Shown here: positions 1 through 64,000 of the stretch, in pieces
Position numbering within the stretch: the first letter of the stretch is position 1
Layout: every line of letters begins with the position of its first letter
Virus record (IMG/VR): IMGVR_UViG_3300026122_000001
Length of the DNA: 64,000 nucleotides
Strand: one strand, 5' to 3'
Source of the DNA: a virus
Taxonomy: Duplodnaviria > Heunggongvirae > Uroviricota > Caudoviricetes
The notes under the pieces: generated by a model
What the model was told of the DNA's origin: nothing
What the model saw: the letters and a program-made list of their open reading frames with translations, nothing else
Database searches by the model: none
Position numbers and translations under genes: made by a program

Positions 1-437
1 ACCTCAGTGATCTCACCTTCCGGTGGGCTACCTGGGTATCCAGAGCCATCGGCATCATACATAACCATGGGTTCGCCGGGTGTATAATCGAAATCGAATT
101 CGACCCCGACCAGCATCCCGGACACGCCCATCTCGATTTCCAGTGTATCGCTAAATTCAGTCTGCATCACTCGTCTCCGGCAGAGGTGTAGTAAGCTTCT
201 ACTTGAAGCATACCACACTATTCGGGCTTGTCAAGCCACAGGTCTTCGATTTTGGCGACGGCCTGATCGCGCTGTGCCCGTGTAATCCGCTTAATCCGTA
301 TAGTGTCATCCGGGAAATCATCCGTGAATGCGATGATGTTGTCGATCAGAGTTCGGAAGGTGATGTCCACCGAGATGACCCGCCTAGGCAGCCACTTCTT
401 GTCTTGTTGAACATCAATGAGGTAGTAAGCCAAATCT

Positions 438-995
438 TTACTGCCCCTCATGCAGGTTGTCGCGTATCTCGTCTGGGGCGTCCATTGACACGCCATTGCG
501 AGAATCAGCCATGTGGTTCGGATTGCAACACAACGGGCCGCAACAAATCTGGGTGACGGGCCATTTCACTTTGGACAACTCATAGGCAACCTCATGGGCC
601 TTGTAGGTCCACTTGCGCCACCGGAAGAGGCCGTCCCCGTCCTGGTCAACTTCGCCAGCCCACAGCCAACAGTCCGTATCGGACCCCTTGCGGACACGGG
701 CCCAGAAGGAAGCCTTCTCACCGGGGCTCAATCGCATCTCGTAGGCCCGGACCGCAGCATCCTCGGTCACATACGTATTCTCTGCTTCGTAGAACTTCGT
801 TATGGGTCCCTTGGTAGCGATCCACGTATTGGGTATTTCAGTGAACCAGAAAGCTCCCCACCAAGACAGATTCTCACCCGCGACGATGAGCCGCTCAATT
901 GATCGGTCTGGGTGCAAATAATACACCACCATGCCGGGTTCGATTGGCACGTCTTGGTGTAGACTGCCGTGTTCCTGTTGCCGCCAACAATTCAT
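438..995 (-). CDS. HNH homing-endonuclease-like protein
   Basis: C-terminal 'CCGPLCCNPNHM' HNH motif preceded by a 'DCWLWAG...KAHEVAYEL' block typical of phage HNH_3 endonucleases. Overlaps the downstream gene by 4 nt. Confidence 0.7.
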   Translation of the reverse strand: MNCWRQQEHGSLHQDVPIEPGMVVYYLHPDRSIERLIVAGENLSWWGAFWFTEIPNTWIATKGPITKFYEAENTYVTEDAAVRAYEMRLSPGEKASFWARVRKGSDTDCWLWAGEVDQDGDGLFRWRKWTYKAHEVAYELSKVKWPVTQICCGPLCCNPNHMADSRNGVSMDAPDEIRDNLHEGQ

Positions 996-1918
996 GTGGC
1001 CAGTGCCTTTCCTAGCCAGTAAGGCCGATTGGTCTCGCGGCCCTCTTGAAAACTTGAGGCTGGGTTAGGGTCAGCACCATGCTGACCACATGCGGGGCAT
1101 AACCACCCGTGCCCGCCGGTGTCGACTTCCCTGTCACAATGCCAACATACTGCTACGCAGTTCGCTGGTCGCTCGTAGCCTGATGCTACGTCCGGCTGGC
1201 TGCTTGGGTTGACTTGATCCCAAATGTTGGCGATCTCGCTGTATGTCGGAAGTACCTCTGGGCTGACTTGGAAGTTGCCGTTGTTGCCCGTATTGTGTGG
1301 CAGCTTGTAAATGAAGGTGCCATTCCGCTCGTAGGCGTCCAGGTCCCAGGTCCAGTTCATTCCTTTGGTGTGCAACATCTCATGCAATGCGGCATGGCCC
1401 TTACCGTGCATCTCTTTCTGGGAGTACACCGAGTTGGCATACATCTGCACGGAATTACGCTTCCAATCCAGTGCGCGGGCGAGGAAGTAGTTTGCCACCT
1501 CGGACTCCGGGATGCTGAATGACCGGGCGTCAAAGTAGGCCAGTTGGGTGACGCTCATCAACCGCATGCACCTGGCAAAGTTGGCCGTCATCACCGAGGC
1601 AGCGATGCTCTCGATTTTGTTCTGGCAGTAACCGAACCATGCATCAGTCTGGAGGGTGTCGTAGTCCGTCATCACGAAGCTTGCTTCGTCACTCTGGATA
1701 TACCCCATCTTGAAGCCCTGCATGTCCGAAGCGACACCGAGTGCTGCCTGGAGCATCGACTCAATGAGCTTGCTGTCAAAGGGACGACGGAACCCCTTGG
1801 TGAACGTGTGGAACGCCCGCCCATCAATACGAACAACCACCGGTATCCGGCGGGGCAGAAACCGCCTGGCTGGCAGTTCGTAGTTCGTTTTCATACGATG
1901 CATGATCGAGTCGCTCAT
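992..1918 (-). CDS. tRNA-His guanylyltransferase (Thg1-like 3'-5' nucleotidyltransferase)
   Basis: N-terminal 'VVVRIDGRAFHTFTKGF..PFD' and 'GYIQSDEASFV' blocks match the Thg1 family (human THG1L 'VVVRLDGRNFHRF...AYGQSDEYSFVF'). C-terminal Cys/His-rich tail. Confidence 0.8.
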   Translation of the reverse strand: MSDSIMHRMKTNYELPARRFLPRRIPVVVRIDGRAFHTFTKGFRRPFDSKLIESMLQAALGVASDMQGFKMGYIQSDEASFVMTDYDTLQTDAWFGYCQNKIESIAASVMTANFARCMRLMSVTQLAYFDARSFSIPESEVANYFLARALDWKRNSVQMYANSVYSQKEMHGKGHAALHEMLHTKGMNWTWDLDAYERNGTFIYKLPHNTGNNGNFQVSPEVLPTYSEIANIWDQVNPSSQPDVASGYERPANCVAVCWHCDREVDTGGHGWLCPACGQHGADPNPASSFQEGRETNRPYWLGKALAT

Positions 1919-1936
1919 AGCTACGCTCCGAGTGGG

Positions 1937-2227
1937 TTACAGTCCGGGGTATCGATCTATTGCTTCGTTGACTAGCCGGTTGATGTCATCAAGTTCCACG
2001 TTAGCTAACTCGATGTCATGGGCCGCTGCGAGATAGCCAGCAATGACAATGGTTTCCCTACCATTCTCGACCGCCAAACGAATTTGTCTGTTCAGTTCCA
2101 TGCCGTCTTCGGCACTGATCTCGATGCCATGTAGGTCTTCAAGATATTCAGCAACAGCAATGGTGGCTTCAATTGCCCAGGCTGGTTGCACTTCCGGGTC
2201 AAGGGCTTGTTTCGCTTCGTCCGTCAT
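1937..2227 (-). CDS. hypothetical protein
   Basis: 96-aa ORF in the dense minus-strand gene array; no recognisable motif. Confidence 0.4.
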   Translation of the reverse strand: MTDEAKQALDPEVQPAWAIEATIAVAEYLEDLHGIEISAEDGMELNRQIRLAVENGRETIVIAGYLAAAHDIELANVELDDINRLVNEAIDRYPGL

Positions 2228-2456
2228 CAGCTATCTCCTTGGTTATCAATTCCTTGCCCCATTGGACTCTGTGCCAGCGGCGCTCATGGTAGTAGTACGC
2301 GAAAATCTTTAGAGCCGAGTCAATGACGCCAATCTCGGCACTTAGCTGTATGTTACCCGTGAAAAGGTAGACCAGCGTGGTTGTGATGGTCACAGAAATC
2401 ACACGCCAGGTACATGCCTTGGCCATCGAGCGGCGTCGTTGACTTGGATCGTGCAT
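2199..2456 (-). CDS. hypothetical small membrane protein
   Basis: 85-aa ORF with a hydrophobic segment (VISVTITTTLVYLFTG). Confidence 0.4.
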   Translation of the reverse strand: MHDPSQRRRSMAKACTWRVISVTITTTLVYLFTGNIQLSAEIGVIDSALKIFAYYYHERRWHRVQWGKELITKEIADDGRSETSP

Positions 2457-2471
2457 ATCAATCTCCTAAAG

Positions 2472-2544
2472 CTCCTGGGGGAGGACTTGAACCTCCAACC
2501 ACCTGATTAACAGTCAGGCGCTCTGCCAATTGAGCTACCCAGGA
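2472..2544 (-). tRNA. tRNA-Asn (anticodon GTT)
   Basis: Reverse complement folds as a 73-nt cloverleaf: acceptor TCCTGGG/CCCAGGA, D-arm GCTC-AATTGGCA-GAGC, anticodon arm CCTGA-CTGTTAA-TCAGG, T-arm GGAGG-TTCAAGT-CCTCC. Confidence 0.8.
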
Positions 2545-2551
2545 TTGGTCG

Positions 2552-2827
2552 TCAGTTACCCTTGGCGATGATGACCACTCGATCGACTTCTGTCAACGTG
2601 GATGTCCGCTCGGGCCCGTCCACGCCCTGCCGGGACTTGCCCGTGACTCGCAGATGGAGCCTGTCGGGGCGGAAGGAATCCGGGAGACCGGTGACTTTGG
2701 TGACCACCATGTGGTTCATCCACAGGCTGGACCCTTGACGCCCGGGGTAGACGATCGTGTCGCCGACCTCGATCTGATTGCCGAAATAATCGTTTGCTAC
2801 CACTTCTGTTGCTGTCGCTGTCGTCAT
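2552..2827 (-). CDS. hypothetical protein
   Basis: 91-aa ORF; 4-nt overlap with the upstream gene. Confidence 0.4.
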   Translation of the reverse strand: MTTATATEVVANDYFGNQIEVGDTIVYPGRQGSSLWMNHMVVTKVTGLPDSFRPDRLHLRVTGKSRQGVDGPERTSTLTEVDRVVIIAKGN

Positions 2828-3366
2828 TTCCTCACCCTTGCTGTAAAAGACTGTGTTTGTGGCGGCAGACAGTAATCTTCACCGCACACACCAAACTTGA
2901 TTGAACCCTGGAGTTCCAGCATCTTCTTGCGATCAAACCCCTGCCGAAAGCTGACTGGTGCATTGTACACGATTTGGCCGATGTGGTAATAGATCGGGGT
3001 GTCCCCGACCATTTTCATCCTCGCGGGTGGCCCAACGGCCTCGAATGTACCAACCTTCCAGTCTGGTGATGGCTCAGGTAAAATCTCCAAGGGCGTTACT
3101 GGAGCCCCAGGTACTTGATTCATTGAGTATAACATACGACCATCGGGTATGTCAATGTAAATCCACACATAATCTTGGAAGGTGTCGTCCATGCAAACAA
3201 ACGGAAGCACGGTAATCACCCCGTTGGTCTGCTCGACGGGCTCCTGGCCGACATCGTCTGCGGGAGCCAGCCAGATACAACAAGCCAGGATGAGTGCCAG
3301 CCCTATAACACAACCGGCAATAGTCCAATCATGTAGTTCAATACGGCGTTGTTCAGGGTGGGTCAT
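2824..3366 (-). CDS. hypothetical membrane-anchored protein
   Basis: 180-aa ORF with an N-terminal TM helix (IAGCVIGLALILACCIWLA). Confidence 0.45.
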   Translation of the reverse strand: MTHPEQRRIELHDWTIAGCVIGLALILACCIWLAPADDVGQEPVEQTNGVITVLPFVCMDDTFQDYVWIYIDIPDGRMLYSMNQVPGAPVTPLEILPEPSPDWKVGTFEAVGPPARMKMVGDTPIYYHIGQIVYNAPVSFRQGFDRKKMLELQGSIKFGVCGEDYCLPPQTQSFTARVRK

Positions 3367-3594
3367 GGTCCAATGCCTCCATTTAGGTAGGTAGCGACTA
3401 CGGCATAGATGCCAATCCAGATGAAGAGAATCTTCAACCGCAGTGGTATCGGTCCTATGGGTTCATGGGGTGCTGGGCTCATGGCATATCTCCCGGGCCC
3501 GGTAATGGGCAGATGGAAATGCAGTAGCCCACGATCATTAGACCGAGTACGATAAGCAGTAAGCAGGTATGCAACGGGTTGGGTGCGCGAGTGC

Positions 3595-4431
3595 TCATAG
3601 CAGCGTTGCTCCCTTGTGCTGCCACGAAAAGGCGAGCTTGCCCGTGGGAAAATAGATCAGTTGCCGTTGCTGATTCGGGTCAGTTGTCTCTGTCAGGCAG
3701 TTTGTCATCGCGACATTTTGCCCAAGGTAATCGTAGACCCGCGCGCCATATGGCAACCGCAGCAACTCCACTGCACCCTCTTCTTGCAGCGTAGTCTCTA
3801 GCAGCCGCAGGCCGAGGAAGTTGGCCTTGATCCATTCGGTATCCCCACCGAGTTCTCGCATGGTCACTTGGTCCACCGAGTCCTCGTGGGCACACTCATC
3901 CAGCATGTTGACCATATTCTCTGCCGACACACCGGGGCCGCCATTATCGGGGTTGAAGGCCGTCTGGGTGGCAATCACCGATAGCCGGGTGGACAAGCCG
4001 ATCTCCGACAGTTCCCTGGTCAAGGTAAACGTGTCTGGAATGTTGGCTGCCATGATCTCTTTGTTCACCGACGGGTCCAAGCTGCACACCGACAGCGCCA
4101 CCCTGGACAGGCCAGCTTCATACAACTCCTTGGCGTAGCTGAGATCAGCCGCCAATCGCATGCCGTTGGTCTGAAGGGTAATGATCGGGAACCCAGCATC
4201 ATGGAGGCGTTGGGTAATCAGCCCCAAACCTGTGCGGTCCAGGGTCGGTTCCCCAACACCGGTGATGATGACTTCATCGAATCCCTTGGCAAGGCGGATC
4301 GCCGTCTCCAGACGCTTGTAGTTATAGGAGACGCCACGACCCTTGTTGCAGGTAATCCTGGAGACACAGAACTTGCAACCGGCATCACAAGCTTTGTCCC
4401 CGACGACCACACTGAATGTTTCAAACTTCAT
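3595..4431 (-). CDS. radical SAM domain protein
   Basis: 'CDAGCKFC' (CxxxCxxC) cluster near the N-terminus and a 'GVGEPTLD' glycine-rich SAM motif. Its stop overlaps the start of the vWA gene. Confidence 0.75.
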   Translation of the reverse strand: MKFETFSVVVGDKACDAGCKFCVSRITCNKGRGVSYNYKRLETAIRLAKGFDEVIITGVGEPTLDRTGLGLITQRLHDAGFPIITLQTNGMRLAADLSYAKELYEAGLSRVALSVCSLDPSVNKEIMAANIPDTFTLTRELSEIGLSTRLSVIATQTAFNPDNGGPGVSAENMVNMLDECAHEDSVDQVTMRELGGDTEWIKANFLGLRLLETTLQEEGAVELLRLPYGARVYDYLGQNVAMTNCLTETTDPNQQRQLIYFPTGKLAFSWQHKGATLL

Positions 4432-5192
4432 TACTTCGAGTCTTTCTCAATGTGCTTGACCGCCGCGACGGCTGCCATTTTGTTACCGCACCGAAGCTGT
4501 GAGACTCCGGCACTCATACCCTTGAACGAACTGCGGGTTCCTTCCATCGAATCCTGATAGGTCGCTGCCAGGTCGGTATCCAGCCCGTAAGTGCGGGCTG
4601 CCAGCACCGCATCTTGGTTGGCGGCCGTGAACACAAATTCCCATTGGTAGACATCTCGTTGATGTTCAACCTTTTGCTTGACAAGCGTGGCTGTGTATTC
4701 GCGGCTGTCGTTTTCATCGCCGTCCGTCATAATGGCGATGATGACCTTGTTGGGTCGCTCTGCCTGTGGGGTGTCACTCAAACGGCGACCCAGACTGTCG
4801 ACGGTACTGCCAATCGCGTCCAGCAAAGCTGTCAGTCCCTGGGTGCAGTAATTGGCAACCGATAGGGGCGGCACCGACTGAATAGGTACACAATCAAGCA
4901 GGGTTCTTTGGCTCTTCGTAGACGAAAACTGGACCAAGGTGACGTTGCAGTCCCCGGGCTGGTTCTTCTGGTCGTCTATCAATTCGTTGAAGCCCGCAAT
5001 GACTTCGCCCTTGACGCCGCGCATGGAGGTGGAGGCGTCCAGAATGATGACCAGTTCCGTGAGATCAGGATTGGTATGCCGACCAGGGCTGAGTTCAGGC
5101 GTAGGGCCGGGCTCGAACACGGGTTGAGGATAATGTGGCTTGCTAGGCATACGAGGGATACGGCCTGCGTTGGGTCGTGTGGGGTCAATCAT
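4431..5192 (-). CDS. von Willebrand factor A (vWA) domain protein
   Basis: 'LVIILDASTSMRG' MIDAS-type DxSxS motif and a later 'IIAIMTDGDEND' block. The annotated ORF extends upstream to 5285, but that extension overlaps tRNA-Thr. Start placed at the internal Met (MIDPTR). Confidence 0.65.
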   Translation of the reverse strand: MIDPTRPNAGRIPRMPSKPHYPQPVFEPGPTPELSPGRHTNPDLTELVIILDASTSMRGVKGEVIAGFNELIDDQKNQPGDCNVTLVQFSSTKSQRTLLDCVPIQSVPPLSVANYCTQGLTALLDAIGSTVDSLGRRLSDTPQAERPNKVIIAIMTDGDENDSREYTATLVKQKVEHQRDVYQWEFVFTAANQDAVLAARTYGLDTDLAATYQDSMEGTRSSFKGMSAGVSQLRCGNKMAAVAAVKHIEKDSK

Positions 5193-5227
5193 TCTGTCTC
5201 TCCTGGGTAGGTAACAAACAACAAAAG

Positions 5228-5300
5228 AGCCGCCAGTGGGAGTCGAACCCACGACATGTTGATTACAAATCAACTGCTCTGCCAACTGAGCTACAGCGGC
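5228..5300 (-). tRNA. tRNA-Thr (anticodon TGT)
   Basis: Reverse complement folds as a 73-nt cloverleaf: acceptor GCCGCTG/TGGCGGC (2 GU pairs), D-arm GCTC-AGTTGGCA-GAGC, anticodon arm GTTGA-TTTGTAA-TCAAC, T-arm GTGGG-TTCGACT-CCCAC. Confidence 0.75.
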
Positions 5301-5368
5301 GAATCAAAACTCTTCTTTGGGTCGCATAACTATTTTTGCCATGGTGCCAAAATCGTCGATTGACCCAA

Positions 5369-5650
5369 TCAAAAAGATCGGCATCCACACAAGCAAACCT
5401 GCTTGGGGGTAAGCACAATAAGCTTCACCCCTGGGATATCCAAATTGGGAGCCACCGGGCGTGTCCCGTATCCAAACTGTGCCAGTTCCCCTGACTTGCG
5501 AGCATCAACGGCATCGGGTAGTTCCTTGAAGGTCCCAAGTTCAACCCGCTTGCCACCAACACCAATACGAGCCCGCCATTTCTTTGCAGATTTGCACCAA
5601 TTAACCCCGGGTGTGCCAGACTTGTTGTCATTACGTTTTCGTTGTCGCAT
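5369..5650 (-). CDS. AP2/ERF-like DNA-binding domain protein
   Basis: 'GVNWCKSAKKWRARIGVGGKRVELGTF' matches the AP2 domain signature (YRGV..W.A.I...G..V.LGTF) common in phage HNH-associated proteins. Confidence 0.55.
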   Translation of the reverse strand: MRQRKRNDNKSGTPGVNWCKSAKKWRARIGVGGKRVELGTFKELPDAVDARKSGELAQFGYGTRPVAPNLDIPGVKLIVLTPKQVCLCGCRSF

Positions 5651-5672
5651 AGTTCTGTCTCAAGTGGATGTG

Positions 5673-5689
5673 CGGAGAATTGAACTCCG
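5673..5689 (-). ncRNA. isolated tRNA T-arm-like motif (CGGAG-TTCAATT-CTCCG) in a 320-nt non-coding region
   Basis: Reverse complement reads CGGAGTTCAATTCTCCG followed by CACATCCA. No complementary 5' acceptor strand or clean D/anticodon arms were found nearby, so I do not call it a tRNA. Confidence 0.25.
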
Positions 5690-6037
5690 GTCCTGCGATA
5701 CGGTCTCAAGCCCACGTCTACATGCTTAGCCACCCTTTATTTACCTGTCCCGAGAGTCGAGTGGCGTACTGACGGGCAGGTTGCGGCTGGACGGTTCTAT
5801 TTCCTCACCAACAACCCAGCGTAGGTCAATAAGGAGCATCCGGGTTACTAGGCCGCTGTGCTAACCTACCGGCAAGGTTGTCACGCCTACTGCCTGAGCA
5901 GCTAGTGCTCACGCAGACATCGCAAACAAATCATGTTTGGCGATTAAAGGTTTGGTCAGCTTTTAATGTAGCCTACTGACCAACTACGGCATGCAGTGGT
6001 ACTCTTCTGGTACCCAGTCGAATCCTGTCACCCCCTG

Positions 6038-6397
6038 TTAGTTCGGCACCTGTATGGTCACGAGTGCATTCGGATAGAAATAAAATCGTCGCTGATCCTT
6101 GAAGCTCGGGGTCCTCAAAGTGGCGTTCCACATGGGGCCTTCGTGGCCTCGCATAGCCTCGCGGTTCGTAAACGCACAAGCTTGTGGCTCGCGGGTGTAG
6201 GTAAGCCCATGATGCTCGAACTTCCACCAACGAGGTACTTTCTTAAACGTCGTGATAATCATCCGCATCGCTGCCCTCCCCTGTGAGTCCATTGGGTAGC
6301 CAGTCAGCGCCACAGCAACATGGGTCCCCGTCCGTGGGAGCCGTCGGTGAGGCATTACAGACACGGCTGAGTTGTCGATCAATATGCTTGGTATCAC
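6038..6397 (-). CDS. hypothetical protein (start uncertain)
   Basis: 119-aa ORF that overlaps the neighbouring 71-aa ORF in another frame. The true start may be an internal Met. Confidence 0.35.
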   Translation of the reverse strand: MIPSILIDNSAVSVMPHRRLPRTGTHVAVALTGYPMDSQGRAAMRMIITTFKKVPRWWKFEHHGLTYTREPQACAFTNREAMRGHEGPMWNATLRTPSFKDQRRFYFYPNALVTIQVPN

Positions 6398-6454
6398 GAT
6401 TGTGAGCCACGGCCGTATCCCGTATGGCCATCAAGCATTTGGGGCACTTCATCT

Positions 6455-6458
<4 letters not shown>
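6243..6458 (-). CDS. small Cys-rich (CPKC...CCC) hypothetical protein
   Basis: 71-aa ORF with CxxC and CCC motifs suggesting a zinc ribbon. Confidence 0.35.
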
Positions 6459-6877
<419 letters not shown>

Positions 6878-7516
6878 TCAGTCATCGATCCCTTCCCAGG
6901 CGCTGTCCGCGATGGACTTGTACAGCCCACCCAGTGTGTCGTAAACCCAACCGCAGAAGCGTCGGACCGGGTCGTTGATGACCAGCCACAAACAACTCCA
7001 TGGCCAGAAGATCATCCACCCCGTGATGCGATCCTTGCTCCGGCTGTATTCAGGCTTCTTTGTCCACTGACCGTAACTGTTGGCGAGTTGTTCTTTCCAC
7101 CCGGCCTTCACTTCCCCAGTCAGCTTACCAGTCTCCAATGCTTTTCGATAATTGGCATCGGTCGTGTTGCCAAAACCACGATCGATCTGTATCTGGAGCC
7201 ACTGTGCCCGTCTTCGTTTGTACTCTCTGGCCACGTAGCGAGTAAAGGCTCGCCACTTAACGATACTGTAGCCCACGCCGACCGCTGCGTAGCCGAGTAC
7301 CGACAACCCGAAGTTCAGCGGGTTGGCAAACACCCAGTCGAGCCAGGTGGAATTTCCTAGCCCCAGCATCGCGCCCAGGGCAACGACGGAAACAAACACG
7401 GCCCAGCCGCCAGACTGTTTCTCTAGCGACAACAGGATCAGCAGCGAGGCAACAATGAACAAACCCCAAAACCAGAGGCCGCCAAACACAAACAACGTCA
7501 ATAAAGCTTCAGACAT
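6878..7516 (-). CDS. hypothetical integral membrane protein
   Basis: 212-aa ORF with several hydrophobic helices (LFVFGGLWFWGLFIVASLLILL; VFVSVVALGAMLGL; GYAAVGVGYSIV). Confidence 0.5.
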   Translation of the reverse strand: MSEALLTLFVFGGLWFWGLFIVASLLILLSLEKQSGGWAVFVSVVALGAMLGLGNSTWLDWVFANPLNFGLSVLGYAAVGVGYSIVKWRAFTRYVAREYKRRRAQWLQIQIDRGFGNTTDANYRKALETGKLTGEVKAGWKEQLANSYGQWTKKPEYSRSKDRITGWMIFWPWSCLWLVINDPVRRFCGWVYDTLGGLYKSIADSAWEGIDD

Positions 7517-7577
7517 GATAGTCTCCTTCTTAGTACAAGTTTACCACACTTTCGCGTGATGTCAAATCAAATCGTGA

Positions 7578-7811
7578 TTATTTCTTCTCCTGGGTCCGTC
7601 GAATCACCCATCGCCCAGTGTCGGGGTCCCTGACAACCTCCCATTGGCCAAACTCGCCATCGATTTGGAAGTCACGGAAATCGATACTATACGAGCGGGG
7701 CGGCGGGTCCGGCCGCAAATGGATGCCCAGGATGGCACCGCTTAGCAGACCAAGGGGCAGGGCAATAAGAACGGTTGTCAGAATCATGGTTCGTGTGGCT
7801 TTAAGCATCAA
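7578..7811 (-). CDS. small membrane protein
   Basis: 77-aa ORF with an N-terminal TM segment (MILTTVLIALPLGLLSGAILGI). Confidence 0.4.
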   Translation of the reverse strand: MMLKATRTMILTTVLIALPLGLLSGAILGIHLRPDPPPRSYSIDFRDFQIDGEFGQWEVVRDPDTGRWVIRRTQEKK

Positions 7812-8383
7812 ACAAGTCTCCTCCGCATAATAGAACGTAGCATGTCATCAAAGTGGTAGCGTTCAACTTCCCGGACGTTGAGTATCATCCAGTGAAGCTG
7901 TTTGGATGTGTAATGCTCCCACCAGTCGGCATCTTCTGGCCATGGGTCATCTGGCTCTGGGTCCAGCAAACCAAGCAGGTTGGCCAACCGAGCATAATGG
8001 TGGTCGAAACTTTCCCGGAACAAAACGTATTCGCAGTGATGGGCTTGCACAAATGTCCGCGAACCGGACCATTGCAGCAAAGCCTCATCCAGTGATTTGT
8101 CCCTGTAAAACATGTTGTGCCACCGCAGCAATGCAATGGCCGGATTGCAAACAACTGTGAAAAACTTGTACTCTGATCTGATGTCCTCTGTCAGTACGCA
8201 CCGAGTCACCAGACTGTTGTAGCTTTCGCCCGGGGAGCCGACGACACGCGACCCCGGGAGGTATGCCCATTGCATCCGAAACTTTAGCACGGGCACTAGG
8301 GGCTCGTCCAGAAACACCAGCTTCAAACGATCATTGATTATCGCCATGTCGTCGCTCGTAGGATTGGGGAGGCTGGTAACCAC
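7808..8383 (-). CDS. hypothetical protein
   Basis: 191-aa ORF; 4-nt overlap with the upstream gene. Confidence 0.45.
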   Translation of the reverse strand: MVTSLPNPTSDDMAIINDRLKLVFLDEPLVPVLKFRMQWAYLPGSRVVGSPGESYNSLVTRCVLTEDIRSEYKFFTVVCNPAIALLRWHNMFYRDKSLDEALLQWSGSRTFVQAHHCEYVLFRESFDHHYARLANLLGLLDPEPDDPWPEDADWWEHYTSKQLHWMILNVREVERYHFDDMLRSIMRRRLV

Positions 8384-8882
8384 GGGCCTTGTTGGTAATC
8401 ACAGGGATAAGATCGGGCATCCCTGTCGATTTGGCCCGGCTGATACACTCCTCTACGTCGGTCTCGATATGCTCGAATTCGACGGTCCAAGTCTGACCAT
8501 CAGGGTCGCGGCCCCAGTGGGCCAGGTTGTCACGATTCTTGCGGCACGTATTGGTGGCATCAAAGATAACCACCTTGTGGCCAGCCTCGAACAGTGCTTT
8601 GACCATAATGCGAGCCTGTGCCCACACCAAGTCTTCACAGGGCGCATAGTACCGGTGGCCATGAACGACAATCCTGATTGCGTCGGGACTCACAATCGGT
8701 GCGCCCAACGATTTTGCCAACTCTTGTGCCCGTGTAGTTTTGCCAGACCGGGCAGTCCCATCATTGCAACTAGCGTATTCATAAGTAACCAAGTTCCTCC
8801 ATTTCTTGCCCAAAGAGGTCATGCACAAGCTTATGTGCCCTCGCCTCGTGTTTGTAAAATTCCATATAGTGTGCTGGCCCAC
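8331..8882 (-). CDS. P-loop polynucleotide 5'-kinase-like protein (T4 Pnk kinase-domain-like)
   Basis: Walker A 'GTARSGKTT', then 'VVIFDATNTCRKNRDNLAHW', which resembles T4 Pnk 'VIISDTNLNPERRLAWETF'. No phosphatase domain. The start is ambiguous (alternative Met at 8822) because the 5' end overlaps the sulfotransferase gene. Confidence 0.6.
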   Translation of the reverse strand: MGQHTIWNFTNTRRGHISLCMTSLGKKWRNLVTYEYASCNDGTARSGKTTRAQELAKSLGAPIVSPDAIRIVVHGHRYYAPCEDLVWAQARIMVKALFEAGHKVVIFDATNTCRKNRDNLAHWGRDPDGQTWTVEFEHIETDVEECISRAKSTGMPDLIPVITNKARGYQPPQSYERRHGDNQ

Positions 8883-9303
8883 GCAGCCCAGTACAGTCTT
8901 TAGCAGGTAGGGTAACTGGTACTAAGCCAATACCGACCAAGACCTGATTCAACTGGGCTTCCAAGTTGGCCTCATATCGCAATACGTGAGTTGCATACAG
9001 ACTGTGCCAAAACAGTCGGCCGTCCGGAAGGAAATGTGTGTTTCTGGACCACATGCGAATGAACTCGTACAATGACAGCTTATGATTGCGACTTGTCTTG
9101 TGCCACCACGAAATCATCACATCCAGTGGGTTGCGAACAGTGGTCACCACGGTCCAGCCGGTCGGCTTTGGCACCGTCAGCCCTGTGTGGTGACTTCCCA
9201 CCATCTCGGCACCAAACTTGCCTACAAGCACATCCCTGGTAGCCACAGAGGCTGTCCGGGGGTGGGCGAGGTAGCAAAACTGTTTATCGGCGATTTCGTA
9301 CAT
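8779..9303 (-). CDS. sulfotransferase-family-like protein
   Basis: 'AHPRTAS' resembles the 5'-PSB loop (PKSGTT) and 'RNPLDVMISWW' resembles the 3'-PB RNPxD motif of PAPS-dependent sulfotransferases. Confidence 0.5.
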   Translation of the reverse strand: MYEIADKQFCYLAHPRTASVATRDVLVGKFGAEMVGSHHTGLTVPKPTGWTVVTTVRNPLDVMISWWHKTSRNHKLSLYEFIRMWSRNTHFLPDGRLFWHSLYATHVLRYEANLEAQLNQVLVGIGLVPVTLPAKDCTGLRGPAHYMEFYKHEARAHKLVHDLFGQEMEELGYL

Positions 9304-10631
9304 CAGATGCTGACTTCGTCTAGCATGTCAATCTTGAATCGCTGGGGCCCGGCGGCATCAGTTTCCGGACGCCGCAAGCGAACAGGCAAACGCCAGGTGA
9401 CGCCGTACTTCTGGTTGACCCCATGCAACAACTGTGTGGGCTCAGTGAAACCAGAGAAAGCGTTGAAGGCATACGGGTCCGTGGCTACCCAGGCACCGTT
9501 AATCATCAACTCGCCATCCATCTCGGTGGTCGTGCCGGGTCGATGGAAATGGCCGCAACAGTAATAGCGAATCGGCGGGCCCGCCATGTGGCGATCCAGG
9601 CCCATGATCCGGCGTTGTCGACGTTCCAGCCCATACCACGGGATACCCATGTTGCTGCGAATGTCGTCGCCATGGAACACACAGAACCCCACGCCGCCAA
9701 TGTCGAGGTTGACAGAGAAGGAGTTCGGAATCGCGAAGTCCACGTTGGGTAGATCGGAACAATACATCTGGGCCGTTTTCGCGACCAGGTAATCCCAGTT
9801 GTCATGCGCACCATGGTAGTTCTTCTTCACTGACCGACGGCCGTGGTTACCAGGCACATAAACGACATTCACTTGCTTGAAGTACGGGGCCAGGTCCCGG
9901 AACATCAAAGCGTGAAGCTGGCCGATGGCCAGTGTGTTCTTGAAGATATTTCGGAAATAGGATCGTTCCACATGACCGTGAATCTCACCGCTGGTATGGT
10001 CGCCATAACAGAGGATGGTAAGGTCCGGAAAATGGAACTGCGGTGCCAGCGTATGCTGTGTCCACTTGATGACAGCATCAACATACCGCTCCGCACGGGC
10101 AACACTGACGGGAAAATTGTAGTTCTCCAGCCCGCCGACCTTCTCAGGTGTGACAACCTGATCGTGGTGACCATCGGAGATGTGCATGACCAAATGTTCG
10201 GTCACATCACCGTGCTTGCGACATCGTGGCCTCCGTCGGGAGGGCGGCAGCGGGGACATGGGGACAATGCGGTCCTCAAGCTCGTCAGCGATGGCCAAGA
10301 ACAATCCGTGCTCCTTGGCTGCGGCTTTCAAACCCTTACGGGCATCGTTGCGCTCGACACGAAGATGTTCCACATCGGCCTGCAACTCCAGTATCCTTTC
10401 GTCAGTGGGGTCATAGGATTCAGTTGGGGCCGACACCCTTTTACTGGCAAGCGTGACACCCTTATCGGCATGTGACCGCCCACATTGGATGTCCGAGACA
10501 TAGCTACGACTGATACCGTATTTCTCGGCCGCCGTTGCCTGTTTCATCCCGCCAGCCAAATCGGCCTTCAACTCGACGACTTTCTCTTCAGTCAATAGTG
10601 GGTTTGCTTTCGCCATTTGGGGAGACCTCAT
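9303..10631 (-). CDS. HTH-domain / calcineurin-like metallophosphoesterase fusion protein
   Basis: N-terminal HTH-like segment (ATAAEKYGISRSYVSDIQ), a coiled-coil, then phosphoesterase motifs 'HISDGHHDQ', 'CYGDHTSGEIHG' and 'YVPGNHG'. Confidence 0.7.
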   Translation of the reverse strand: MRSPQMAKANPLLTEEKVVELKADLAGGMKQATAAEKYGISRSYVSDIQCGRSHADKGVTLASKRVSAPTESYDPTDERILELQADVEHLRVERNDARKGLKAAAKEHGLFLAIADELEDRIVPMSPLPPSRRRPRCRKHGDVTEHLVMHISDGHHDQVVTPEKVGGLENYNFPVSVARAERYVDAVIKWTQHTLAPQFHFPDLTILCYGDHTSGEIHGHVERSYFRNIFKNTLAIGQLHALMFRDLAPYFKQVNVVYVPGNHGRRSVKKNYHGAHDNWDYLVAKTAQMYCSDLPNVDFAIPNSFSVNLDIGGVGFCVFHGDDIRSNMGIPWYGLERRQRRIMGLDRHMAGPPIRYYCCGHFHRPGTTTEMDGELMINGAWVATDPYAFNAFSGFTEPTQLLHGVNQKYGVTWRLPVRLRRPETDAAGPQRFKIDMLDEVSI

Positions 10632-10682
10632 AGGTTGAAATTATCTGACAAGTTTCATTATACCACGGAACCGGTTGTGTTG

Positions 10683-11780
10683 TCAAGCTCTATCTTGAGG
10701 GTTTTTCCGGTCATAATAGTCTGCGCTGACTACCTTCGCAATCATGCGGGCACGCATCTTTGCCGACCATTGCTCTTTAAGAGGTGTGACCACACACCCC
10801 TCACGGCCTTTGAATGGGCTGTTGATGTCGGCCGGTGAGGCCACCATTGTGGGCCCGTCACAATGAAGCATCTTGGTCTCGTCAAACGCACCCTCAAAGA
10901 GCAGGGGAACAGTCGGAACGCCATGCTTGTCCGCATAGGCCTTCACATCGGCCCAGTCCATGTACTGCATGTCACCGACGGGGCCCGCCATGATGTCAAA
11001 TAGGCGATACCCAGTTCGACCAAGGGCCCCATAGTCCATATCCTGGACCTTGCGGCCATAGATTTCGCCATAGGCCACCGCAGAGCAGCCCTCACCCATG
11101 GTACTGACAATATCTGCCAGCATGTTCTTCATGGCCCCAGTCATGGGTAACCAATACAGGGAGGCACGAGACCCTGACCGAGCGTCCGACATCGGTTTCA
11201 CGTTGGTCGTGTGTGACCCGCACATGAATTCGGGCCCCTCGTCGGTATGAATCAATCCAACCCGGCTGTTGGTCCCATGAATCTTCTCGGTGATGCGAAC
11301 CATTGTGCCTGGCGGGATCGCTCCGGGATGGGCCCGCAAATGCTTGATGCTGGTGTAGATCGGAAACAGCATGTGATCCGGCCGGGCATCGCCAGCGGTC
11401 ATTTCAATCGGCGGCTCGTACTTGACGCCATGATACATCGCGGTGACATTGGTGCCGAATGTCATGTCCCCAGCGTATCTTATCACGAAGCCAAAGGAGG
11501 CCTCGCCACGAATACGAATTGCCCCGACCCGGCATTGTGATTTCTTCTCGTCCCCGGGGTAGACAGAATGCTTCAAGTACCGCTGGGTGCCCAACGCTTC
11601 AGCTACCGATGATGGGATGAGAATGTCTGGCGGGAAGAAAACCACCGAGTCCCCAACCCGATACAAGTCCCGTTGCACAGCGAGTTGGAAACCCAAGACC
11701 TGAATCACATCCAACCGGTCAGCGTTGGGGTGCGGTTTGACTTCGTTGACTCGTTCAATGGTGATAAGCGTCTGGCTCAT
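10683..11780 (-). CDS. ATP-dependent RNA ligase with N-terminal tRNA-binding (OB/Myf-like) domain
   Basis: Nucleotidyltransferase motif I 'ITEKIHGTN' (KxHGxN) and an N-terminal 'NADRLDVIQVLGFQLAV...VVFFPPD' OB-fold-like tRNA-binding segment. This is the DraRnl/NgrRnl-type architecture. Confidence 0.7.
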   Translation of the reverse strand: MSQTLITIERVNEVKPHPNADRLDVIQVLGFQLAVQRDLYRVGDSVVFFPPDILIPSSVAEALGTQRYLKHSVYPGDEKKSQCRVGAIRIRGEASFGFVIRYAGDMTFGTNVTAMYHGVKYEPPIEMTAGDARPDHMLFPIYTSIKHLRAHPGAIPPGTMVRITEKIHGTNSRVGLIHTDEGPEFMCGSHTTNVKPMSDARSGSRASLYWLPMTGAMKNMLADIVSTMGEGCSAVAYGEIYGRKVQDMDYGALGRTGYRLFDIMAGPVGDMQYMDWADVKAYADKHGVPTVPLLFEGAFDETKMLHCDGPTMVASPADINSPFKGREGCVVTPLKEQWSAKMRARMIAKVVSADYYDRKNPQDRA

Positions 11781-13618
11781 AGTTGGGCTCCAGTGCCGAT
11801 GTTAATGGGTAAACTTGGGTGGGGCACAGGGTACTGGTTAATCAGATACTCAAAGGCCTCACAAAAGGCTAGCGGCTCCTCGGTGTTGTTGTAAATCTCT
11901 CTGCACAGGGCACAGTCGGTGATCTGGTCACTCATGCGCGTCCGGAACACCACATCATCGATCATGCGGGTAATCAGGTTCTGGTAAGACCGATAGCTGG
12001 TGGCTACCAACTCTGACATACCAAGCCGGTCGTTGGCGGCCGACGCAACTCGACTGTACCAATGATCGCCACGGAACGTCACCATGGGTTTCCGTAAATG
12101 CCAGTTGTCGATGATTGTATTGTAACCTCCGAACGGAAAAGAATCAATACCAAAGTCACCGAATTCCAACCGTTGCATATAACCGTCATAACCACCCCGA
12201 TCAGGCATCGCTATAGCGGTATTGCCAAATATCTCTTTGATGTCCGCCAGGAATGGGTTAAGCCCCTGGTAGCGGCAAACACCATTGCTTGGGAAGAACT
12301 GAACACGGCATGGGGCCTTCGCGGCACGCATGGCGTCCCGTACCGCATACAACATGGGGATGTTGTATTTGGTCGGGCCCCAGCAAGCATTGATTATCAC
12401 ATCGGTAGAAGTACGTTTTGGTTTGCGTGGGACATAGCTGGGCTTTACGGACTGGTTGCCCATACCAGGCAACAACACCAGCCGCTCAGAATAATGTCGC
12501 TGGGCACCAGGAGCCTCGACCTCAGCACCGCTGATGAAGTAGTCAATCTCTGACCCGGCCGTACTCACCGGGTGGCCAGTGGTGCTGACTTGAATGGGCG
12601 CGAAACGCTGGTTGGCCAATATCAGGGACAGGGCATTCATCCCGACATCCGGGTACAGGATGGCCGCATACGAGTTACACTGTAGGGGCTCAAGACCTTG
12701 AATCTGATCGTCTTCATCGATATGCACGAAATGCACGTTGTCAAATCCGACGGTATCGACCGCCAAGTCCCCGGCGTCTTTACCAAGATGGAACAAGTCC
12801 AGTTTGAAACGACTTCGCAAAGCAGCAACCAATGGGGCCACACTTTTGTGTACCACAGTGTTGGGTGCCCAGCGGTCTGAAATGATGGCAATCCGTGTGT
12901 CATCTGGTGTGTTATTCACCGGCACCTGTGGCCACTTGGCTTTGATACACTCATTCAGTTGGCGTTTCAGTGATGGTGCGCCATCCTCATCGGCATAGGT
13001 TGGGATGAAATGCGCATCCGTAAACTTTGTTGAATGCGGAAAACCAGGTGGTGGACCACTACGGAAATGTTCCCGCAGCCGTCGCTGAACGTGCTCGGAC
13101 GTAATACAGTTGGCAGCCAACGGGTAAGTAGTCCACCACGCAGCCTGAAGCTGGTCGCACGAGTCTGTGTATTTACAGAAATCACTCGGGCGCATTTGCC
13201 GGTATGTTCTCGGTGACATCAGCGTAAGAATCTTCGATAACTGCTGGTTGGTGCTAAACAGTCTGTCAAGCCAGACATCGGCTGTATTGAAGCTTGACAG
13301 CGCCAAGAGGTTGGCAATGATGGGATTCAATGAGACAAAATACAACTGGTCCGGTTTCTGGACATGAAACCTGGGCGACACAAAGGTGTCCAGAAAGACT
13401 TTCAGAAATTCTTCGAGATGGGTACGGGTTGCGGGCCTCATTGGGCCAAGATTGACTTGGCAATAGAAGCTAAACGCTTTGCGAATTAGCCTCATGTACT
13501 CGGGGTAATCATACCCGTTGCTGGTCAGGCATATTCTCTGCAACTCGAAGTCAGGCAGCACTCGTTGCACCAGGGACAAGTTTGTTGGTGGCTGTATTGG
13601 ATAAGTCATCAGTTTCAC
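11777..13618 (-). CDS. GT41-family glycosyltransferase (OGT / HMW1C-like catalytic domain, no TPRs)
   Basis: 'QRFAPIQVSTTGHPVSTAGSEIDYFISGAEVEAPGAQRHYSERLVLLP' aligns with human OGT '[48 protein letters not shown]'. A later block 'KPMVTFRGDHWYSRVASAANDRLGMSELVA' matches OGT '[20 protein letters not shown]'. Confidence 0.75.
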   Translation of the reverse strand: MKLMTYPIQPPTNLSLVQRVLPDFELQRICLTSNGYDYPEYMRLIRKAFSFYCQVNLGPMRPATRTHLEEFLKVFLDTFVSPRFHVQKPDQLYFVSLNPIIANLLALSSFNTADVWLDRLFSTNQQLSKILTLMSPRTYRQMRPSDFCKYTDSCDQLQAAWWTTYPLAANCITSEHVQRRLREHFRSGPPPGFPHSTKFTDAHFIPTYADEDGAPSLKRQLNECIKAKWPQVPVNNTPDDTRIAIISDRWAPNTVVHKSVAPLVAALRSRFKLDLFHLGKDAGDLAVDTVGFDNVHFVHIDEDDQIQGLEPLQCNSYAAILYPDVGMNALSLILANQRFAPIQVSTTGHPVSTAGSEIDYFISGAEVEAPGAQRHYSERLVLLPGMGNQSVKPSYVPRKPKRTSTDVIINACWGPTKYNIPMLYAVRDAMRAAKAPCRVQFFPSNGVCRYQGLNPFLADIKEIFGNTAIAMPDRGGYDGYMQRLEFGDFGIDSFPFGGYNTIIDNWHLRKPMVTFRGDHWYSRVASAANDRLGMSELVATSYRSYQNLITRMIDDVVFRTRMSDQITDCALCREIYNNTEEPLAFCEAFEYLINQYPVPHPSLPINIGTGAQL

Positions 13619-14880
13619 CTCAGGTATTCTTGTAGTTTGCCCTCGTTGACGTACAGTATTAGGTCACACGGGATACCCATGCTTGCAATCTGCGAAGCAA
13701 TGTCGCGCACCCGCCATGCCGAGGTGACCACAATGATGTCCACCGGTGAGTCTTTTAGCACCCCGGGGTCCTGAATCGCCTGGCCTGTGCCCGGGACATG
13801 TTTCCCAACAAGCTCGGGATTTGAATCCACCACCAGCGGGAACTTGACCCTATTCACCCCATAGAAGTTAAAGAACGAGGCGCTCTTACCAATTCCGCCC
13901 CAAAAGGCCAGCTTGCGCCCACAGTCCCGGTAGTTATGGAGATCGGCTGAAACTGCTAGAATTTGGTTATCAGCTTGGTCCCCAAACTGTTTGGCACGCT
14001 GGTTGTGCGATTCGCATGGACGCAACTTACACAGGGCTGTCAACACGCCCTTATGGTAGGCAGTCCCAGCCCGAATGATATGAAAATGTTTTTGTAACAA
14101 GTGTTCCAAGCTTTGAGTTGTAAACTGCGAGACATGCTCATAGATCATATCCTGCAACCGAAGTTTGTCAAGAATCAAATCACCATTCGGAACTTCGACA
14201 AACAGGTATGGTTGGATGCCCTCCAGGTGACAGGCGTAAACCAACTCATCCAAAAAGACAGCAGGCTGGGGGAAATGTTCGAGCACATGCCGCATGATAA
14301 TCAACCCAGGCATATGGGCCGGAATGTCCCATTCTGGGTTTGCGTAGTCGAGCTTGTAAACGAAATCTCGGTCAACGCACTGCGAGTCATGGGTCCGCCA
14401 GTATTCCAAGCTGGGATCAATCCCAACGTACTTCATGGTGTTCCAGTTGCTGTACAGCGACATCTCATTGATGAAAGAGCCGTCCCCGCAACCGATTTCC
14501 ATAACGGTGTCCCCAGGCTCCAGCGGTACAAACTCAGTTAGCTCGTAGGCTAGTTGCTCACAATGATTCACCCAGCCCTCGCCACGATTGTACATCTGCC
14601 AGTTGCCCACATAGTCAACCGCTTCGGGATCGAACTGTGGATTGTAGATATGGCCGCAGTCGCCGCACAAAACATGCAGCATGCCATACCTGGCCGCCGA
14701 TAAAGCTTCTTGCTCGCTAGCAGGCGGGGCAATCGTGGACAGTGGTTGATGCCCAGGGGCGAACAATGTGTATGGATTCATGCCACCACAGACAATACAA
14801 TGAGTCCTCATGCTTTTTTGCCTCCATGCCGATATGGGCGACTCTTGTTGTAGGCAAGTTTTTGTTCCAAGGCTTCGCAC
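13615..14880 (-). CDS. SAM-dependent methyltransferase, TylC3-type C-methyltransferase-like (Zn-ribbon + MTase + C-terminal domain)
   Basis: N-terminal zinc ribbon (CIVCGG...CGDCGH), methyltransferase motif I 'VMEIGCGDGSF', and a long C-terminal domain as in NDP-hexose C-methyltransferases. Confidence 0.7.
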   Translation of the reverse strand: MRSLGTKTCLQQESPISAWRQKSMRTHCIVCGGMNPYTLFAPGHQPLSTIAPPASEQEALSAARYGMLHVLCGDCGHIYNPQFDPEAVDYVGNWQMYNRGEGWVNHCEQLAYELTEFVPLEPGDTVMEIGCGDGSFINEMSLYSNWNTMKYVGIDPSLEYWRTHDSQCVDRDFVYKLDYANPEWDIPAHMPGLIIMRHVLEHFPQPAVFLDELVYACHLEGIQPYLFVEVPNGDLILDKLRLQDMIYEHVSQFTTQSLEHLLQKHFHIIRAGTAYHKGVLTALCKLRPCESHNQRAKQFGDQADNQILAVSADLHNYRDCGRKLAFWGGIGKSASFFNFYGVNRVKFPLVVDSNPELVGKHVPGTGQAIQDPGVLKDSPVDIIVVTSAWRVRDIASQIASMGIPCDLILYVNEGKLQEYLR

Positions 14881-15464
14881 ATCGGAATTTCAAACTCATA
14901 ACACACGGCCGCCGAGACAATGAACATCTTGGCGAACACCGCAGCCATGCCACGAGGGAACCCGGTGGCAGTGTCGCGAGTCAAGAATTTCTCCGGGTCC
15001 AAGCCGTTCACTCGGTACTCTTCCATGGCATAACTGATCTGGGCGATAATGACCATCAGGCCATGGGAGAGGTCCACGCCGTAGCCTGCATCTGGTTCCA
15101 TGAACTTCCAGGCTTCTTCGATCAAGTCCTCCAGCCGGGCCAACGGATGGGTTGCCGGGCCACGCCCCATGATCTCGCCTATCGCCTCCACGATTGGAAT
15201 TTGGTACCGTCCGATGGTGTCGGCAGCCCGAATCCATAGGTCGGCAAACTCAGAGGCCAATCCCTCGGGCTTCCTTGTGTCCACATCGCGTGTCAAATAG
15301 GTCTGGTATGCGGGCATACCGGTGGCAACCTCTTCCCATACCTCGGTGAGTTCGGTGACAAACAACATCAATTGTTCACCAAAGTTGCGATCCATCTGTT
15401 CCCACCAACCTTTTTCGATGGCGGTTCCGTGGGACTCTTCAATCAGTTGGGTTATGTTAATCAA
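14808..15464 (-). CDS. MazG-like nucleoside triphosphate pyrophosphohydrolase
   Basis: 'GEQLMLFVTELTEVWEE' helical EExxE-type motif and C-terminal 'KLAYNKSRPYRHGGKK', typical of phage MazG proteins. Confidence 0.65.
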   Translation of the reverse strand: MINITQLIEESHGTAIEKGWWEQMDRNFGEQLMLFVTELTEVWEEVATGMPAYQTYLTRDVDTRKPEGLASEFADLWIRAADTIGRYQIPIVEAIGEIMGRGPATHPLARLEDLIEEAWKFMEPDAGYGVDLSHGLMVIIAQISYAMEEYRVNGLDPEKFLTRDTATGFPRGMAAVFAKMFIVSAAVCYEFEIPMCEALEQKLAYNKSRPYRHGGKKA

Positions 15465-15474
15465 TGGTCGCTCC

Positions 15475-18132
15475 TTAGCTACAGCCTAGTGATGTTCCGC
15501 AATTGTAACATAGATAGCATGAGCCGCTACGCACGGTCATACTGCCACACTGACTACACAGGGGTGTGGCTTCCTGGTCGGCCTTGGTATCAACACTCGA
15601 TGTCAGTGGGACAACGGGTGTCTCGGATGATTTGAAACGTACAAGCATCCACCTGAAGATGAAATCAACAATGGACTTGGCCATCTTGATATCGGCGTCC
15701 TTGGTGAAGCCCATTGGCTCAAACTGCATGTAGGAAAACTTATCAGCAAACGTCGCCATCGGGACCCCATGTTGAAGACCCATTGACACCGCAATGCTGA
15801 AGGCATCCATCATACCACTGATGGTGCTGCCCTCTTTGGACATCGAGATAAACACCTCACCGGGTGTCCCGTCGGGATAAAGCCCAACTGTGACATAGCC
15901 TTCATGGCCACCGATGCCAAACTTTTTGGTCAACGATTCCCGCTCGTCCGGAAGTGGGCGTCGAACTTGCTTCGGTGGCGACTCAGCGAGTTGCTTTGCA
16001 TCTTTCTTACCCGCCGAAGTATTCAGGGGTTGATGGCTTTTTGAGCCGTCTCGATAAATGGTGACGGACTTCAACCCAAGTTCCCAGGCACGGCGTATCG
16101 CTTTCTCTATGTCGGCTGGCGTCGACTCGCCCGGCATGTTTACCGTTTTGGATATTGCCCCACTAAGGAACGGCTGAGCCGCCGCAAGCATTCTCAGATG
16201 GGCCAACCACGGTATGCTCCGTGTCCCATGTTGGGGTGCCAAGGCGGTATCGAAAACACTGAGATGGTTCGGCTTCAGAATGGAACCTTCAAAGGTGCCC
16301 TTCTCCTCCAGCCACTCCAAAAGTGGATCAATATGTGTGTCACCGTACCCAAGGAATCGCAGTGCCTTTGGGACACTTCTGTTGACCATCTTCAAAGTGC
16401 CGCCGCCGACCAACTGCTTGAATTTGATGAGTGCAATATCAGGCTCGATGCCCAATGTGGAACAATCCATCATAAACGAGATCGTACCCGTAGGGGCCAA
16501 CACCGTGGTTTGCGCGTTGCGGTAACCGTGCAGTTCCCCTTGGGTCCTAGCCTGTTTCCACACTGTATGGGCAGCTTCAGCCAGGTATGTTGGCATCGGC
16601 ACACGTCCGAGGGCAGCATAATGCTCGCCCATGACTTCCAGCATGGGTACCCGGTTCAACTCGAAATCTTCAAACGAACCAAGCTCTGTAGCGATCTCCG
16701 AGCTAGTCGCATAGGCTGTGCCTGTAAGGACAGCCGTCACACCAGCACAGACACCTCGGCCTTGGTCTGAATCATAGGCGAACCCATTGGACATAAGCAG
16801 GCTTCCCAAATTGGAATAACCCAGGCCCAGGGCACGGTGCCGATGGCTTGTTTGTGCGATCTTTGCCGATGGGTAACTGGCACGATCAACGATGATGTCT
16901 TGTGCAATCACCACTAGCCGGACGGCTGTTTTGAAACGCTCGACATCAACAGTGCCGTCTGGTCGGCGGAACTTCATAAGGTTGAGGCTGGCCAGGTTGC
17001 AAGCCGAGTCGTCCAAGTAATTGTACTCGCCGCATGGATTGCTGGCATTGATACGACCTGACTTAGGGCATGTATGGCTCTTGTTCAGGACCGAGTCAAA
17101 CTGAACACCCGGATCACCACATTGCCATGCCGATTCTGCTAGGGCCTTCAGGACGGCTCGGGCTTTATGGACTGGGCCGCTGGTGGCGGCATCGGTTACC
17201 CATGTGGTATGCCAGTCACCGTCTTTTGCAACTTGCATCATAAACTCGTCCGAGAGCCTAACGGACAGGTTGGCATTCTGGTACATGACCGACATGTAAG
17301 CATCCTGTGGGTCGTACCCTTTGGCCACCATCGCGGCAACCTTTGCTTCCTCGTGGGCCTTGCACACTATGAAGGCCAACAAATCTGGGTGCGAATCTTT
17401 GAGGCTGAACAACAATGCAGCCCGGCGTGTTTTGCCGCCGCTCTTCACCACCTCGGCGACTTCATTGTAGATTCTGGCAAAACTCATGGGGCCAGAAGCT
17501 CGCCCGCCACCGGTCAGTTTTTCACACGAGCCGCGCAGTGTGGACAAGTCGGCACCAACGCCGGACCCGAATTTGAACAGCATGGCTTCATCGATTGCAA
17601 ACTGCATGATGTCTTCCATGCTGTCAGCCACGCTCTGAATGAAGCAGGCTGATACTTGTGGCTCTTCGCAGGGATTCTGTACGGGCATGATCCCGTCCGG
17701 TGTCCAGGTGAAACCACAAGGGGTCCCAACAATACCATACTGCTGCCAGATGCCCACGTTGAACCACACCGGCGAGTTGAATGCCATGTGTTGGTGCAGA
17801 CACAACCAGGACAACTCTCGGTAAAATACCTCGGCGTCTTCCTTGCTGAAATAGCCGTCCTCGGCACCCCAGTCAGCGATGGTCCGCACCACACGATGGA
17901 TCAAAGCCTCGATACTTGTCTCGCGTTCGTCGGTGCCTTGCTCACCATAGAAGTATTTGCTCGCAACAATGTTGGTGGCCATCTGTGACCAACTCTCGGG
18001 GACCCGAACTTGGTCCTGTTGGAAGATGACTTCGCCGGTGCTGTCAGTGATTTTGGCATCACGGGAGGCCCATTCCAACGAGTCGGCTGGGTTTGTATGC
18101 TCACAGAAAAACGGTTTAATTTCCATACTCAT
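15475..18132 (-). CDS. nrdJ: adenosylcobalamin-dependent (class II) ribonucleotide reductase
   Basis: 885-aa protein with the active-site block 'ASNPCGEYNYLDDSACNLASLNL' and the C-terminal Cys cluster 'CSQCGSMTVRSGSCYLCYNCG' characteristic of NrdJ. Confidence 0.9.
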   Translation of the reverse strand: MSMEIKPFFCEHTNPADSLEWASRDAKITDSTGEVIFQQDQVRVPESWSQMATNIVASKYFYGEQGTDERETSIEALIHRVVRTIADWGAEDGYFSKEDAEVFYRELSWLCLHQHMAFNSPVWFNVGIWQQYGIVGTPCGFTWTPDGIMPVQNPCEEPQVSACFIQSVADSMEDIMQFAIDEAMLFKFGSGVGADLSTLRGSCEKLTGGGRASGPMSFARIYNEVAEVVKSGGKTRRAALLFSLKDSHPDLLAFIVCKAHEEAKVAAMVAKGYDPQDAYMSVMYQNANLSVRLSDEFMMQVAKDGDWHTTWVTDAATSGPVHKARAVLKALAESAWQCGDPGVQFDSVLNKSHTCPKSGRINASNPCGEYNYLDDSACNLASLNLMKFRRPDGTVDVERFKTAVRLVVIAQDIIVDRASYPSAKIAQTSHRHRALGLGYSNLGSLLMSNGFAYDSDQGRGVCAGVTAVLTGTAYATSSEIATELGSFEDFELNRVPMLEVMGEHYAALGRVPMPTYLAEAAHTVWKQARTQGELHGYRNAQTTVLAPTGTISFMMDCSTLGIEPDIALIKFKQLVGGGTLKMVNRSVPKALRFLGYGDTHIDPLLEWLEEKGTFEGSILKPNHLSVFDTALAPQHGTRSIPWLAHLRMLAAAQPFLSGAISKTVNMPGESTPADIEKAIRRAWELGLKSVTIYRDGSKSHQPLNTSAGKKDAKQLAESPPKQVRRPLPDERESLTKKFGIGGHEGYVTVGLYPDGTPGEVFISMSKEGSTISGMMDAFSIAVSMGLQHGVPMATFADKFSYMQFEPMGFTKDADIKMAKSIVDFIFRWMLVRFKSSETPVVPLTSSVDTKADQEATPLCSQCGSMTVRSGSCYLCYNCGTSLGCS

Positions 18133-18857
18133 CAGTTTTCTGTCTCCAAGAGGTCACCGAATAGTGAGGGCGCACGCAGAATAAACTGTGCCAGAATGCC
18201 ATGAAAGATGCCACGGATTTGCCATTGTGCCGCCGGGTTCAATGCTCGCTCACGAAAGATGTGTCTCCAGGTTCTGAGATTGAATGTAGAGACCACCTCG
18301 GTTTTGGTGGCGTTGGGCAAGACTTCACGGGCGTCCTCGGCCTTGATGCCACGCTCACGGTATACGAGATACTGACGGTACGTCCTGTAGGCTGTGTACA
18401 TATAATCCCGCTGGTTTACGTCCTTCAGGAAGGGGTCACACAAGAGCGTATTGGAAGTCGAACTCTGCCGAACTTCGTATTGACCAACGGGCACCCCGAT
18501 AGATGGTGGGCAGATAATCTGCAAACCCTTTTTACCATAATCACAGAAGCGTTGTGATTCTTGGCTGTAGGCCGCGATCCGGTGCCGAACCAATTGATGG
18601 CTACATGACCGGCTGCAAATGATCTTGACGGTTAGATTGGCATGTTCAATGACACTTTCATGCGGATGTTTACGATCCAACAGATTGTGGCAAAACTTTG
18701 GCGCTGACTCATCGGTAATTCGATGCTCGGATTTGTAGCATGTCCGCCCGGCCCACTCACAGGCTTGGGCCAACTCATCAAAGTGGTTATAGGGGCTAAG
18801 CTCCCAGCCGGGTTCGACAACGGTTATGGCGGTTCGATCAAATGGTGTCAGTGTCAA
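18132..18857 (-). CDS. thyX: FAD-dependent thymidylate synthase
   Basis: ThyX signature 'LVRHRIAAYSQESQRF' (RHRxxSxxxxSxRY-like). Size of 241 aa is typical. Confidence 0.85.
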   Translation of the reverse strand: MTLTPFDRTAITVVEPGWELSPYNHFDELAQACEWAGRTCYKSEHRITDESAPKFCHNLLDRKHPHESVIEHANLTVKIICSRSCSHQLVRHRIAAYSQESQRFCDYGKKGLQIICPPSIGVPVGQYEVRQSSTSNTLLCDPFLKDVNQRDYMYTAYRTYRQYLVYRERGIKAEDAREVLPNATKTEVVSTFNLRTWRHIFRERALNPAAQWQIRGIFHGILAQFILRAPSLFGDLLETEN

Positions 18858-18866
18858 CGGTAAACC

Positions 18867-19811
18867 TCAGGGTTTGTTTGGCATTGGTGGTAAATCCCAG
18901 ATTACAAAATCCGGGTCTGGTAGCGGGACCGTGCGACCGGCGATTCGACCTATCATATCATAGGCGTAGTCACAAATCAAGTCCATTCCCTTATAATCCA
19001 GTGTTTCTGGTTTGTCATACGGTTGATGATAGGTGCCGAAGTCAGTACCGGTGTGCAAGAAAACAACCGGGATGCCTTTGTTGGCGAACGTAACCTGATC
19101 GCTTCCGTAACTACGCCGAAACGTGATCCTCTTTGCGAAGGGGTACTTGGGGAACAGTTTATCCAGTACTGCTGGAACATCCACCTCCCAAATAGACAGC
19201 CGTTTCGTCAGGTGGCCCACCATATCCAAATTGAGCATGAACACATGCTTGCGGATGCTCGGGTCCCCCTCTGGCAGCACGGGGTATTTCACATAATGCT
19301 TAGAACCGTAATATCCCAATTCCTCGCCAGTATACCACTGAAACAGAATGGTCATGTCGGGCTTGGGCCCCGCTGCGAATCGGCGAGCAAGCTCCAGCAC
19401 CATGGCTGATCCTGAGGCGTTGTCGTCTGCGCCTGGATAGACCTCTCTGTTACGGACCCCAATATGATCCAGGTGGGCACCGACAACTACGATCTGGTCG
19501 GTGTTGGTTCCCTCCCGCCATGCCATGATGTTCTGGCAAACACCCTTTGGTGTACGCACCGATTGTTTGTGGGTCTTCAATCCGGCTTTGGCACATCGCT
19601 CCAGGATGGATGTCTGTGCCTTTTTGATCTCAGGCGAAGCCGACAGGCGACCTCTCATCCCCTGGGACGCAAGGTATTCTACCTCGGCCTGCATGTTGGT
19701 GGGCGGCTTGACAACCTCCCTGACAGTCAGGACATTGAAGGTAAAACGGGCGAGAATGCCCCACGCTGCCAGCATAAAAATGGTAAAGAGTATGGTGTTT
19801 ACACGTTTCAT
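18867..19811 (-). CDS. M28-family zinc metallopeptidase (aminopeptidase-like) with N-terminal signal/TM
   Basis: 'VVVGAHLDHIG' and 'GADDNASGSAMVLELAR' metal-binding blocks. N-terminal hydrophobic segment 'ILFTIFMLAAWGILA'. Confidence 0.75.
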   Translation of the reverse strand: MKRVNTILFTIFMLAAWGILARFTFNVLTVREVVKPPTNMQAEVEYLASQGMRGRLSASPEIKKAQTSILERCAKAGLKTHKQSVRTPKGVCQNIMAWREGTNTDQIVVVGAHLDHIGVRNREVYPGADDNASGSAMVLELARRFAAGPKPDMTILFQWYTGEELGYYGSKHYVKYPVLPEGDPSIRKHVFMLNLDMVGHLTKRLSIWEVDVPAVLDKLFPKYPFAKRITFRRSYGSDQVTFANKGIPVVFLHTGTDFGTYHQPYDKPETLDYKGMDLICDYAYDMIGRIAGRTVPLPDPDFVIWDLPPMPNKP

Positions 19812-20215
19812 GCTTCGTCACCCGTGGGCTCGGCAGCCGCTTCCAAGGTCTTTTGCAGGTTGTGGAAGTCACGCCGAGCCATCACATCTGCGTTGGCCTG
19901 TATCTTCTGCAACGCAGTCAACAGCAGTGGTGCTTCCTCGAACTTCAGGCGGGCAATGAGCGCCTCGGCCACAGCAGCGGATTCGTCCTTCTGCAACACC
20001 AACTGGCCGCCATGATACAGCGAGGCTTTGACGATGCCCGCCATGTAGGCAGCGACATTGTCAGTCAAAGGGGCAACTGGTACCACCCCAGTCAGCATCT
20101 CGCCGGTGTGCATGTTGATACCCCCATAGGTCTCGTCTTCGCCGTCTTCGCGGCAAATCAACAGAACATGCTTGTTGTCTTCAGTCTTGCACACACGGCC
20201 GATTGTCATAATCAT
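19808..20215 (-). CDS. hypothetical protein
   Basis: 135-aa ORF; 4-nt overlap with the M28 peptidase gene. Confidence 0.45.
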   Translation of the reverse strand: MIMTIGRVCKTEDNKHVLLICREDGEDETYGGINMHTGEMLTGVVPVAPLTDNVAAYMAGIVKASLYHGGQLVLQKDESAAVAEALIARLKFEEAPLLLTALQKIQANADVMARRDFHNLQKTLEAAAEPTGDEA

Positions 20216-20224
20216 AGCAACTCC

Positions 20225-20692
20225 TTAGCTTTGTGGTTTTGTTGGTCGCGTAACTTTGTGGTCACGAGCGGGTCTGGTATGTTCCCGGCCTTCACCGGCT
20301 GCCAAGACACGCTGCGTGGTGTAGACTCCGAAATCTTCCGCCACCACGGACGGTTTAACTATCGTGGACCACGGGCCGCCCCGTAGTCGAATCCCGGTCC
20401 ATGTTGGAACAGGTGTGTTAGTGTAGCCAGTACAAATGGCCGTTCGACCCTTTTCATCCTGAACCACCTTGTCAACGAAGTAGGCACCCATGTGCGCAGA
20501 GGTTGCACGATCATTGACATACCGCCGGTAATGCAATGCCACAACACGCGCAATATCGCCTTGCACGCCGGACCATTTGGCCCCGGTGTTTACGTTGTAG
20601 CCTTCTACAGTTGGTAGGTCAATCAAGGTGACAAAGATGCGGGCGGTCCCCACCCTAATCACACAACCTAACTCAAGCGGCGGATCGGGCAT
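20225..20692 (-). CDS. hypothetical protein
   Basis: 155-aa ORF. Confidence 0.45.
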   Translation of the reverse strand: MPDPPLELGCVIRVGTARIFVTLIDLPTVEGYNVNTGAKWSGVQGDIARVVALHYRRYVNDRATSAHMGAYFVDKVVQDEKGRTAICTGYTNTPVPTWTGIRLRGGPWSTIVKPSVVAEDFGVYTTQRVLAAGEGREHTRPARDHKVTRPTKPQS

Positions 20693-21230
20693 CGAACACC
20701 TCCTTCAGAATATCAAATGAAAACGGTTTCAGCATACCGAGGCATTGCAAGGCATGGTCCACGCCCACATCGGTTGCTTTTCGCTTGGGCCAAATACTGT
20801 TGAGCATCTCTTCGCGGTTGCTGTGACAGTGTCCGTACAAATTCCAAGCACCCATAGCTTCGCCGGGCCATGTAACAAACGGGCAATGGCACAGTGTTAT
20901 CCGCTGTCCGTATGGGCTGATCTCCAACAGCCTGTTGCAGGTGCTAAAATGTGTGGCCGCTGAGTTCCGATCGTGGTTGCCTTGGATCAAATGTACTTCG
21001 CGGCACTCAATGCGTTGGCGGTAATGGCCCACCTTGCGTGCGCCCCAACAAAAGTCACCCAGAATGTACAAAATGTCATCCCGCCGCACACACGTATTGA
21101 TCTCGTGCAGGATACACTCGTCCATCTCGTCTATGATGTCGAATGGTCGATCACACATCTTTAGGATACCGAGATGCCCAAGATGCAGATCGGCCGTAAA
21201 CCATGTCTTCTTAGACTGTGACCGGCTCAT
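20673..21230 (-). CDS. calcineurin-like metallophosphoesterase (phage protein-phosphatase-like)
   Basis: Motifs 'FTADLHLGH', 'YILGDFC' and 'IQGNHD'. Confidence 0.7.
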   Translation of the reverse strand: MSRSQSKKTWFTADLHLGHLGILKMCDRPFDIIDEMDECILHEINTCVRRDDILYILGDFCWGARKVGHYRQRIECREVHLIQGNHDRNSAATHFSTCNRLLEISPYGQRITLCHCPFVTWPGEAMGAWNLYGHCHSNREEMLNSIWPKRKATDVGVDHALQCLGMLKPFSFDILKEVFDARSAA

Positions 21231-23184
21231 CTTCCTCTTCCTCCTCGTTCCAAATTAGCGTGCCATCCTCGCCGAGTGTCATCAGTTCGAGACGACGATT
21301 GGCAGCCAGCACGTCACGGACATGCTCGTCATACGGCAGATGGAACAGGTCTACGATCGTCGCGCCACGGTTCTCGTCCATGCCCTTACGGTGAATACGA
21401 TCCTCAGCCTGCCGTCGGGAGGCTGGGTCGAAATCGTTTGACCAAAATACCGCCATCCTGGCTTCAGTCAACGTCAAGGCCATACCACCGGACTTCGGGT
21501 GGGCAACAAACGCGACCTTGCGATTGGCCGCTGTGTCGCACCAATAATCCAGTGCCGCCACGTCTTTGATGACAATTCGTTTCTCGGTGTCGGGGTCATA
21601 CTGGTATACCACCCAGCCACGACCATCAACCCGCACCACGTCCCACTGCTTTCGCAAGCAGAGAGTTGTTACACGATCGACTGATCCAGTGAACCCAGCA
21701 AAGACCACAATCCGGCCTTGCTCTTCGTTCTCGTCCAAAAGATCGATCATCTTGTCTTCTTTTGGGCACGGAAGCTCGTGGGTGACGCGGACATGCTTCG
21801 GCACTTCTTTGCGGCCTTCGCATGTTGGACACTCAATGCGGTGCTTCTTCAGCGTTGCCACATAATCTGGGTCCATCAACTCCACGGCTTGGAACCGATG
21901 TTCCTCGTCATTCGGGTCATACCACTCGTCGATCTCACCGGTGCCCTTGCATGCCTTGCACGGTTGGGTACCCTTGACCACATCACGATACTGGAACCCA
22001 TCGCTGAGTTCACGCAGCCACGTAAGGCCGGTGATGACATTCGGTGCCGATTTCAAGATGACCTTGGCGACCGCAGCGACTTCCTTTGTCGGCGGGCACT
22101 TCTCGATACGATACTGTTTGTCCGGCAACTGGATACAATCTTTCTTGTGCAGCACGACCACCAGGCCTTTGAGCCGTTCAGCAAGATAGGCGACCTCATT
22201 ACTGCTCTTGGACCATTCGTGGTAGTCTTCGCCCTCAGCGATGGCCAGTGTCTGGTCGTGGGGCCCGTCCTCATACAGCAGCCCACATGTGGCACAACGC
22301 AACTCATCGTCCCGCCAAGCTACAACTTCTTGGTGTGTCCCACCACTCAGGTTGTTTCGTTCTTCCAAGAAAGCCAACCGCTTTTTGAAAGCGTGGTGGT
22401 TGCCCTCCTTGATGAACCCGGGGTAAGCAATCTCGGCCTGTGACCACCAGTCCATAGGTGACTTGGGTGATGGTGTACCGGACATCTCGATGACGTAACA
22501 GTCGTGTCCCCAGTCTTCGAGCATCCCTTCTGTCAAGTCGCGTGCATTCTTTGATCGCTGACTGGTCGGACCTTTCAGTAGGGAGGATTCATCAAAGACG
22601 ACACCCTGGGGTGCCTTGTCTCCGGGCGTCCAGTTCTGCATCGTCTTGACCATCTTCTCGTAGGTCATCATCAAGACTTGGACGCTAGGGTCAAGCTTCC
22701 ACTTTTTGAATTCGCGCTCGACCGCCTTGATACCTGATTTGGGCCCGACCCACCACCAAACCTTGGCTCCGGACTGCTCCATGATCTCGATGGCGGACAG
22801 TGTTTTACCAACGCCCATCTCAGCCGCGAAAATCTGGAAGTGATAGGTCAATCCAGCGTCTGCCATCAGCTTCTGATGGTCCATCAGCGGTCGCTTGTAC
22901 TCGAAGTTTTTCAGGGGCTGGTCGAACCATGCATACGGATTGCCGCCCTTCAGCAATTCCAACTGGAATCGATTGCGGCGACAGTCTTTGACCGACCACA
23001 CCTTCCGGGGCTTCTTGTCAAACCCGTGCCACTTCGCACCACGCATTGCCTTGATGTCATCCTTGGCACCAAACGGGGATTTCAGAAACTCGATGCGACC
23101 GCCTGTGTAAGCAATCGAGGCATTGGCCTTAACCCGCTTCCCCTTCTGAGTCGTGATAATTATGCTTGTATGTTCGAGTTCCAT
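21211..23184 (-). CDS. SF2 (SNF2/DEAD-like) helicase with embedded zinc-finger insert
   Basis: Motif I 'GVGKTLSAIE', motif II 'VVFDESSLLKG', C-terminal motif VI 'QAEDRIHRKG'. The middle region carries CxxC pairs (CATCG, CKACKGTGE, CPTCEGRKE). Confidence 0.75.
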   Translation of the reverse strand: MELEHTSIIITTQKGKRVKANASIAYTGGRIEFLKSPFGAKDDIKAMRGAKWHGFDKKPRKVWSVKDCRRNRFQLELLKGGNPYAWFDQPLKNFEYKRPLMDHQKLMADAGLTYHFQIFAAEMGVGKTLSAIEIMEQSGAKVWWWVGPKSGIKAVEREFKKWKLDPSVQVLMMTYEKMVKTMQNWTPGDKAPQGVVFDESSLLKGPTSQRSKNARDLTEGMLEDWGHDCYVIEMSGTPSPKSPMDWWSQAEIAYPGFIKEGNHHAFKKRLAFLEERNNLSGGTHQEVVAWRDDELRCATCGLLYEDGPHDQTLAIAEGEDYHEWSKSSNEVAYLAERLKGLVVVLHKKDCIQLPDKQYRIEKCPPTKEVAAVAKVILKSAPNVITGLTWLRELSDGFQYRDVVKGTQPCKACKGTGEIDEWYDPNDEEHRFQAVELMDPDYVATLKKHRIECPTCEGRKEVPKHVRVTHELPCPKEDKMIDLLDENEEQGRIVVFAGFTGSVDRVTTLCLRKQWDVVRVDGRGWVVYQYDPDTEKRIVIKDVAALDYWCDTAANRKVAFVAHPKSGGMALTLTEARMAVFWSNDFDPASRRQAEDRIHRKGMDENRGATIVDLFHLPYDEHVRDVLAANRRLELMTLGEDGTLIWNEEEEEDEPVTV

Positions 23185-23429
23185 TAGAATTCCCAGTTCC
23201 CGTGTTCGATTAGTTTGCCATGATGGTCAAAGCCCCAGCACATATAAGACTTGTCGTCGCCACCCCGAGGAGTCTGGCCAATCAGCATGTCCGTACCTGA
23301 GCGGCTTTTCTCCATCACATAAGTTCGCGAAGACAACGCCTTGCCCATATCCATGGTGTTATCGGTTACGCTTACTCCGGAGAAGCCCAGTCTGTGGAGA
23401 ACCTCCACAAATCGTTCGAGATCAGTCAT
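23184..23429 (-). CDS. hypothetical small protein
   Basis: 81-aa ORF. Confidence 0.35.
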   Translation of the reverse strand: MTDLERFVEVLHRLGFSGVSVTDNTMDMGKALSSRTYVMEKSRSGTDMLIGQTPRGGDDKSYMCWGFDHHGKLIEHGNWEF

Positions 23430-23895
23430 CTTGCACCCCCGGATCAGGCAGTAGTTGCCCGGGACCGAACCGCCAAGATGGGAAAGGCATCCACCCGTGA
23501 GGCAACCAGCGGATGCCCGGTGTGCCGTGCCAGTACATCACGCCCCACGGTGTGTCATAGTAGTCATTGACTCCGGTTAGCGGGGATCGTGTTTGACCCA
23601 AATCGCGTCCACCATGATACAAGGTCCCACGCTGACCAGCCGAGCGAGTCGCGCGGAAGTGCCGATACTTCCATGGTGGCTCAACATACAGGCGATCAGT
23701 GAATTGATCGATTGGCGGTGCGGCGACCTCAACGGTCACAACCACCTCGGTGGTCTCCCGGAGACTTTCGGGATCGAATACGTCGAAGGCCATCCGAACC
23801 AGAAGCAACAGCAGCAACCCGCAAAGGAAGGTCATCACTGTCATGTAGACAGCTTTGGCAACGAAGGCGAGCTTGGATCGTGCTGGTTTAGTCAT
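23422..23895 (-). CDS. hypothetical membrane-anchored protein
   Basis: 157-aa ORF with an N-terminal TM (VYMTVMTFLCGLLLLLLV). Confidence 0.45.
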   Translation of the reverse strand: MTKPARSKLAFVAKAVYMTVMTFLCGLLLLLLVRMAFDVFDPESLRETTEVVVTVEVAAPPIDQFTDRLYVEPPWKYRHFRATRSAGQRGTLYHGGRDLGQTRSPLTGVNDYYDTPWGVMYWHGTPGIRWLPHGWMPFPSWRFGPGQLLPDPGVQDD

Positions 23896-24479
23896 GGGTT
23901 TGGCCCCTCAAGTAAAAAAGTATGGTCGGATAGTTGTCGCTTTGTCAATTGGCCAAAGAATGCTTTCAGCCCGATCTTTTCAAACGCCAGGTAAACTTTA
24001 TCGAAGCACTCCCGAACCGCCGGGGGTGTGTTAGCTCGGCATCCAAGCTTGACGGCTGTCCGCCACTGCCTAAGCGAGCCTGTGGTCAATGCGGCTTGCA
24101 TTCCCCGCATCATAGTTTCGACGACCACAAACGGCATTCCATGGGTTGCTTCCAGTATGTCCTGCATGTCACGCTCATCTGCCATCAGCAGGAAGCCATA
24201 ATGCAACATATCAAGGTACGGAATTGATTCTTCAACAGTGGCAGCGGCTGACCGGTCTTTGAAAGCAGCTACACAGGCGAGGTGATGAGCCCCTGGCGTC
24301 AGTTTGGGTTGCTTCTGATCGGCTGCACCAGACGGCGAGTAACCAAGCATCTTCTTTGAGTACCCAAGGAAAATGCCATTGTCTATTGTCGGCGTCTGTA
24401 TGAGAACTGCATCACAATTCATCGTGGGGCCTCCAAGCACAGCCATGTGTGATATGTTGTCCAGGCTTGATGAGGCCAT
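23892..24479 (-). CDS. hypothetical protein
   Basis: 195-aa ORF; 4-nt overlap with the downstream gene. Confidence 0.45.
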   Translation of the reverse strand: MASSSLDNISHMAVLGGPTMNCDAVLIQTPTIDNGIFLGYSKKMLGYSPSGAADQKQPKLTPGAHHLACVAAFKDRSAAATVEESIPYLDMLHYGFLLMADERDMQDILEATHGMPFVVVETMMRGMQAALTTGSLRQWRTAVKLGCRANTPPAVRECFDKVYLAFEKIGLKAFFGQLTKRQLSDHTFLLEGPNP

Positions 24480-24636
24480 GGAAGTTCAAACAGTCAGCCG
24501 CCCCACCACAAACCACAGCCACGTTTTCATCCACTAAGGTGTATTCGATCAAAGATGGCTCTTTCTTGCCGCCATGGCAAAAGGCACAACAGTTCTGCAT
24601 GCTGTAGCCATAGCCCTGTAGTTGGTGGCAATACAG

Positions 24637-24861
24637 TCATTTGGCTTGTACCTCAAAAGGTTCCTCGACGCCATGCCCGCAACATGCAGACGTGACGCCC
24701 TTGAGATGTCCCAAGCAAGCATCGTGTCCTTCGGGTGTAGGCATCTCACCACACCGGACGCACGGGCGTACCACCGTGGCTAGCTCACCTGTGTCTCCGT
24801 ACCGCCAAGCCCCGCCTTGATAAACAAGTGGGTGACCGCTCTGGAATGCCCGAACTGTCAT
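24637..24861 (-). CDS. small Cys/His-rich hypothetical protein (trimmed from longer ORF)
   Basis: The 159-aa ORF overlaps the Nudix gene out of frame. An internal Met at 24861 gives a 74-aa protein (CVRCGE...CLGH...CCGHG) whose start overlaps the Nudix stop by 4 nt. Confidence 0.35.
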   Translation of the reverse strand: MTVRAFQSGHPLVYQGGAWRYGDTGELATVVRPCVRCGEMPTPEGHDACLGHLKGVTSACCGHGVEEPFEVQAK

Positions 24862-25304
24862 AAGTACGTTTCTCTGGGATCGGGGAACTGGCACTCCGTG
24901 TAGCTCACCGTGTGGTCCAACGCCAACGGTATCAGCCACTTCAAGTTTTCCAACACATTGGGCGGAAGGGCCACAACACGGAAGAGCATAACTCGCTCGT
25001 CTGTGGGTGACTCCAACTTGGTCAGGTCTCCGACTGCCATAAAGACCTGCACCAACGCGCCAGGACTGCCCGCTGAGGGGCGTTGTTCCATTTGGCAATA
25101 CGCATGCCATTTCCATTCGGCCACCAGGTGCCCGGTCTCCTCTTGAAACTCCCGTTCCATTGCCTCGGCGGCGGTTTCACCTTCCTCGATCTTGCCACCG
25201 ATCCCATTCAAGCGACCGGCCTGCCAATCGGGACGTTTCTTCTCGATCAGTGCCACGACCTGAAACTCAGGGTCAAAGAGGAAACCGACTACGTACTCTT
25301 GCAT
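24858..25304 (-). CDS. NUDIX hydrolase
   Basis: Nudix box 'GGKIEEGETAAEAMEREFQEETG'. Start placed at the Met (MQEYVVG) whose ATG sits 4 nt from the upstream gene's stop. The full ORF extends to 25424. Confidence 0.65.
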   Translation of the reverse strand: MQEYVVGFLFDPEFQVVALIEKKRPDWQAGRLNGIGGKIEEGETAAEAMEREFQEETGHLVAEWKWHAYCQMEQRPSAGSPGALVQVFMAVGDLTKLESPTDERVMLFRVVALPPNVLENLKWLIPLALDHTVSYTECQFPDPRETYL

Positions 25305-25305
25305 C

Positions 25306-25785
25306 TCAGTCACCGGGGAAAAGGATGGTTTCAACCAATCGAATGGCGTCATCAAAGTTGTCGGTCCAGAACGGGACCAGTTCGCGAAGCCACTTGCAGT
25401 CGTGGCGGTTGCCGGGTTTGGCAATCACAATTGTTGGTGTGCGATCAGCCCAAGCCCATGAGATTTCCGACACAGTGCCGATGCTCACCTCAGGCGCAGA
25501 CGGTTCAAAGTTCACCAGCAAGAGGTCGGCCTTGCTACAATCCAAATAGTCGCGTGCGACGATACCGCTGGGTGAGAAGACCAAATCCCGGTCATGCTGG
25601 CCGTTGGCCTCCCAGCCAAGACAGTCATGGCCTTGCTGTGCTTGCTTCGCCCGCATGGGCGAGAAGCACCGTACCTCCGGGAGCCGACGGACTGCCTCGA
25701 TGCGCCAGCGAGTGGCGTCTTCGTAGGATAGACCCGTGATGGGGCCAGCCAAATAAATGCGTGGTTTCGACATGTCGGCCTCCAT
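25306..25785 (-). CDS. nucleoside 2-deoxyribosyltransferase-like protein
   Basis: N-terminal 'PRIYLAGPITG' matches the YLAGP signature of the nucleoside 2-deoxyribosyltransferase / DNPH1 fold. Confidence 0.5.
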   Translation of the reverse strand: MEADMSKPRIYLAGPITGLSYEDATRWRIEAVRRLPEVRCFSPMRAKQAQQGHDCLGWEANGQHDRDLVFSPSGIVARDYLDCSKADLLLVNFEPSAPEVSIGTVSEISWAWADRTPTIVIAKPGNRHDCKWLRELVPFWTDNFDDAIRLVETILFPGD

Positions 25786-25911
25786 AGGTTAAGGAATAAG
25801 GACTTCTACCATCTCCTATTCTAACCTCGATGACGTTCCATGTCAATAGAAAAGCACGACCTTTTCAGATCGTGCTTTCCGTCAGATCACGTCGACTACG
25901 GCTCGTGTGTC

Positions 25912-26871
25912 TCAATAGTGTGGGTTTTGCCGAGCGAAATCGGCCATGACCTTGGGTGCCCCGGCGTCGAAGCCGACCACATCCATCATTCCGGCGTCAT
26001 TCGGGTCCGCAATGGACACTCTGTTGGCCGTGAATGCAACGACAATCATTTTGGCGTCGATCCCCATCTTGCGACGGTACTCCTGTAGGACTACCGACGG
26101 GTGCCCACTATGGGAGTTTGTGTCGTTATCCGTGTAGATGCAGAACACATCGACTGGAATCTTGTTCTCCATGGCGTAGATCATCGGCAACGCACAGTCT
26201 GTGCCGCCCCAGGCAGCGTCCTGGGTCAACCGCCGAACCTCTGTCAGTGAGGACCGCTTGGTAATCGGCATGGGCTTCAGGTGGTGACAGAACGCGAAGC
26301 ACGCAACCTGCTCCTCCGTTCGGACCAACGTGGTCGCCATGCACCCGGCGGCGTCCGCTGGTGTCAGATGCGTGTTACTGATCGTATCAAATCGCATGGA
26401 GCCGGAGACATCGATCCCGACCAGATAGCGTTTACCGGTAGGCTCCACAGAGCCAAATGAGGCATCATAGGCGTCTTCCAAGGCATCACAGACCTGAGAG
26501 ACCGGGTTCCACTGGAGGCTGCCCTTCACGCCTTTACCAGCACTGTAGGTCGTCAGGGCCAACAGAACATTGAACGGATGAATCCGCTGCTTGGCCAGGG
26601 CCTCTTTGTCACGAAGCTGGTCACAGACCATCTTGGTGTGTTTGGTATTCGGCCGCAGGACCCCAATACTGGACATCTTGCCCAGATTGCGAATCATCGC
26701 CGTGAGCGGCATCCCCAAGTTCAGTAGGGCTTCCCACACCACTGGCTCATTCAGGAACTGAGTAGGGACGCACTCGCGCACAAGTCCGTATTCCTCAATC
26801 AGCATGGCTGCATATTCGGCACTTGGTGCGGCTTTGATAGCCTCCACACCCTGCAACGTAAGGCCGACCAT
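25912..26871 (-). CDS. rsr: Ro60 (TROVE/vWA) orthologue lacking the N-terminal ~200 residues
   Basis: 'EALLNLGMPLTAMIRNLGKM', 'RIHPFNVLLALTTY', 'VEPTGKRYLVGIDVSGSM' and 'GGTDCALPMIYA...DVF...TDNDT...HP..LQEYRRKMGIDAKMIV...ADPNDAGMMDVVGFDAGAP' are collinear with human Ro60 from about residue 200 to the C-terminus. No ORF encoding the missing HEAT-repeat N-terminus lies upstream. Confidence 0.8.
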   Translation of the reverse strand: MVGLTLQGVEAIKAAPSAEYAAMLIEEYGLVRECVPTQFLNEPVVWEALLNLGMPLTAMIRNLGKMSSIGVLRPNTKHTKMVCDQLRDKEALAKQRIHPFNVLLALTTYSAGKGVKGSLQWNPVSQVCDALEDAYDASFGSVEPTGKRYLVGIDVSGSMRFDTISNTHLTPADAAGCMATTLVRTEEQVACFAFCHHLKPMPITKRSSLTEVRRLTQDAAWGGTDCALPMIYAMENKIPVDVFCIYTDNDTNSHSGHPSVVLQEYRRKMGIDAKMIVVAFTANRVSIADPNDAGMMDVVGFDAGAPKVMADFARQNPHY

Positions 26872-27330
26872 GTACCGGAACTCCGGTCGAACACCCTCAC
26901 CCGTCTCGGACGGGAGCGCTCACACGCTCACTTTCACTTGTTGTTGCTGGCCAGGTTGCCCGTTTCCTAACCAGGCTTGTTGGTGCTGGCTCAGGAACGC
27001 CCTGGGTTACCCCACAGACGAACCCGAAACCAGGCTTGTTCAATGGCCTCGAACAAAGTGCGGCTTGGAGTTTATTCTACTGGCGCTCTCCCAACTGAGC
27101 TACCCCCTGCATACATCGAAAGGCGGGGAGGAGGATTTGAACCACCGACATCCAGTTCCCTTGATAATCCAAACCAACGGCTCAAGGCCAAGCAAGCACT
27201 AGGGGACTCGAACCCCTAACCGACGACCATCGCACTTGCATAAAAGGTGGAGCTTGCTGGGATACGACTGCCTACTGAAAGGGTTTCGTCCCCCAACCGC
27301 TCCATAAGGATGCCACGAACAAGTTTGCAA
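26872..27330 (-). ncRNA. array of non-canonical tRNA-like modules; candidate Y RNA(s) (YrlA-like)
   Basis: On the minus strand: two T-arm mimics (AGGGG-TTCGAGT-CCCCT with extended 7-bp stem at 27199-27220; GGTGG-TTCAAAT-CCTCC at 27128-27146) and one acceptor+D-arm mimic (GCAGGGGGTAGCTCAGTTGGGAGAGCGCC at 27080-27110). None closes into a cloverleaf. There are also hairpins and a 13-nt direct repeat (aaccaggcttgtt at 26969 and 27028). All sit immediately 5' of the Ro60-like gene. Confidence 0.35.
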
Positions 27331-27543
27331 CCGAGGGATTAAATTGTGCTTGATAACCCTCGACCAGCGGCTCGTGGCAAGTGCCGACGCCGGGTACTCG
27401 ATCCCGGCGAAGGCTGTGTCTCACTACATCGGACCGTCCTCCATGGTTAGTGTCCGCTTGTCGTTTGTTTCCTCTCGTCATTCCTTACATTCTCAATTAT
27501 ATCACACTCGGACAGGGTTGTCAAACAGAAACCTTGAATTTGG

Positions 27544-27834
27544 TCAAGATTTCTTCCGAGGGTATTCCGCCGGACCGGTCCGGGCCCTCAGTGGACGCGC
27601 ACGATATTCGTAATTGGACTCCCCGGGCTCTAAGCTCTCCGGGTCAAATTCGAGTTCCATCTGAGGATCAGCATCTGCCATCAAGGTCTCGGCTTCATCC
27701 ATGGTATCACAGTCGTTACCCTCGAAGTGGTCGATGATCTTCAAAGCCACCCGCTGACGGCCCACAGGTGGGATGTCCTCACGAATTGCACTCCATAGTT
27801 CGTCAGCCAGTCTGGCTCCACTTCCCCAACCCAT
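27544..27834 (-). CDS. hypothetical acidic protein
   Basis: 96-aa ORF. Confidence 0.4.
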   Translation of the reverse strand: MGWGSGARLADELWSAIREDIPPVGRQRVALKIIDHFEGNDCDTMDEAETLMADADPQMELEFDPESLEPGESNYEYRARPLRARTGPAEYPRKKS

Positions 27835-27835
27835 G

Positions 27836-28162
27836 TCAGTTCTCCGATACTAGATTTCTGTGTGCCCTCAGTGCGACCCAATGTTGGCGTTCCATTAAGG
27901 CCAGCCGGTCACGTTCCTTCTGAACAATTGCCGCCGGGGCCCGACTCACGAAGTTTTCATTAGCCAACTTCTCTCGACGCTTCACAATTAACTTGTCCAA
28001 CCGCGATATAGCTTTGCTCAGATTTGCAATCGCTTCCTGTGAAGTATCACCGGGTACGGTGACGTACATCGTGATCTCCGACATCCCGAGTGTCGCTGGT
28101 ATCACAACGGTCTCTATATGGCTCTCATGGCCCATCTTCGTCCTCGACTTCATCTGGCACAA
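27836..28162 (-). CDS. valyl-tRNA synthetase C-terminal coiled-coil domain-like protein
   Basis: 'KLANENFVSRAPAAIVQKERDRLA' matches the ValRS C-terminal tRNA-binding coiled-coil signature (KLxNxxFxxKAPxxVVxxEREKL). Confidence 0.5.
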   Translation of the reverse strand: MCQMKSRTKMGHESHIETVVIPATLGMSEITMYVTVPGDTSQEAIANLSKAISRLDKLIVKRREKLANENFVSRAPAAIVQKERDRLALMERQHWVALRAHRNLVSEN

Positions 28163-28406
28163 AGGAATAAACGTGTGGCTCGGTCAGCATCCACCGACCG
28201 GTCACTTTGCGACCAGTGACTTCCACCGTGATCTTTATTTCGTCCCCGTCTTGGGCACCAATCCCCTCTAGGATTTGATCCAGAGCCTCGCGGCCATCAA
28301 AGTCCTTCTCGTCATCCGGCGAGTGCAGCTTGTTGCGATAGCATACCCAATCGCCTCGTTTGTTACAGTATTGCCGAAGGACGGCCGTGAATGATAGTTG
28401 TCTCAC
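28125..28406 (-). CDS. hypothetical protein
   Basis: 93-aa ORF. Confidence 0.4.
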   Translation of the reverse strand: MRQLSFTAVLRQYCNKRGDWVCYRNKLHSPDDEKDFDGREALDQILEGIGAQDGDEIKITVEVTGRKVTGRWMLTEPHVYSFVPDEVEDEDGP

Positions 28407-28675
28407 AGGATGCCTTTTGCTAGGGCTACCAAGTAACTGGATATCTTCAACTCGTCTTGAAGCGTGAAGCTACGGTCAGTGCCAGGCTTCGCGTGCATGT
28501 CGACCACAAATGTCACTGTCCCCATGGTCTTGTCTGGACATTCAACACCGGCGGTAATCACCACGCCGCCCAGCCCCAATGCTGGCCAGCGGTCTGCATC
28601 TACGGTCCCATTGTACTTGTCCACCAACGACTGAATATGTCGCAGTCGTGGCTCGCTTCCAATCGGTGCTACCAT
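28403..28675 (-). CDS. hypothetical protein
   Basis: 90-aa ORF immediately upstream of tRNA-Glu. Confidence 0.4.
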   Translation of the reverse strand: MVAPIGSEPRLRHIQSLVDKYNGTVDADRWPALGLGGVVITAGVECPDKTMGTVTFVVDMHAKPGTDRSFTLQDELKISSYLVALAKGIL

Positions 28676-28686
28676 TTGAATCCTCA

Positions 28687-28758
28687 GTGGGGCATAGGGG
28701 AATTGAACCCCTGTTGCCGGGTTGAAGGCCCGGTGTCCTAACCACTAGACGAATGCTC
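28687..28758 (-). tRNA. tRNA-Glu (anticodon TTC)
   Basis: Reverse complement GGAGCATTCGTCTAGTGGTTAGGACACCGGGCCTTCAACCCGGCAACAGGGGTTCAATTCCCCTATGCCCCA. D-arm GTCTAGTGGTTAGGACACC closely matches E. coli tRNA-Glu. Anticodon arm CCGGG-CCTTCAA-CCCGG; T-arm AGGGG-TTCAATT-CCCCT. Confidence 0.8.
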
Positions 28759-29050
28759 CTGGGTCTGCTGTCACAATTCGGTACATGTGTTGAAGAATCT
28801 CTGCCTCACACCAGCTAGAAAAACTTGACAGTGTGTAATCAGCGGCTGCCATATCTACCCAAAATGTGATATACAACGGGCGACCATCCTGGCACGGCAT
28901 CATCACCTGGATCATGCGTCCGCCGGGACCATGCCTGGGTGATGGCTGCACTGTGACCGTGCCACCATACTGAGCCGCCATGGTGCGAATCCGACCCAAC
29001 CTCAGAGGCTTAAAATTCATGGCCACATGGACACTCCCGTTTACGTACAT
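28745..29050 (-). CDS. hypothetical protein (trimmed from longer ORF)
   Basis: The long ORF's N-terminus overlaps the basic zinc-ribbon gene out of frame. An internal Met (MYVNG) gives a 102-aa product. Confidence 0.3.
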   Translation of the reverse strand: MYVNGSVHVAMNFKPLRLGRIRTMAAQYGGTVTVQPSPRHGPGGRMIQVMMPCQDGRPLYITFWVDMAAADYTLSSFSSWCEAEILQHMYRIVTADPGAFV

Positions 29051-29381
29051 GGACCTTTGTCTTACATTCCGGGCACGTCTTCTTTGGCGTGGCCCGCTTC
29101 TTCTTTTTCTTGACTGTCTTTTTGGCTGCTTTCTTCTTGACGGATTTCTTTTTCTTCTTGGGCCCACCCCGGGGTGCGGTCGGCGGCTCGCCATGCTCAA
29201 GGAAGTAAACCAGGTGTCGACATCGTTTGGCCACGTCCGGATATTTCTTGATGATCTTTCGGAGCAACGGGCACTCCCCGTTCTCCTCCAACAGGTAGGA
29301 CCCATCTTCGACAAACACATCGGCCATCAATAGGATGACTTGTATGTCAGCGTCGGTGAAATTCATTCCCATGTCAGTCAC
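29010..29381 (-). CDS. basic Lys-rich protein with C-terminal zinc ribbon
   Basis: KKKK-rich tract and 'CPECKTKVHVRKRECPCGHEF'. Confidence 0.45.
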   Translation of the reverse strand: MTDMGMNFTDADIQVILLMADVFVEDGSYLLEENGECPLLRKIIKKYPDVAKRCRHLVYFLEHGEPPTAPRGGPKKKKKSVKKKAAKKTVKKKKKRATPKKTCPECKTKVHVRKRECPCGHEF

Positions 29382-29652
29382 CGCCTCGCATACAACGCCC
29401 TAGCTGGTCGTCAACCGCTTCGACTTCCTCCCGGACATTCTCTATGCCCCGGACCAGATTTTTCGTTATGGCCCGGTTCGTTGTGATATGCTCCCGAACC
29501 AACTCTGACAACTCATGAAGCTGGTTTGTCAGCGATATCACCGTTGACTGCAACTCAAGAAGGTGGTCAGCAAATTGTCTTTCAATCGGACTCATAGCCA
29601 CCCCATGCGAGAAGCCAACGTGAAGAGGTATGCAGCCATATAAGCAACACAT
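29374..29652 (-). CDS. hypothetical protein
   Basis: 92-aa ORF. Confidence 0.35.
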   Translation of the reverse strand: MCCLYGCIPLHVGFSHGVAMSPIERQFADHLLELQSTVISLTNQLHELSELVREHITTNRAITKNLVRGIENVREEVEAVDDQLGRCMRGGD

Positions 29653-29682
29653 ATCCCCAGGACAAAGAAGCCGACGCTTTGG

Positions 29683-29958
29683 TCACTTAGTTTCATTGGG
29701 CACCTCGGGGCGGAATTTGTATCTCAGCATCACGAGGATACAGGCAGCGTTCATCAAGTAATTGAACATCATCCAACCCACCCAGCCGAACAGCGACCAC
29801 ACACTGATGATATAGCACACCTCGCCGCTCAGCCAGAGCAGCAAGCCCAAGCAGCTAAGTCCACGGGCATGCCCTTCCTTGTGGCACTTCAACGCCTGCG
29901 GAAACCCACAGAGGGCGAAGCACACAGAACCGATCCAACCTATGAGTTCAGGAGTCAT
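29683..29958 (-). CDS. small PQ-loop/LAB_N-like membrane protein (possible holin-like)
   Basis: Three TM segments and 'CGFPQALK' resembling the PQ-loop motif. Confidence 0.4.
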   Translation of the reverse strand: MTPELIGWIGSVCFALCGFPQALKCHKEGHARGLSCLGLLLWLSGEVCYIISVWSLFGWVGWMMFNYLMNAACILVMLRYKFRPEVPNETK

Positions 29959-29967
29959 ATGTTCCGC

Positions 29968-30784
29968 CTACGGGTAGTATTTCATCAGTGCGGACCCATC
30001 GTAACTTGCCCAGAGCTTGGGGTACGTTTCTTTGATGAGCGTGAGCAGAAAACCAAGGTCGCCGCCACCAGTCGACGAGTCTTGGAGGCAACAGTCTGCC
30101 GACTCCAGTATCTCGACGGCGCGAGCTTCGTCAATGTGAACTGTGAAGCCAACCCCGGCGGGGCATTGTTCACTGGCCGGGCCTTCCAGTCTTTCGAGCC
30201 GCTCCTTGAGATCATCATTCTCGTACTTGTCGGCCCGCAATTCACGGATGAGGCCAGCGGCTCCAGCCATGAAGCGTCTGTAGGACCCAACGGAGGCCAC
30301 AGAGGCTACGCTGTCCGCTACGGGTGATCTACCGTCGGCCAACGCATCCATTGCAACCAAGAACCCGTCATAGTACGGTCTGTCATCAAGTTTCATGGCC
30401 TCCAAGGTCTCGCCGTTATGCTTCTGGTCCAACCAGTTATGTCGCCACATGGCCGCCGCTGCCCGCCGCTGCCCGCCACTCCTCGGTGGCCAACCCCCAG
30501 TCGCCGCCATACGAATTGGCGATGATGACCCAGGCCATCTCCAAGTCCTCCGCATACGCCGCTGCCTCGGTGTCCAGTGTCTCAGCAAACATAGACGCCA
30601 ACTCGGGGTCCATGATCTTGTCCGATGTGGCCGGGCCGCACCAACATTGGGCCGCGAGTTCAGTTGCTCGCTGGCTGGGCTTGGGCTTCTCGTACAGGTA
30701 TGTCCGTGGTACGAATGCTGTGTCAGAGTCTTGTTGTGACATGATTTCCTCAGTCATAGAAGATATAGTCCAAATACGCCACAC
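29968..30784 (-). pseudogene. possible frameshifted gene (two overlapping ORFs joined by a 10-bp tandem duplication)
   Basis: ORFs 30437..30784 and 29968..30588 overlap in different frames exactly at 'gcc gctgcccgcc gctgcccgcc' (30448-30475). Removing one 10-bp copy would fuse them in frame. Confidence 0.3.
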
Positions 30785-30847
30785 GGTACACGTTGTTCCA
30801 CTGAGGCCCGGTAATGTACCGACCCAACTGGCGAAGGCCCAGTAATG

Positions 30848-31174
30848 TCAGCGCAAGCAGAATGAGCGGGGAGCCACAATAATGTTGGTGGTCTCATTTA
30901 GGCTGGGAGCCCATCTCTGCAATTTGTCATAGCACCATTTGCTTGATGCCATAAGCCAAACGCCAGCGTACCATCGAATGTTGTTCCACATATCTTGCTC
31001 CCACTCAAAGAACCAATTGCCGCCCCTCTGGATCATCTCTCTCCCCAGTGTTACAGCACCGAGTCGGGCCGAGGCAAACCAGTCCAGAGTTCCCTCGATC
31101 AACTTTCCGGGCGTCCCCTTCGGCGAGCGGACTTGGTCCTCTGTAAGGTGACCCGGGGGCAGCCGCATGGCCAC
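30848..31174 (-). CDS. hypothetical protein
   Basis: 108-aa ORF. Confidence 0.4.
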   Translation of the reverse strand: MAMRLPPGHLTEDQVRSPKGTPGKLIEGTLDWFASARLGAVTLGREMIQRGGNWFFEWEQDMWNNIRWYAGVWLMASSKWCYDKLQRWAPSLNETTNIIVAPRSFCLR

Positions 31175-31239
31175 CAGTGGTCGGTTCCCGTCTCAGTGAC
31201 CAAACATCGATCGGGGCCGTTCTTCCGGGTCATAAGTTT

Positions 31240-31331
31240 GGCCCGTAGAGGAATCGAACCCCTGACTCCCCACCCACCGCCGTGTTCAACATTGGTAGGA
31301 CCAGGGTGCTTTACCACTAAGCTAACGAACC
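31240..31331 (-). tRNA. long (92-nt) tRNA-like gene, anticodon unresolved
   Basis: Reverse complement has acceptor GGTTCGT/ACGGGCC (2 GU pairs), D-arm GCTT-AGTGGTA-AAGC and T-arm AGGGG-TTCGATT-CCTCT. The 44-nt region between D- and T-arms does not fold into a clear anticodon arm by eye. Confidence 0.45.
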
Positions 31332-31341
31332 GAACCGTAAG

Positions 31342-31415
31342 TAGCGGAGGCTGGACTCGAACCAGCGGTCTCCAGGTTATGAGCCTGACGAGATGACCAT
31401 CTTCTCTACTCCGCA
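31342..31415 (-). tRNA. tRNA-Met/fMet/Ile2 (anticodon CAT)
   Basis: Reverse complement: D-arm GAGA-AGATGGTCA-TCTC, anticodon arm TCAGG-CTCATAA-CCTGG, T-arm GCTGG-TTCGAGT-CCAGC, acceptor TGCGGAG/CTCCGCT with a 1:72 T.T mismatch. Confidence 0.7.
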
Positions 31416-31549
31416 CCATCTGGACGGGCTTCTGCTCTGGAGGACAGAAGCCCGCCCGCCTACGTCCAAGTGCCTTTGAATCCTTTGGGTGCGCAAGTCA
31501 CCTGGCACTTGATGAGCCTGTGGCTGGCAGGCTCTCCTGGGTTATTTCT

Positions 31550-32416
31550 TCACGTCGTCACCGAGGTGCAGCAACGGCAGTGGCATTGACGAATTTCCAT
31601 CCATGAAGTAGATTTTGACGCCAGGTCCTTGGAGATCGCTTGCAGTGCCTCCAGGGCTTTCAGCTTGATGTACGCCGGATTACCAGCGACAGCATCATTG
31701 ATGAGTTTGATCGCCGGGGCATCCGCCCTGGCAAGAATCTCGACCTCCAGGGCTTTTTCTGCCGAGGCTTCCCGATCAGCGACGGCCTTGGCCTTCTGCT
31801 GTTGCTGTTGTGTCGCATACAGATCAAGTTTGGCCTTCTCTTCCTCGGCCTCTTGTTCCCGGACCTTCTTACTGACAATGGCGGCCTTGATATGTGGCGG
31901 CAAGTCGATCTTCCGAAGCAACACGGCTTTAATCGTGATATACTTCCCGACTTTCTCCTGTAGTTGGCCCGTGAGATCGGTTTGCATCTTGGTTTGAACT
32001 TGGGCGTCGAACAGTTGTTCGCAGGTAGCCACCGATTTGCCAACCGATCGCATCAACGATCGCAAATTGGGCGTCAACTTCACGGCTATCACTGCATCAC
32101 CGTCGCCGACATCCTGTTTCGCTGCCGGACATGCCGTCGGATTGAGTTCAAAGATCACTGTCACGTCGATATCGGAAACCTGCTGGTCGGCCGTCGGAAC
32201 CGGAATCTTCTCAGTATCGAGCTTCTGTTCTTTGGTGTTGAAATCAGTCCAGGCATAGAACGGATTCACCGGGAAATGCAGGCCTTCGTCATACTGCTCG
32301 TCGACCACGCTGCCAAAGCAGGTTGCTACACCGGTGTCACCGGCATCCACGACTTTGACGAACCGTGCGCCAAAAAAGATGGCGACCAGCAAACTGACCA
32401 CCGCCACAACTCCCAT
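31550..32416 (-). CDS. SPFH/band-7 (prohibitin/HflC-like) membrane protein
   Basis: N-terminal TM, then SPFH-like blocks (IKAVLLRKIDLPPHIKAAI) and a long Glu/Lys/Ala-rich coiled-coil (REQEAEEEKAKLD...). Confidence 0.7.
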   Translation of the reverse strand: MGVVAVVSLLVAIFFGARFVKVVDAGDTGVATCFGSVVDEQYDEGLHFPVNPFYAWTDFNTKEQKLDTEKIPVPTADQQVSDIDVTVIFELNPTACPAAKQDVGDGDAVIAVKLTPNLRSLMRSVGKSVATCEQLFDAQVQTKMQTDLTGQLQEKVGKYITIKAVLLRKIDLPPHIKAAIVSKKVREQEAEEEKAKLDLYATQQQQQKAKAVADREASAEKALEVEILARADAPAIKLINDAVAGNPAYIKLKALEALQAISKDLASKSTSWMEIRQCHCRCCTSVTT

Positions 32417-32531
32417 AGTAACCTCCGCGTACTGACCTTTCGCATTGACTCAACTCCTCAAGGGTGAACGGAAATGTAAACGTGCTTCAAACAAGTCTAG
32501 CATACATCTACCAGCTTGTCAAGTGAAATTC

Positions 32532-33086
32532 TTATGGGTACCAGATTTTCCCATCAAAGAGATTCGTTGCCCCGTTGCCGATGCTGCCATCATACATGAT
32601 GTACTCGACACCCCCGGCCTTGAAAATCTCCATCCCGAGTTCGATTTCCTCTTGCCACCGCTCCGGGGTTTGTTTGATAGCCTGCCAGTGGGCCACTACG
32701 CATTCGATACCCGCAAAGACTATTGCCCTGGCACAATCAGAACAAGCCGCCCAAGGGGCAAACATTGTGGCACCCTCAAGACCAAAGCCATTTCGTGCGG
32801 CACAAAAGACTGCATCTCGCTCGGCATGCTCGATCAGTTTGTACTTCCGTGGCCGTTCATGGTTTCGTGGGTCGTCGCCCAAGTTGCCCGGGAATCGATT
32901 GACCCCATCACAGATGAACCGCCCATCACGGGTGATGGCCACCCCGACCTGTGTGCTTTTGTCCTGGCTGTGTACCTTTGCAAGATCGTAAGCATAGCCA
33001 AGATAGTCCTTGGCATACGGAATCATCGTCAAAATCGGCACCGACTGTGACCCAAAGGTTGCCATCTCTGTTTGTTGCTGTTGCAT
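32532..33086 (-). CDS. dCMP deaminase (CDA-fold zinc deaminase)
   Basis: 'HAERDAV...APWAACSDCA' matches the H-A-E...P-C-x-x-C zinc-binding motif of dCMP/cytidine deaminases. Start trimmed to an internal Met, because the long ORF has an Arg-rich, non-protein-like N-terminus. Confidence 0.7.
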   Translation of the reverse strand: MQQQQTEMATFGSQSVPILTMIPYAKDYLGYAYDLAKVHSQDKSTQVGVAITRDGRFICDGVNRFPGNLGDDPRNHERPRKYKLIEHAERDAVFCAARNGFGLEGATMFAPWAACSDCARAIVFAGIECVVAHWQAIKQTPERWQEEIELGMEIFKAGGVEYIMYDGSIGNGATNLFDGKIWYP

Positions 33087-33171
33087 CACTAACCAGATAA
33101 TTGTGTAAAGGAACGGCCGGGGCGGTCTTAGGAGAACCCGCCCCGGCCAAAGCATCACCTCACCTCGCCTC

Positions 33172-33900
33172 TTAGGTAGCGCGACCACCTGTCGCATCCT
33201 CTTCAACAACCGTACCGCCTTCGTCCACGGGATTGAGGAACTTCTCAATCGCCGCCAATACCTGTTGCGTCGGGAGCCTGACTTCGATCGGGGCCGAACA
33301 GGCAATCGCCACCGGGACATGCCAGGAGAATTGCTTCTGGATGTACCGGACCTTGAGCGTCAGCGGTGTCGCCACCTTCGGCTCCACAATTCGGCCCTTC
33401 TCGGCCGCTGCGACAGCTTGTTCCGGCGTAATCGCCAAGAACGGAAGCATCTTCTTGGATTCGTTCTGGGCGGACCTGGACCCACAGAAGAACTCGCACA
33501 GGGTGTTGGACCCCGAGTCGTAGACCAAAAAGGACAACCCGCACTGGCAGGACGAATTCTTGACTTCCGACATCTGGCGGATTCGCTCGAACTCCGGCTC
33601 GCCGACCGTATACCGCGAGATGATATTGTCTCGATCCGACATGTCCAGGGTTTTCGTCCGGACACCCAGGAGCAGAACGTCAATGCTGATGCCAAGGTCA
33701 ATGACCTCTTCGCCGTCAACAATGCCATAATGGCCGGGCTGAATCTTGCCGGTGTCAATGTACTTTCCCTTGGTGAACAACTGCATCCTGGGGAGAAACG
33801 ATGACCCAGTAGCGAACTGTTCAAGAACGTCAAGACTGACATTCGAGGATGCAGGGAGTTGTTCGATTACCGGGACTAGGGCGTCTTGCTCTTTTTTCAT
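33172..33900 (-). CDS. hypothetical protein
   Basis: 242-aa ORF with good coding appearance; no recognised motif. Confidence 0.45.
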   Translation of the reverse strand: MKKEQDALVPVIEQLPASSNVSLDVLEQFATGSSFLPRMQLFTKGKYIDTGKIQPGHYGIVDGEEVIDLGISIDVLLLGVRTKTLDMSDRDNIISRYTVGEPEFERIRQMSEVKNSSCQCGLSFLVYDSGSNTLCEFFCGSRSAQNESKKMLPFLAITPEQAVAAAEKGRIVEPKVATPLTLKVRYIQKQFSWHVPVAIACSAPIEVRLPTQQVLAAIEKFLNPVDEGGTVVEEDATGGRAT

Positions 33901-34009
33901 AGCAAATACCTCACTTCAGAGAGAAAAGGAAAAAGGAACGAACGTGGGCTGGCACCATTGCCAACCCGATGCTTCTATCATAGTCTGACGTATGGGCGTT
34001 TGTCAATCT

Positions 34010-34966
34010 CTATTCTTCATTATTTTCGGATTTTGGTGCATTTCGTTTAGATCGCTCCCGCAGAATGTCACTTTTCCGTTTTGCAGCGTGGTTGGCAGCA
34101 ATCTTGTCATGTTCAGCTTTGGTCTCGTGCAAAAGGTCCAGCGAGGCAGCATCCATATGGACCGCCCAGGCTAGGGCCATTCGCCAACCATCCAAAGGGG
34201 TTGTGCATTTTGCACCCGGCAGCACTGAGGTAGCGGCTGTCAACCGAAGGCGTTCCTCTTCTATATCCCGGAGGTACCGTAGATGGGGATATGGTGTATA
34301 CCTGTCGGCATAGAATGACTCCATACTGCCTTTGTTGATCGCCTCACGGAAGGCTTTGATCCGACCCTGGGCCATTTGGCGGAACTCTATGACTGGCATA
34401 GTTTCCGCATCATGAATGTGGTCCGGCCGGTAGGACGGATGCATCTGCGAGAGCCAGTAAGAGTTGCTGAGTGTTATTTCACCACGATCCACCTGATGTT
34501 GTAACGCCGCAGTCAATTTCAGTATGCCCAACATCTTGGTGACCCAAAACGGGGATTTGTGTACCATCGCGGCCACATCGGCCAGGGTCAGGCAGGGGTC
34601 GGTTTCCATGATCTTGTTGATTTGACGCGCATATTCTATCCGGGTTGTCTCAGGGCGGATAGCGTTCGCCTGTATCTGGAGCGACAACAAAAGTGTGTCA
34701 GAGACATCGGCGACAATGGCAGGCACGGCGGGGATGAGGGCATCACGGCAGCAGTTAAGCCGGTAGAGCCCGTCGACCACTTCGTATTGATCGGGACCCC
34801 GGTGCGCGGCGGGGCGGACACACAGGCTATTGAGTAACCCATGGTCTTTGATGGAGTCAAGCATCTCCTCGTACAACAAGGTCCGACGGTTGATGACCCG
34901 GAGAACCACCGGTGGTTCGTGGATATTGATAGTCGGTATGACTTGGATATTCGGTATAGTCGACAT
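34010..34966 (-). CDS. ParB/Srx-fold (ParB-like nuclease/partition) protein
   Basis: 'VVDGLYRLNCCRDA' resembles the ParB GxxRxxA box, with a preceding 'IHEPPVVLRVI' block. Start moved to the internal Met, because the upstream part of the ORF runs through a repeat region. Confidence 0.6.
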   Translation of the reverse strand: MSTIPNIQVIPTINIHEPPVVLRVINRRTLLYEEMLDSIKDHGLLNSLCVRPAAHRGPDQYEVVDGLYRLNCCRDALIPAVPAIVADVSDTLLLSLQIQANAIRPETTRIEYARQINKIMETDPCLTLADVAAMVHKSPFWVTKMLGILKLTAALQHQVDRGEITLSNSYWLSQMHPSYRPDHIHDAETMPVIEFRQMAQGRIKAFREAINKGSMESFYADRYTPYPHLRYLRDIEEERLRLTAATSVLPGAKCTTPLDGWRMALAWAVHMDAASLDLLHETKAEHDKIAANHAAKRKSDILRERSKRNAPKSENNEE

Positions 34967-34970
34967 AACT

Positions 34971-35260
34971 GGGCTGGTGACTTTTGGGTGTGAAAAGGAA
35001 CCACCAAGTGTGAAAAGGCACCAGCAACTGCCAATTTGGCATGTGGTGAACTTACAAGACGGACAAAAGGTACACAGTATACTATACGGAAAAAGTCGAC
35101 GTTTTGTCCAGGAAAAAACTGGACTTTCGCCATTTTGTCCAAAGTTTTCAAAATACTGCCGGACTTTCACGGGGCTGGTGCCTTTTGGGTGTGAAACATC
35201 TTTGAGTTTTCACACGATTTAAGAACTTTCACACCTAAAAGGCACCACCCCAGGGTGGTC
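34971..35260. repeat. iteron-like direct and inverted repeats (candidate origin/partition site)
   Basis: A ~26-bp direct repeat 'gggctggtgNcttttgggtgtgaaa' at 34971-34996 and 35172-35197, an inverted partner 'tttcacacctaaaaggcacc' at 35227-35246, and additional 'gtgtgaaaagg' half-sites. An AT-rich palindromic stretch lies at 35345-35370. Confidence 0.5.
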
Positions 35261-35543
35261 TAAGTCCTTTGGTATTCTTCTTTTACAATATCAGACTGTC
35301 TGTTTCAACCTAAAAAGGGTTCAGCGAGTAGCGGTCTATGATTTTTCATTTTGAAAACGCTTTCAAAAATACACCCGTTGCGGCCATCAGTTTTCGCGCT
35401 TTTAGGTTGTGAGCCTCATCGCCGATTCAGTAATCGTTGCATTCCTCATAACCGCACCACCCGTGGTTGTGGTGCCTTAACGTGTGCCAATGACACCAGG
35501 CCAACCAGAAATTTCTTGACTTTCGGTGACTTCCGTGACTAAG

Positions 35544-35580
35544 CCTTGACAGCGGGCCCCACAGCATATTATGATGGTGT
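35544..35580 (+). promoter_or_regulatory. candidate sigma70-like promoter upstream of the primase gene
   Basis: TTGACA (35544), then a TATTAT-like -10 after ~16 nt. The RBS 'AGGAG' sits 8 nt before the ATG at 35685. Confidence 0.25.
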
Positions 35581-35684
35581 GAGATGACACGGATATGCCG
35601 GTTGACCAGAAAATTCAAAGTTTTCCCGGATAATCAACGTCTTCGTGCCGTAATGTATGGTGTAAACACCATTAGGAGCACAGT

Positions 35685-38477
35685 ATGAAACCAACCGGCC
35701 CGCCTACCGTAACATCGGCCATTCAGTATTTTCTCACCCATAATTCACCAAACTCCCCCGACCTAGCTGCCCTTTACAACCCGGGTATGGAAGCCCAAAT
35801 CAATGTCGCCCGCATGGATGGCGATCCGGTTGAAGGCCGCCGCAACACCTACGAGGACGGGGAAACCAGGTGGTGGAACATCCGGATTCCAAAGAGTGCC
35901 GACAAAGACCCGAACTGGAACGACTACGCACTCCAGTTCTCGCTTGAAAAGTACGCCCACAGCATCGGAATGTCAGGTTGGAACTGGCAAGAGCGACGAA
36001 GCTATTTTGTCGGGTACGACTTCGATTCGATCGTCGGACACGCCCCGGGAGTTGGCGTTTCGGACGAAGAACTTCAGAAAGTTCGCGATGTCGTTGAAGA
36101 CATCCCTTGGATCGAGACACGATTCAGTACCGGTGGGAACGGACTCCACCTGTATGTTCATTTTGCCGACCCACCTGAAACTGCAACCCACACCGAACAT
36201 GCGGCCCTAGCACGGGCCGTGCTTGGCGTTATGGCCAAGGAAGCGGCTTTCGATCTTGCTGCCAGCATGGATGTCTGCGGTAACATTCTGTGGTGTTTTC
36301 GCAAAGACGTTCTGGAAGAAGGTAGTCAGGGTTTGAAGCTTATCAACCCGGCTACCGAGAAGTTCGACAAAGTCCCTGTGAATTGGCGAGACAACGTGGC
36401 TGTTATCTCACGACAAGCAAGACACATTCGGGTGCAAGGTCTGGCGGGCCTTGAACATGAAGAAACACCCTTTGAGGAATTGGCACGGGCACGGAAACGC
36501 ATCCCGCTTGAGGCATCACACAAGGCGGTAATGGAAGACCTCGAAGAGTCGGGGTTCTCGTCGGTCTGGGTAGCTGACCATTGGCTACTTCAAACGCACA
36601 CGGCGGCGATCAAAGACTTATACAACAGGTATGCTGATGAAGGTCGACCACTAAAGGGTTTCTTTGACACACTATCTGGCGGTGCCGATCCTTCCAAACC
36701 CAACTGTTTTCTGTTTCCAATGAAAGAGGGTGGGTGGCGTGTCTTTCGGTTTGGCATGGGAGCCGTGGAAGCTGATACATGGGACCAAGCTCCCAATGGC
36801 TGGACTCAGTGTTATTTGAATCAGGCACCATCGTTGGAGGATGCGGCACATGCTCTCGGTGGTATCGAGGACGGTGACAAACCCGGCACGTACATATTTG
36901 AGACCGGCTTGTTGGCTCTTGAGGCAGTTAAGGCGATGGGTAAGACACTGGACTTGCCAGACGCCCTGAAGACCCGGGAGACTTCGTTGTCGTTGACCAA
37001 AAAGGGTAGCCGCCTGCACATCAAGGTTGTGAAGAAGAAGTCTGACGAGGAAGACGATGTGAAGATGCCGGGGTGGCTTGCAAAGAAAAGCCATTGGACC
37101 CGGTTGGAGTCAGTTGTTGTCCCAGAACTTGAGACCACACCTGAACATTACGAGCACGACAACTTTGTCCGTTGGTGCTGGCAAGGCGGCATCGAGGCAG
37201 GTTGGGCAATTCATGAAAGTGGGGCGTGGAAGAACTTGAAGAAAGACAATGCGAGAACAGCGTTCCGTGGTTTGGGCTACAATGGTCCTGAAACAGAGAA
37301 GCTGATGGGCGAAGCTTATCTTGACCCCTGGGCACTTACTACGATTCCGTTCGGCGTCGAGTATCCTGGCGGGCGAGTCTGGAACCGGTTCGCACCTCAG
37401 TGGACGTACCAACCAGCAAACCTACCCGCTGATGTCGAACCGCACCACCCACATTGGGACATGGTGCTGAGACATTCCGGGCACGAACTTGATGGACCTT
37501 TGAAGCACAATCCCTGGGCACAGCAACATGGTATCTTCACCGGCGGGGATTATCTCCTACACTGGGCAACCAGTACGCTGCGTGAACCCGAACAGCATCT
37601 TCCGTATTTGTTTCTCTGGGGACCACAGAACAGCGGTAAATCTATCTTTGGTGACGCCTTGGCTTTGCTAATGAGTGATGGTGCAGTGGAGGTTGCCAAC
37701 CAGGCCATTACGAGCAACGGTGGCTTCAACAGCGAACTCAAGGGTGTCATTGTGGCCCGTGTGGAGGAAATCGACCTCCGTGAAGCTGGCGGTAAATACT
37801 ACAACCGTGTGAAGGACTGGGTCACGGCTGAGACATTCCAGGTACACAGGAAGGGGCAAGAGCCTTATACGATCCCCAACTACCTGAAGTTCATCCACAC
37901 TGCGAACAACAAGAACTTCTCCCCGATCTGGCCCGGAGATAGCCGAATCACAACCATTTGGGTACCGGCCTTGTCGGTAGTTGACGGACAGACCACAGAG
38001 ATTCCCAAGCCCGAGTTACTCAAACGTCTGAAAGAGGAAGCTCCGCACTTTATGACCACGATCATGCGGACTGTATTGCCACCCCAGACCACACGTCTTC
38101 GGATACCTGTGGTCGAGACTGCGAGTAAGCAGACTCTCACGGAAACGGCAATGACCCCCTTGCAGCGATTCTTGCACGAGAACTGTTTCCATGTACCTGG
38201 TAACAAGATACTTCTCACAGAATTCTTGGCGACATTCCAGGCCACATTGACGCCAATCGAGTTGACCAAGTGGACACGTAACCAGGTCAAACAAGAGTTG
38301 GAGCCACCCTACCTATATGGTACGGACAGCCGACGCCAGATGTATGTTGCGAACGTGTCATTCACGGAGCCGACAACAGCAGAGGCAGCGGTGATGGAAA
38401 CCCAACCTGAATACTTCGTAGAGAATGGATTTTTGAAACTTACGACCAAGGGGTCGGATGACACAGGAGCTATGTGA
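35685..38477 (+). CDS. bifunctional primase-polymerase (AEP) / SF3 helicase (D5/P4-type) replication protein
   Basis: N-terminal AEP motif 'STGGNGLHLYVHF' and C-terminal Walker A 'GPQNSGKS', followed by a P4/D5-type helicase C-domain (FIHTANN). 930 aa. Confidence 0.8.
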   Translation: MKPTGPPTVTSAIQYFLTHNSPNSPDLAALYNPGMEAQINVARMDGDPVEGRRNTYEDGETRWWNIRIPKSADKDPNWNDYALQFSLEKYAHSIGMSGWNWQERRSYFVGYDFDSIVGHAPGVGVSDEELQKVRDVVEDIPWIETRFSTGGNGLHLYVHFADPPETATHTEHAALARAVLGVMAKEAAFDLAASMDVCGNILWCFRKDVLEEGSQGLKLINPATEKFDKVPVNWRDNVAVISRQARHIRVQGLAGLEHEETPFEELARARKRIPLEASHKAVMEDLEESGFSSVWVADHWLLQTHTAAIKDLYNRYADEGRPLKGFFDTLSGGADPSKPNCFLFPMKEGGWRVFRFGMGAVEADTWDQAPNGWTQCYLNQAPSLEDAAHALGGIEDGDKPGTYIFETGLLALEAVKAMGKTLDLPDALKTRETSLSLTKKGSRLHIKVVKKKSDEEDDVKMPGWLAKKSHWTRLESVVVPELETTPEHYEHDNFVRWCWQGGIEAGWAIHESGAWKNLKKDNARTAFRGLGYNGPETEKLMGEAYLDPWALTTIPFGVEYPGGRVWNRFAPQWTYQPANLPADVEPHHPHWDMVLRHSGHELDGPLKHNPWAQQHGIFTGGDYLLHWATSTLREPEQHLPYLFLWGPQNSGKSIFGDALALLMSDGAVEVANQAITSNGGFNSELKGVIVARVEEIDLREAGGKYYNRVKDWVTAETFQVHRKGQEPYTIPNYLKFIHTANNKNFSPIWPGDSRITTIWVPALSVVDGQTTEIPKPELLKRLKEEAPHFMTTIMRTVLPPQTTRLRIPVVETASKQTLTETAMTPLQRFLHENCFHVPGNKILLTEFLATFQATLTPIELTKWTRNQVKQELEPPYLYGTDSRRQMYVANVSFTEPTTAEAAVMETQPEYFVENGFLKLTTKGSDDTGAM

Positions 38478-38644
38478 TGATTGCTGTAGACGTTTATCGT
38501 TGTTACGGATTCGCAAGCCGTTCGGTACTCACCGCTGAGCATGTTGGAACCATGCTGGAAGAAGACCGTCCAGACGACGAGGATAGCTTTGCGGACCATC
38601 ACGATGGCGATTTGGTTTGTTACCCCGAATAAGCAGGCAACGTA

Positions 38645-38887
38645 ATGGCACATTTTATCCAAGCCAATGGCACGATGAGACACAACATCCCTGTCCCGTT
38701 GTCATTGACGGCCTTGCAGCAATACGTGCAGGGGTTTGTCCAGTTCATTGATTTGTCAGGTGGTGACTGCATCGCTGTCAATGAAAAGAGTGCCGAGTAT
38801 GGGGACGCGAACCAAACAGCCACGGCTTTGGCGTTTCAACCCATCTGTGGTCCGGCAGTCTTGTTCCATCCCGGTGAACTAGAATGA
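38645..38887 (+). CDS. hypothetical protein
   Basis: 80-aa ORF in the plus-strand replication module. Confidence 0.35.
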   Translation: MAHFIQANGTMRHNIPVPLSLTALQQYVQGFVQFIDLSGGDCIAVNEKSAEYGDANQTATALAFQPICGPAVLFHPGELE

Positions 38888-39162
38888 CACAGTTCCGAGA
38901 AGAATCTGATGTGGCCAAGCCCTTCAACAAAAAGAAGAAGGTCAAGAAGAATTTTGGCGTCGAGTACCTGGGCCCCAAGATGACTTTCCCGAAAGGCGTG
39001 CTTGTTTGGGAATACGAGTGGCGTATCCACCGATGGTACGCGACAGAGAAACAACGAGACACCGCATTGGCCAGTTTGATAAAGAGTGAGTGCTATATTT
39101 ACCGTCAGCATACCAAAGAGGCTGCCAAGGGTGGCCCAAGATACCGAAAGGTGGATCGATGA
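38884..39162 (+). CDS. hypothetical protein
   Basis: 92-aa ORF; 4-nt overlap with the neighbours. Confidence 0.4.
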   Translation: MTQFREESDVAKPFNKKKKVKKNFGVEYLGPKMTFPKGVLVWEYEWRIHRWYATEKQRDTALASLIKSECYIYRQHTKEAAKGGPRYRKVDR

Positions 39163-39833
39163 GGATAATTGGATTCGGACATTCAAAGCGTGCAGGCAAG
39201 GATACCATCGCAGAGATGGTCGCTGGACATTTGCGGACTGGCACTAACTGGTCAGTACAGATGACGGGCTTTGCCGACAAGCTCAAAGAAGTATGTCACA
39301 ACCTGTATGGTTGGGACGGTCTCATGGGCAAGGACTTCTACAACACACCGGAGGGTGCGCCACTGCGAGAAGTCCCACTGCCAACGATCGGAAAGTCGCC
39401 CCGCCAAATCTGGATCGACATGGGCACCCCGGCCGTCCGGGAACGTGTCTATGACATGACGTGGGTCGAGTTCACCTTGCGGCCAGCCAATCCACCGGAT
39501 GTCTTGATTATCCCCGATGTTCGGTTCCCGAATGAAGCACAACGCATCCATGAACTTGGCGGCATTTTGGTCCAGGTCGAACGGCCCGGGTTCCCGGCCG
39601 GTAACGATGTGGCCGACCAAGCTCTCGTTGGTTATGAGGGCTGGACTGCCAAGGTGACGAACGATCGCGATCTCCAGTACCTTGACTATTGGGCCGAGAT
39701 CATTGCCTGTCACGTTGGTGGGGCTTTCAAGGACCAGACGTTGCAGGAGTTGCTTGACAACGCCCGCACGCGACTTGACGAGTCTGTTGCCCACTGGCAG
39801 CAAGTCATGTCCAATCTACAGAATGGGGGCTGA
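39159..39833 (+). CDS. deoxynucleoside monophosphate kinase (T4 gp1-like)
   Basis: 'MRIIGFGHSKRAGKDTIAEMV' parallels T4 dNMP kinase 'MKLIFLSGVKRSGKDTTADFI'. Start set at the Met preceded by a GGAGG-like RBS. Confidence 0.65.
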   Translation: MRIIGFGHSKRAGKDTIAEMVAGHLRTGTNWSVQMTGFADKLKEVCHNLYGWDGLMGKDFYNTPEGAPLREVPLPTIGKSPRQIWIDMGTPAVRERVYDMTWVEFTLRPANPPDVLIIPDVRFPNEAQRIHELGGILVQVERPGFPAGNDVADQALVGYEGWTAKVTNDRDLQYLDYWAEIIACHVGGAFKDQTLQELLDNARTRLDESVAHWQQVMSNLQNGG

Positions 39834-39837
39834 GACC

Positions 39838-40314
39838 ATGGCCAAGAAACCCGCAGCAGAAGCCGCCAATCAAGCTCGCCGGTTGATCGCCGGGGCCCTC
39901 GCTGACTTTTTGAACCACCTGATAAAGCAGCGAGAACCCATGCTTGTAGGGGGTCAGTACAAACCTGACAACTTACTGCGGGCATACGTAGAGTGGAGTA
40001 AGCTCCGTGGTTTTGACTCTGGGAGCCCGGATGGCGAAGCCTGGGGACAGCTTTGCATCGGTGGATTCATGCAGGGTATGCCAGAAGCTCCTGAGACGCC
40101 GCTGACGGGCCTACAGGGCCCTGGTCGTAAGAAACCGCCTTTCGACCCACCTTCCAAGCCGGAGCCGCCCAAACGGCCTCCTATCGACCTGGGCGCTGGT
40201 AACGACGTGGACATGGACTCGTATGACGATACTCCAAAGGGCCACAGACGCCAGAAGTGGGAGGACGAGGGCGAGGATTGGAAGAAGGGCAAGCCGGAGG
40301 ACCCCGATGAGTAA
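39838..40314 (+). CDS. hypothetical protein with Pro/Lys-rich acidic tail
   Basis: Starts MAKKPAAEAANQARR. The low-complexity C-terminus may be a flexible interaction tail. Confidence 0.4.
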   Translation: MAKKPAAEAANQARRLIAGALADFLNHLIKQREPMLVGGQYKPDNLLRAYVEWSKLRGFDSGSPDGEAWGQLCIGGFMQGMPEAPETPLTGLQGPGRKKPPFDPPSKPEPPKRPPIDLGAGNDVDMDSYDDTPKGHRRQKWEDEGEDWKKGKPEDPDE

Positions 40315-40927
40315 ACTGCATAGTTCCATCGCCCATTTGATGGGCAACTTGATGTGTGCGATCGATGTCGAGACCACCGGGCGGATACCCGGGTTTCACG
40401 AGATCATCCAGATTGCGGTTCAGCCACTGGACAGCGACTTTCAGGTCCTGCCGGACATCCGGCCGTTTTACACTGAAGTCGCGCCAGAATACCCGCAGCG
40501 TGCGGAGAGATCAGCCACCAAGATTCATGGGCTGGACCTAAGATACATCTGCCAGTATGCCCCGACCCAACTCAAAGCTGCCGACATGTTTGATGATTGG
40601 TTCCAGCGGCTTCAGTTGCCGATAACCAAACGGATCGTGCCGCTGGCACACAATTGGGCCTTTGAGCGATCCTTCTTGTTACCTTGGCTCGGGCTTGATG
40701 CTTTGGATGACATGTTTCACATGCACCCCAGAGATTCAATGTTGCTGGCCATCTCCATCAACGATCGCTACACTTTCCGGTGCCAGCCACGACCATGGCC
40801 ATCTGTAAGCTTGGCATCGTTATGCGAGAAGCTCGGCATCGTCAATGAAAAAGCCCATGACGCCTTGTGTGACGCACGGGCTGAGGCTAAGGTGTATCGT
40901 CAACTGATGGTCCACTCACTGGTATAA
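40307..40927 (+). CDS. DEDDh 3'-5' exonuclease (DnaQ/epsilon-like)
   Basis: Exo I 'AIDVETTG', Exo II 'HNWAFE', Exo III 'HDALCDA'. Confidence 0.75.
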   Translation: MSKLHSSIAHLMGNLMCAIDVETTGRIPGFHEIIQIAVQPLDSDFQVLPDIRPFYTEVAPEYPQRAERSATKIHGLDLRYICQYAPTQLKAADMFDDWFQRLQLPITKRIVPLAHNWAFERSFLLPWLGLDALDDMFHMHPRDSMLLAISINDRYTFRCQPRPWPSVSLASLCEKLGIVNEKAHDALCDARAEAKVYRQLMVHSLV

Positions 40928-41821
40928 ATCACAGGCGGGGCATGCAGCCCCGTCGATCTCGACTAGCTTACCAGTGCGGTTGCAATGAAGTATCATTGCC
41001 ATACAACCACAACTCTGTGCCTTCCCCTCTACGGGGACACGATGTTCGCAGTTGGCGAACTTGGGCAAAAAGGTCCAAGCGTCCGGGCTCTTTAGATTTG
41101 TGGTTTTCCGTTCGTACCCGTCTGGGACTGGAGGCGGTTCCCAGCCCTTCTTTGGGTACACGATGGTCCCATCTTTATGAACACGGGGTCTTATGTATCC
41201 GGACATGTTTTGTTCCATGAGTTTTTGTTGGGTGGCTCGCTCGGCTGCTTGGCGTTTGGATATTGCAGTCTCCATGGCTCGAATTGCCTTTTCTGACCGT
41301 TTTAGAACAGCAGCGTCCCTTTTTGCCTCACTGATGGCTTTAGCTTCTCTGCGTTTAGCCGCCTCAGCCCGACGCTCAGTTTTAAGCAGTTCACGGGCCA
41401 ACATTTTAGCCGGATGTTTCTTGGCACGCTCCGCTCGTCTGGCTGCGCGAGCATCTGCACGGACTGCTCTGGCCTCTTTCCTGGCCACCCTGTCCCGTGC
41501 TGCCTGGGCCCGTTGGTCTGCCAACTCGGCCTCGCGTTTGGCCCTGGCCTCTGGCCCGGCGTCAGGCTGGCTATACTGGGTGTTACCCTGCTGAATGGCT
41601 GCACGTATTTGTCTATCACGTTGTCGTGATTCCTTTTTGGCTGTTTTTACGTCAGCCCGACGGTCCCGCTTCGATTTGGCCTGTGCTTGGAGAGTGGCCT
41701 GTGCTTGGGCCAGGGCTTTCATATCCTCAAGTGGTGTATCGGTGTGTGCCGCATCCTCAAGAATCTTCTTGAAAGTTTGCATGTAATACACGCGCTCAAG
41801 TTGGGCAATGTCTTCGGTCAT
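40916..41821 (-). CDS. basic coiled-coil protein with C-terminal Cys-rich zinc-binding domain
   Basis: Long Arg/Lys/Ala/Glu-rich helical region, then 'CEHRVPVEG...CGCMAMILHCN...CPACDLYQ'. Confidence 0.45.
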   Translation of the reverse strand: MTEDIAQLERVYYMQTFKKILEDAAHTDTPLEDMKALAQAQATLQAQAKSKRDRRADVKTAKKESRQRDRQIRAAIQQGNTQYSQPDAGPEARAKREAELADQRAQAARDRVARKEARAVRADARAARRAERAKKHPAKMLARELLKTERRAEAAKRREAKAISEAKRDAAVLKRSEKAIRAMETAISKRQAAERATQQKLMEQNMSGYIRPRVHKDGTIVYPKKGWEPPPVPDGYERKTTNLKSPDAWTFLPKFANCEHRVPVEGKAQSCGCMAMILHCNRTGKLVEIDGAACPACDLYQ

Positions 41822-43497
41822 TCTTCATCACCTGTGTAAGTTTCCCACCATGGTGGTGCGTCCCAAGGCTTATCGTCTGGGTCTGTGGGTTCGGCTTCTC
41901 TGTCACCACATTCACACCCACTATAGAGTAGCCTGGAAGCGTACTTGGTTGTGTACGGATTATATTCCTCATCGTAGCCGGGACATACTTCCTCGTTGGC
42001 ATGTTCAACGCCTCCGTATGGGTATTCCCCAAGCGAAGAGAGAAAGTCCCACCAGCCGTATGTCGTATTCCAAAGATATCGCCGGAGATAGTCGTTATGG
42101 CCAGTGACCAGGCCGCTCCGTTTAACCCACATCCCGTTGGTAAGATATGCTTCGCCCCCGGTCCATTCCCAACCACCCACATCCCTGTCTTCCCTTGGCT
42201 CCCAGTCGCCATCCCCACCAGTCTTCTGGTAACCATGATTCCAACTAACGGTGCAATGATTAGGCTGGTTGATCCAGCACGCATAGTCTTGGTCTATTAA
42301 ATTCACCCATGTTTTTATGTCCCGTGGCTTTCTCTTGCGACAGTCCCCAGGGTTTGACTTCCACCAAGGGTAATCCCATCTCACTGGTGCTGGCTCAAGC
42401 GCCAGCCAGGCTGTTATAAGCGATTCAGTATTCGACATCATGCTAACCGTGCTGATTTGCCCCTTTCTAAGTGGGATACTTCCTTGGAGCGCCTGGTGTT
42501 CGGTAGCGGCTGACTCCATTTCGCCCAATTGTTCATCAGCTAGGGCTTCAAGACGGTCATGCTCGGCTGAGATATCGTCGGCACCTTCATCCAATTCTTC
42601 AATGTAGTCCTCTTGATCCTCAATATGCTCTTGTGCTTTTTCGCAGGCCCCCTCAAGGCTTTTATCGTCAGAGGCTTTGTTGCAGATATAATCCTTGAGC
42701 TTGTTTAGTTCCTCCAAGCGTTCTTGGGCACGCTCTTTTTGTTCCTCGAACCAGTCTATACCAACTTGAAATCCCGCTTGTAGTGTACGCCATTTATTGT
42801 ACTTCCCATCTGCCGCCCATGCCCTTGTGTAGGCTTGGTACATCTTTTGCCCGTGCTCTATTGCTGCTTCCTGAAACTCTTGGCCCTCGTCAATAAATTC
42901 ATTGACCCAATGCCGCTGCCATTGTCCAAAGAGGCCATGGTCGCTAGTACCATAGTTAGCGCTCTCTTCAACATGGTCGGCCCAAAACTCTGTGTAGGTA
43001 TAACCACATAGTTGTTCTGGTGTATACTCAATACCAGAATCAACAAACGGCACCTGGTTCCAGTCATACTGGGCTGGTGGCTCTGGGCATTCATGTGCGT
43101 TTGCACACGTTATGCAACAGTCACACCAACCCTCATCGATGGCATCTTCGATCTCGTTCAGTATACCGGCGGTCCAAAGCTGGCCTGGGTCTTTTATGTC
43201 TTCCAACTCCGTCCAGAAATCTTCCCATTCGGTACCTCGCTCCGGCGGGTAGAAACACAATTCCTCCAGTTTTTCGCGTATTTTTTCAATATCCTTTTGT
43301 GAATAAATATGGGGCTTCGTGGGGAGTTCTAGTTTCTCGACATCGGAACAGTTTCCAATCGGATTCTCACACAAGTCGTTGATGGCCGTCAGGAGTACAA
43401 TGTAATCGTTGAACGTGAATAGATCATCCTCTGCCCACTTGTGGACATCCTTTGGGATGGGCGGGTCAGCATTGGGGTCTTTTTTTGCTTTTGGCAC
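41818..43497 (-). CDS. hypothetical acidic Trp/Cys-rich protein
   Basis: 559-aa ORF, unusually rich in W, D, E and C; no recognised domain. Confidence 0.45.
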   Translation of the reverse strand: MPKAKKDPNADPPIPKDVHKWAEDDLFTFNDYIVLLTAINDLCENPIGNCSDVEKLELPTKPHIYSQKDIEKIREKLEELCFYPPERGTEWEDFWTELEDIKDPGQLWTAGILNEIEDAIDEGWCDCCITCANAHECPEPPAQYDWNQVPFVDSGIEYTPEQLCGYTYTEFWADHVEESANYGTSDHGLFGQWQRHWVNEFIDEGQEFQEAAIEHGQKMYQAYTRAWAADGKYNKWRTLQAGFQVGIDWFEEQKERAQERLEELNKLKDYICNKASDDKSLEGACEKAQEHIEDQEDYIEELDEGADDISAEHDRLEALADEQLGEMESAATEHQALQGSIPLRKGQISTVSMMSNTESLITAWLALEPAPVRWDYPWWKSNPGDCRKRKPRDIKTWVNLIDQDYACWINQPNHCTVSWNHGYQKTGGDGDWEPREDRDVGGWEWTGGEAYLTNGMWVKRSGLVTGHNDYLRRYLWNTTYGWWDFLSSLGEYPYGGVEHANEEVCPGYDEEYNPYTTKYASRLLYSGCECGDREAEPTDPDDKPWDAPPWWETYTGDEE

Positions 43498-43502
43498 TGG
43501 CC

Positions 43503-44069
43503 TTATTCCTCGTCTGCCGGTGGGGGCATCTCTGGTAATCCATCGCTGAGAATCTTGTAGACCTTCGCAGTGGAGAAGTCAGTCAGGGCTGCACGTTGTA
43601 CACGGACCCCAAATTGCCGAAGCCGTTTCTGTACCATACGGGTCAGTTGCTTTTCAACTTGGCCCGAGATGTTTTGCAACAGGTCGTCGAGGATCCACTT
43701 AGTTATCACCTCGACTATCGCGGCCTGGGTGATGTCGTAGATGGTGGCGTCTACGTCATAGTTCCGCTTGCCAATGGCGCGCACCACATCGCTTATCGTG
43801 TAAACGACGAGTGCGCCAACAACGACCTGTTGCTTGTCTCTTGTCATCAAAGCTTGTGTCTTGAGGTTGAGCGTCTGACGGGCTGTCGGGATCACTTCAA
43901 ACTCAGTAGAGAATGGCCAGTACCAGTGGAACCCCGGTGCCATCTCTTTGGGCTCTTTACCCCAGGGCCATTTCACACCACCATGTGTTGACCGGATGAT
44001 AATTGGCCTTGGAACAAAGTCCAGTATGGCCATGACGATGTCATTGATCCAGTTGAGGAATTCCATCAA
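43503..44069 (-). CDS. SPFH-like domain protein (tentative)
   Basis: 'LMTRDKQQVVVGALVVYTISD' resembles the SPFH core (TKDNVxVxVDAVVYYRI). Confidence 0.4.
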   Translation of the reverse strand: MMEFLNWINDIVMAILDFVPRPIIIRSTHGGVKWPWGKEPKEMAPGFHWYWPFSTEFEVIPTARQTLNLKTQALMTRDKQQVVVGALVVYTISDVVRAIGKRNYDVDATIYDITQAAIVEVITKWILDDLLQNISGQVEKQLTRMVQKRLRQFGVRVQRAALTDFSTAKVYKILSDGLPEMPPPADEE

Positions 44070-46936
44070 TCATCCTCCCCAGCTTGGAGGAAGCAGGTTT
44101 GGCAGCCCCACTTCTCGCCCTCTTTGTCGTACTTGAAGTCATACTGTTTGTTGGGCGTTTTCTCGTCATCGGGGTCTTCGCCAGATACATGGGCCTCATC
44201 AGCGATACAGACCCGGAGTTCACCTTCGCTATTGTCACCACCGGGCCCGCCGTCATCCTCAACAAGAACCACCATTTGATCCAGGGTGCCATAGTCAGAC
44301 TCGCTGGTCTTTTCGGTATGCCGGATTTTGGTTTGATCGATGTAGATGACATTGTAGCTTAAAGAAGGCATTTGAATGAACGGATCATCAACATTATTGA
44401 TGCCAGTCATAGCAAGCCATAACGCAGGCTGTTCGGAAGATTCCACATTAGCGTGTGTGGTATCAACAAACACCGGGCGGGGCGTGAAGTCCACGTCCGA
44501 TGGGTGCGGATCACCACGATCGCTTTGTGGACCCATGCCTTGGTTGGGTCCGCCCATGTAAATCACTCCCTCACCAGTCAGGGTATCATAGACACCAATC
44601 GGAAGGTCACCGGTGGCATTGGCTCCGATGTTATCCCCACCGGCAAGCCCCAGGTCGATTTCCGACTGGGTGGGAAAATCCCATTCGGCTGGCACAGTGG
44701 CTGGCCAGGCAAAATCGTAGGCCTCCATTTCACCAGACTTCACTGGTAACCAGCATTCCATCGTCATGGACTGATTATCGGTGTCAAGATCAGCCACCTC
44801 CAAGATACCCTTTACCGGGCCGTTCGCCACATAGGGTTTATCAAAGTCCAGTGTTATGGCGTCAAAGGCCTCAAGATTGATTTTCTGAAGAAATGTATCG
44901 AACTTCAGACGCTTCCAAGTATTTGATTTTCGTATCAACCAGAAGGTTGCCACCTTGTGGATGATGTCAGGTTGGTTGTAGATATAGTATTCGTACTCCT
45001 CCTCTTGGATACCATATTTGCGAACATTGTGTCTCAAGATGAGTTTGTTCAACTCTTTCTGGGCATAGCTCACGCGCCAAGTTGCCGTGTATTTTGTGAC
45101 GACATTCTCTGTGGATGTCAGTTCCATGACAATCGTGTTGTGATCGATATCCGTCTCTGTGATTGTATCCACGGCTGCTGGTTCCTCAGCCAGGTATCGG
45201 ATATAGAATATGCCATCAATCAATCGCAGACTACAACGAGCTTGGAACGCAATCTCGTTTAGCACGGCTACGATATTCTTTCGTTCCAGCAACGCAAAGT
45301 TGGCCGGGAAGATTTCCAGTTTGGCTTGCACCTCATCAAAGCTGACAAGGTCATAAGTCATCTCAGAGTATGTGTCAATGAGGTACTTGAGGATGTCACA
45401 AATGTTGGGCCCAACGTCAGACTGGAACGTAACATAGAGGTCGTCATCCCATTCCTGATCGGTGATGGTGCTCAGCGCTTTATTGACGACCACTTGCACG
45501 GTACTAATTGTACCATACGTGATTTCGCGAACTTCATACAGGTCAGTGGGGACATGCGTCAAGACACTCAGCCCATGAAAATTTTTGAAGGCCTTTACCT
45601 GGAGAACAGTTCCGGGTACAATACTGACAATGTACGTGATTGGTTCATCGCCACCGATGCTGACTTGTGAGCCAGAGTTGGCCCAAAAGTGTTTGAGGAC
45701 ATCATTTTTTGGTGGGTTCGGCTCGGGGTTGGGGCCACGGATAAAAAAGGCTTGGTCACGCCGAACACATTCCCCGTTGATCTTGAAATTCCCTGATGAC
45801 ATACTGCCGACCGGTGCCGATTCGCCACCAGTACATGGTATCTTTGATTGCAGTTTGATATCGGCTGGAACACCAGGGTCCTGTTGACAATATGGGGAGC
45901 CGTTGTCGGTGGCATCTCTAGTAGCCGCCTCTTCGTCAGGCGGGTGACTGCGGCTGGAGATATGGAACATATCCTCTTCACCGACGGCGGTACTGAAACT
46001 ACCAGTGAAATAAGCCCCGCCGATTACCAACGTGATACCACCACGGGGAAAGTCTTCACCACCAAGTATTCGCACAGGGTTGCAACCAATCCCTTGTGCC
46101 AGGGCAGCATCCACCGTAGCTTGACGTTGGGCAATGGCACATTGCTTGGCCCGTAAGTATTGATCCCAGGCTTTCGTAGCCTGTTCGTTAGCAGCATCGG
46201 CCTTATCGTAATGATCTTTTGCGACATCATTATCGTGACCCTGCCATTGGGCCGCGACATTCCAATGATGAGCCGCCGTCATATGGGCCAACATGGTATT
46301 GGGTGGTTTGGCCCCATACGGAGCATTGAGATGTTCTGAAACGCCACTAAGAATCCCAACAGGGCATAGCGTGGTACCCGTCACTGCTTTGTTGCATTGA
46401 ACCGCCGGGACATCGATTCCGGTGCCGAAGATAGACGGCCACACCCGACCAACCATATCTCTTGGGATAAATGGGAACTGGCCTTCCTCGGGTGAGAAGC
46501 CCGCTTCCTTGTCTTCAATTTGGGTCACCACGCTGAACGATACTGTCTGGTCGCCTTCGACCCAGGACACGGGAGAACTGATCTTACCACGGAAGAGCAG
46601 GAATTTGTCATCCAGAGGCATACCTTCAAACCAATGGTATACCCACACGTCGCGCTTGTGGATATCAAATTGGTCCATGATAGCTTTGATGCTACCATCG
46701 GTGTCGTCCAATTTGATATCCATTTCCGCAGTGTCTTCGTTTTGGTCAATGCTGATGACATTGTCCAGTGCGCTAACTTCCACGATCTTACCTGGGATGT
46801 TACCAACATCACGATCAGCATACGAAGCTCTGGTCGTGCTGGCTTCAAGATTCCATTCGATCTCGATTATTACGATGGGCTCGGTTCCGAGACGTGTTTG
46901 CATCGCGGCGATGGCAGTGGCTGACAAGTTTCTCAT
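44066..46936 (-). CDS. large putative virion structural protein (tail/baseplate-associated?)
   Basis: 956-aa ORF directly upstream of the giant fibre-like genes and overlapping its neighbours; no diagnostic motif. Confidence 0.4.
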   Translation of the reverse strand: MRNLSATAIAAMQTRLGTEPIVIIEIEWNLEASTTRASYADRDVGNIPGKIVEVSALDNVISIDQNEDTAEMDIKLDDTDGSIKAIMDQFDIHKRDVWVYHWFEGMPLDDKFLLFRGKISSPVSWVEGDQTVSFSVVTQIEDKEAGFSPEEGQFPFIPRDMVGRVWPSIFGTGIDVPAVQCNKAVTGTTLCPVGILSGVSEHLNAPYGAKPPNTMLAHMTAAHHWNVAAQWQGHDNDVAKDHYDKADAANEQATKAWDQYLRAKQCAIAQRQATVDAALAQGIGCNPVRILGGEDFPRGGITLVIGGAYFTGSFSTAVGEEDMFHISSRSHPPDEEAATRDATDNGSPYCQQDPGVPADIKLQSKIPCTGGESAPVGSMSSGNFKINGECVRRDQAFFIRGPNPEPNPPKNDVLKHFWANSGSQVSIGGDEPITYIVSIVPGTVLQVKAFKNFHGLSVLTHVPTDLYEVREITYGTISTVQVVVNKALSTITDQEWDDDLYVTFQSDVGPNICDILKYLIDTYSEMTYDLVSFDEVQAKLEIFPANFALLERKNIVAVLNEIAFQARCSLRLIDGIFYIRYLAEEPAAVDTITETDIDHNTIVMELTSTENVVTKYTATWRVSYAQKELNKLILRHNVRKYGIQEEEYEYYIYNQPDIIHKVATFWLIRKSNTWKRLKFDTFLQKINLEAFDAITLDFDKPYVANGPVKGILEVADLDTDNQSMTMECWLPVKSGEMEAYDFAWPATVPAEWDFPTQSEIDLGLAGGDNIGANATGDLPIGVYDTLTGEGVIYMGGPNQGMGPQSDRGDPHPSDVDFTPRPVFVDTTHANVESSEQPALWLAMTGINNVDDPFIQMPSLSYNVIYIDQTKIRHTEKTSESDYGTLDQMVVLVEDDGGPGGDNSEGELRVCIADEAHVSGEDPDDEKTPNKQYDFKYDKEGEKWGCQTCFLQAGEDD

Positions 46937-47319
46937 TGTAGAATTCCCTCAAACTCAAGTTGTATGGTTTGACGCTCTTGCCCTGGGCAGTTCCCCGATC
47001 GATTGGGGGTGCTAAACTCAAACGGATCATTTACAAAATTGCCCACCCAGACACGATCAAGGTGGTCAGTGAGCCGAATGGTTGAGGCATAATAGGATGT
47101 GATGAATGCCCTCAATTCCAACGCTTTCATACGAGACAGAACCAGCGAGAACACAAGTCGACGCCGCCGGTTTTTCGTTTTGATATACGTGTAAAGTGTC
47201 CCGTCCATGGCACGCTTGGTGGCGACCTCATCTGTCAGTTCTTCACTGTCCCCTAGTTGGGGGTTAGGCAGGAAAGACGTGGTTTGAATACCAGGATATG
47301 GGGCTTCAAGTGTCAGCAC
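46933..47319 (-). CDS. hypothetical protein (possible structural)
   Basis: 128-aa ORF; 4-nt overlap with the 956-aa gene. Confidence 0.4.
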   Translation of the reverse strand: MLTLEAPYPGIQTTSFLPNPQLGDSEELTDEVATKRAMDGTLYTYIKTKNRRRRLVFSLVLSRMKALELRAFITSYYASTIRLTDHLDRVWVGNFVNDPFEFSTPNRSGNCPGQERQTIQLEFEGILQ

Positions 47320-47431
47320 GGGGCATCTCCTATCTGTATAATCGTTGCAATCCGGAGAATCATACTACATCTTACACTAGATGGAGTTGTGTGTCAAGGA
47401 CAAAACATACCGATTTCGATGGTTTTCTAAA

Positions 47432-50400
47432 TTATCTCACGGGGACCCTCGGAAAGTTCATCGCCGCATTGATTTGCTCGATAGTCATGGCCCGATCATA
47501 GATGCGATAATCCTGACAGTACCCATCAGAACTCTGCGAAGACGGGGACAAGAGACTGATCTGTAGATTCGTGGTGGTTGGGCTGAAGTCAACATAGTTA
47601 TCAGCATGCGTTTGCGTGACTTGAGCAACACCATCAATGTACCAGACCATGGTCAACCCCTTGCGAGTGATTGCATAATGATGCCATTCGCTATCTGTAG
47701 CTTCCCAGTGATTGAAGGACGAAGTCACAGAGACACCACCGTTGGTGGACTTTTGGCAATACAGATAGACATTGTTGTTGTAGAGCATACAGTAGATGCT
47801 ACTGTTGTTCCCGTTGTAGTTGCTCATAAAGTGGTTTGCAGTTGCCGCGCCAGGATCGTTCGATTTCCACCACCATGAGATTGTGAAATCCACATTCTCG
47901 GCTAGGTATGCCTTAGTTGCAGCGTCTGTGAGATAGATGCAACCATGGCCAGCCACATCAAAGTCCAAAGCTTGGGCCCCATGAACACCAGCAACGGTGT
48001 TGTCCTCGGTGTTTGGAGTAGTCTCATGCTGGACAGTTTGGTGCTCAGCATTCGCAGAATAATCAGTCACAACATTGCTAGCGGCATCGTCGTCCATCTT
48101 CAACCAAAGCACTGGGTCCTTCATCGGGATATCCAGACCGTGGATGATTGCAAGGCTTCTCGCCTGCACGGTACCAGCCGCCAGATAAATCTCTTCAAAG
48201 TCAGTGCCATCTGATCGCATACGGTAAACATTGCCACCAACGTTATTGCCCCAGTAGATGAAGTCATCTCGTGGGTTGTACACCATGCCACCAGCAGCGG
48301 GGCCGTTTGTTCCCATTGTTCTTAGCAGTACGATATTTGATCCATCTTCGTCGGCCCGCTTGATCTTACCATCTGAGTAACAACCCCAAAAGATATGACC
48401 CTTGTTGTCACCGGTTATTGATATCGGATAATTCCCGACATTGGTAAGACCGGACAGCCAATTTTCTGAATTGCCGCCATCACAGTCGGCCTTACGAATG
48501 TAGTCGTCGCTTCCGCACCAGTAAATCTTACCCTTAGTACCTTCGTTTTCCTGACACCACATACCACGGGTCGCTGTACCCGTATAGCCAGACGGAAGGA
48601 TATTTACAGGTGTGCCGCCTGTGAATGGCATCTTCCAGATACCATACGTATGCGAATAGAAGTAGAGTTCCTCACGGGTTTGACTGATACATAAGGCCCG
48701 AACAGTAGACGCATCGTCGTGCATCAGCACTGGCGTTGTGAGCATCTCTGGATCGCCTGAACGAATTTGCCCCAGTGAATAGTCAGCCCAGAACAACATA
48801 CGTGAAGTGTTGGCGTATGCCGACTCGTTGAGAATTTGGGCCGCAACTTGGCCGGTCAGTATTCGCAGGTTCTCACCCTTGGTATCGATATTGTGCATGT
48901 TGTGCAAACCATCAGCAAAGATCATCAGCTTGCTCGTGCCATCACCACGGGTCGGCAGATGTTTGTGACAGATCGTCACGCCATCAATGTCACCACCAGA
49001 AGGTGACCACAGGGCTGTGATGCCCGTGCCACCGGTTGCTGGCCCAATAACTCGTCCATAGACAGTACCCGAGTAAGCCAGATACATGGTATCGTTATCT
49101 GGGCTATACGTGATGTTTTTGTCAGAGCCACCGGTGCCGAACTGCCCGGCTGCGCCGGTATCATATCCCATGACTTGGTATATGTTGGACTGATTGGTCC
49201 AGATGACTCGGCGGTTCACGTTGTCAATACACATATGCCATGGGGTGGCGGTTGCAAGTCGTGTTGTGACGCTGGAGCCATCATAGTTGCAGTACAGGAT
49301 TTTCCCGGTGTTTCTGGAGGTCCAGTAGACCCGCTGTGATTCTCTTTCACAATCCAGAGCGTAATAGTTGGAATCAGCGGCCCCTGAGGTTCGGATAGTT
49401 CGTCGGTCTGTACCGTCGAGATTGGAACGAAACATCGCAGGACCGTCGTCCGTGAAGAACAAGAAGCCCGCAACTGGGTCTATGGCCATCCGGTAGATAT
49501 AGGGTCCAAGTACCCGGTTATCTATCACCACCTCTGGTCGTGAGCCATTTAGATTGCTGCGCTTGATACAACGATCGGCCCAGTCAACCCAGTATATCTT
49601 GCCATTGACATCATCACATTTTAAGGAAGAGACAGCAGTCACTCTACCCTCCATCAACTTTGTGTCGGCCGTGAAGTCAAGGTCGATTCTGCGGATTGAC
49701 TTCGAGGTGCCCACATCAGCAACATAAAGTTTTCCGTCAGTGTCATCGGGGCAGTTACCAGGAGCACCACCAACGGGATCGCCGTCCCAGGTCCCGACAC
49801 CCAAGTAGTTTTCACTACTATCTGATTTGTCGACTACGATCTGTAAGTCAGTACCAGTGAGAGGTTTGATTTTCCAGACGTATCCGTCACCGTTGGCGAA
49901 GTACAGATACTCATCGTTGTGGTTATATTCCAAGCCCGTTGCATACGAACTCGCAGACCAGACAACACCAAGGCTGCCACCAGCCGTGGTGCCTCGGCGT
50001 ATTCGGCTCCCTCCGGTGTCGTCTTCTGTCCAGAACAACCAACCGTTGATATAATCAATTGTGAGTCGGCGGGGGTTGTTAGTAGAAGCCAGCGTATGGA
50101 CTGCTGTTTTGCTGGTCCCATCAAAGTTCATTGAATAGATGATGTCGACGCCCTTCTCAGAAACATAGAGCTTCTTCGCGATCGGATCGACTGCCAGCCC
50201 TGAACACTGCGAGGAGGAGCCCATACTGACTTGGTTAGAGCCATCAAGGTTGCATCTTTGCAACGTGCCAGCATCATATTCGGACCACCAGACATACCCA
50301 TGCTCTGCGCACACCGCCATAGCAAACGGACGACCGAGCCCAGTCTTGATACGCTCATAGAACAAACCGTCTCTGGACATTCGGGACATCCAGCCGTGGG

Positions 50401-53400
50401 TGACGCTGCTGGTCCAGTAGATCATCTCCCCAGACTGCTGTGTGGATATCTGTTCAACAGAATCCTCCTGGGTGTAATTGAGCAGCCTGTATTCCGAGCC
50501 ATCCGTATTGCAGACATAAATCCCGGCATCATAAGACGCCGCCCCAGAGTTCAGCATGATGATCTGTGACTTATCAAAGTTGACCCCGATGTTCCCAGTC
50601 CGGTCATCACAGATCGGTCGGGCAACTGGGTTGGAACCCCAGGCTTTGAAGTAGGTGCCCTCGACTGTGAATTCACCGTTGTCGGCCACACCATTATACC
50701 AGTCGGGAATCATGGTAAGATCACCATGGTCATAGCCACGGACGACGCCATTCACCACGGTGGCAGCAACGCCTTGCAGGTCAGTGACGGTGTCACTTGT
50801 GTAGTTCACGTCACCGATCAGAATGTCAGTTGCCCGGGCCTCGAAAGCAATAGCTGTTTCGTTGTTCCACACATACCATTGGCCACCACTGTAGTGTACC
50901 GCCACTGTGTGCTCGCTCCAGCTTGTTGGATACGATGCATATGCGAAGCGGGTGCCAGCGTCTTCCTCAGTGTACATAATCCACCCGGTTCCAGACCAGG
51001 AGTCAGGTCCACCAAAACCGGGCCCTGTGTCCCCAAGGAACTTGTACCGCGAAGCATCACAGAAGCCTACGCCTGCTGTGTAGAAGTCTCCTGAGGTAAA
51101 TGTGTTCAGGTACCAGGGGCTTTGCGCAGCACACCACATATCGGGGCTTGAGCCGCCTTGATAGAAGGTGTCACAGTTGATGGTGCAATCGTCCATCTCG
51201 TCTAGGGCTTGAGCATTGGTATTCACCAGAGACACGTTGCCCGGGCTATCAATGGTTTGGCCATTCATATCAAGATCGCCATGTCGCCCATAGAAATTTG
51301 CGGGTTGGACCCCGCCACTTAGGACAATATCGTTGGCGTCTTCGACAAAGATACAGCCTTCATTGATGGTCGTGCGATTCTCGAACCACTCTGTGTCGCT
51401 GTCTAACGGCAACAGCCATCGCATGCTGGACTTGTGGTAATGTTTGGGACTCGCACCTTGGGCTAGCGGGCCTGGCAGCACCGCAGAATCCCATTTGCCC
51501 CAGTCTTTCATGTGGCCCACGAACTTGTACCCGTCCGGCAAATAGTCAGCGTAGTTGCCCAAAGTCGCATTGTCATTGGGGTCGGCTTCTAACACAGACC
51601 CACAGGCTGCGGTTGCATCGAGTTCCCCATCGATATACAATTCGACATTGTTGTTGTAACGTCGCAGCCAAATATGCCGCCACCTGTCACATTGGCCAAT
51701 GAGTGTTGTGACGCTAGCGAAGTTGATACCAACCCCGTTAGAACCCTCGTACCCAAATCGTACCTTGCCAGGGTAGATGGCATGATCCGCGTTGTATAAA
51801 AGAATTGTCACGGACGGAGTTGACAACCAGGTGTTACCACCCACGGCTGTGGCAAAAAGCACCTCATAGCTACCGCCGGGAACCCCCGTCGCGGGCCGAA
51901 TCCAGCCACCCAAAGCCCATTCGGCATCAGCCGACCCACCAGCAAACGGCGTGGCATTGTTCATATGGAACTCGCCTGTCCCGTCAAAGTAGTAGCAAGG
52001 CCAGGTGCCTTGGCTCAGCGTATCGATTTCCAAATCACAGAAATCAACATCCCCTGGGGTGGCCCCCGTGCTGAGATCGATGTGACCGGTGCCACGGGTC
52101 CAGACAAACTCACCGGTGCCGCTTATGGCATCAATGACATCATCACTGATGTCCCAACGAACATCACGGCCCGAACAATCAACTGTCACGTCGGATGTAG
52201 AACCACCGGTGATGGCGATAGCCAGATCAACCGCAGCAATCGTAACCGGTGTGTATGTGGAACAGTCAATTGTTAGGTCCCCACCGGTGCCTTGCCCACG
52301 GAATGCAAGTTGGCCACCGAAGGCATAATCACCAGCCCGGAAGGCAAAGTTGGCAGTGCCGGAGTCAACACGAGCAGTGAAGGTGCCAGTTTCGTAGGTT
52401 CCCGGTGTGAACACGGCTGAGGCCGCTGGGTTGATTGCAAACATGGCAGCAATGGAGGCCGTGCCAGCAATATCTTCAACGCCTGCCCCGCCCGTGGAGC
52501 CATTGAAGTAGATGTAACCATCTCCACTGAGAGTACCACCAGATTCGAGCGCGAGCTTGGCACCGCTCCCCATCTGGATGGTAGTCCCCGAGTCCACAAC
52601 CATTTCGCAGCCATCATCGATTTCCAACCGACCGCTGATATTGAGATCGCCCGAGGTGAGCGTGTAACCACCATCAAAGGTGCTGTAGACATTGAAACAC
52701 CGGAGTTCCGTGATGTCGCTACCGGCTGCGCGGGCTGCCCAAGTCTGTGGTGATCGTGGTCGGATAGAGCAGGTGATGTTTTGTGTCCCAGTATGTGCAG
52801 TGTCATCCCAGTCTTGCGGGTAAATGATGGCATTGGTCATTGCTACTGCACCGCTGCCAGCCAATGTGATAGTTGGACCCCACAGGTTCCCACCCGTAAT
52901 CGTCAGGTCACCGGCTATCAGACTGATGCTACCACACGCATCGGAGTCGGGAGTCGTCATTGTGAGACCATACCCACCAGTTTTGTTACTGATAATATGC
53001 TCGTAAGTCCCAGACATCTGGAAGAGGCTGTCTTGGGTGCCACCAAGGAACGAGATCGTACCCGTGCCTGAATCCCACAGGCTGTTACCACTAGAGTTGT
53101 CTGTGTACGTCAGGTCTCCATAGAACTGGTAGTTGGGGTTGTTTGTGTCACCCTCGATATAGATGGCATTCATGCCCGTTCCGTAGGTATGGAAAAGCAG
53201 GTTGTTGAAGACATACGTCCCTGCTGACGGGGTCCAGGTCCCAACTTCGGCACCGGAGTAGATATTACGGACTTGAACCGAACCTGTGATGTTTGAGTAG
53301 TCGCCCGCAACCAACACTGGGGTAGTTGACCCCGATACCAAATCCATGAGCAAATCACCACATGAGATCGTACCATCCAGAAGCACGAGGCCATGCCCGT

Positions 53401-55729
53401 TGTTTGGACGATAGATTTGCAGGTACCCACCCCCATTCAACACACCGGTGGAATAGATGTACGTGTCTGTATCATAATACGTGAGGATACGGTAAGCCAA
53501 GGTGAGTGTACCATAGATTTTGAGGTCACCGCCGTCGACACGCATGTATGATCCAGCCGTCTCGACGGTATAACTGGCCCCGGTGTCAACCGTGACTGCA
53601 TAGAAGTATTCTGCGGCACCAACGGGGTCGTTGTTCCAATAGCTTTTTCCGACACCCTTCAGGATGAGAGTCCCTGTGCCTTTATCTACGTTAGCCCCAA
53701 CACGATTGTCGTAGTTACCATACAACGTGAGGTTGGTGGTAGCGTCACCCATGGTCATTGCGGCCGAAGCGTTGTCAAAGGTGAAGTCTCCATAGACGGT
53801 GAGGCTGTCCTGATAGGTGCTCATAATCAGACGTGTAGCATCGATGTTGAGCGTGCCACCAATCGTGGAGTCATTGTAGACGTACATCGCGCGACCGCCC
53901 GTTTTTGCCACCTGCGTGTTTTCAATTTGATGGCCAAATGTGGAGATGAATCCGTGGGCGTTGCTGCCACTGAACGTGATGGTTCCAGAGCCTTTGGTCC
54001 AGGTAATGTTAGAATTCTGAATGTACAGGTATCGCTCGCAGACGAAGTTGGGGTTGTTGACAGAATTGTCAATCACCAAAGAACCGCTGGAAGTTTCATA
54101 GTGATACCAGTTGTGGAACGTATAGGTTCCACCACTGTATCGCATTTCGCAGGCGCTGGCATTTTCGTTTCTAACATAAAACTCGGTGATTGATGAATAG
54201 TCAGCCGGAACTAGCACAGCAGTGGCAACCGGGTAATAATAATAAAGGTGCGTGCAAGTCACGGTGGCTGAAGCTGAATAACTGACAATACCGCCACCGT
54301 TTGCTGGGTAATGGATATAGAAACCCGTGGCACCAGAGATGTTGGCCGTAGCACTGACTGTTGTTTGGCAGTTCCCAAGACACAACAGATAGCCGGTGCA
54401 AATCAACGTGCCATCAATAAGACATGTAGGCGAACCAGTCTGGGCACCACAGCGGCCATAGCTGGCCGGGATCGTGATGGTAGCCGTTGAGGCAATCCAT
54501 AGACTGAAGACATATTTGCTACCAGTGAAGAATGTGCCGGTCCCAATAAGTTTTAGGGCGGCCGTATCACGGTTCACAGTCGAGCAATCAGCGTTGTCGA
54601 ACGATGTCCCAATGGTCCAAGTAGCACTGCCCATACTGAGAGTAGTGAAGTCAAAGATTGCGCTACCGATTGTGGTCACGTTGTAGGTGGCAGCATCAAA
54701 GCTGCCAGCCGTACCAGTGAGGCTGTCAGTTGTCAAATCGTTGGCGAGCGTAACAGTATTGGCCGACTTGTCAAATATGATGTCCTCGACGGCTGGTTCA
54801 ACCGTGCAGGTTTGGTCGGCACCGCCACTGAAGGTGATTGAACCCGAACCTTTGGACCATACCAGCGAACCTGCGCCGGTATTGGTGGCACTGAAATCTC
54901 CCTTGATATCCAGGCTGGCGTTATTGGTGAGCATATTGACGGTGCCCGTGAAAGCCCCGCTGTTGATGACAACAAAATCCATATTGAATGTAGTAGTGCC
55001 CGCCGGAAAAATGATATTGTCGGTGTTTTCTGAAAGCGTGATCTCAATGGTGTCTCCAGCACCGCCATCGCCATAGATAGCCGGTACAAATGTCATGCCT
55101 CGGGGCTGTGAACAAAGGATATCTGCATTCCAGGTGCCGTCCATTTGTTTGACGCCACGGTTACCCCATTTGAAGTTGACATAACCTGTCGTGCTGTTAA
55201 TCACACCAGTAGCACTCACGGATATACCACAGCCAGAATACATCTGTAGGACACGGACATCAACATTCAAGGTTCCGTCCACTAGCACGTTGTCATCAGC
55301 GGCAGTTGCTACTTGAACATACACAGCGTTTGTCAGGGTAATGCTCGCCCCGGCAGCGATCCAGATGTTGTTGTAATAGCACGTAGTTGCCCCGCCATAC
55401 CAGGTCTTGCCAACCCCGGTGAGTTTGATAGTGGAAGTTTCTTTGGTGAACGTGATGCCAGCGAAGTACGGATCAAAGTTGCCAGCAATGGTCCATAGGC
55501 CTGAGCCCATTGTGATTGTGTCTGTGATGTTGAACGTGACATCGCCGTTGATCGTGACATCGTTTGCGCCCGTGGTCCAGTTGCCGTCGGTCAGCACGAG
55601 GCTGGCAGCACCGAAGTCGCTGATGAGTGTGACACCATTGGATGGTTTGTCCACTTCAACACCCACTGCGAATGCGTGGCCTTGGAGGTCGATATTTTGT
55701 GCGGCAGAACCCGTGAATTTGATCGCCAT
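47432..55729 (-). CDS. giant repeat protein (2765 aa): beta-helix-like repeats, YWTD/NHL beta-propellers, two LamG/ConA-like lectin domains; putative tail fibre/adhesin
   Basis: N-terminal Gly/Thr/Asn-rich periodic repeats; LamG-like 'WRHIWLRRYNNNVELYIDGEL'; YWTD-type blades (KLYVADVG, KIYWVDWADRCIKRSNLNGS, RVYWTSRNTGKILYCNYDGSS); C-terminal LamG 'WHHYAITRKGLTMVWYIDGV'. Confidence 0.7.
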   Translation of the reverse strand: MAIKFTGSAAQNIDLQGHAFAVGVEVDKPSNGVTLISDFGAASLVLTDGNWTTGANDVTINGDVTFNITDTITMGSGLWTIAGNFDPYFAGITFTKETSTIKLTGVGKTWYGGATTCYYNNIWIAAGASITLTNAVYVQVATAADDNVLVDGTLNVDVRVLQMYSGCGISVSATGVINSTTGYVNFKWGNRGVKQMDGTWNADILCSQPRGMTFVPAIYGDGGAGDTIEITLSENTDNIIFPAGTTTFNMDFVVINSGAFTGTVNMLTNNASLDIKGDFSATNTGAGSLVWSKGSGSITFSGGADQTCTVEPAVEDIIFDKSANTVTLANDLTTDSLTGTAGSFDAATYNVTTIGSAIFDFTTLSMGSATWTIGTSFDNADCSTVNRDTAALKLIGTGTFFTGSKYVFSLWIASTATITIPASYGRCGAQTGSPTCLIDGTLICTGYLLCLGNCQTTVSATANISGATGFYIHYPANGGGIVSYSASATVTCTHLYYYYPVATAVLVPADYSSITEFYVRNENASACEMRYSGGTYTFHNWYHYETSSGSLVIDNSVNNPNFVCERYLYIQNSNITWTKGSGTITFSGSNAHGFISTFGHQIENTQVAKTGGRAMYVYNDSTIGGTLNIDATRLIMSTYQDSLTVYGDFTFDNASAAMTMGDATTNLTLYGNYDNRVGANVDKGTGTLILKGVGKSYWNNDPVGAAEYFYAVTVDTGASYTVETAGSYMRVDGGDLKIYGTLTLAYRILTYYDTDTYIYSTGVLNGGGYLQIYRPNNGHGLVLLDGTISCGDLLMDLVSGSTTPVLVAGDYSNITGSVQVRNIYSGAEVGTWTPSAGTYVFNNLLFHTYGTGMNAIYIEGDTNNPNYQFYGDLTYTDNSSGNSLWDSGTGTISFLGGTQDSLFQMSGTYEHIISNKTGGYGLTMTTPDSDACGSISLIAGDLTITGGNLWGPTITLAGSGAVAMTNAIIYPQDWDDTAHTGTQNITCSIRPRSPQTWAARAAGSDITELRCFNVYSTFDGGYTLTSGDLNISGRLEIDDGCEMVVDSGTTIQMGSGAKLALESGGTLSGDGYIYFNGSTGGAGVEDIAGTASIAAMFAINPAASAVFTPGTYETGTFTARVDSGTANFAFRAGDYAFGGQLAFRGQGTGGDLTIDCSTYTPVTIAAVDLAIAITGGSTSDVTVDCSGRDVRWDISDDVIDAISGTGEFVWTRGTGHIDLSTGATPGDVDFCDLEIDTLSQGTWPCYYFDGTGEFHMNNATPFAGGSADAEWALGGWIRPATGVPGGSYEVLFATAVGGNTWLSTPSVTILLYNADHAIYPGKVRFGYEGSNGVGINFASVTTLIGQCDRWRHIWLRRYNNNVELYIDGELDATAACGSVLEADPNDNATLGNYADYLPDGYKFVGHMKDWGKWDSAVLPGPLAQGASPKHYHKSSMRWLLPLDSDTEWFENRTTINEGCIFVEDANDIVLSGGVQPANFYGRHGDLDMNGQTIDSPGNVSLVNTNAQALDEMDDCTINCDTFYQGGSSPDMWCAAQSPWYLNTFTSGDFYTAGVGFCDASRYKFLGDTGPGFGGPDSWSGTGWIMYTEEDAGTRFAYASYPTSWSEHTVAVHYSGGQWYVWNNETAIAFEARATDILIGDVNYTSDTVTDLQGVAATVVNGVVRGYDHGDLTMIPDWYNGVADNGEFTVEGTYFKAWGSNPVARPICDDRTGNIGVNFDKSQIIMLNSGAASYDAGIYVCNTDGSEYRLLNYTQEDSVEQISTQQSGEMIYWTSSVTHGWMSRMSRDGLFYERIKTGLGRPFAMAVCAEHGYVWWSEYDAGTLQRCNLDGSNQVSMGSSSQCSGLAVDPIAKKLYVSEKGVDIIYSMNFDGTSKTAVHTLASTNNPRRLTIDYINGWLFWTEDDTGGSRIRRGTTAGGSLGVVWSASSYATGLEYNHNDEYLYFANGDGYVWKIKPLTGTDLQIVVDKSDSSENYLGVGTWDGDPVGGAPGNCPDDTDGKLYVADVGTSKSIRRIDLDFTADTKLMEGRVTAVSSLKCDDVNGKIYWVDWADRCIKRSNLNGSRPEVVIDNRVLGPYIYRMAIDPVAGFLFFTDDGPAMFRSNLDGTDRRTIRTSGAADSNYYALDCERESQRVYWTSRNTGKILYCNYDGSSVTTRLATATPWHMCIDNVNRRVIWTNQSNIYQVMGYDTGAAGQFGTGGSDKNITYSPDNDTMYLAYSGTVYGRVIGPATGGTGITALWSPSGGDIDGVTICHKHLPTRGDGTSKLMIFADGLHNMHNIDTKGENLRILTGQVAAQILNESAYANTSRMLFWADYSLGQIRSGDPEMLTTPVLMHDDASTVRALCISQTREELYFYSHTYGIWKMPFTGGTPVNILPSGYTGTATRGMWCQENEGTKGKIYWCGSDDYIRKADCDGGNSENWLSGLTNVGNYPISITGDNKGHIFWGCYSDGKIKRADEDGSNIVLLRTMGTNGPAAGGMVYNPRDDFIYWGNNVGGNVYRMRSDGTDFEEIYLAAGTVQARSLAIIHGLDIPMKDPVLWLKMDDDAASNVVTDYSANAEHQTVQHETTPNTEDNTVAGVHGAQALDFDVAGHGCIYLTDAATKAYLAENVDFTISWWWKSNDPGAATANHFMSNYNGNNSSIYCMLYNNNVYLYCQKSTNGGVSVTSSFNHWEATDSEWHHYAITRKGLTMVWYIDGVAQVTQTHADNYVDFSPTTTNLQISLLSPSSQSSDGYCQDYRIYDRAMTIEQINAAMNFPRVPVR

Positions 55730-55741
55730 AATCCTTCTCCC

Positions 55742-58087
55742 TTATGCAAAGATCACTTGACCAGTGCTGCTCTCTTGTACGCTTACATCGCCTTGGAAGT
55801 CAATGGTGGGGCTGTTTGTTGTCATATCAACCGTCAGGTCCACAGTGTTGGTGCATTGATAGATCACGTCCCCAGTGAATGTGTGGGTCCCTGCGCCATA
55901 CCTAATCGTGTGGTCTACGCTACTTGGCGAACTGACGCGCAACGTGCCACAGTCGATTGTGCCCGCCACATATGTGTTACCAGGAAGGGGGTATTGAATG
56001 TACCCGGTGGTTGTGTCCCATGTCCCGTCGAGCACGGTGATATTGGATTGTGCAAACGATAGATAACCTGTGCCTGTCACCAAACCGCCAGTGTTTAGGA
56101 TAAAGTTCACATAATAGCATCCAATGTCGCCTGTGCAAGTGAGGGTCCCATCCACAGTGAAATCTCCAGTGTTGGACCTGAAGACTTGGCCGGATGGAAT
56201 CGTGTACGAACCTGTAATCCACAATGCATAACAGTAGGTGCTACTAGCAGTCATACCTACAGTTTTGCCGGTACCGGTAAGCTTTAGCACCGAGGTACCA
56301 TAATCAACAGTACCGCAGCCAACCCAGTCCACGTTACCGCTGCACTCCCAGGTCCCAGAACCCATGTACAATGTGTCCCCAGCGTTGGTTAATGTCCAGT
56401 CGCCGGTGGTGACATTGTAGCCATTGGCGTTGAAGTTTCCGTCCTGGATGTCCAGGCTGGCACAGCAGAGGTCGGCGTTGAGTGTCAGTGTGCCGCCAGA
56501 CTTGTTGACAACAACATTGCCCACACAGTCATCGAATGCGATACCCTGGTCTGCTGAGCCCGTAAAGGTCAGGGTGTCGCCAGCACCCAGAGTCCAGAAG
56601 ACACGCCCTGTTGAAAGGTAGTCCTCTGTGTAATCTCCCTGAATCTCGATAGTGGGATTGTTGGTGGTGTCGATGTACAAATCATATGTGTTTTGTGTCT
56701 GGGCTTCTATATCCTCGAAGATGTAGGTACCCGCCTGAAACTTCAGTGTGGAGTCGCCTGTGGGGGCTGCGCGTTCACGTAGATAAAATATGTCCGTCAC
56801 GTTGGAATAATCCCCGGGGTCCAACACAGAGGTTGCTTCTGGGTCATCAAAATAGATGTTCGCTACAGTCAATGTTCCGTCGTTTCCGATCAGCCCCTTG
56901 GCCGAGCCCGGATTGAATACTTGTAGCCAACCATCACCTGACACACCGCCATTGATGTCCAGTGTGGCTGTCGGTTGTACATTGAGGGCCGTTCCAGACA
57001 CAGCCGCCAGAGTTCCGTCAATCACGCCCGCACCGTCGTACCTAATCTGACCAGCATCCAAGGTATAAGTGCCAGTTATCCAAATGTCGTTGTGATAATG
57101 GGTAGCTGGTGGGAAGCTCACCGTCTTGCCAGCCCCAGTGAGTTTGAATTGACTGGTCTCTTTTGTGATGGCATCAAGGTCCACAGTGTCAAGGTTGCCA
57201 GAGATTTCCCAGGTTTGTGAACCGGCCACAACCGAATTGGATTCAAGCAGCACGTCGCCTCGCAGGTCAAGTCCATAAGTGTTGGCATCGAAGGTACCTT
57301 GGTGGACATCAAAGCCCGCGCAGTCAATCGCCGCCTCCAGAGTTGCTGTGTGGGTGGTGCCGTCAGTTGATCCGTTATTGGTGATAGTGAGTCCACCGAC
57401 TCCCGTGGAATAATCACCACGCTTCATTGCGCACGCCCACTTCAGGTTGGTGGGATCAATTTCACTGACGCGGATACCGCCTGCCAAGGCGTGGCGATCC
57501 GCCTTTGACAGAACAGCATCCCATTTACCCCAGTTGCACATGTCTCCGCTGAAGAAGCGGTCGGACGCCAACGAATAGCAGGCACCAATGTACCATGGGG
57601 AAACTGGATCGATGGCAGTCATGCTGGTGCCTGCATTCCTGCCGATTTCTCGACCATCCAGGTACAAAATAAAATCGTCCCCGTCGCGGACCAACAGGAA
57701 ATGGTGCCAAACAGACAGGGTGATTTCTGTCACGCTGGTTGGCGAAATACCATAACTGCCTCCAGTCGAGACAACCCCTGTCTGTAGCCAATCCCCAAGG
57801 TCATGACGTATAAGCAGATACAGCCGTCTTGTGGCGTCCCTGAAGTCAAACACATACCTGACATCATCGAGACTGTCTTCTGGCTTTATCCAGCCTCCGA
57901 CACTCCAGTCTCCGTCGGGGAAGTCAACCAGGGCGTCATCATCGAATGTCACATAGTCATTGATGCCATCAAAACTCCAACCTTCAAAGAGGTTCACACT
58001 GACTGGGTCAGTCTGCATCGTACCGTGATCGATGCTCTTGTTCGCACCGCCTGTAATCCAAATCGCCATGATTATTCCTCCAGCCAA
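55742..58087 (-). CDS. giant-repeat paralogue (781 aa) with N-terminal LamG/ConA-like domain and beta-helix-like repeats; putative fibre protein
   Basis: 'WSVGGWIKPEDS...VWHHFLLVRDGDDFILYLDGREIG' LamG-like block, then T/G/N-rich repeats similar to the neighbouring giants. Confidence 0.65.
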   Translation of the reverse strand: MAGGIIMAIWITGGANKSIDHGTMQTDPVSVNLFEGWSFDGINDYVTFDDDALVDFPDGDWSVGGWIKPEDSLDDVRYVFDFRDATRRLYLLIRHDLGDWLQTGVVSTGGSYGISPTSVTEITLSVWHHFLLVRDGDDFILYLDGREIGRNAGTSMTAIDPVSPWYIGACYSLASDRFFSGDMCNWGKWDAVLSKADRHALAGGIRVSEIDPTNLKWACAMKRGDYSTGVGGLTITNNGSTDGTTHTATLEAAIDCAGFDVHQGTFDANTYGLDLRGDVLLESNSVVAGSQTWEISGNLDTVDLDAITKETSQFKLTGAGKTVSFPPATHYHNDIWITGTYTLDAGQIRYDGAGVIDGTLAAVSGTALNVQPTATLDINGGVSGDGWLQVFNPGSAKGLIGNDGTLTVANIYFDDPEATSVLDPGDYSNVTDIFYLRERAAPTGDSTLKFQAGTYIFEDIEAQTQNTYDLYIDTTNNPTIEIQGDYTEDYLSTGRVFWTLGAGDTLTFTGSADQGIAFDDCVGNVVVNKSGGTLTLNADLCCASLDIQDGNFNANGYNVTTGDWTLTNAGDTLYMGSGTWECSGNVDWVGCGTVDYGTSVLKLTGTGKTVGMTASSTYCYALWITGSYTIPSGQVFRSNTGDFTVDGTLTCTGDIGCYYVNFILNTGGLVTGTGYLSFAQSNITVLDGTWDTTTGYIQYPLPGNTYVAGTIDCGTLRVSSPSSVDHTIRYGAGTHTFTGDVIYQCTNTVDLTVDMTTNSPTIDFQGDVSVQESSTGQVIFA

Positions 58088-61000
58088 ACTACCGTGCCAG
58101 CAGCGTCATTGACTACGATGCCACCAGCGGGTAAGAAGATACGTGCGCCATTGGTGTTATCAATCGTGAGAGTGTTAGCAGAGTAAGCATACAATTCTAC
58201 CATAGTCGCGCAATCGAAAACGTAAGTGGTATCAGACAGCTTGAACACTGGGGCCCCGCCAGTAGTGCTGAATTGAAGTATATCCGGGTTGTAAATCCCA
58301 CCAGCCAGCACTGCCGTATTGGTCCATCGCTCCAGCCGTAGTGTGGCGATATCACAAACACCGTCCATGATATCAATACCAGACCCAGCCGTGGCATACA
58401 TAGACCGACACACGCCAGCACCCGTCAGGAGGCCAGTAGTCTTTACCCTCAGGAGGCTGCCATACATCGATCCCAGCGTACAACTGGCATTAACAGTCAG
58501 CGTGCCATCAATGGTAATTTTGCCATCCCGGGCCCAAGCACCATTGACATCACTGATGGTGACAGACGCCCCGGTGTCGATCCACAACGAATAAAGGCCA
58601 TTGTTGTATTTTGTGACGACCGTGACGCCAGTACCTGTCATCCTTACAATCGACGTTTGGTGTGTGCCATTCAGACTGTTTGCAAGGCTATCCCATGACC
58701 CACCAAGTTCCCAGAAGCTTACGGCACCCATCCAAACCTCATCAGCAGACAGGAGGTCCACATTGGACGTTACAGTGACATTATAGTCGTTGGCGTCCCA
58801 CTCACCATCATTGATGACAAAGTTCTCGCAGACAAAGTCGTTTGCCATAGTGACCCGGCCCGCGCTTTTGTTCACCGTCACATTATCAATGGCCTTACCA
58901 TCGAAGTCGATTGACTGGTTACCCACCCCTGTAAAGGCCACCGACCCAGTACCAATGGTCCAGGTCATTGTCCCCGAGTTGATCTTACCAACTACGTTAC
59001 CCTGGAAGACCAATGATGGGTCGTTGGTGGAGTTGTTGATATGCACGGTGTCGATGGCATGATGGGGGCTAAAGGCGACATCTCCAGTGAATGTAGTTGT
59101 GCCGCCATCAAAGTTGAACTCGCCACCAGTAATATCTGAGCCAAAATGTACAGAGGCGCTATCATACTGGGCGGCAGCCATGGCGGTGATACCAGTGGTG
59201 GTGGTGTTAAGGTACAATTCCAGATAGTACACATCAATGGTTCCTGTCATTGACGTAATCCCCTCGCCGGGAGAACCTATGTATATCTTGAGGCGGCCAT
59301 CACCAGTCACGGTGCCAGAAACATCAACAGCACCCCGGGGGATAATAGCCAGGCCTGATGGGATTGTTAATGTGGCATCAACATCCAGAGCTTCACAGTA
59401 GCCGGTTGCGGCTACCGTTGTATTACCTGCAATCCAGATATCGGGGTGAGTTGGCCAACTTGTGGACTGAAGCGACAGGGTTTTACCGGCCCCAATCATC
59501 TTGATGGTGGCAGTACCCTTTGTGATTGTGGTCACATCAGCGAAGTCGGCGTCACCACCAAACTGCCAGGTTCCGGTTCCGAAATCAACTTCCCCACCAT
59601 CAAAGGCTGCATCGCCACTGGCTGTGAAGTTGTAGGTCACCCCGTCGAGTTTTCCGGTGTAGCCAGATTGCATGTCGGCCCCCGCCACGCTCCAAGCGAG
59701 GTCCAGCGAGCAATCATCCGTGACACCATCATCCCAGATCGGTGTATCCAACAGGCTGGGCACGCCCGCATTGTCCACGGTTCCACTCTCGGAACCCCAG
59801 TTGCGGTAATCGTCCACCAGACCATTGGCGGCACCATTGGTCCAGTACAAGCCATCAAACGCCCAGTTGACATTGCTGCCTTCGTTGATCGAATTGGTGC
59901 AATGGATGGTCTCGCCGCCGGACGCATCCGAGTTCTGCACTGTGACATGTTGAACCGTCATGGTTGGACTCGTGACATTCAGGTACCAAGTGGCGGCAGC
60001 ACCAAGATCAAGTTTGGCACCGGACTGACCGGTCATGGTAATCTGACCACCAACATTGATTGTGCAACCACTGAGGCCCGCAACGATGAAGCTACCACCG
60101 GTGCCAACAGTGAAGTTGCCAACCGTGTCCAACGTGTAGCCATTGAGGTCCAAAGTTCCAGTCTGGACATTAAGCGAATCGGTTTTGAGATTACTGGCCA
60201 TACTCAGTGTACCAGACTCGGTGACAACGATGTCTTCAATCGTTTGGGTGGCAACAGTAGACATGGTAAAGGTGTGAGTGCCCCCACCTGACAGGGTGAT
60301 GGTCCCTGTACCTTTGCTCCATGTTAGTGTGCCGCCATTATCATCGAAGTACAGATCACCCGCAACATCAAATGACGGGCTGTTGATAGCATTGTTCACA
60401 TGACATGTTTCGCCAGTACCAGATTGCATACGCAAGAACCCTGTGATGGTATAGAGTTCGTTGTTCAATCTGATATCTGAGTCGGCAGCATTAGTGTGGA
60501 GCCATACGTTGGAATCATAGGTCCCGCCTATGAACACACCTGTGCTGGTCGTATCACGGACATAGAAGTCAGCGACAGAGAGTGTCCCGTCAATAACCGT
60601 AAGTCCGCCGCCATCGGTGTTACCAGTACATATGCAACCACCAGCACCGGTAAGAGTGCCACCCGTATTGATCTTGAGTTGCGAGGCACCTTGGCAAATG
60701 AGGTACTCGGCTGCGGATACCGTCACGGTTCCATCAATAATCATGTCCCCGGTGTTGACATACGCATATGTGGAGTCAATAGCATACGAACCAGTCACCC
60801 AGATGCTGTACACGCCCAGTGTGTTGTTGCCACGGTAGTATTTGCTGGCCCCAATAAGTTTGAGTTGGCTAGAGCCACGGGTCGCACTGGGCACGTCTAT
60901 CCAATTCACATTGCCGCCACAAATGATGTCCCCAGAGCCCCAGTTAATGTAGGAGTTGTCTGCAATGAGATCACCAGTGATGGTGATGATGGCATCACCG

Positions 61001-63978
61001 AAGTCCCAATAGCCTGTGGTCAACGTGAGAGACTCAGTCGTGAATGTACCGGAGATCGTAGCAACATTGGTACCAGTCTTGGTGGAGACAATTTCTTCCA
61101 TGTCAAAGTTATCGAAGTTCAAAGCCTGCGTGGCGGTGCCCTCGATACCAACGGTACCGGTGCCCTTGGTCCAGGTGGGCAAACCATCACCAGTAGCGGG
61201 CTGCATTTGTGTGAAGTCGCCTTGGAAGTTGACATCTGGATTGTTGGAGTTGTCCCAAATTAGGTCGCCATCCCACCCGTCATAGTTACGCATGAGTACC
61301 TCTTTGGCAAACGTGTAAGTGCCAGCACTCAGCTTGAATGTTCTGTCGCCATTTGTGAGATTTCGTATCTCTACCTTTTCGGGGTATGTTCCAGGTACCC
61401 AGGTTGCCGTGGGGCTGGGCATTTGAATTCGCATACCGCCATCCACAGAGAATGTCCCGTCCAGGACGGCAAGCCCGCCTGCGGGATAATAGAAGTTGAA
61501 GACATTGGTGCCATCAACAACTGCACCGCTGTTGATGCTAACTACGCCCGTGTTCCCGGACTGCAAGGTTCTATTCACATGCACAGTGCCATCAATACGC
61601 AGTGGGCCACCGCTTACTTTGCAGCCATGGGTAGCGTCCCCATCAATGGTAACTTCAGCCGTGGGGTACACACGCAAGGAGTACAAGAACTGGGTCAGCA
61701 ACATGTAGATTGAACCCGTCCCACGCATATGCAATTCAGAAGTCTCATCGTCGATGGTGCCACCAGAAACATTGAAGTCACCCCAGACATGCCAGTCGCC
61801 ATTGGTGCCCATTTGGATCGTGCCACCTTCCGCGAGCAATCCAAGCTGTGTGGTACTGTCCCCGATGTAGAAATCCGTGTCGTTTGAGAGATCGAGGATG
61901 CCGTCAAAATCAGCATGCAGATGCAAACTCCTACAATAAGCGTGCCCGGGTGTATTGCATTTTTCGGAACCGTTGGCATCAAAATGCACATCATCATCGA
62001 CTGTTGGGTATGGCGCAATGCTGGGGCCACCACTGTAATAAGCCCAGGTATCCCCTTCGGTTACTTGCTGCCAAGTTCCGCTGCCACCGCTTTCACGTAC
62101 CCAGTACCGCTGTCGGTTGTCGCCGATATGATTGACCGCCAGTATGGTTTCGGCAGCCAGCCCCAGGACAACATTTCTGGCTCCGTCACTGACGAGCGCT
62201 AGCGTGTTGGAGGCGGCTAGATTCAGCACGAAATTCTTGTCGCTTCCGTCAATCATGGCCAGAGTATCTGTGGCATACCGGTCAAAGATGGCATCAAAGC
62301 TGGCAGCTTGGCTCACGATCAGGCTATCTGATCCAAGACGTTGCAAGCTGAAACCTAGCACGTTGCTGTGTGACAAAGCAAGAGTGTTCTCAGCACTTTC
62401 CGGCCGTGATTCATTTTCGTCAGCCTGGGCGGTTAGGGTCAGTGTGTCAGCAACTGACTTGTTGTAGACGCCATTGAGATTCAAAGCATCAGAGACCGTT
62501 AGAGTCGCGGAACCGTCCAGCACCCATACCGTATTCTGGTCGCTGCTATCAGTTGGTGTAAGTGTGTTGGAAGCCGCACGGACCCACACGCCGTCAAACA
62601 CAGCAGCGTCAGATACAGTGAGGGTGTTTGCGTGATTCAACGTAAGGACAAAAAGCTTAGCACTCGCGTCTGTTAGAGTCAGCGAGTTACTGAGTGTCCG
62701 GACTCGAACCATATTAACGCTGGCGGCATCAGTTACGGTGACAGTATTGGATGCGGACTCCACGGTGAACCGATTCACGCTCACAACGTGTGATACAGCC
62801 AGGGTGCTGCTTGCATGCCGGAACCATACTTGAATCCGCCAATGCACATCGAGACCAAGGATACCGTTTGCAAGGCTGTCAGTATAGATCGCAGTGTTAT
62901 TGTTACCATCAGCACCCACTACATACACATCGTTGTCAGTTGAGTAGTACAGCTTGTTGTTGATCGGGTTGTAGGACAAATCATACACGGTCTCGCCGAC
63001 TGACAGAATCTCTGTGTTGCCAGTGCCGGATGTTGTGATACGGTAGATTTTGTCGTCATCGCTGTCGAAGTAATAGATGTAGTCGTTGATGAAGTCCACA
63101 GCCAGTCTGGTGATGGTCCCCAGGCTGGAAGCCACCGTGGCAAGATTGCTACCATCCAAGTCACATTTCTGAAGCGTGTTGGTTCCTTCCGAGGCCATAA
63201 AGAGAACAGCGTTTTCTTCATCAACCGCCAAACCACGTTTGGTATCAGATGGCCCGGCACCATCCAGTTCTAAACTGGTGAATAGCTGAGATGAGTTGCT
63301 ACCATCCAAGTCGGCTACCCACACACCGTTCCCGGCGTCCGACCAGTAGACCTTGTCGGGCCCAACTGCCAGCCCCTGTGGATCAGAGATACCACCAATG
63401 ACATTGTCAATTGTGGAAGTGCCATCAATGTTGGCGCGATCGATTTCGCCGTCGCCATTTTCGATGAAGTAGATTTTCTCGGAACTCAAATCCAGACGGG
63501 CGTCCCAACCGTCTGTGATGTCAGAAGTCCATACATCCTCGACATTGCCCCCATCAAGGTCCATCCGGAATATCTTGTTGTTGGTGCTGTCAAAGACATA
63601 GACTTTCTGGAACACAACCGGCACCAAACTGAAGATGGCCGCATCGGTCATAGCCAACGTGGATTCTGGGTTCCTGAGCCACGAATTCCAGGCTCGACTT
63701 TGCCACGCAAGCGTGTTCTCCCCAACCCGGGTGATGGTTTGATTGAAGGTGGCCGAATCTGTCAGACTGAGGGTGTTCGATGGGGTCTCGGTCTTGAGGC
63801 TCACAAGGACCACAGCGTCGGTTAGGGCCGTGGTGTGGCTGAGGGCCCTCTGATAGACGGTCGAGGCCTCGGCAGCGTCTGTGGGGCTCACAGAGCTTGT
63901 GGCGGCTCGGTTGAGGATGCTGACCTCTGTGGCCACACTGGACAGGGTTGGGCTGGTCGCCGCCGACCGGGCGGCCAC
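58072..63978 (-). CDS. giant repeat protein, 5'-truncated at window edge (>1968 aa): YWTD-like beta-propeller, tandem 'NTLxLTD' repeats, beta-helix-like repeats; putative fibre/adhesin
   Basis: The ORF runs to the window end without a start codon. Propeller blades (KIFRMDLDGGN, EKIYFIENGDGEIDRANIDGTS, DKVYWSDAGNGVWVADLDGSN) and ~20 tandem copies of an ~18-aa 'SNTLTxTDxAxxN' unit. Confidence 0.65.
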   Translation of the reverse strand: MAARSAATSPTLSSVATEVSILNRAATSSVSPTDAAEASTVYQRALSHTTALTDAVVLVSLKTETPSNTLSLTDSATFNQTITRVGENTLAWQSRAWNSWLRNPESTLAMTDAAIFSLVPVVFQKVYVFDSTNNKIFRMDLDGGNVEDVWTSDITDGWDARLDLSSEKIYFIENGDGEIDRANIDGTSTIDNVIGGISDPQGLAVGPDKVYWSDAGNGVWVADLDGSNSSQLFTSLELDGAGPSDTKRGLAVDEENAVLFMASEGTNTLQKCDLDGSNLATVASSLGTITRLAVDFINDYIYYFDSDDDKIYRITTSGTGNTEILSVGETVYDLSYNPINNKLYYSTDNDVYVVGADGNNNTAIYTDSLANGILGLDVHWRIQVWFRHASSTLAVSHVVSVNRFTVESASNTVTVTDAASVNMVRVRTLSNSLTLTDASAKLFVLTLNHANTLTVSDAAVFDGVWVRAASNTLTPTDSSDQNTVWVLDGSATLTVSDALNLNGVYNKSVADTLTLTAQADENESRPESAENTLALSHSNVLGFSLQRLGSDSLIVSQAASFDAIFDRYATDTLAMIDGSDKNFVLNLAASNTLALVSDGARNVVLGLAAETILAVNHIGDNRQRYWVRESGGSGTWQQVTEGDTWAYYSGGPSIAPYPTVDDDVHFDANGSEKCNTPGHAYCRSLHLHADFDGILDLSNDTDFYIGDSTTQLGLLAEGGTIQMGTNGDWHVWGDFNVSGGTIDDETSELHMRGTGSIYMLLTQFLYSLRVYPTAEVTIDGDATHGCKVSGGPLRIDGTVHVNRTLQSGNTGVVSINSGAVVDGTNVFNFYYPAGGLAVLDGTFSVDGGMRIQMPSPTATWVPGTYPEKVEIRNLTNGDRTFKLSAGTYTFAKEVLMRNYDGWDGDLIWDNSNNPDVNFQGDFTQMQPATGDGLPTWTKGTGTVGIEGTATQALNFDNFDMEEIVSTKTGTNVATISGTFTTESLTLTTGYWDFGDAIITITGDLIADNSYINWGSGDIICGGNVNWIDVPSATRGSSQLKLIGASKYYRGNNTLGVYSIWVTGSYAIDSTYAYVNTGDMIIDGTVTVSAAEYLICQGASQLKINTGGTLTGAGGCICTGNTDGGGLTVIDGTLSVADFYVRDTTSTGVFIGGTYDSNVWLHTNAADSDIRLNNELYTITGFLRMQSGTGETCHVNNAINSPSFDVAGDLYFDDNGGTLTWSKGTGTITLSGGGTHTFTMSTVATQTIEDIVVTESGTLSMASNLKTDSLNVQTGTLDLNGYTLDTVGNFTVGTGGSFIVAGLSGCTINVGGQITMTGQSGAKLDLGAAATWYLNVTSPTMTVQHVTVQNSDASGGETIHCTNSINEGSNVNWAFDGLYWTNGAANGLVDDYRNWGSESGTVDNAGVPSLLDTPIWDDGVTDDCSLDLAWSVAGADMQSGYTGKLDGVTYNFTASGDAAFDGGEVDFGTGTWQFGGDADFADVTTITKGTATIKMIGAGKTLSLQSTSWPTHPDIWIAGNTTVAATGYCEALDVDATLTIPSGLAIIPRGAVDVSGTVTGDGRLKIYIGSPGEGITSMTGTIDVYYLELYLNTTTTGITAMAAAQYDSASVHFGSDITGGEFNFDGGTTTFTGDVAFSPHHAIDTVHINNSTNDPSLVFQGNVVGKINSGTMTWTIGTGSVAFTGVGNQSIDFDGKAIDNVTVNKSAGRVTMANDFVCENFVINDGEWDANDYNVTVTSNVDLLSADEVWMGAVSFWELGGSWDSLANSLNGTHQTSIVRMTGTGVTVVTKYNNGLYSLWIDTGASVTISDVNGAWARDGKITIDGTLTVNASCTLGSMYGSLLRVKTTGLLTGAGVCRSMYATAGSGIDIMDGVCDIATLRLERWTNTAVLAGGIYNPDILQFSTTGGAPVFKLSDTTYVFDCATMVELYAYSANTLTIDNTNGARIFLPAGGIVVNDAAGTVVWLEE

Positions 63979-64000
63979 GAAGATACGTGTCGCCGTGTCG

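What the first reader, a model, noticed from the sequence alone, without database searches (positions are those of the whole stretch)
992..31415. Phage-encoded tRNA maintenance toolkit: Thg1, Pnk-like kinase, phosphoesterase, RNA ligase, own tRNAs, ValRS C-domain protein
The window encodes four canonical tRNAs (Asn, Thr, Glu, Met) plus tRNA-like genes. It also encodes a Thg1-like 3'-5' nucleotidyltransferase, which can rebuild tRNA 5' ends, and a Pnk/phosphoesterase/ligase set that can reseal anticodon-loop breaks. A standalone ValRS C-terminal tRNA-binding domain protein and a Ro60-like protein complete the set. Taken together this looks like a counter-defence against host tRNA-cleaving or tRNA-depleting immunity such as PrrC/RloC-type anticodon nucleases or VapC-like toxins. 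It goes further than the known T4 Pnk/Rnl1 pair.
Basis: inference. Interest (0 to 1): 0.7.

Follow-up and report, generated by a model that had tools for sequence, protein, structure and literature searches.

The report
Phage RNA-repair and translation-support gene set
An uncultivated ~156-kb phage carries its own tRNAs, a tmRNA, two Y RNAs and a set of RNA-end repair enzymes; every listed part is really there, but this kind of toolkit and its proposed anti-defence role are already described for large phages.

Summary
All the listed features exist at the stated coordinates. The window holds four canonical tRNAs, one aberrant 93-nt tRNA-like gene, a bacterial-type Thg1-like protein, a T4-Pnk-type kinase, an RNA ligase, two calcineurin-like phosphoesterases, a ValRS-arm protein and a Ro60 gene.

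Corrections and additions:
- The ligase is Rnl5-type (NgrRnl/DraRnl). That family seals nicks in duplexes. It is not a T4 Rnl1-like sealer of anticodon loops.
- The 442-aa phosphoesterase beside the ligase most resembles DNA exonucleases (PolD DP1, SbcD/Mre11), not RNA 3'-phosphatases.
- The Ro60 gene is a 5'-deleted remnant that lacks about 219 residues of the RNA-binding ring.

The gene order is conserved in related 160-178-kb metagenomic phages. A counter-defence role against tRNA damage is plausible but untested, and the host is unknown. The same idea was published by Anantharaman et al. 2010 and Iyer et al. 2021. I rate this a new member of a known kind, of modest interest.

The parts
992..1918 (-). 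Thg1-like protein (bacterial TLP type), 308 aa. It has a C-terminal CxxC...CxxC extension of about 75 aa that the 230-aa relative in L006 lacks.
   Evidence: Pfam PF04446 at 92 bits. phrog_4717 'tRNA-His guanylyltransferase' at 239 bits. PDB 4kgk (BtTLP) E 3e-41, with RIDG and SDE aligned. The same 308-aa gene call appears on the 156-kb contig.
2471..2544 (-). tRNA-Asn(GUU)
   Evidence: ARAGORN and Rfam, 72.6 bits. The same isoacceptor is kept in the distant phages L009 and L010.
5227..5300 (-). tRNA-Thr(UGU)
   Evidence: ARAGORN and Rfam, 67.9 bits. Kept in L007, L009 and L010.
5662..6035 (-). tmRNA with tag AKHDLFAMSA
   Evidence: Rfam RF00023, 111 bits against a gathering score of 47. Syntenic tmRNAs in L006 (132 bits) and L007 (124 bits). 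The tag frame is conserved: AKPLFALSA and AKPLFATAA.
8331..8822 (-). Stand-alone polynucleotide-kinase-like P-loop kinase, 163 aa
   Evidence: AAA_33. phrog_505 'polynucleotide kinase'. Profile A8 hits T4 Pnk (1ly1/1ltq) best at E 8e-12, then Pnkp1, PSTK and the CthPnkp kinase domain. The P-loop G/G/K and the D47-x-x-R50 motif are invariant. Called as 163 aa in L012.
9303..10631 (-). HTH + coiled coil + calcineurin-like metallophosphoesterase, 442 aa, nuclease-like
10683..11780 (-). Rnl5-type (DraRnl/NgrRnl) ATP-dependent RNA ligase, 365 aa
   Evidence: PF09414 + PF21189. TIGR02306 at 124.7 bits over its full length. Profile A10 against NgrRnl 5cot, E 3.6e-19, full length. AF2 mean pLDDT 89; Foldseek against NgrRnl TM 0.70-0.77, E about 1e-19. 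The KIHG lysine is invariant.
20673..21230 (-). Small Metallophos_2-type phosphoesterase, 185 aa
   Evidence: PF00149/PF12850. phrog_547 'phosphoesterase' at 143 bits. It lies in the same block as the ligase in the distant phages L009-L011. Weak PdeM-like hit.
25912..26871 (-). 5'-deleted Ro60/Rsr remnant, 319 aa: last HEAT repeats plus the vWA domain
   Evidence: vWA_Ro60 at 202 bits; TROVE matched only at positions 278-351 of 442. The Rsr model is matched at 220-528 of 531. Relatives are 521-529 aa. The window lacks L001 4456-5472.
27040..27192 (-). YrlA-type Y RNA (Y2): a long terminal stem plus a circularly permuted tRNA-like domain (T arm, closed acceptor hairpin, D arm)
   Evidence: Sub-threshold Rfam YrlA hits at the same place in four phages. 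Independent MFE folds give the same architecture. RNAalifold predicts 40 pairs, 14 with compensatory changes.
27193..27311 (-). Conserved structured spacer: a hairpin ending in GCUCCACC and a U run, then a minihelix with a T-arm-like GGGGUUCGAGUCCCC
   Evidence: 92% identical to L001, the best-conserved stretch of the region. MFE z -2.2. The T-arm and stem change in a compensatory way in L002 (by eye).
27312..27379 (-). Short Y RNA-like hairpin (Y1), with the same stem / asymmetric loop / stem design as the base of Y2
   Evidence: Hits the nematode Y-RNA homologue model RF01656 at 27.7 bits, E 0.002 on 711 nt. MFE z -2.55. Present in four phages; 18 pairs, 4 compensatory.
27496..27524 (-). Perfect sigma-70-type promoter TTGACA-17-TATAAT (with extended TG) ahead of the Y RNA cluster
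   Evidence: 12 of 12 matches. Conserved in L001.
27836..28162 (-). Stand-alone protein homologous to the ValRS C-terminal coiled-coil tRNA-binding arm
   Evidence: PF10458 at 48 bits. Aligns to ValRS 783-852 of 860. Orthologues in L001, L002 and L005 carry the same Pfam hit. Fast-evolving: dN/dS 0.52.
28687..28759 (-). tRNA-Glu(UUC) with C at position 33 and an A3.C70 mismatch
   Evidence: ARAGORN and Rfam, 60.9 bits. Alignment with relatives.
31239..31331 (-). 93-nt tRNA-like gene with an expanded, non-canonical anticodon arm. ARAGORN calls it 'Arg-CCU'.
   Evidence: Rfam tRNA at 45.6 bits, with 33 nt in place of 11 in the anticodon arm. ARAGORN's anticodon stem has two mismatches. The counterparts in L002 and L005 differ in this arm.
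31341..31415 (-). tRNA-Met(CAU) with a U1.U72 mismatch
   Evidence: ARAGORN and Rfam, 60.8 bits. L002 also has U1.U72; L005 has A1-U72.

Best explanation
Window 1-35 kb is the one-strand 'early/auxiliary' region of an uncultivated tailed phage of about 156 kb. Besides nucleotide-metabolism genes, it carries a set of RNA-end repair and translation-support functions.

Proposed mechanism (the family identities are shown; the substrates and the purpose are inferred):
1. The Pnk-type kinase phosphorylates 5'-OH ends left by metal-independent RNases.
2. The Thg1-like protein uses such 5'-phosphate ends to rebuild missing 5' nucleotides of tRNA acceptor stems, by templated 3'-5' addition.
3. The Rnl5 ligase seals 3'-OH/5'-phosphate nicks that lie within base-paired RNA. 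It does not seal open anticodon loops. The nuclease-like 442-aa metallophosphoesterase encoded next to it probably cleans or trims the 3' end first.
4. The phage's own tRNAs (Asn, Thr, Glu, Met) and its tmRNA keep translation going when host tRNAs are depleted or ribosomes stall.
5. Two Y RNAs, one a permuted tRNA mimic, are made from a strong promoter. Their original partner, the phage Ro60, has lost its N-terminal half in this phage.

Together this would act as damage control for the translation apparatus during infection, most plausibly against host tRNA-targeting defences.
For: - Thg1-like protein: closest to BtTLP (E 3e-41), with the metal-binding D (RIDG) and DE (SDE) conserved. 160 phage records carry such genes.
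- Kinase: its profile matches T4 Pnk, Pnkp1 and CthPnkp best, with the P-loop and the DxxR motif invariant.
- Ligase: full-length Rnl5 by sequence profile and by structure. Its N-terminal OB domain also hits Trbp111/MetRS-C tRNA-binding folds.
- Operon layout: ligase, phosphoesterase, a 174-aa ORF and the kinase are packed or overlapping on one strand. This order is kept in L006 and L007.
- Distant phages: the ligase-phosphoesterase link extends to distant phages, once with RlaP directly after the phosphoesterase (L011). A 50%-identical ligase sits beside RtcB and an RNase T-like exonuclease (L008).
- Separate DNA ligase: the phage has a separate ATP-dependent DNA ligase just outside the window, so the Rnl5 enzyme is not needed for ordinary DNA sealing.
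- RNAs: the tmRNA and tRNAs are conserved in relatives. The Y RNAs are supported by covariation.
- Literature: Thg1-Pnk-ligase neighbourhoods and a proposed anti-defence role (PMC2904730). The large-phage RNA-repair repertoire (PMC7824862). Phage tRNAs that neutralise tRNA-cleaving defences (PMC10264068, PMC11464382, PMC11555353).
Against: - There is no direct evidence on any substrate.
- The genes are interleaved with RNR, ThyX, a methyltransferase, a GT41 glycosyltransferase and an SNF2 helicase. Conservation of gene order within the clade is whole-region synteny, not a specific linkage.
- The only in vivo phenotype of an Rnl5 ligase is in DNA repair after ionising radiation (PMC5397189).
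- The phosphoesterase's nearest folds are DNA exonucleases, and the model has only pLDDT 72.
- No AAA_33 kinase was called within 8 kb of the phosphoesterase in the distant phages L009-L011.
- Among the ORFs I scanned, the window has no Rnl1, RtcB, HAD or 2H phosphatase, CCA-adding enzyme, RlaP or peptidyl-tRNA hydrolase.
- The Ro60 gene is truncated.
- The ValRS-arm protein evolves fast (dN/dS 0.52).
- The host and its defence systems are unknown.
Confidence: 0.5

Rival explanations
1. The ligase, phosphoesterase and kinase block is a DNA replication/repair module. An exonuclease-like metallophosphoesterase, a 5' kinase and an Rnl5 ligase would process and seal genomic nicks whose 3' end is ribonucleotide, such as primer junctions or ribo-patch gap filling. 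The tRNAs, tmRNA and Thg1-like protein would simply support translation (codon supply, host shut-off), with no link to host immunity.
For: - DraRnl acts at duplex nicks with two or more 3' ribonucleotides, and its loss delays genome reassembly after irradiation (PMC5397189).
- The best structural relatives of the phosphoesterase are PolD DP1, SbcD, Mre11 and polymerase B-subunits, and its PHROG is 'exonuclease'.
- The 185-aa phosphoesterase weakly resembles PdeM, a ligase-associated DNA-damage-response enzyme.
- The block lies near ParB, DNA polymerase A and an SNF2 helicase in this phage and in distant ones.
- The phosphoesterase is 60-65% conserved across about 1000 proteins, as expected of a core replication function.
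Against: - The phage already has a conventional ATP-dependent DNA ligase.
- Relatives place the ligase next to RtcB or RlaP, which are RNA-repair markers.
- The kinase's nearest relatives include RNA-repair kinases (Pnkp1, CthPnkp) and a tRNA kinase (PSTK).
- The OB domain of the ligase resembles tRNA-binding OB folds.
Confidence: 0.3
2. There is no concerted system. The region is a mosaic of individually acquired accessory genes with separate or redundant roles, and some of them are decaying. The 'toolkit' is a pattern imposed by the reader.
For: - The parts are scattered over 30 kb among unrelated genes.
- The Ro60 gene has suffered a 5' deletion of about 1 kb, and a neighbouring ORF was lost, relative to L001.
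- tRNA-Glu carries a window-specific A3.C70 mismatch.
- The tRNA-like gene next to tRNA-Met is structurally aberrant and varies between relatives.
- The kinase was not seen with the ligase in distant phages.
Against: - The same set (Thg1-like protein, tmRNA, kinase, phosphoesterase, ligase, Y RNAs, Ro60, ValRS-arm protein, tRNAs) is kept in relatives whose proteins are only 66-84% identical.
- Genes in the sampled stretch from the ValRS-arm protein to the M28 peptidase are under purifying selection (dN/dS 0.04-0.25 for all but the ValRS-arm protein at 0.52).
- Catalytic motifs are intact.
- Cultured Caulobacter giant phages combine a Thg1-like protein, an Rnl5-like ligase and a TROVE protein.
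Confidence: 0.15
3. The Thg1-like protein matures the phage's own tRNAs. It would either add G-1 to a phage tRNA-His encoded elsewhere, or carry out mitochondrial-type 5' editing of phage tRNAs that carry mismatches in the first acceptor pairs.
For: - tRNA-Met has a U1.U72 mismatch in the window and in L002.
- tRNA-Glu has A3.C70 in the window.
- Thg1-like proteins carry out exactly this kind of 5' editing in protist mitochondria (established knowledge).
Against: - The A3.C70 mismatch is found only in the window; relatives have G3-C70.
- L005 has a paired A1-U72 although its genome also encodes a Thg1-like protein.
- No tRNA-His was found in the window or in the 10 kb beyond its left end.
Confidence: 0.05

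Closest known systems
RNA-repair repertoire of large and jumbo phages (Iyer, Anantharaman, Krishnan, Burroughs, Aravind 2021, PMC7824862; Thg1-Pnk-ligase contexts in Anantharaman et al. 2010, PMC2904730)
   Same: The same components and the same proposed logic: phage tRNAs, ATP-dependent RNA ligases, polynucleotide kinase, phosphoesterases (in a few phages calcineurin-like), sporadic Thg1, and a ROT/TROVE protein with a tRNA-like RNA partner. All are read as a response to host attacks on the translation apparatus.
   Different: - This phage is about 156 kb, below the usual jumbo threshold.
- Its ligase is Rnl5-type, not among the Rnl1, Rnl2 or RtcB ligases named in the passages of that survey that I read.
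- The kinase stands alone, with no HAD phosphatase.
- The candidate 3'-end enzyme is nuclease-like.
- Ro60 is truncated.
- A tmRNA is present; that survey does not mention tmRNAs (0 occurrences).
T4 Pnk / Rnl1 repair of PrrC-cleaved tRNA-Lys
   Same: It uses a phage-encoded 5' kinase of the same clade (T4 Pnk is the best PDB match to the kinase profile) plus an ATP-dependent RNA ligase. It is the only experimentally proven phage tRNA-repair counter-defence.
   Different: - No Rnl1 is present. The ligase is Rnl5, a duplex nick sealer with an N-terminal OB domain.
- The kinase has no fused 3'-phosphatase domain.
- No tRNA-Lys is encoded in the window.
- The host anticodon nuclease, if there is one, is unknown.
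[quoted passage not shown]
   Same: Full-length similarity in sequence profile and in predicted structure, with an N-terminal OB domain, a nucleotidyltransferase domain and the KxxG lysine. As in the D. radiodurans rnl-DR_B0095 operon, the ligase gene lies beside a putative 3' exonuclease.
   Different: It scores below the NCBIfam equivalog cut-off (124.7 against 151) and is about 20% identical to NgrRnl. The neighbouring nuclease is a metallophosphoesterase, not a DEDDh enzyme. The setting is a phage.
Mycobacteriophage, Streptomyces and Gordonia phage Ro60 with YrlA Y RNAs (Chen et al. 2014, PMC4201824)
   Same: A Y RNA with a tRNA-like domain lies upstream of a phage Ro60 gene on the same strand. 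Ro-like proteins are annotated in 361 phage records.
   Different: - Here Ro60 has lost residues 1 to about 219, while the Y RNAs stay conserved.
- The Y RNAs score far below the Rfam YrlA threshold (21-32 bits against 69).
- The Ro-binding motif is GCCG(U/C)UG rather than GNCGAAN0-1G.
- There are two Y modules plus further conserved structured RNA.
Caulobacter phages CcrColossus and CcrPW (Colossusvirus)
   Same: These cultured phages appear in all three protein searches: Thg1-like protein (13 Caulobacter phage records), Rnl5-like ligase and TROVE-like RNA-binding protein. In CcrPW, tRNAs and a nucleotidyltransferase lie close to the ligase.
   Different: Only 25-27% identity for the ligase and the TROVE protein. 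Their genomes are 280-308 kb, with different gene order and a different lineage.

Membership tests
Thg1 / Thg1-like protein (TLP) | Thg1 catalytic domain above the Pfam threshold, and closest to bacterial TLPs | tested here: met
   PF04446 at 92 bits against 29.2. BtTLP 4kgk E 3e-41; eukaryotic Thg1 only about 1e-6.
Thg1 / Thg1-like protein (TLP) | Metal-binding carboxylates (human Thg1 D29, D76, E77) | tested here: met
   RIDG (D32) and QSDE (D77, E78) align with the same residues of BtTLP. The residue numbering of human Thg1 is from my own knowledge.
Thg1 / Thg1-like protein (TLP) | Templated 3'-5' nucleotide addition to 5'-truncated tRNA | not testable with these tools
   Needs an enzyme assay.
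Rnl5 (DraRnl/NgrRnl) RNA ligase | N-terminal OB domain + nucleotidyltransferase domain, with no C-terminal module | tested here: met
   PF21189 + PF09414. Profile aligns to NgrRnl 9-325 of 340. Foldseek TM 0.70-0.77.
Rnl5 (DraRnl/NgrRnl) RNA ligase | Motif I lysine (KxxG) and conserved nucleotidyltransferase motifs | tested here: met
   K166, H168 and G169 are invariant; E239, K324 and R326 are invariant in 36 homologues.
Rnl5 (DraRnl/NgrRnl) RNA ligase | NCBIfam TIGR02306 equivalog cut-off | tested here: not met
   124.7 bits against a cut-off of 151.15, although aligned over the full length. This is a divergent member.
Rnl5 (DraRnl/NgrRnl) RNA ligase | Seals duplex nicks whose 3'-OH strand is RNA | not testable with these tools
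   Needs an enzyme assay.
T4 Rnl1-type tRNA anticodon-loop ligase | Rnl1 family nucleotidyltransferase with a C-terminal tRNA-specificity domain | tested here: not met
   No Rnl1 entry among the listed PDB matches; the best matches are Rnl5, then Rnl2.
Polynucleotide 5'-kinase (T4 Pnk clade) | P-loop plus the DxxR phosphoacceptor motif, with nearest solved relatives being Pnk enzymes | tested here: met
   Invariant G22, G27, K28, D47, R50. T4 Pnk E 8e-12, Pnkp1 4e-11, CthPnkp 3e-7.
Polynucleotide 5'-kinase (T4 Pnk clade) | Fused 3'-phosphatase domain (HAD in T4 Pnk, metallophosphoesterase in CthPnkp) | tested here: not met
   A 163-aa protein with a kinase domain only.
Bacterial Pnkp/Hen1 or Pnkp1-Rnl-Hen1 RNA repair system | Hen1 2'-O-methyltransferase partner | tested here: not met
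   The nearby methyltransferase has the Methyltransf_23 + Methyltransf_14 (sugar C-methyltransferase-like) architecture and no Hen1 NCBIfam hit.
RNA 3'-end healing phosphoesterase (CthPnkp / lambda-phosphatase type) | Binuclear metallophosphoesterase motifs | tested here: met
   DxH, GD, GNH, H and GHxH are all invariant in 32 homologues.
RNA 3'-end healing phosphoesterase (CthPnkp / lambda-phosphatase type) | Closest structural relatives are phosphomonoesterases or cyclic phosphodiesterases acting on RNA ends | tested here: not met
Ro60 / Rsr | Complete TROVE HEAT-repeat ring | tested here: not met
   Only TROVE 278-351 of 442 and Rsr 220-528 of 531 are matched. The window lacks the DNA that encodes the first ~214 residues in L001.
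Ro60 / Rsr | C-terminal vWA/MIDAS domain | tested here: met
   PF25045 at 202 bits, 1-165 of 165.
YrlA-type bacterial Y RNA | Rfam RF02553 gathering score | tested here: not met
   21.3 bits in the window and 29-32 bits in relatives, against 69.
YrlA-type bacterial Y RNA | Encoded within 4 kb of Ro60 on the same strand (criterion of Chen et al. 2014) | tested here: met
   170-500 nt upstream of the Ro60 ORF in the window, and in the non-coding gap upstream of Ro60 in L001, L002 and L005.
YrlA-type bacterial Y RNA | Terminal Ro-binding stem plus a tRNA-like domain with T arm, D arm and a closed acceptor-like stem | tested here: met
   Single-sequence MFE folds. Consensus fold with 14 of 40 pairs changed in a compensatory way across 4 sequences.
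YrlA-type bacterial Y RNA | GNCGAAN0-1G motif near the 5' end | tested here: not met
   The corresponding conserved motif is GAGCCG(U/C)UGG.
tmRNA | Rfam RF00023 gathering score and a conserved tag reading frame | tested here: met
   111 bits against 47. Tags are in frame in three phages. ARAGORN calls the L006 copy with the tag AKPLFALSA but misses the window copy.
ValRS C-terminal tRNA-binding arm (PF10458) | Pfam gathering score and the conserved motif of the arm | tested here: met
   48.1 bits against 25.9. The motif KLANENFVSRAPAAIVQKERDRL is present. The same hit occurs in orthologues. tRNA binding itself is not testable here.

The most novel reading that the evidence does not exclude
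The Pnk-type kinase, the nuclease-like phosphoesterase, the Thg1-like protein and the Rnl5 ligase could form one pathway of 'reverse gap repair' for base-paired RNA, such as tRNA stems.
1. The exonuclease trims a damaged 3' end.
2. The kinase phosphorylates the 5'-OH.
3. The Thg1-like protein refills the gap from the 5' side by templated 3'-5' synthesis.
4. The duplex-specific Rnl5 ligase seals the resulting nick.

Separately, the phage keeps its tRNA-mimic Y RNAs under selection without a functional Ro60 of its own. They may work with host Rsr, or as decoys for tRNA-recognising host enzymes.
Probability: 0.1. Interest if true: 0.7.

Novelty: new member of a known kind. Interest (0 to 1): 0.3.

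Why it matters
If the set does repair or replace damaged tRNA, it adds an uncultivated phage clade to the phages that fight translation-targeting immunity by means beyond T4 Pnk/Rnl1. It would also give the Rnl5 ligases, whose physiological role is still called 'uncharted' (PMC5397189), a concrete viral context: a conserved neighbour that looks like an exonuclease. The Y RNA cluster, retained beside a broken Ro60 gene, is a small natural experiment on whether phage Y RNAs need a phage Ro60. None of this changes current concepts. It supplies candidates for biochemistry.

Tried and rejected
- Close relatives. Megablast of 19 kb against 50,697 phage records gave no match. A viral-contig scan with the Ro60 peptide found nothing. 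Relatives came only from metagenome and Logan contigs through protein searches.
- Host identification. Cluster look-ups carry no names or taxa, so the host stays unknown. I did not use the genome-contig scan, because the tRNA and tmRNA sequences are too generic to be informative.
- Mitochondrial-type 5' tRNA editing by the Thg1-like protein. I rated this unlikely: the A3.C70 mismatch of tRNA-Glu is window-specific, and the 1:72 mismatch of tRNA-Met is not kept in L005.
- Hen1-type methyltransferase next to the ligase. Not supported. The GT41 protein resembles a protein N-glucosyltransferase.
- ARAGORN with introns and lowered thresholds on the Y RNA region. It gave only forced, overlapping 'intron' tRNAs, which I discarded.
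- The 69-aa ORF at 27272-27481 lies across the conserved RNA region and has no family hit, so I treat it as spurious.
- dN/dS of the Ro60 remnant (0.17). It is averaged over the whole divergence from L001, so it cannot tell whether the remnant is still functional.

Full report
**What the window is.** Genes run almost entirely on the minus strand up to about 35 kb, and the G+C content is about 54%. No cultured phage is close at the DNA level. Identical proteins lie on metagenomic contigs of 156,241-156,271 bp. Syntenic relatives with 66-89% protein identity lie on a 16.8-kb contig (L001) and on contigs of 160-178 kb (L002-L007). The right half of the window encodes a DUF5906 primase/helicase-like protein and giant proteins with lectin-like domains. 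ParB, DNA polymerase A and an ATP-dependent DNA ligase lie just beyond the left end. This is an uncultivated tailed phage, and its host is unknown.

**Check of the observation.** Every listed item is present.
- tRNAs. Asn(GUU), Thr(UGU), Glu(UUC) and Met(CAU) score 61-73 bits against the Rfam tRNA model.
- tRNA-like gene. A fifth, 93-nt gene beside tRNA-Met has canonical acceptor, D and T arms. Its anticodon arm carries 33 nt where 11 are expected, and ARAGORN's 'Arg-CCU' reading has two mismatched pairs in the stem. It is a tRNA-like RNA, not a decoding tRNA. Its counterparts in relatives differ in exactly this arm.
- Thg1-like protein (992-1918). It is of the bacterial type. The Bacillus thuringiensis Thg1-like protein is the best solved relative (E 3e-41), and the metal-binding D and DE residues are kept.
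- Kinase (8331-8822). It is a 163-aa stand-alone P-loop protein. A profile of 40 homologues finds T4 polynucleotide kinase first (E 8e-12), then Pnkp1, PSTK and the kinase domain of Clostridium Pnkp. The P-loop and the DxxR motif are invariant.
- ValRS-arm protein (27836-28162). It passes the Pfam threshold, carries the characteristic motif, and has orthologues with the same hit. It evolves fast.

**The ligase.** The 365-aa protein has an N-terminal OB domain and a nucleotidyltransferase domain. It aligns over its full length to TIGR02306 (DRB0094 family), below the equivalog cut-off. Its family profile matches Naegleria gruberi RNA ligase end to end (E 3.6e-19) and matches T4 Rnl2 only in the catalytic domain. 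A confident model (pLDDT 89) superposes on NgrRnl with TM 0.70-0.77. It is therefore an Rnl5 ligase. Characterised Rnl5 enzymes seal 3'-OH/5'-phosphate nicks in duplexes whose 3'-OH strand is RNA. Their physiological function is described as uncharted, and loss of DraRnl sensitises D. radiodurans to ionising radiation (PMC5397189, PMC4408790, PMC7261155).

**The phosphoesterases.**
- The 442-aa protein next to the ligase has an N-terminal HTH, a coiled coil and a calcineurin-like domain. All five metal-binding motifs are invariant.
- It belongs to a PHROG annotated 'exonuclease'.
- The protein is 60-65% identical across about a thousand metagenomic homologues. Many share contigs with ligase homologues. 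In the distant phages L009-L011 the phosphoesterase lies within about 3 kb of the ligase, and in L011 it is directly followed by RlaP.
- A 50%-identical ligase in another phage sits beside RtcB and an RNase T-like exonuclease. DraRnl itself is in an operon with a DEDDh-like exonuclease. A recurring 'Rnl5 plus 3' exonuclease' pairing is my inference from these cases.
- The second phosphoesterase (185 aa, 20673-21230) belongs to the same conserved block in distant phages. It resembles PdeM only weakly.

- Ro60 remnant. The Ro60 ORF is 319 aa and matches only positions 220-528 of the Rsr model. Relatives encode 521-529 aa. Compared with L001, the window lacks about 1 kb that covers a 93-aa ORF and the first ~214 codons of Ro60. 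It also lacks a 332-bp stretch holding an 89-aa ORF. The remnant cannot form the RNA-binding ring.
- Y RNA cluster. Upstream of the remnant, a perfect TTGACA-17-TATAAT promoter precedes about 600 nt of non-coding sequence. This stretch is 86-92% identical to L001, against 78-83% DNA identity for the flanking, mostly coding stretches.
- Y1 (27312-27379) is a hairpin that hits the model for the nematode Y RNA homologue.
- Y2 (27040-27192) has a base with the same design as Y1: a lower stem, an asymmetric loop with GAGCCG(U/C)UGG opposite (A)CUU(U)GUUCG, and an upper stem. It opens into a four-way junction that reads as a circularly permuted tRNA, with a T arm, an acceptor stem closed by a loop, and a D arm.
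- Support for Y2. Sub-threshold YrlA hits fall at the same position in four phages. Independent folds agree. With only four sequences, 14 of 40 consensus pairs show compensatory changes. For Y1, 4 of 18 pairs do.
- Prior knowledge. Y RNAs that mimic tRNA next to phage Ro60 genes are known (22 phages in Chen et al. 2014, PMC4201824). Ro-like proteins are annotated in 361 phage records.
- tmRNA. A tmRNA lies at 5662-6035 (111 bits). It is conserved at the syntenic place in relatives, with in-frame tags AKHDLFAMSA, AKPLFALSA and AKPLFATAA.

**Organisation.** The methyltransferase, GT41 glycosyltransferase, ligase, phosphoesterase, 174-aa ORF and kinase are tightly packed or overlapping on one strand, so they are probably co-transcribed. 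The Thg1-like gene lies about 6.4 kb further downstream, past the tmRNA and two tRNAs. The order is the same in L006 and L007, but there the whole region is syntenic, so this is weak evidence for a specific functional link. No AAA_33 kinase was called within 8 kb of the phosphoesterase in the distant phages L009-L011. No Hen1 was detected, nor any Rnl1, RtcB, RlaP, HAD or 2H phosphatase, CCA-adding enzyme or peptidyl-tRNA hydrolase, among the window ORFs I scanned.

**Most likely mechanism.** The shown parts are the family identities, the intact catalytic motifs, the conservation and the RNA structures. The inferred parts are as follows.
- The kinase phosphorylates 5'-OH RNA ends.
- The Thg1-like protein rebuilds 5'-truncated tRNA acceptor stems.
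- The Rnl5 ligase seals nicks in base-paired RNA after the nuclease-like phosphoesterase has cleaned the 3' end.
- The phage tRNAs and tmRNA sustain translation.

The purpose would be to withstand tRNA-directed host defences. I give this a probability of 0.5. The main rival (0.3) is that the ligase, phosphoesterase and kinase serve DNA replication or repair at ribonucleotide-terminated nicks, while the RNAs and the Thg1-like protein merely support translation. The separate DNA ligase and the RtcB and RlaP neighbours in relatives argue against this rival. The fold of the phosphoesterase and the DraRnl phenotype argue for it.

[quoted passage not shown] The full repertoire was laid out for jumbo phages in 2021 (PMC7824862): tRNAs, ligases, Pnk, phosphoesterases including calcineurin-like ones, Thg1, and a TROVE protein with a tRNA-like partner. 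Thg1-like genes occur in 160 phage records and Rnl5-like ligases in 64. Caulobacter Colossusvirus phages combine a Thg1-like protein, an Rnl5-like ligase and a TROVE protein. Phage tRNAs as counter-defence are experimentally established. The finding is real but is a new member of a known kind. Three details are new here: the Rnl5-exonuclease-like pairing, the truncated Ro60 beside retained Y RNAs, and the aberrant tRNA-like gene. Interest: 0.3.

Noticed in passing
ARAGORN misses it in the window but calls the L006 orthologue. The tag ends in SA or AA rather than the usual LAA. No SmpB family hit appeared among the window ORFs I scanned.
   Followed up: yes
window 26860-27040 compared with L001 3988-5472: Two deletions relative to the closest relative. 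One removes an 89-aa coiled-coil ORF. The other removes a 93-aa ORF plus the first ~214 codons of Ro60. The ATG of the remnant at 26871 is not an ATG in L001.
   Followed up: yes
window 26971-27039 (-): A 69-nt element that is 94% identical to L001 4320-4388, more conserved than any nearby coding DNA. It folds into a hairpin of about 50 nt (z only -1.3). No Rfam family matched, and it was not found in L002 or L005. Its function is unknown.
   Followed up: partly
window 27193-27311 (-): The best-conserved stretch of the RNA cluster (92% identity to L001). It holds a hairpin ending in GCUCCACC followed by a U run, which could be a tRNA-3'-end-like sequence or a terminator. A minihelix with a perfect T-arm consensus follows. 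This may be a third tRNA-like RNA.
   Followed up: partly
window 28687-28759 (-); L001 2264-2336; L005 6671-6743; L002 6650-6723: tRNA-Glu(UUC) has C instead of the near-universal U at position 33 in the window, L001 and L005; L002 has U33. This fits the published idea that phage tRNAs carry anticodon-loop changes that evade anticodon nucleases (PMC10264068), but I did not test it.
   Followed up: partly
window 2471-2544 and 5227-5300; L009 13732-14247; L010 11168-11482: The tRNA-Asn(GUU)/tRNA-Thr(UGU) pair is kept in phages whose ligase is only about 47% identical, and the tRNA sequences themselves have diverged. This points to long-term selection for these two isoacceptors.
   Followed up: partly
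window 992-1918 (-), residues ~235-308: The Thg1-like protein carries a C-terminal extension with a CxxC-(11)-CxxC zinc-ribbon-like motif. The orthologue in L006 is 230 aa, so it appears to lack the extension.
   Followed up: no
window 11777-14880 (-); L009-L011: A TcaB9-like methyltransferase (zinc ribbon + Methyltransf_23 + Methyltransf_14) and a GT41 glycosyltransferase that resembles protein N-glucosyltransferase lie upstream of the RNA ligase in all related phages examined (a small ORF intervenes in L010, and several genes in L009). The target of the glycosylation is unknown.
   Followed up: partly
window 14808-19811, 25306-25785, 32532-33320 (-): A nucleotide-metabolism set: class II ribonucleotide reductase, ThyX, a MazG-like pyrophosphatase, a nucleoside 2-deoxyribosyltransferase-like protein and a dCMP deaminase, with an M28 peptidase in between. 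It may reflect modified-nucleotide synthesis.
   Followed up: no
window 31550-32416 and 43503-44069 (-): Two SPFH/Band_7 domain proteins in one phage genome. The first is conserved beside tRNA-Met in relatives.
   Followed up: no
window 47432-63978 (-): Giant ORFs of 2765, 781 and 1968 aa. The first two carry Laminin_G_3 / concanavalin-like lectin domains and the third a DUF5050 domain. They are presumably fibre or adhesin proteins.
   Followed up: no
window 3595-5192 (-): A radical SAM protein (distant MoaA/TrsS/viperin-like hits) and a vWA protein lie between tRNA-Asn and tRNA-Thr. The radical SAM gene is conserved in relatives. Its function is unknown, and I found no evidence for a tRNA-modification role.
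   Followed up: partly
L012 18936-20051 (about 9 kb beyond the window's left end): The phage encodes a separate ATP-dependent DNA ligase (PF14743), as well as DNA polymerase A and a second ParB-like protein.
   Followed up: partly

Follow-up and report, generated by a model that had tools for sequence, protein, structure and literature searches.

The interval lies on a 64-kb window, by which we mean the whole stretch of DNA analysed, and comprises six minus-strand open reading frames (ORFs). We reproduced their coordinates as initially annotated, together with the overlaps of 1–4 nt at 13615/13618, 11777/11780 and 9303. With the neighbouring features that bear on its interpretation, the locus reads as follows, in the direction of transcription:

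21211–23184, minus strand: SNF2-like DNA helicase (phrog_62 'DNA helicase', E=1e-51; Pfam SNF2-rel_dom and Helicase_C)
20673–21230, minus strand: small stand-alone metallophosphoesterase 'c15', 185 aa, outside the interval of the initial annotation
14808–15464, minus strand: MazG-like nucleotide pyrophosphatase (phrog_3301 and phrog_9236 'pyrophosphatase')
13615–14880, minus strand: C-methyltransferase-like gene (MT), mechanical ORF; likely start at the ATG at 14811, giving 13615–14811
11777–13618, minus strand: GT41 glycosyltransferase (ORF and Pfam)
10683–11780, minus strand: RNA ligase (ORF and Pfam)
10657–10686, minus strand: predicted sigma-70-type promoter, TTGACA, 18 nt, TG-n-TATAAT (12/12 consensus, extended -10)
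9303–10631, minus strand: HTH-metallophosphoesterase ORF; likely start at the ATG at 10616, giving 9303–10616
8779–9303, minus strand: sulfotransferase-like gene, 174 aa
8331–8882, minus strand: Pnk-like kinase ORF as first given; corrected gene 8331–8782
7808–8347, minus strand: degenerate sulfotransferase-like paralogue, 179 aa, conserved in the four closest phages

Profile searches upheld the family assignments of the MT, GT41, ligase, kinase and metallophosphoesterase (the last through phrog_284), while the sulfotransferase match and the Pfam metallophosphoesterase match stayed below cut-off.

The overlaps had been taken as an argument for a single co-translated unit. Tight packing is, however, the general rule in the window, where 27 of 47 same-strand junctions overlap or leave a gap of at most 15 nt, and the six-gene overlaps are not special. 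When gene starts were corrected against relatives, the MT start at 14811 proved to overlap the MazG-like stop (ATGA, 14808–14811), a junction kept in those relatives; the packed chain thus begins upstream of the MT, running without gaps through the MazG-like gene, RNR, ThyX and an M28 peptidase, and it extends downstream through the 179-aa gene and a 77-aa gene. The sole real gap among the six genes (10632–10682) separates the ligase from the HTH-phosphoesterase. Perfect sigma-70 sites of this kind number only 2 in the whole 64 kb, where 0.03 would be expected, and the predicted promoter at this spacer is one of them. Its two hexamers and its TG are identical in the window and three relatives (L008, L001 and L004), with the flanking spacer diverged. 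A conserved promoter inside the gap divides the six genes into at least two transcription units, the second of which the predicted site would open.

To read the genes across related phages, two IMG/VR scans, one taking the ligase as anchor and the other the phosphoesterase (80 loci each), were analysed through local HMMs and gene clustering; they covered 10 kb per side, so that an absence refers to this span and the gene may be encoded beyond it. Co-occurrence was tested on 39 dereplicated loci, small numbers for which the statistics ignore shared ancestry.

The MT carries Pfam Methyltransf_23 (E=2.5e-15) and Methyltransf_14 matches. From its N-terminus it comprises a Cys4 zinc ribbon and a class-I SAM domain, and it ends in a Methyltransf_14 domain. 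It aligns with TcaB9 (3ndi) over its full length (residues 23–390 against 10–387), its relatives measure 400–404 aa, and we predict a TcaB9/TylCIII-like enzyme, unlike Hen1 of the Pnkp/Hen1 system. The neighbouring GT41 gene matches Pfam Glyco_transf_41 and NCBIfam NGTferase (E=4e-22), and a profile built from phage and bacterial homologues matches HMW1C-like N-glycosyltransferases (8p0o, 3q3e and 8j30) at E ~1e-54, its columns 53–567 aligning with residues 58–599 and taking in the N-terminal all-alpha domain. The product is therefore a predicted full-length HMW1C-like (NGT-type) cytoplasmic protein glycosyltransferase. To our knowledge, all characterised GT41 members act on protein, and for an enzyme of HMW1C type a protein target is much likelier than RNA.

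These two genes travel together. In phages the MT adjoins GT41 in 10 of 10 loci that have the MT (p=2e-9, 39 dereplicated loci), and in bacteria, where the ~300 GT41 homologues fall mainly in Cyanobacteria and Planctomycetota, an orthologous MT (E at most 1e-82) lies beside GT41 in 10 of the 80 loci scanned. None of the 79 genuine bacterial GT41 loci contained a ligase or phosphoesterase homologue, and one (L237) gave a weak kinase-HMM match (E=2e-5). The pair occurs without repair genes in Planctomycetota and other bacteria; one such pair sits beside FliD/FliS in a flagellar locus, and at another bacterial locus a giant protein and a TpsB transporter precede a GT41 homologue, as in the HMW1A/B/C arrangement.

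The ligase was correctly placed in the RNA-ligase family. It carries Pfam RNA_ligase and PHA02142 OB domains, matches NCBIfam RNA_lig_DRB0094 (E=4e-36), and its profile aligns collinearly, over the full length, with the Naegleria gruberi enzyme NgrRnl (5cot; E=6e-27, residues 7–351 against 9–337). Motif residues K166, H168, G169, R326, E327, G328 and K349 are invariant, K166 in TEKIHGTN being the predicted nucleophile, and the protein is a genuine enzyme of this family, of Rnl5 type. The Pnk-like nature of the kinase also held: it matches AAA_33 (Pfam) and phrog_505 'polynucleotide kinase', its family retains the Walker A and D-x-x-R motifs, and the best solved relative of its profile is Pnkp1 (4xrp, E=3e-11) of the bacterial Pnkp1-Rnl-Hen1 repair complex, followed by the CthPnkp kinase domain and T4 Pnk. 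Its first-given boundaries did not hold, the ORF at 8331–8882 being an artefact. In relatives the protein is a kinase domain of ~148 aa whose ATG overlaps the sulfotransferase-like stop (ATGA, window 8779–8782); comparison with the DNA of one relative (L008) showed the window to lack 1 nt within its Walker-A codons (CCC at 8750–8752), a deletion that shifts the frame. Two further assemblies (L259 and L260) share the identical deletion, and the frameshift is thus real rather than an assembly error.

A third gene goes with these two. The small phosphoesterase 'c15', 10 kb upstream, matches phrog_547 'phosphoesterase' (E=2e-41), Pfam Metallophos (22.1 bits) and, weakly, the PdeM model ('ligase-associated DNA damage response'), and its gene neighbours that of the ligase in L246 as well as in L086 and L095, both distant phages. 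Among the 39 dereplicated loci, ligase and kinase co-occur in 3 of 3 (p=0.006), the kinase, like the small phosphoesterase, being seen only with the ligase; ligase and small phosphoesterase co-occur in 5 of 8 (p=0.004), and kinase and small phosphoesterase in 3 of 3. The small phosphoesterase is the better candidate for end-healing partner of ligase and kinase than the large HTH-phosphoesterase.

The MT comes directly after MazG, RNR and ThyX, at junctions that overlap or leave 10 nt. This position could suggest that MT, GT41, sulfotransferase-like protein and kinase form a DNA or nucleotide hypermodification pathway, in which the kinase would act on DNA (like 5-hmdU DNA kinase) and the transferases would decorate the base. 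A radical-SAM gene lies ~4 kb downstream, and some phages are known to carry bases that are glycosylated or hypermodified in other ways. We nevertheless consider this pathway very unlikely: the clade of the window is the only one in which ThyX, RNR and MazG adjoin the MT, other lineage members having the helicase or small phosphoesterase before MT and GT41, with RNR and ThyX elsewhere. Moreover, the GT41 resembles HMW1C over its full length, all-alpha domain included, the MT-GT41 pair turns up in the bacterial flagellar locus, and the kinase, which among solved structures comes closest to polynucleotide kinases of RNA repair, co-occurs with the ligase and not with the pair. ThyX, too, is a thymidylate synthase family, whereas hypermodification pathways usually use a ThyA-type hydroxymethylase.

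The large phosphoesterase, an HTH, coiled-coil and metallophosphoesterase protein, had been counted in an end-healing triad. It matches phrog_284 'exonuclease' (E=2e-35), with 17 bits and thus below cut-off for Pfam metallophosphoesterase, and its structural neighbours (DP1, SbcD and Mre11) are nuclease-like. In 55 of 80 phosphoesterase loci none of the other interval genes is present. It belongs to the core genes of a large phage lineage and has a promoter to itself. Its role is not dedicated end healing; the protein probably acts in DNA metabolism, as a nuclease or phosphodiesterase within the replication/recombination module.

An alternative assigns ligase, kinase and the two phosphoesterases to replication or repair of the phage DNA, not to tRNA repair, for example by sealing nicks with RNA on the 3' side or by processing primers or damaged ends, with the transferases as unrelated passengers. 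All of these genes lie in the replication module beside the SNF2-like helicase, and the likeness to DP1, SbcD and Mre11 and the weak PdeM match point the same way. Rnl5 ligases seal duplex nicks having a 3'-OH RNA strand, and loss of DraRnl delays post-irradiation genome reassembly, although the authors call the roles of Rnl5 and Rnl2 open (PMC5397189). We judge this alternative unlikely, as L051 and L053, two distant phages, carry a Thg1-like (tRNA 5'-end repair) gene immediately after the ligase and one is also encoded in the window (992–1918, along with 5 tRNA genes), and as the closest solved relative of the kinase comes from an RNA repair complex. Pnk-plus-Rnl pairs are, in addition, the classic phage answer to anticodon nucleases.

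The sulfotransferase-like protein scores 20.2 bits against Pfam Sulfotransfer_1, under the 22-bit cut-off, but carries a PAPS-type 5'-PSB-like loop (AHPRTAS) and a 3'-PB-like motif (TVRNPxDVxxSWW). Its family (1779 representative clusters) has invariant P15, H39, R57 and E111; its profile has weak PDB matches, all to sulfotransferases, and 10 of 41 members match Sulfotransfer_1, _2 or _3 and 11 of 41 phrog_3347 'galactose-3-O-sulfotransferase'. The gene at 7808–8347 aligns with this family (hhalign probability 85%, E=6e-6, 146 columns), and some ORFs in two loci (L099 and L100) match the HMMs of both. It lacks the PSB and PB motif residues and has no Pfam or PHROG match, and is a degenerate, inactive-looking paralogue.

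The initial annotation had set gene order in related phages as a test of its proposal, and related genomes largely separate the six genes. Four close relatives (GT41 identity 44–69%) keep the order apart from insertions, namely another GT41 copy or an additional gene ahead of the kinase. Elsewhere we found MT-GT41-phosphoesterase lacking ligase and kinase (~10 phage loci), MT-GT41(-GT41)-ligase-phosphoesterase, the permuted ligase-MT-GT41-phosphoesterase, ligase-phosphoesterase-sulf-sulf and phosphoesterase-sulf(x1-3). In several contigs common to both scans the ligase lies ~30 kb from the phosphoesterase.

These arrangements bear most directly on the proposal that all six proteins form one tRNA repair-and-mark system, in which kinase and large phosphoesterase would heal, the ligase would seal, and GT41, MT and sulfotransferase would fill the Hen1 slot, marking the junction against re-cutting. 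The Rnl5-type ligase, the Pnkp1-like kinase and the Thg1-like and tRNA genes of the phage are consistent with it. MT-GT41-ligase-phosphoesterase is contiguous in ~10 diverged loci, MT+GT41 and ligase staying neighbours even after permutation (L037, L039 and L102), and the ligase is present in 5 of 10 loci with the MT against 3 of 29 without (p=0.016), an adjacency above chance; MT+GT41 may thus be functionally linked to the ligase within a subclade. We nonetheless hold the complete system to be highly improbable. MT and GT41 do without ligase and kinase in the ~10 phage loci and without ligase in the 79 bacterial ones, and most of the 80 ligase loci lack MT+GT41; the GT41 is of protein-glycosylating type and the MT is not Hen1-like; the sulfotransferase-like gene has no linkage to the other genes (p above 0.2, 39 dereplicated loci); the large phosphoesterase is a separately promoted core gene; and the phage itself has a frameshift in its kinase gene. 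The six genes are neither one operon nor one co-inherited unit, and the interval is no new system.

Instead, the interval is probably a mosaic in which accessory cassettes have built up in two variable slots, one on either side of the conserved HTH-metallophosphoesterase gene. The slots would belong to the module for replication and nucleotide metabolism in a large phage lineage that is uncultured. The backbone would run from the SNF2-like helicase through slot A, the HTH-phosphoesterase with its sigma-70 promoter and slot B to the remaining backbone. Slot A would here hold the small phosphoesterase, M28 peptidase, ThyX, RNR, MazG, MT, GT41 and ligase, and slot B the sulfotransferase-like gene, the frameshifted kinase and the degenerate paralogue. 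On this mosaic reading, MT and HMW1C-like GT41 would be a two-gene protein glycosylation module common to Planctomycetota, other bacteria and related phages, most likely placing a hexose, possibly methylated, on a cytoplasmic phage or host protein. The Rnl5-type nick-sealing ligase, Pnk-like 5'-kinase and small phosphoesterase, whose families the profiles establish, would form a heal-and-seal set for broken RNA or RNA-terminated nicks, whether in tRNA or in RNA-containing DNA. The mini sulfotransferase-like protein with its inactive-looking paralogue would be a third module, and the large HTH-phosphoesterase, as the core gene, a fourth. Adjacency and stop/start overlaps would then stem from an insertion hot spot with the gene packing usual in phages, and would not point to a single pathway. 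As a backbone gene, the SNF2-like helicase bounds the variable slot on its upstream side, and it is found upstream of the large phosphoesterase in nearly all lineage loci.

The minus-strand interval 8331-14880 is probably a mosaic located at a hot spot for insertions within the replication module. Its elements would be a protein-glycosylation pair, made up of a methyltransferase (MT) and an HMW1C-like glycosyltransferase (GT41); a heal-and-seal set of Rnl5 ligase, Pnk-like kinase and a small phosphoesterase, the latter encoded outside the interval as first drawn; a sulfotransferase-like gene with a dead paralogue; and a core HTH-phosphoesterase with its own promoter. ORF mapping placed six long minus-strand ORFs in the interval with the boundaries of the initial annotation, and profile searches agreed with the family it had named for each, subject to a sulfotransferase match that was sub-threshold and a metallophosphoesterase match that was strong only in PHROGs. 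The families were a class-I methyltransferase with a C-methyltransferase C-terminal domain, GT41, an RNA ligase with a PHA02142 OB domain, a phrog_284 'exonuclease' metallophosphoesterase, the sub-threshold sulfotransferase, and an AAA_33 or 'polynucleotide kinase' P-loop protein; every component of the interval is from a known family. The phage is uncultured, its contig measures 156 kb in the protein database, and among 50,697 phage records the interval had no nucleotide-level match. Surrounding genes encode a class II ribonucleotide reductase (RNR), ThyX, a MazG-like pyrophosphatase, an SNF2-like helicase, a primase, a Thg1-like protein and giant ORFs, and PADLOC defence models found no meaningful match on the locus. 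Transfer RNA genes are predicted as follows:

2471-2544, minus strand, tRNA-Asn-GTT
5227-5300, minus strand, tRNA-Thr-TGT, overlapping the 5' end of the mechanical VWA ORF
28687-28759, minus strand, tRNA-Glu-TTC
31239-31331, minus strand, tRNA-Arg-CCT, a long prediction of 93 nt
31341-31415, minus strand, tRNA-Met-CAT

A radical-SAM protein (278 aa) and a VWA-domain protein (284 aa, phrog_7371) are encoded at 3595-5285 (minus) with a 1-nt overlap, and this gene pair is kept in the related phages L008, L019 and L001.

Overlapping stop and start codons had been taken as the mark of a six-gene operon, an idea that was not borne out, as packing is general, the chain is longer than six genes and a promoter lies inside it. 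Stop/start overlap or near-abutment is found at 27 of the 47 same-strand junctions of the window. With starts corrected against relatives, an unbroken chain begins at least at an M28 peptidase gene (19811) and runs through ThyX, RNR, MazG-like, MT and GT41 genes to the ligase, with an ATGA overlap (14808-14811) at the MazG-like/MT junction. The sole true gap among the six genes is the spacer between ligase and phosphoesterase, which contains a promoter (10686..10657) matching the sigma-70 consensus at 12 of 12 positions and bearing an extended -10 TG. Two perfect sigma-70 sites were observed in the 64 kb against 0.03 expected, and both hexamers and the TG of the spacer promoter are invariant relative to the DNA of three related phages (L008, L001 and L004), the rest of the spacer having diverged. 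Downstream of the kinase the second unit also takes in a conserved gene of 179 aa and then one of 77 aa. The other perfect match in the window, TTGACA-N17-TATAAT at 27496-27524 (minus), has a TG before its -10 hexamer as well.

In three relatives (44-69% GT41 identity) the order RNR, MazG, MT, GT41, ligase, phosphoesterase, sulfotransferase-like gene, kinase and 179-aa gene is kept; a second GT41 paralogue is present in two of them, and in two an additional gene precedes the kinase. Because the whole neighbourhood is syntenic, the gene order of these close relatives says little about function. We draw on two wider IMG/VR scans, one anchored on the ligase (80 loci, 26-74% identity) and one on the large phosphoesterase (462 relatives, 80 kept), with both locus sets read by local HMMs and gene clustering within 10 kb on each side of the anchor. 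A large and widespread environmental lineage shares a fixed backbone of SNF2-like helicase, a variable position (slot A), HTH-phosphoesterase, a second variable position (slot B) and further core genes, and at 55 of the 80 phosphoesterase loci the flanking 10 kb contain no member of the other five families. Where there is no ligase, slot A holds a small unknown gene only or MT-GT41 (about 10 loci); where there is one, it holds MT-GT41(-GT41)-ligase, the permuted ligase-MT-GT41, or just the ligase. Slot B is occupied by the kinase, by between one and three sulfotransferase-like genes, or by unrelated genes, and in several contigs common to both scans the ligase lies about 30 kb from the phosphoesterase. 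The extra gene of the close relatives (133-173 aa) sits between the sulfotransferase-like gene and the kinase (12996-13397 in L001/L019, 14743-15264 in L004); its family, cluster '26/71', also occurs in slot A of other lineage members and has no family match.

In co-occurrence tests on 39 dereplicated loci, a small sample uncorrected for phylogeny, MT and GT41 were inseparable (10/10, p=2e-9), the kinase occurred only with the ligase (3/3, p=0.006), the small phosphoesterase went with the ligase (5/8, p=0.004) and with the kinase (3/3), the ligase was present in 5 of 10 loci with MT and 3 of 29 without (p=0.016), and the sulfotransferase-like gene was unlinked to the others. The other genes of the set are not near the distant ligase homologues of the cultured phages CcrColossus and Manatee Spring podovirus, nor near the phosphoesterase homologues of phiCD211, Dagobah and Bacteroides phages.

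These distributions bear directly on the initial proposal, modelled on Pnkp/Hen1, that repaired RNA would be tagged with a sugar, sulfate or methyl group. As in Pnkp/Hen1 and Pnkp1-Rnl-Hen1, one neighbourhood encodes a polynucleotide 5'-kinase, an ATP-dependent RNA ligase and a metallophosphoesterase; unlike in Pnkp/Hen1, the phage kinase, phosphoesterase and ligase are each a small protein of their own, and the ligase, of Rnl5 type, has its OB domain at the N terminus. No Hen1-type RNA 3'-terminal 2'-O-methyltransferase was found, the sole nearby MT being TcaB9-like over its full length. Nor is this MT inherited together with the ligase or the kinase, as half of its occurrences are without a ligase and its 10 bacterial orthologues pair with GT41 only. 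Across the lineage loci, co-inheritance of kinase, phosphoesterase, ligase and a marking enzyme was not seen, the only co-occurring sets being ligase-kinase-small phosphoesterase and MT-GT41. The repair-and-mark model draws its sole support from the partial, clade-restricted adjacency of MT+GT41 and ligase, and we consider it very improbable; it fails comparative genomics and should not be carried on as a new system.

A narrower version, in which a functional link joins MT+GT41 to the Rnl5 ligase and its healing enzymes within a subclade, strikes us as very unlikely; MT+GT41 and ligase do remain neighbours after gene-order permutation. One possibility is that a coupled pair would glycosylate the ligase or some other protein of repair or anti-defence; alternatively, as the initial annotation had it, the pair would modify the repaired nucleic acid. 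If true, such coupling would be phage-encoded cytoplasmic glycosylation tied to nucleic-acid repair, which is without precedent. The remaining leads are smaller, namely the MT+GT41 pair, the association of ligase, kinase and small phosphoesterase, and a mini sulfotransferase-like family.

The ligase is assigned to the Rnl5 type because it is collinear with Naegleria NgrRnl and matches the NCBIfam model for DraRnl. The ligase profile (A6) aligned to NgrRnl (5cot) at E=6e-27, residues 7-351 against 9-337 of 340, and the NCBIfam model RNA_lig_DRB0094 matched at E=4e-36 (7-356 against 4-339 of 341) with 125 bits, below the equivalog cut-off of 151. In common with DraRnl and NgrRnl, this full-length collinearity spans an N-terminal OB domain and a C-terminal nucleotidyltransferase (adenylyltransferase) domain with the motif I lysine; what had been called a tRNA-binding domain is the N-terminal OB domain that is the signature of Rnl5. 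In addition to the motif I lysine (KxxG), residues of motifs IV and V are present, and T164, E165, K166, H168, G169, T170, R326, E327, G328 and K349 do not vary among 15 sequences with identities as low as 27%. T4 Rnl2 differs in having a C-terminal domain instead of the N-terminal OB domain of the phage ligase, both belonging to the Rnl2/Rnl5 superfamily of nick-sealing ligases. Rnl5 enzymes seal 3'-OH/5'-PO4 duplex nicks only with RNA as the 3'-OH strand, and members of the family in bacterial viruses had been described before (PMC5397189).

Of the Rnl5 enzymes, DraRnl has been connected with the repair of DNA (PMC5397189). That the ligase set serves DNA repair alone seems unlikely to us; in two distant phages (L051 and L053) a Thg1-like gene comes straight after the Rnl5-type ligase gene, a hint that the ligase may act in tRNA repair. 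The analysis demonstrates family memberships, modular co-occurrence and the promoter; substrates we infer, with a protein target, tRNA and RNA-terminated DNA nicks as candidates for the heal-and-seal set. The combination of ligase, kinase and small phosphoesterase, sometimes with a Thg1-like neighbour, offers a handle on the physiological role of Rnl5 ligases. The Thg1-like gene of the window (tRNA-His guanylyltransferase / 3'-5' polymerase; 992-1918, minus; Pfam E=4e-26, phrog_4717 E=9e-71) is followed by an HNH endonuclease gene (438-995).

The kinase family matched PDB profiles of Pnkp1 from the Pnkp1-Rnl-Hen1 complex (E=3e-11), then the CthPnkp kinase domain and T4 Pnk. Its alignment (A5) has a Walker A motif, GLPRSGK[ST], and an invariant D34 and R37, which form the D-x-x-R acceptor-binding motif. 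T4 Pnkp is alike in its Walker A (GLPRSGKSTWA in relatives of the phage kinase) and D-x-x-R motifs; it differs in its fused HAD-type 3'-phosphatase domain, which the phage kinase (~148 aa) does not have. Relatives of 142-150 aa likewise have no fused 3'-phosphatase domain and cover only positions 9-124 of the 295-position phrog_505 profile. Judging from these sequences, 3'-end healing would need a stand-alone metallophosphoesterase.

The kinase ORF had been misdrawn at 8331-8882. In relatives the protein begins MNxxIAMMGLPRSGKTT, from an ATG overlapping the upstream stop (ATGA), and the corresponding ATG in the window is at 8782-8780. Compared with three related phages, the gene (8331-8782, minus) has a 1-nt deletion in its Walker-A codons, reading CCC at 8750-8752 where L008 has CCACGG; because of this missing base, the 8331-8882 ORF is the downstream frame extended backwards. 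An assembly error at the CCC run was entertained and rejected, as two other assemblies of a 98%-identical strain (L259 and L260) share the deletion, and we conclude from this that it is real. The shifted frame reads GTARSGKT and is open upstream (TTG 8792, ATG 8822), and the kinase gene here may have become a pseudogene recently, or may be read from a different start codon.

Two distinct phosphoesterases are encoded. For the large one, a PDB sequence search with either the single sequence or a profile matched the HTH only. The small phosphoesterase (20673-21230, minus; phrog_547) lies directly after the SNF2-like helicase, adjoins the ligase in distant phages L086 and L095, and weakly matches the model for 'ligase-associated DNA damage response endonuclease PdeM'. 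The association of ligase, kinase and small phosphoesterase may be new.

In the glycosylation pair, the GT41 profile (A10) aligned to the solved HMW1C-like N-glycosyltransferases 8p0o, 3q3e and 8j30 at E about 1e-54, columns 53-567 against residues 58-599, and has the same architecture as HMW1C/ApNGT: a near full-length match, collinear over ~600 aa, in which an N-terminal all-alpha domain is shared and a GT-B catalytic unit follows without TPR repeats. Matches of OGT and SPINDLY to the GT41 profile are confined to its C-terminal part. The protein scores 78 bits against the NCBIfam NGTferase model, whose cut-off is 1000, and is therefore not an equivalog; it also differs from HMW1C/ApNGT in being phage-encoded and in its partner, which is MT here and an adhesin or an alpha-1,6-glucosyltransferase in known systems. 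MT aligns over its full length, albeit weakly (E about 6e-6), with the sugar C-3-methyltransferase TcaB9, and shares with TcaB9/TylCIII a three-part architecture of zinc ribbon, SAM domain and Methyltransf_14 C-terminal domain. Whereas TcaB9/TylCIII belong to a deoxysugar pathway that supplies an NDP-4-keto-sugar, the scanned neighbours of MT included no NDP-sugar 4,6-dehydratase, aminotransferase, sugar nucleotidyltransferase or other deoxysugar gene; the host could supply such a substrate. As MT is always paired with a protein glycosyltransferase, it may instead methylate the transferred sugar or the protein. A reading of the interval as DNA hypermodification is very improbable; as to a kinase of the 5-hmdU DNA kinase family, indirect evidence favours Pnk instead, and a link to the ligase over one to MT+GT41.

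Homologues of GT41 number ~300, mostly ~590-aa proteins of Cyanobacteria and Planctomycetota, and a strong orthologue of the phage MT adjoins GT41 in 10 of 80 bacterial loci (E at most 1e-82). On a Thermoguttaceae chromosome (OY762224.2, ~1.31 Mb; L014/L180), overlapping orthologous MT and GT41 genes are followed by fliD and fliS, which suggests an undescribed flagellar glycosylation module in Planctomycetota, and in Gloeobacter a 1540-aa protein, a TpsB transporter and then a GT41 homologue reproduce the HMW1A/B/C layout. In bacteria, MT+GT41 may represent a new glycosylation module of the flagellin or adhesin type. Among the 80 bacterial loci, ligase and phosphoesterase matches, the small phosphoesterase included, were confined to L246, and one genuine bacterial locus (L237) had a weak kinase-HMM match (E=2e-5). 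L246 (DYKV01000002.1, 63,495 bp, labelled as an Anaerolinea sp. MAG) has MT-GT41-ligase-HTH-phosphoesterase-small phosphoesterase in the phage arrangement, and is almost certainly a contig of this phage lineage binned into that MAG. Bacterial methyltransferase-GT41 fusion proteins also exist (P0036); BLASTP of the fusion methyltransferase against the phage MT recovered the SAM motif only, and they were set aside as evidence for the pair because their methyltransferase domain is not orthologous.

In phages, a tblastn search of GT41 against the 50,697 records and a single-sequence GT41 scan of IMG/VR each gave no matches, whereas the alignment-based ligase and phosphoesterase scans worked. Literature searches on phages with GT41 or HMW1C gave no description of such an MT+GT41 pair, and an HMW1C-type glycosyltransferase in phages, always with a TcaB9-like methyltransferase, may be new. 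Virion proteins of mycobacteriophages are glycosylated by phage-encoded glycosyltransferases of GT families other than GT41; the common feature is a phage glycosyltransferase predicted to modify proteins in the infected cell, and MT+GT41 may similarly carry out cytoplasmic glycosylation of phage or host proteins. Possible targets are the products of two giant minus-strand ORFs (47432-55729, 2765 aa; 58072-63978, 1968 aa), candidate fibre- or adhesin-like virion proteins that are Asn/Ser/Thr-rich, have 32 and 24 N-X-S/T sequons, respectively, and gave no match in a PHROG search. Sequons in the window's proteins, including the giant ORFs, are not enriched beyond compositional expectation.

The sulfotransferase-like protein belongs to a large, uncharacterised family and is a possible new lead in its own right. 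A total of 1779 representative clusters (50% identity) were recovered at E 1e-3 or better, nearly all of them stand-alone proteins of 170-190 aa (~175 aa). The motifs AHPRTAS, HH and RNPxDVxxS, compared with the 5'-PSB loop, 3'-PB motif (RNPxDxxxS) and catalytic His expected of PAPS-dependent sulfotransferases, are kept across 41 diverse members, and weak but consistent sub-threshold matches were obtained to Sulfotransfer_1, _2 and _3 and to phrog_3347 'galactose-3-O-sulfotransferase'. The 179-aa protein encoded downstream of the kinase is a degenerate paralogue that has lost these motifs. An AF2 model of the sulfotransferase-like protein was unusable (pLDDT 34), and in the literature on phage sulfotransferases with RNA ligase a prior description of the combination was not found. 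Tandem arrays of sulfotransferase-like genes occur in related phages, with up to three copies (L119), and a weak PDB match of the family is to Phi92_gp146 (21vq_D).

Follow-up and report, generated by a model that had tools for sequence, protein, structure and literature searches.

Results

A methyltransferase-GT41 gene pair conserved in a clade of large phages

A SAM-dependent methyltransferase and a GT41 glycosyltransferase encoded by neighbouring genes are a core element of a broad, uncultured clade of large phages, and we propose, with a probability of roughly 45%, that they constitute a two-gene cytoplasmic protein-glycosylation cassette that decorates surface proteins of the virion. Both genes were found in the window, that is, the whole stretch of 64,000 nucleotides of phage DNA analysed here (IMG/VR record IMGVR_UViG_3300026122_000001; Table 1), which is part of a large phage genome with most of its genes on the minus strand. 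The window also encodes class II RNR, ThyX, RNA ligase, an SNF2 helicase, a primase-helicase, ParB, dCMP deaminase, a dNMP-kinase-like gene, Thg1, Ro60/TROVE, five tRNAs and a tmRNA, together with three giant fibre-like genes. The initial annotation had concentrated on a link between the GT41 enzyme and these giant genes; the conservation of an HMW1C-like GT41 and its methyltransferase partner across a whole phage clade is more interesting than that link.

Table 1. Positions and main characteristics of the genes discussed in this work
Feature	Coordinates	Strand	Size	Characteristics
'Sulfotransferase' ORF	8779..9303	-	174 aa	Sulfotransfer_1 20.2 bits, under the cut-off of 22
GT41 glycosyltransferase	11777..13609	-	610 aa from ATG	All-alpha N-domain and GT-B
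SAM-dependent methyltransferase	13615..14811	-	398 aa from ATG	Pfam Methyltransf_23 57 bits, Methyltransf_14 35.3 bits
Giant ORF	47432..55729	-	2765 aa	At least 4 repeated modules, YWTD beta-propellers, LamG; candidate acceptor only
Fibre-like ORF	55742..58069	-	775 aa	N-terminal LamG and two solenoid modules; candidate acceptor only
Giant ORF, C-terminal part	58072..64000	-	at least 1968 aa of 3617 aa	YWTD/DUF5050 repeats, repeated modules; candidate acceptor only

Three close relatives of this phage were identified, only as metagenomic contigs of 156-178 kb, and a GT41 protein identical to that of the window is present on a contig of 156,271 bp. In the window the methyltransferase is upstream and ends 5 nt before the GT41 start, and the three close relatives show the same tight spacing and synteny. 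The gene order RNR, 218-aa ORF, methyltransferase, GT41, RNA ligase and 436-442-aa phosphoesterase is kept in related phages, where GT41 occurs in one or two tandem copies; the conserved 218-aa ORF (14808-15464) has no Pfam match. On a wider scale, members of the family to which this GT41 belongs were found on 32 IMG/VR contigs, with the methyltransferase directly upstream in 27 of them. The contigs that carry the pair range from 35 to 63% GC, and the syntenic block that they share with the window comprises primase, ParB, a 195-aa protein, SNF2 helicase, metallophosphatase, methyltransferase and GT41, followed by RNA ligase, phosphoesterase and family-A DNA polymerase.

None of the GenBank phage records in the collection searched contained this GT41, only remote matches to the methyltransferase and to the 442-aa neighbour were obtained among GenBank phages, and none of the papers in the library searched contained both 'Glyco_transf_41' and 'phage'. 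In NJ trees, the window clade was monophyletic with 100% bootstrap and the other viral methyltransferase-linked enzymes grouped at 70%. The window clade is a distinct branch, whose sister relation to the clade of bacterial flagellar loci described below is weakly supported, as the union of the viral methyltransferase-linked enzymes with that clade reached only about 47-58%.

The phage GT41 has the architecture of N-glycosyltransferases

The initial annotation of an HMW1C/OGT-like GT41 enzyme was borne out by a match to Pfam Glyco_transf_41 (PF13844) that exceeds the cut-off (37.6 bits, cut-off 25, E=1.1e-9) and covers only the C-terminal 90 residues, and the best solved relatives of the protein are HMW1C-like N-glycosyltransferases, not OGT. 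The ORF would span 11777-13618 on the minus strand if it started at the GTG at 13618; the copy of the protein in the database has 610 aa and the start is therefore the ATG at 13609. The all-alpha N-domain occupies about residues 26-228 and is followed by GT-B. When the single sequence was compared to PDB sequences, AaNGT, ApNGT and 8j30 were the best matches (E about 1e-18), with XcOGT, SPINDLY and human OGT found only at 2e-7 to 3e-6. Furthermore, a family profile built from 60 sequences covers almost the whole length of AaNGT/ApNGT (chain residues 54-601, E=1.5e-56), and the matched span takes in the all-alpha domain, the feature that sets NGTs apart, while OGT and SPINDLY match the profile in their catalytic half only (E about 1e-20). 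The TPR-containing GT41s OGT and SPINDLY share with the phage enzyme the GT-B catalytic fold and the CAZy family; no TPR repeat was matched by Pfam in the phage protein, whose N-domain aligns with the NGT all-alpha domain.

In the alignment, the counterparts of AaNGT K440 (which we take to be K441 of ApNGT), G369-H370, N520 and D524 are K417, G348-H349, N500 and D504, and these nucleotide-site Lys, Gly-His, Asn and Asp positions are invariant or near-invariant across the family. The phage GT41 is therefore a catalytically plausible enzyme built like an NGT. By the NCBIfam model NF049992, with which it scores 78.5 bits (cut-off 1000), it does not qualify as an NGT equivalog, and its identity to AaNGT is only 17-21%.

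NGT binds its peptide through the all-alpha domain, of which residues Arg177 and Asp215 read the Thr at position +2 of the sequon in AaNGT, both alanine mutants being inactive (PMC10507012). In profile and MAFFT alignments, in which the helical region aligns poorly, the Asp215 position corresponds to Asp201 of the phage GT41; most of the TPS-linked relatives have Asp or Glu there, and the clade of flagellar loci has Ala, Pro or Gly. In the same low-confidence helical alignment, the Arg177 position falls in a family-wide gap or on an Ala, and the phage enzyme has no Arg close to it. In summary, the phage GT41 shares the all-alpha and GT-B architecture with the HMW1C-like NGTs (H. influenzae HMW1C, ApNGT 3q3e and AaNGT 8p0o) but differs from them in its low identity, in its score below the equivalog cut-off, in the apparent absence of the Arg177 reader, and in being encoded by a phage, paired to a methyltransferase and not beside a substrate gene.

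The methyltransferase resembles sugar C-methyltransferases

The methyltransferase contains a CxxC...CxxC zinc ribbon, a class I methyltransferase domain and a C-terminal domain of the C-methyltransferase type, and its Methyltransf_14 score is above the cut-off of 23.5 bits. Its only solved relatives, all of them weakly matched, are TcaB9 (3ndi; a full-length match of residues 23-390 to 10-387, E=5.8e-6, 29 bits), the D-mycarose 3-C-methyltransferase 4rv9 and the sugar 3-C-methyltransferase 5t6b. C-methylated sugars had been suggested from the genes adjacent to GT41, and indeed the methyltransferase beside GT41 is genuine and is laid out like the NDP-hexose 3-C-methyltransferases (TcaB9, TylC3-type), with their zinc ribbon, SAM domain and C-terminal domain, but the resemblance is weak (35.3 bits for the Pfam match and very weak similarity to TcaB9), and neither a 4,6-dehydratase nor a ketoreductase was seen in the window. 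C-methylation of a keto-sugar is, for these reasons, only a candidate role for this enzyme. Among the window ORFs scanned we found no nucleotide-sugar biosynthesis genes and, with Pfam, no 4-keto-sugar pathway genes (4,6-dehydratase, ketoreductase), which the host could supply.

The suggestion that the sugar could also be sulfated by an adjacent gene was not supported. The 174-aa ORF called a sulfotransferase is two genes away, scores below the Pfam cut-off (Table 1) and has no PDB relative, either by sequence or by a profile of 3 sequences, so its identity as a sulfotransferase is doubtful. It has orthologues, included in an alignment, on two contigs of related phages, and no clustering with proteins of the IMG/VR loci was observed; this ORF is probably not part of the glycosylation cassette.

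Bacterial relatives lie beside genes for filament and fibre proteins

The family of the phage GT41 comprises 3,234 cluster representatives at E<=1e-30, which are mostly ~600-aa proteins from Cyanobacteria and Planctomycetota. One fusion protein of the family adjoins PqqD and transglutaminase-like genes. In Gloeobacter kilaueensis, genes for a 1540-aa TpsA and a TpsB transporter are followed by GT41, which is the hmw1A-B-C order, and this TpsA clearly has a TPS secretion domain, along with solenoid repeats and, at its C-terminus, a CHAT domain; TpsA or TpsB matches were also found near five other cyanobacterial GT41 loci. The closest cellular homologues of the phage GT41 belong to Pirellulales, Thermoguttaceae and Planctomycetaceae (33-36% identity), and the order of the planctomycete locus is flagellin (900-1076 aa), methyltransferase, GT41, FliD and FliS. 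The phage methyltransferase is, in turn, 33-34% identical over its full length to the methyltransferases of these flagellar loci, the planctomycete pair being the closest cellular relative of both phage genes.

A similar association has been described in the flagellin glycosylation islands of enterobacteria, in which almost all the GT41s, described as SPINDLY-type, carry a methyltransferase domain as a fusion (PMC4875605). The phage GT41 is therefore like those of the flagellin islands and of the planctomycete loci in being fused or adjacent to a SAM methyltransferase; however, the bacterial genes have flagellar genes alongside, and no match to flagellin, FliD or FliS was detected in the window or in any viral locus. 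The informative bacterial contexts all point to protein or peptide acceptors, typically extracellular filament or fibre subunits that are modified in the cytoplasm. Because members of the family lie beside flagellin or TpsA/TpsB, we infer that a protein is the best candidate acceptor for the phage GT41.

The giant fibre-like proteins

About 17 kb of three giant genes had been initially described. The genes are real, and the block is larger than that, with about 21.5 kb on the full contig and a total of about 7,100 residues, the third ORF being an open frame up to the window edge that corresponds to a protein of 3617 aa in the full-contig gene call. The counterparts in a related phage have 3604, 775 and 2408 aa. 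A repeated module of about 300-450 aa is common to all three giant proteins; Laminin_G_3 was matched by the 2765-aa ORF (56.6 bits) and the 775-aa ORF (58.2 bits) and DUF5050 by the third ORF (35 bits), and the 2765-aa ORF also matched LRP4 (8s9p_B) in 6 stretches (E=2.6e-40). In the AF2 model of the 775-aa protein, which has an overall pLDDT of 59.7, residues 310-500 and 590-775 reach a pLDDT of 75-90 and follow a short-strand solenoid pattern. A Foldseek search with this model gave nothing at E<=0.001, the best matches being beta-helical autotransporters (Ag43, E=0.06), which are not significant. According to the model, the fibres appear to be beta-solenoidal, like TpsA and autotransporter substrates.

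The giant proteins gave no PHROG structural match and no significant fold match, searches of the fibre-adjacent genes in PHROG and PDB found no tail or baseplate identity, and no homology of the fibres to flagellin, FliD or TpsA was observed (E>0.2). Their description as fibres or adhesins is thus a reasonable guess and not a result. Homologues of the 775-aa fibre were found in three genomes only, and scans of viral contigs with single proteins (the fibre and a 956-aa protein) found nothing.

Sequons in the giant proteins occur at chance frequency

The initial annotation considered the giant proteins rich in sequons and strikingly rich in Asn, Thr and Ser. They are in fact rich in Asn, Ser and Thr (4.7-6.6% N and 18-21% S+T, with Thr and Asn accounting for 11.5% and 6.1% of the giant-ORF codons versus 5.9% and 3.6% in 23 other ORFs), and the window contains 62 N-x(not P)-S/T motifs in them (32 in the 2765-aa ORF, 6 in the 775-aa ORF and 24 in the fragment of the third), but this number is the one expected by chance. 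Composition shuffles gave 30.6, 7.1 and 26.0 sequons, respectively (z of +0.29, -0.47 and -0.46), a longer fragment of the 3617-aa protein has 35 versus 38.3 expected by shuffling, and the three giant proteins of the related phage have 10, 31 and 28 versus 9.2, 29.7 and 36.4. Enrichment was consequently rejected in both phages, and, with counts at the shuffle expectation, the richness in sequons follows from composition alone. A preferential conservation of sequons was also rejected, as 34% of them are kept between orthologous fibres (49-56% identity) versus 31% for the reversed motif, 48% for D-x-S/T and 49% for N-x-A/G. The tests of frequency and conservation, though limited in power, remove the only sequence argument that linked the enzyme to the fibres. 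A 'Y-N-V-T' sequon at a given module position recurs in all three giant proteins.

It had been proposed that the phage GT41 N-glycosylates these NX(S/T) motifs. A true NGT that N-glucosylates the N-x-S/T sequons of the three giant fibres would be a special case of the virion cassette, and its full-length NGT architecture, the acidic residue that it shares at the Asp215 position with most TPS-linked relatives, the 62 sequons in apparently beta-solenoidal proteins comparable to TpsA and autotransporter substrates and the recurrent 'Y-N-V-T' motif would agree with it. We consider this unlikely in view of the chance number and ordinary conservation of the sequons, the apparent lack of an Arg177 equivalent, the low NF049992 score and the distant relationship to AaNGT. 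Moreover, the GT41 gene belongs to the replication/nucleotide module, 34 kb away from the fibre genes, and has no substrate gene beside it of the kind found in hmw1ABC and TPS loci, a linkage that is not universal among NGTs; in no viral locus is an ORF of more than about 1,000 aa found at a distance of up to 10 kb from the pair. The pairing of GT41 with fibres is not specific either, given that the cassette is present in 27 of the 32 IMG/VR contigs and the 775-aa fibre in three genomes. It is unlikely that a clade-wide enzyme exists for lineage-specific fibres, although an enzyme that recognizes a short motif could take them in as extra substrates. In conclusion, the fibres are possible acceptors, but nothing points to them rather than to capsid, tail or host proteins, and their link to the enzyme is unproven and, as its primary function, slightly disfavoured.

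Discussion

We have described a gene pair of large phages that could function as a two-gene cytoplasmic protein-glycosylation cassette. GT41 is a soluble GT-B enzyme of the metal-independent type that would use a nucleotide sugar and move a monosaccharide onto a protein side chain, either Asn or Ser/Thr, gripped by the all-alpha domain on one side and the GT-B cleft on the other. The TcaB9-like methyltransferase would methylate the sugar, either on the nucleotide-sugar donor or after its transfer, and the proteins decorated would most likely be surface-exposed structural proteins, before or during assembly. The phage cassette is a relative of the gene pair located between flagellin and fliD in Planctomycetota. 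For the phage studied here, the three giant proteins may be among the acceptors, but an acceptor common to the clade would have to be more widely conserved.

A role in virion decoration is consistent with the NGT-type architecture and fold and the conserved donor-site residues of the enzyme, with the location of its relatives beside their presumed protein substrates (TpsA/TpsB and planctomycete flagellin loci) and with the GT41-methyltransferase fusions of the enterobacterial flagellin islands (PMC4875605). Furthermore, the pair has been kept in 27 of the 32 IMG/VR contigs, with many presumed hosts and no flagellar genes in these loci. However, the pair is found in a block for replication, nucleotide metabolism and RNA repair (SNF2 helicase, phosphoesterases, RNA ligase and DNA polymerase) and not in the structural block, the closest cellular pairs serve flagellin, which makes a host target possible, the methyltransferase-linked GT41s group in the NJ tree at only about 47-58%, and the window ORFs scanned include no genes for nucleotide-sugar biosynthesis. 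Regarding the location, the glycosyltransferase genes of mycobacteriophages reportedly need not sit in the structural module, and the glycans are said to have been shown on the C-termini of capsid and tail-tube proteins. These phages provide a precedent for the glycosylation of capsid and tail proteins by phage-encoded enzymes (Freeman et al. 2023, Cell Host Microbe, as cited in PMC12619734), in which cytoplasmic glycosyltransferases reportedly act on virion proteins.

The target could instead be a surface filament of the host, for example flagellin or some other filament or adhesin that is exported, whose modification would mask receptors, block superinfection or alter motility. This would be in keeping with the planctomycete flagellin-locus pair being the closest cellular homologue of both genes, with the GT41-methyltransferase fusions typical of flagellin glycosylation islands (PMC4875605) and with a location in an early/replication block, which fits a host-directed role. 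Nevertheless, the pair is a core element in contigs of such different GC content that they probably infect many different hosts, flagellin, FliD and FliS genes are not found near the pair in any viral locus, and changing newly made flagellin would presumably have little effect in a lytic cycle, so that we regard a host filament as an improbable main target, to about the same degree as N-glucosylation of the giant fibres.

Clearly less probable is a regulatory function like that of OGT, in which intracellular proteins of the host or the phage (transcription, translation or replication factors) would be glycosylated during host takeover. The constant position of the pair in the replication module, beside SNF2 helicase, RNA ligase and polymerase, and the inclusion of the nucleocytoplasmic regulators OGT and SPINDLY in GT41 would fit such a function, but the phage enzyme has no TPR repeats, its architecture and closest relatives are of the adhesin- or flagellin-modifying type, and a sugar methyltransferase is a partner typical of surface glycan tailoring.

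To our knowledge, no member of GT41 acts on nucleic acid. A non-protein acceptor (hypermodified DNA or RNA bases, a small molecule or a lipid) is the least probable of all and indeed very unlikely, for although RNR, ThyX, the 218-aa ORF, RNA ligase and phosphoesterases are neighbours of the pair and DNA glycosyltransferases are widespread in phages (Pyle et al. 2024, as cited in PMC12619734), the window yielded no hydroxymethylase, TET/JBP or DNA C5-methyltransferase, peptide binding in NGT is the task of the all-alpha domain that is conserved here (PMC10507012) and the bacterial gene contexts revolve around proteins.

Should these enzymes glycosylate virions, an environmental phage clade would have protein glycosylation as a core trait that defines the lineage. 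A few Gammaproteobacteria are known to possess soluble NGT-type enzymes, which are valued tools for the production of N-glycoproteins. The NGT architecture belongs, as we have seen, to a large family that extends to the TPS operons of Cyanobacteria, to flagellin loci of Planctomycetota and, in the form of a conserved gene pair, to uncultured phages of a broad group. A more detailed version of the virion reading, in which the whole clade coats its virions with methylated monosaccharides by means of GT41 and the methyltransferase, possibly Asn-linked and possibly with the fibres included, can be put forward only tentatively. If true, it would be the first GT41-based system of virion glycosylation in bacterial viruses, possibly Asn-linked, and would have a common origin with a planctomycete pair for flagellin modification that is likewise undescribed. 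Moreover, the glycosylation of virions could affect particle stability, adsorption and evasion of host defences, and these enzymes would offer new donor and acceptor specificities for glycoengineering.

Glycosyltransferase loci in phages and bacteria

Some phages of the clade that shares the methyltransferase-GT41 pair carry two divergent GT41 copies in tandem behind a single methyltransferase, while the phage studied here has one. The tandem copies show about 43-55 % identity to the protein encoded in the window, and both paralogue lineages are old within its subclade. Furthermore, six viral contigs have, no more than about 10 kb from the pair, an ORF of ~385 aa that looks like a GT4-type glycosyltransferase, its sequence having been judged by eye only (see the table).

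In Planctomycetota, a giant flagellin gene (900-1076 aa) is found beside a TcaB9-like methyltransferase and a GT41 of NGT architecture, followed by fliD-fliS, and this arrangement looks like an apparently undescribed flagellin modification system. The Gloeobacter kilaueensis operon comprises a TpsA exoprotein, TpsB and a GT41 homologue; this TpsA contains a TPS domain, GNGGAITLT-type repeats and a C-terminal CHAT protease domain. At a further locus (L009), PqqD and transglutaminase-core genes are flanked by a methyltransferase-GT41 fusion and a TPR-GT41, and this context suggests that a lasso-peptide-like RiPP is the acceptor glycosylated there.

Features of the phage and related loci
Feature	Location	Strand	Remarks
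Tandem GT41 copies	L001:8175-11791; L094:8215-11602; L103:9956-13107
Putative group-1 (GT4-type) glycosyltransferase	L095:3566-4720 and five other IMG/VR loci
Flagellar loci with methyltransferase-GT41 pair	L010:3035-9896; L017; L021; L008/L013; L015		Planctomycetota
HMW1ABC-like operon	L006:3616-11806		cyanobacterium, CP003587
Methyltransferase-GT41 fusion and TPR-GT41	L009:6788-12547
YWTD/LDL-receptor class B beta-propellers, several	window 47432-55729	-	residues about 1800-2500
SPFH/Band 7 genes	window 31550-32416; 43503-44069	both -
Thg1-type tRNA-His guanylyltransferase	window 992-1918	-	92 bits
RNA ligase	window 10683-11780	-	59 bits
Ro60 vWA/TROVE protein	window 25912-26871	-	202 bits
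tmRNA	window 5662-6035	-	RF00023
tRNA genes	window 2471-2544 (-); 5227-5300 (-); 28687-28759; 31239-31331; 31341-31415

Other genes of the window

The YWTD propellers of the 2765-aa giant protein strongly resemble the ectodomains of animal LRP4, LRP2 and LRP6 (E=2.6e-40, six stretches) and have LamG domains on their flanks. This single phage genome contains two SPFH/Band 7 genes, and one is the direct downstream neighbour of the 956-aa ORF that comes after the giant genes.

The Thg1-type, RNA ligase and Ro60 genes form an RNA-repair-like set, and no Y-RNA-like family reached the gathering score in the Rfam scan of the window. The same scan matched the phage-encoded tmRNA over the whole model with 111 bits, where the gathering score is 47; this gene is absent from the ARAGORN output for the window. 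The listed ORF 4431-5285 must in reality start further downstream because its 5' end overlaps the tRNA-Thr gene. Finally, the five tRNA genes include Asn(gtt) and Thr(tgt), and Thr and Asn account for 11.5 % and 6.1 % of the codons in the giant ORFs versus 5.9 % and 3.6 % in 23 other ORFs, about twofold more. These tRNAs may have a role in translating the fibres.
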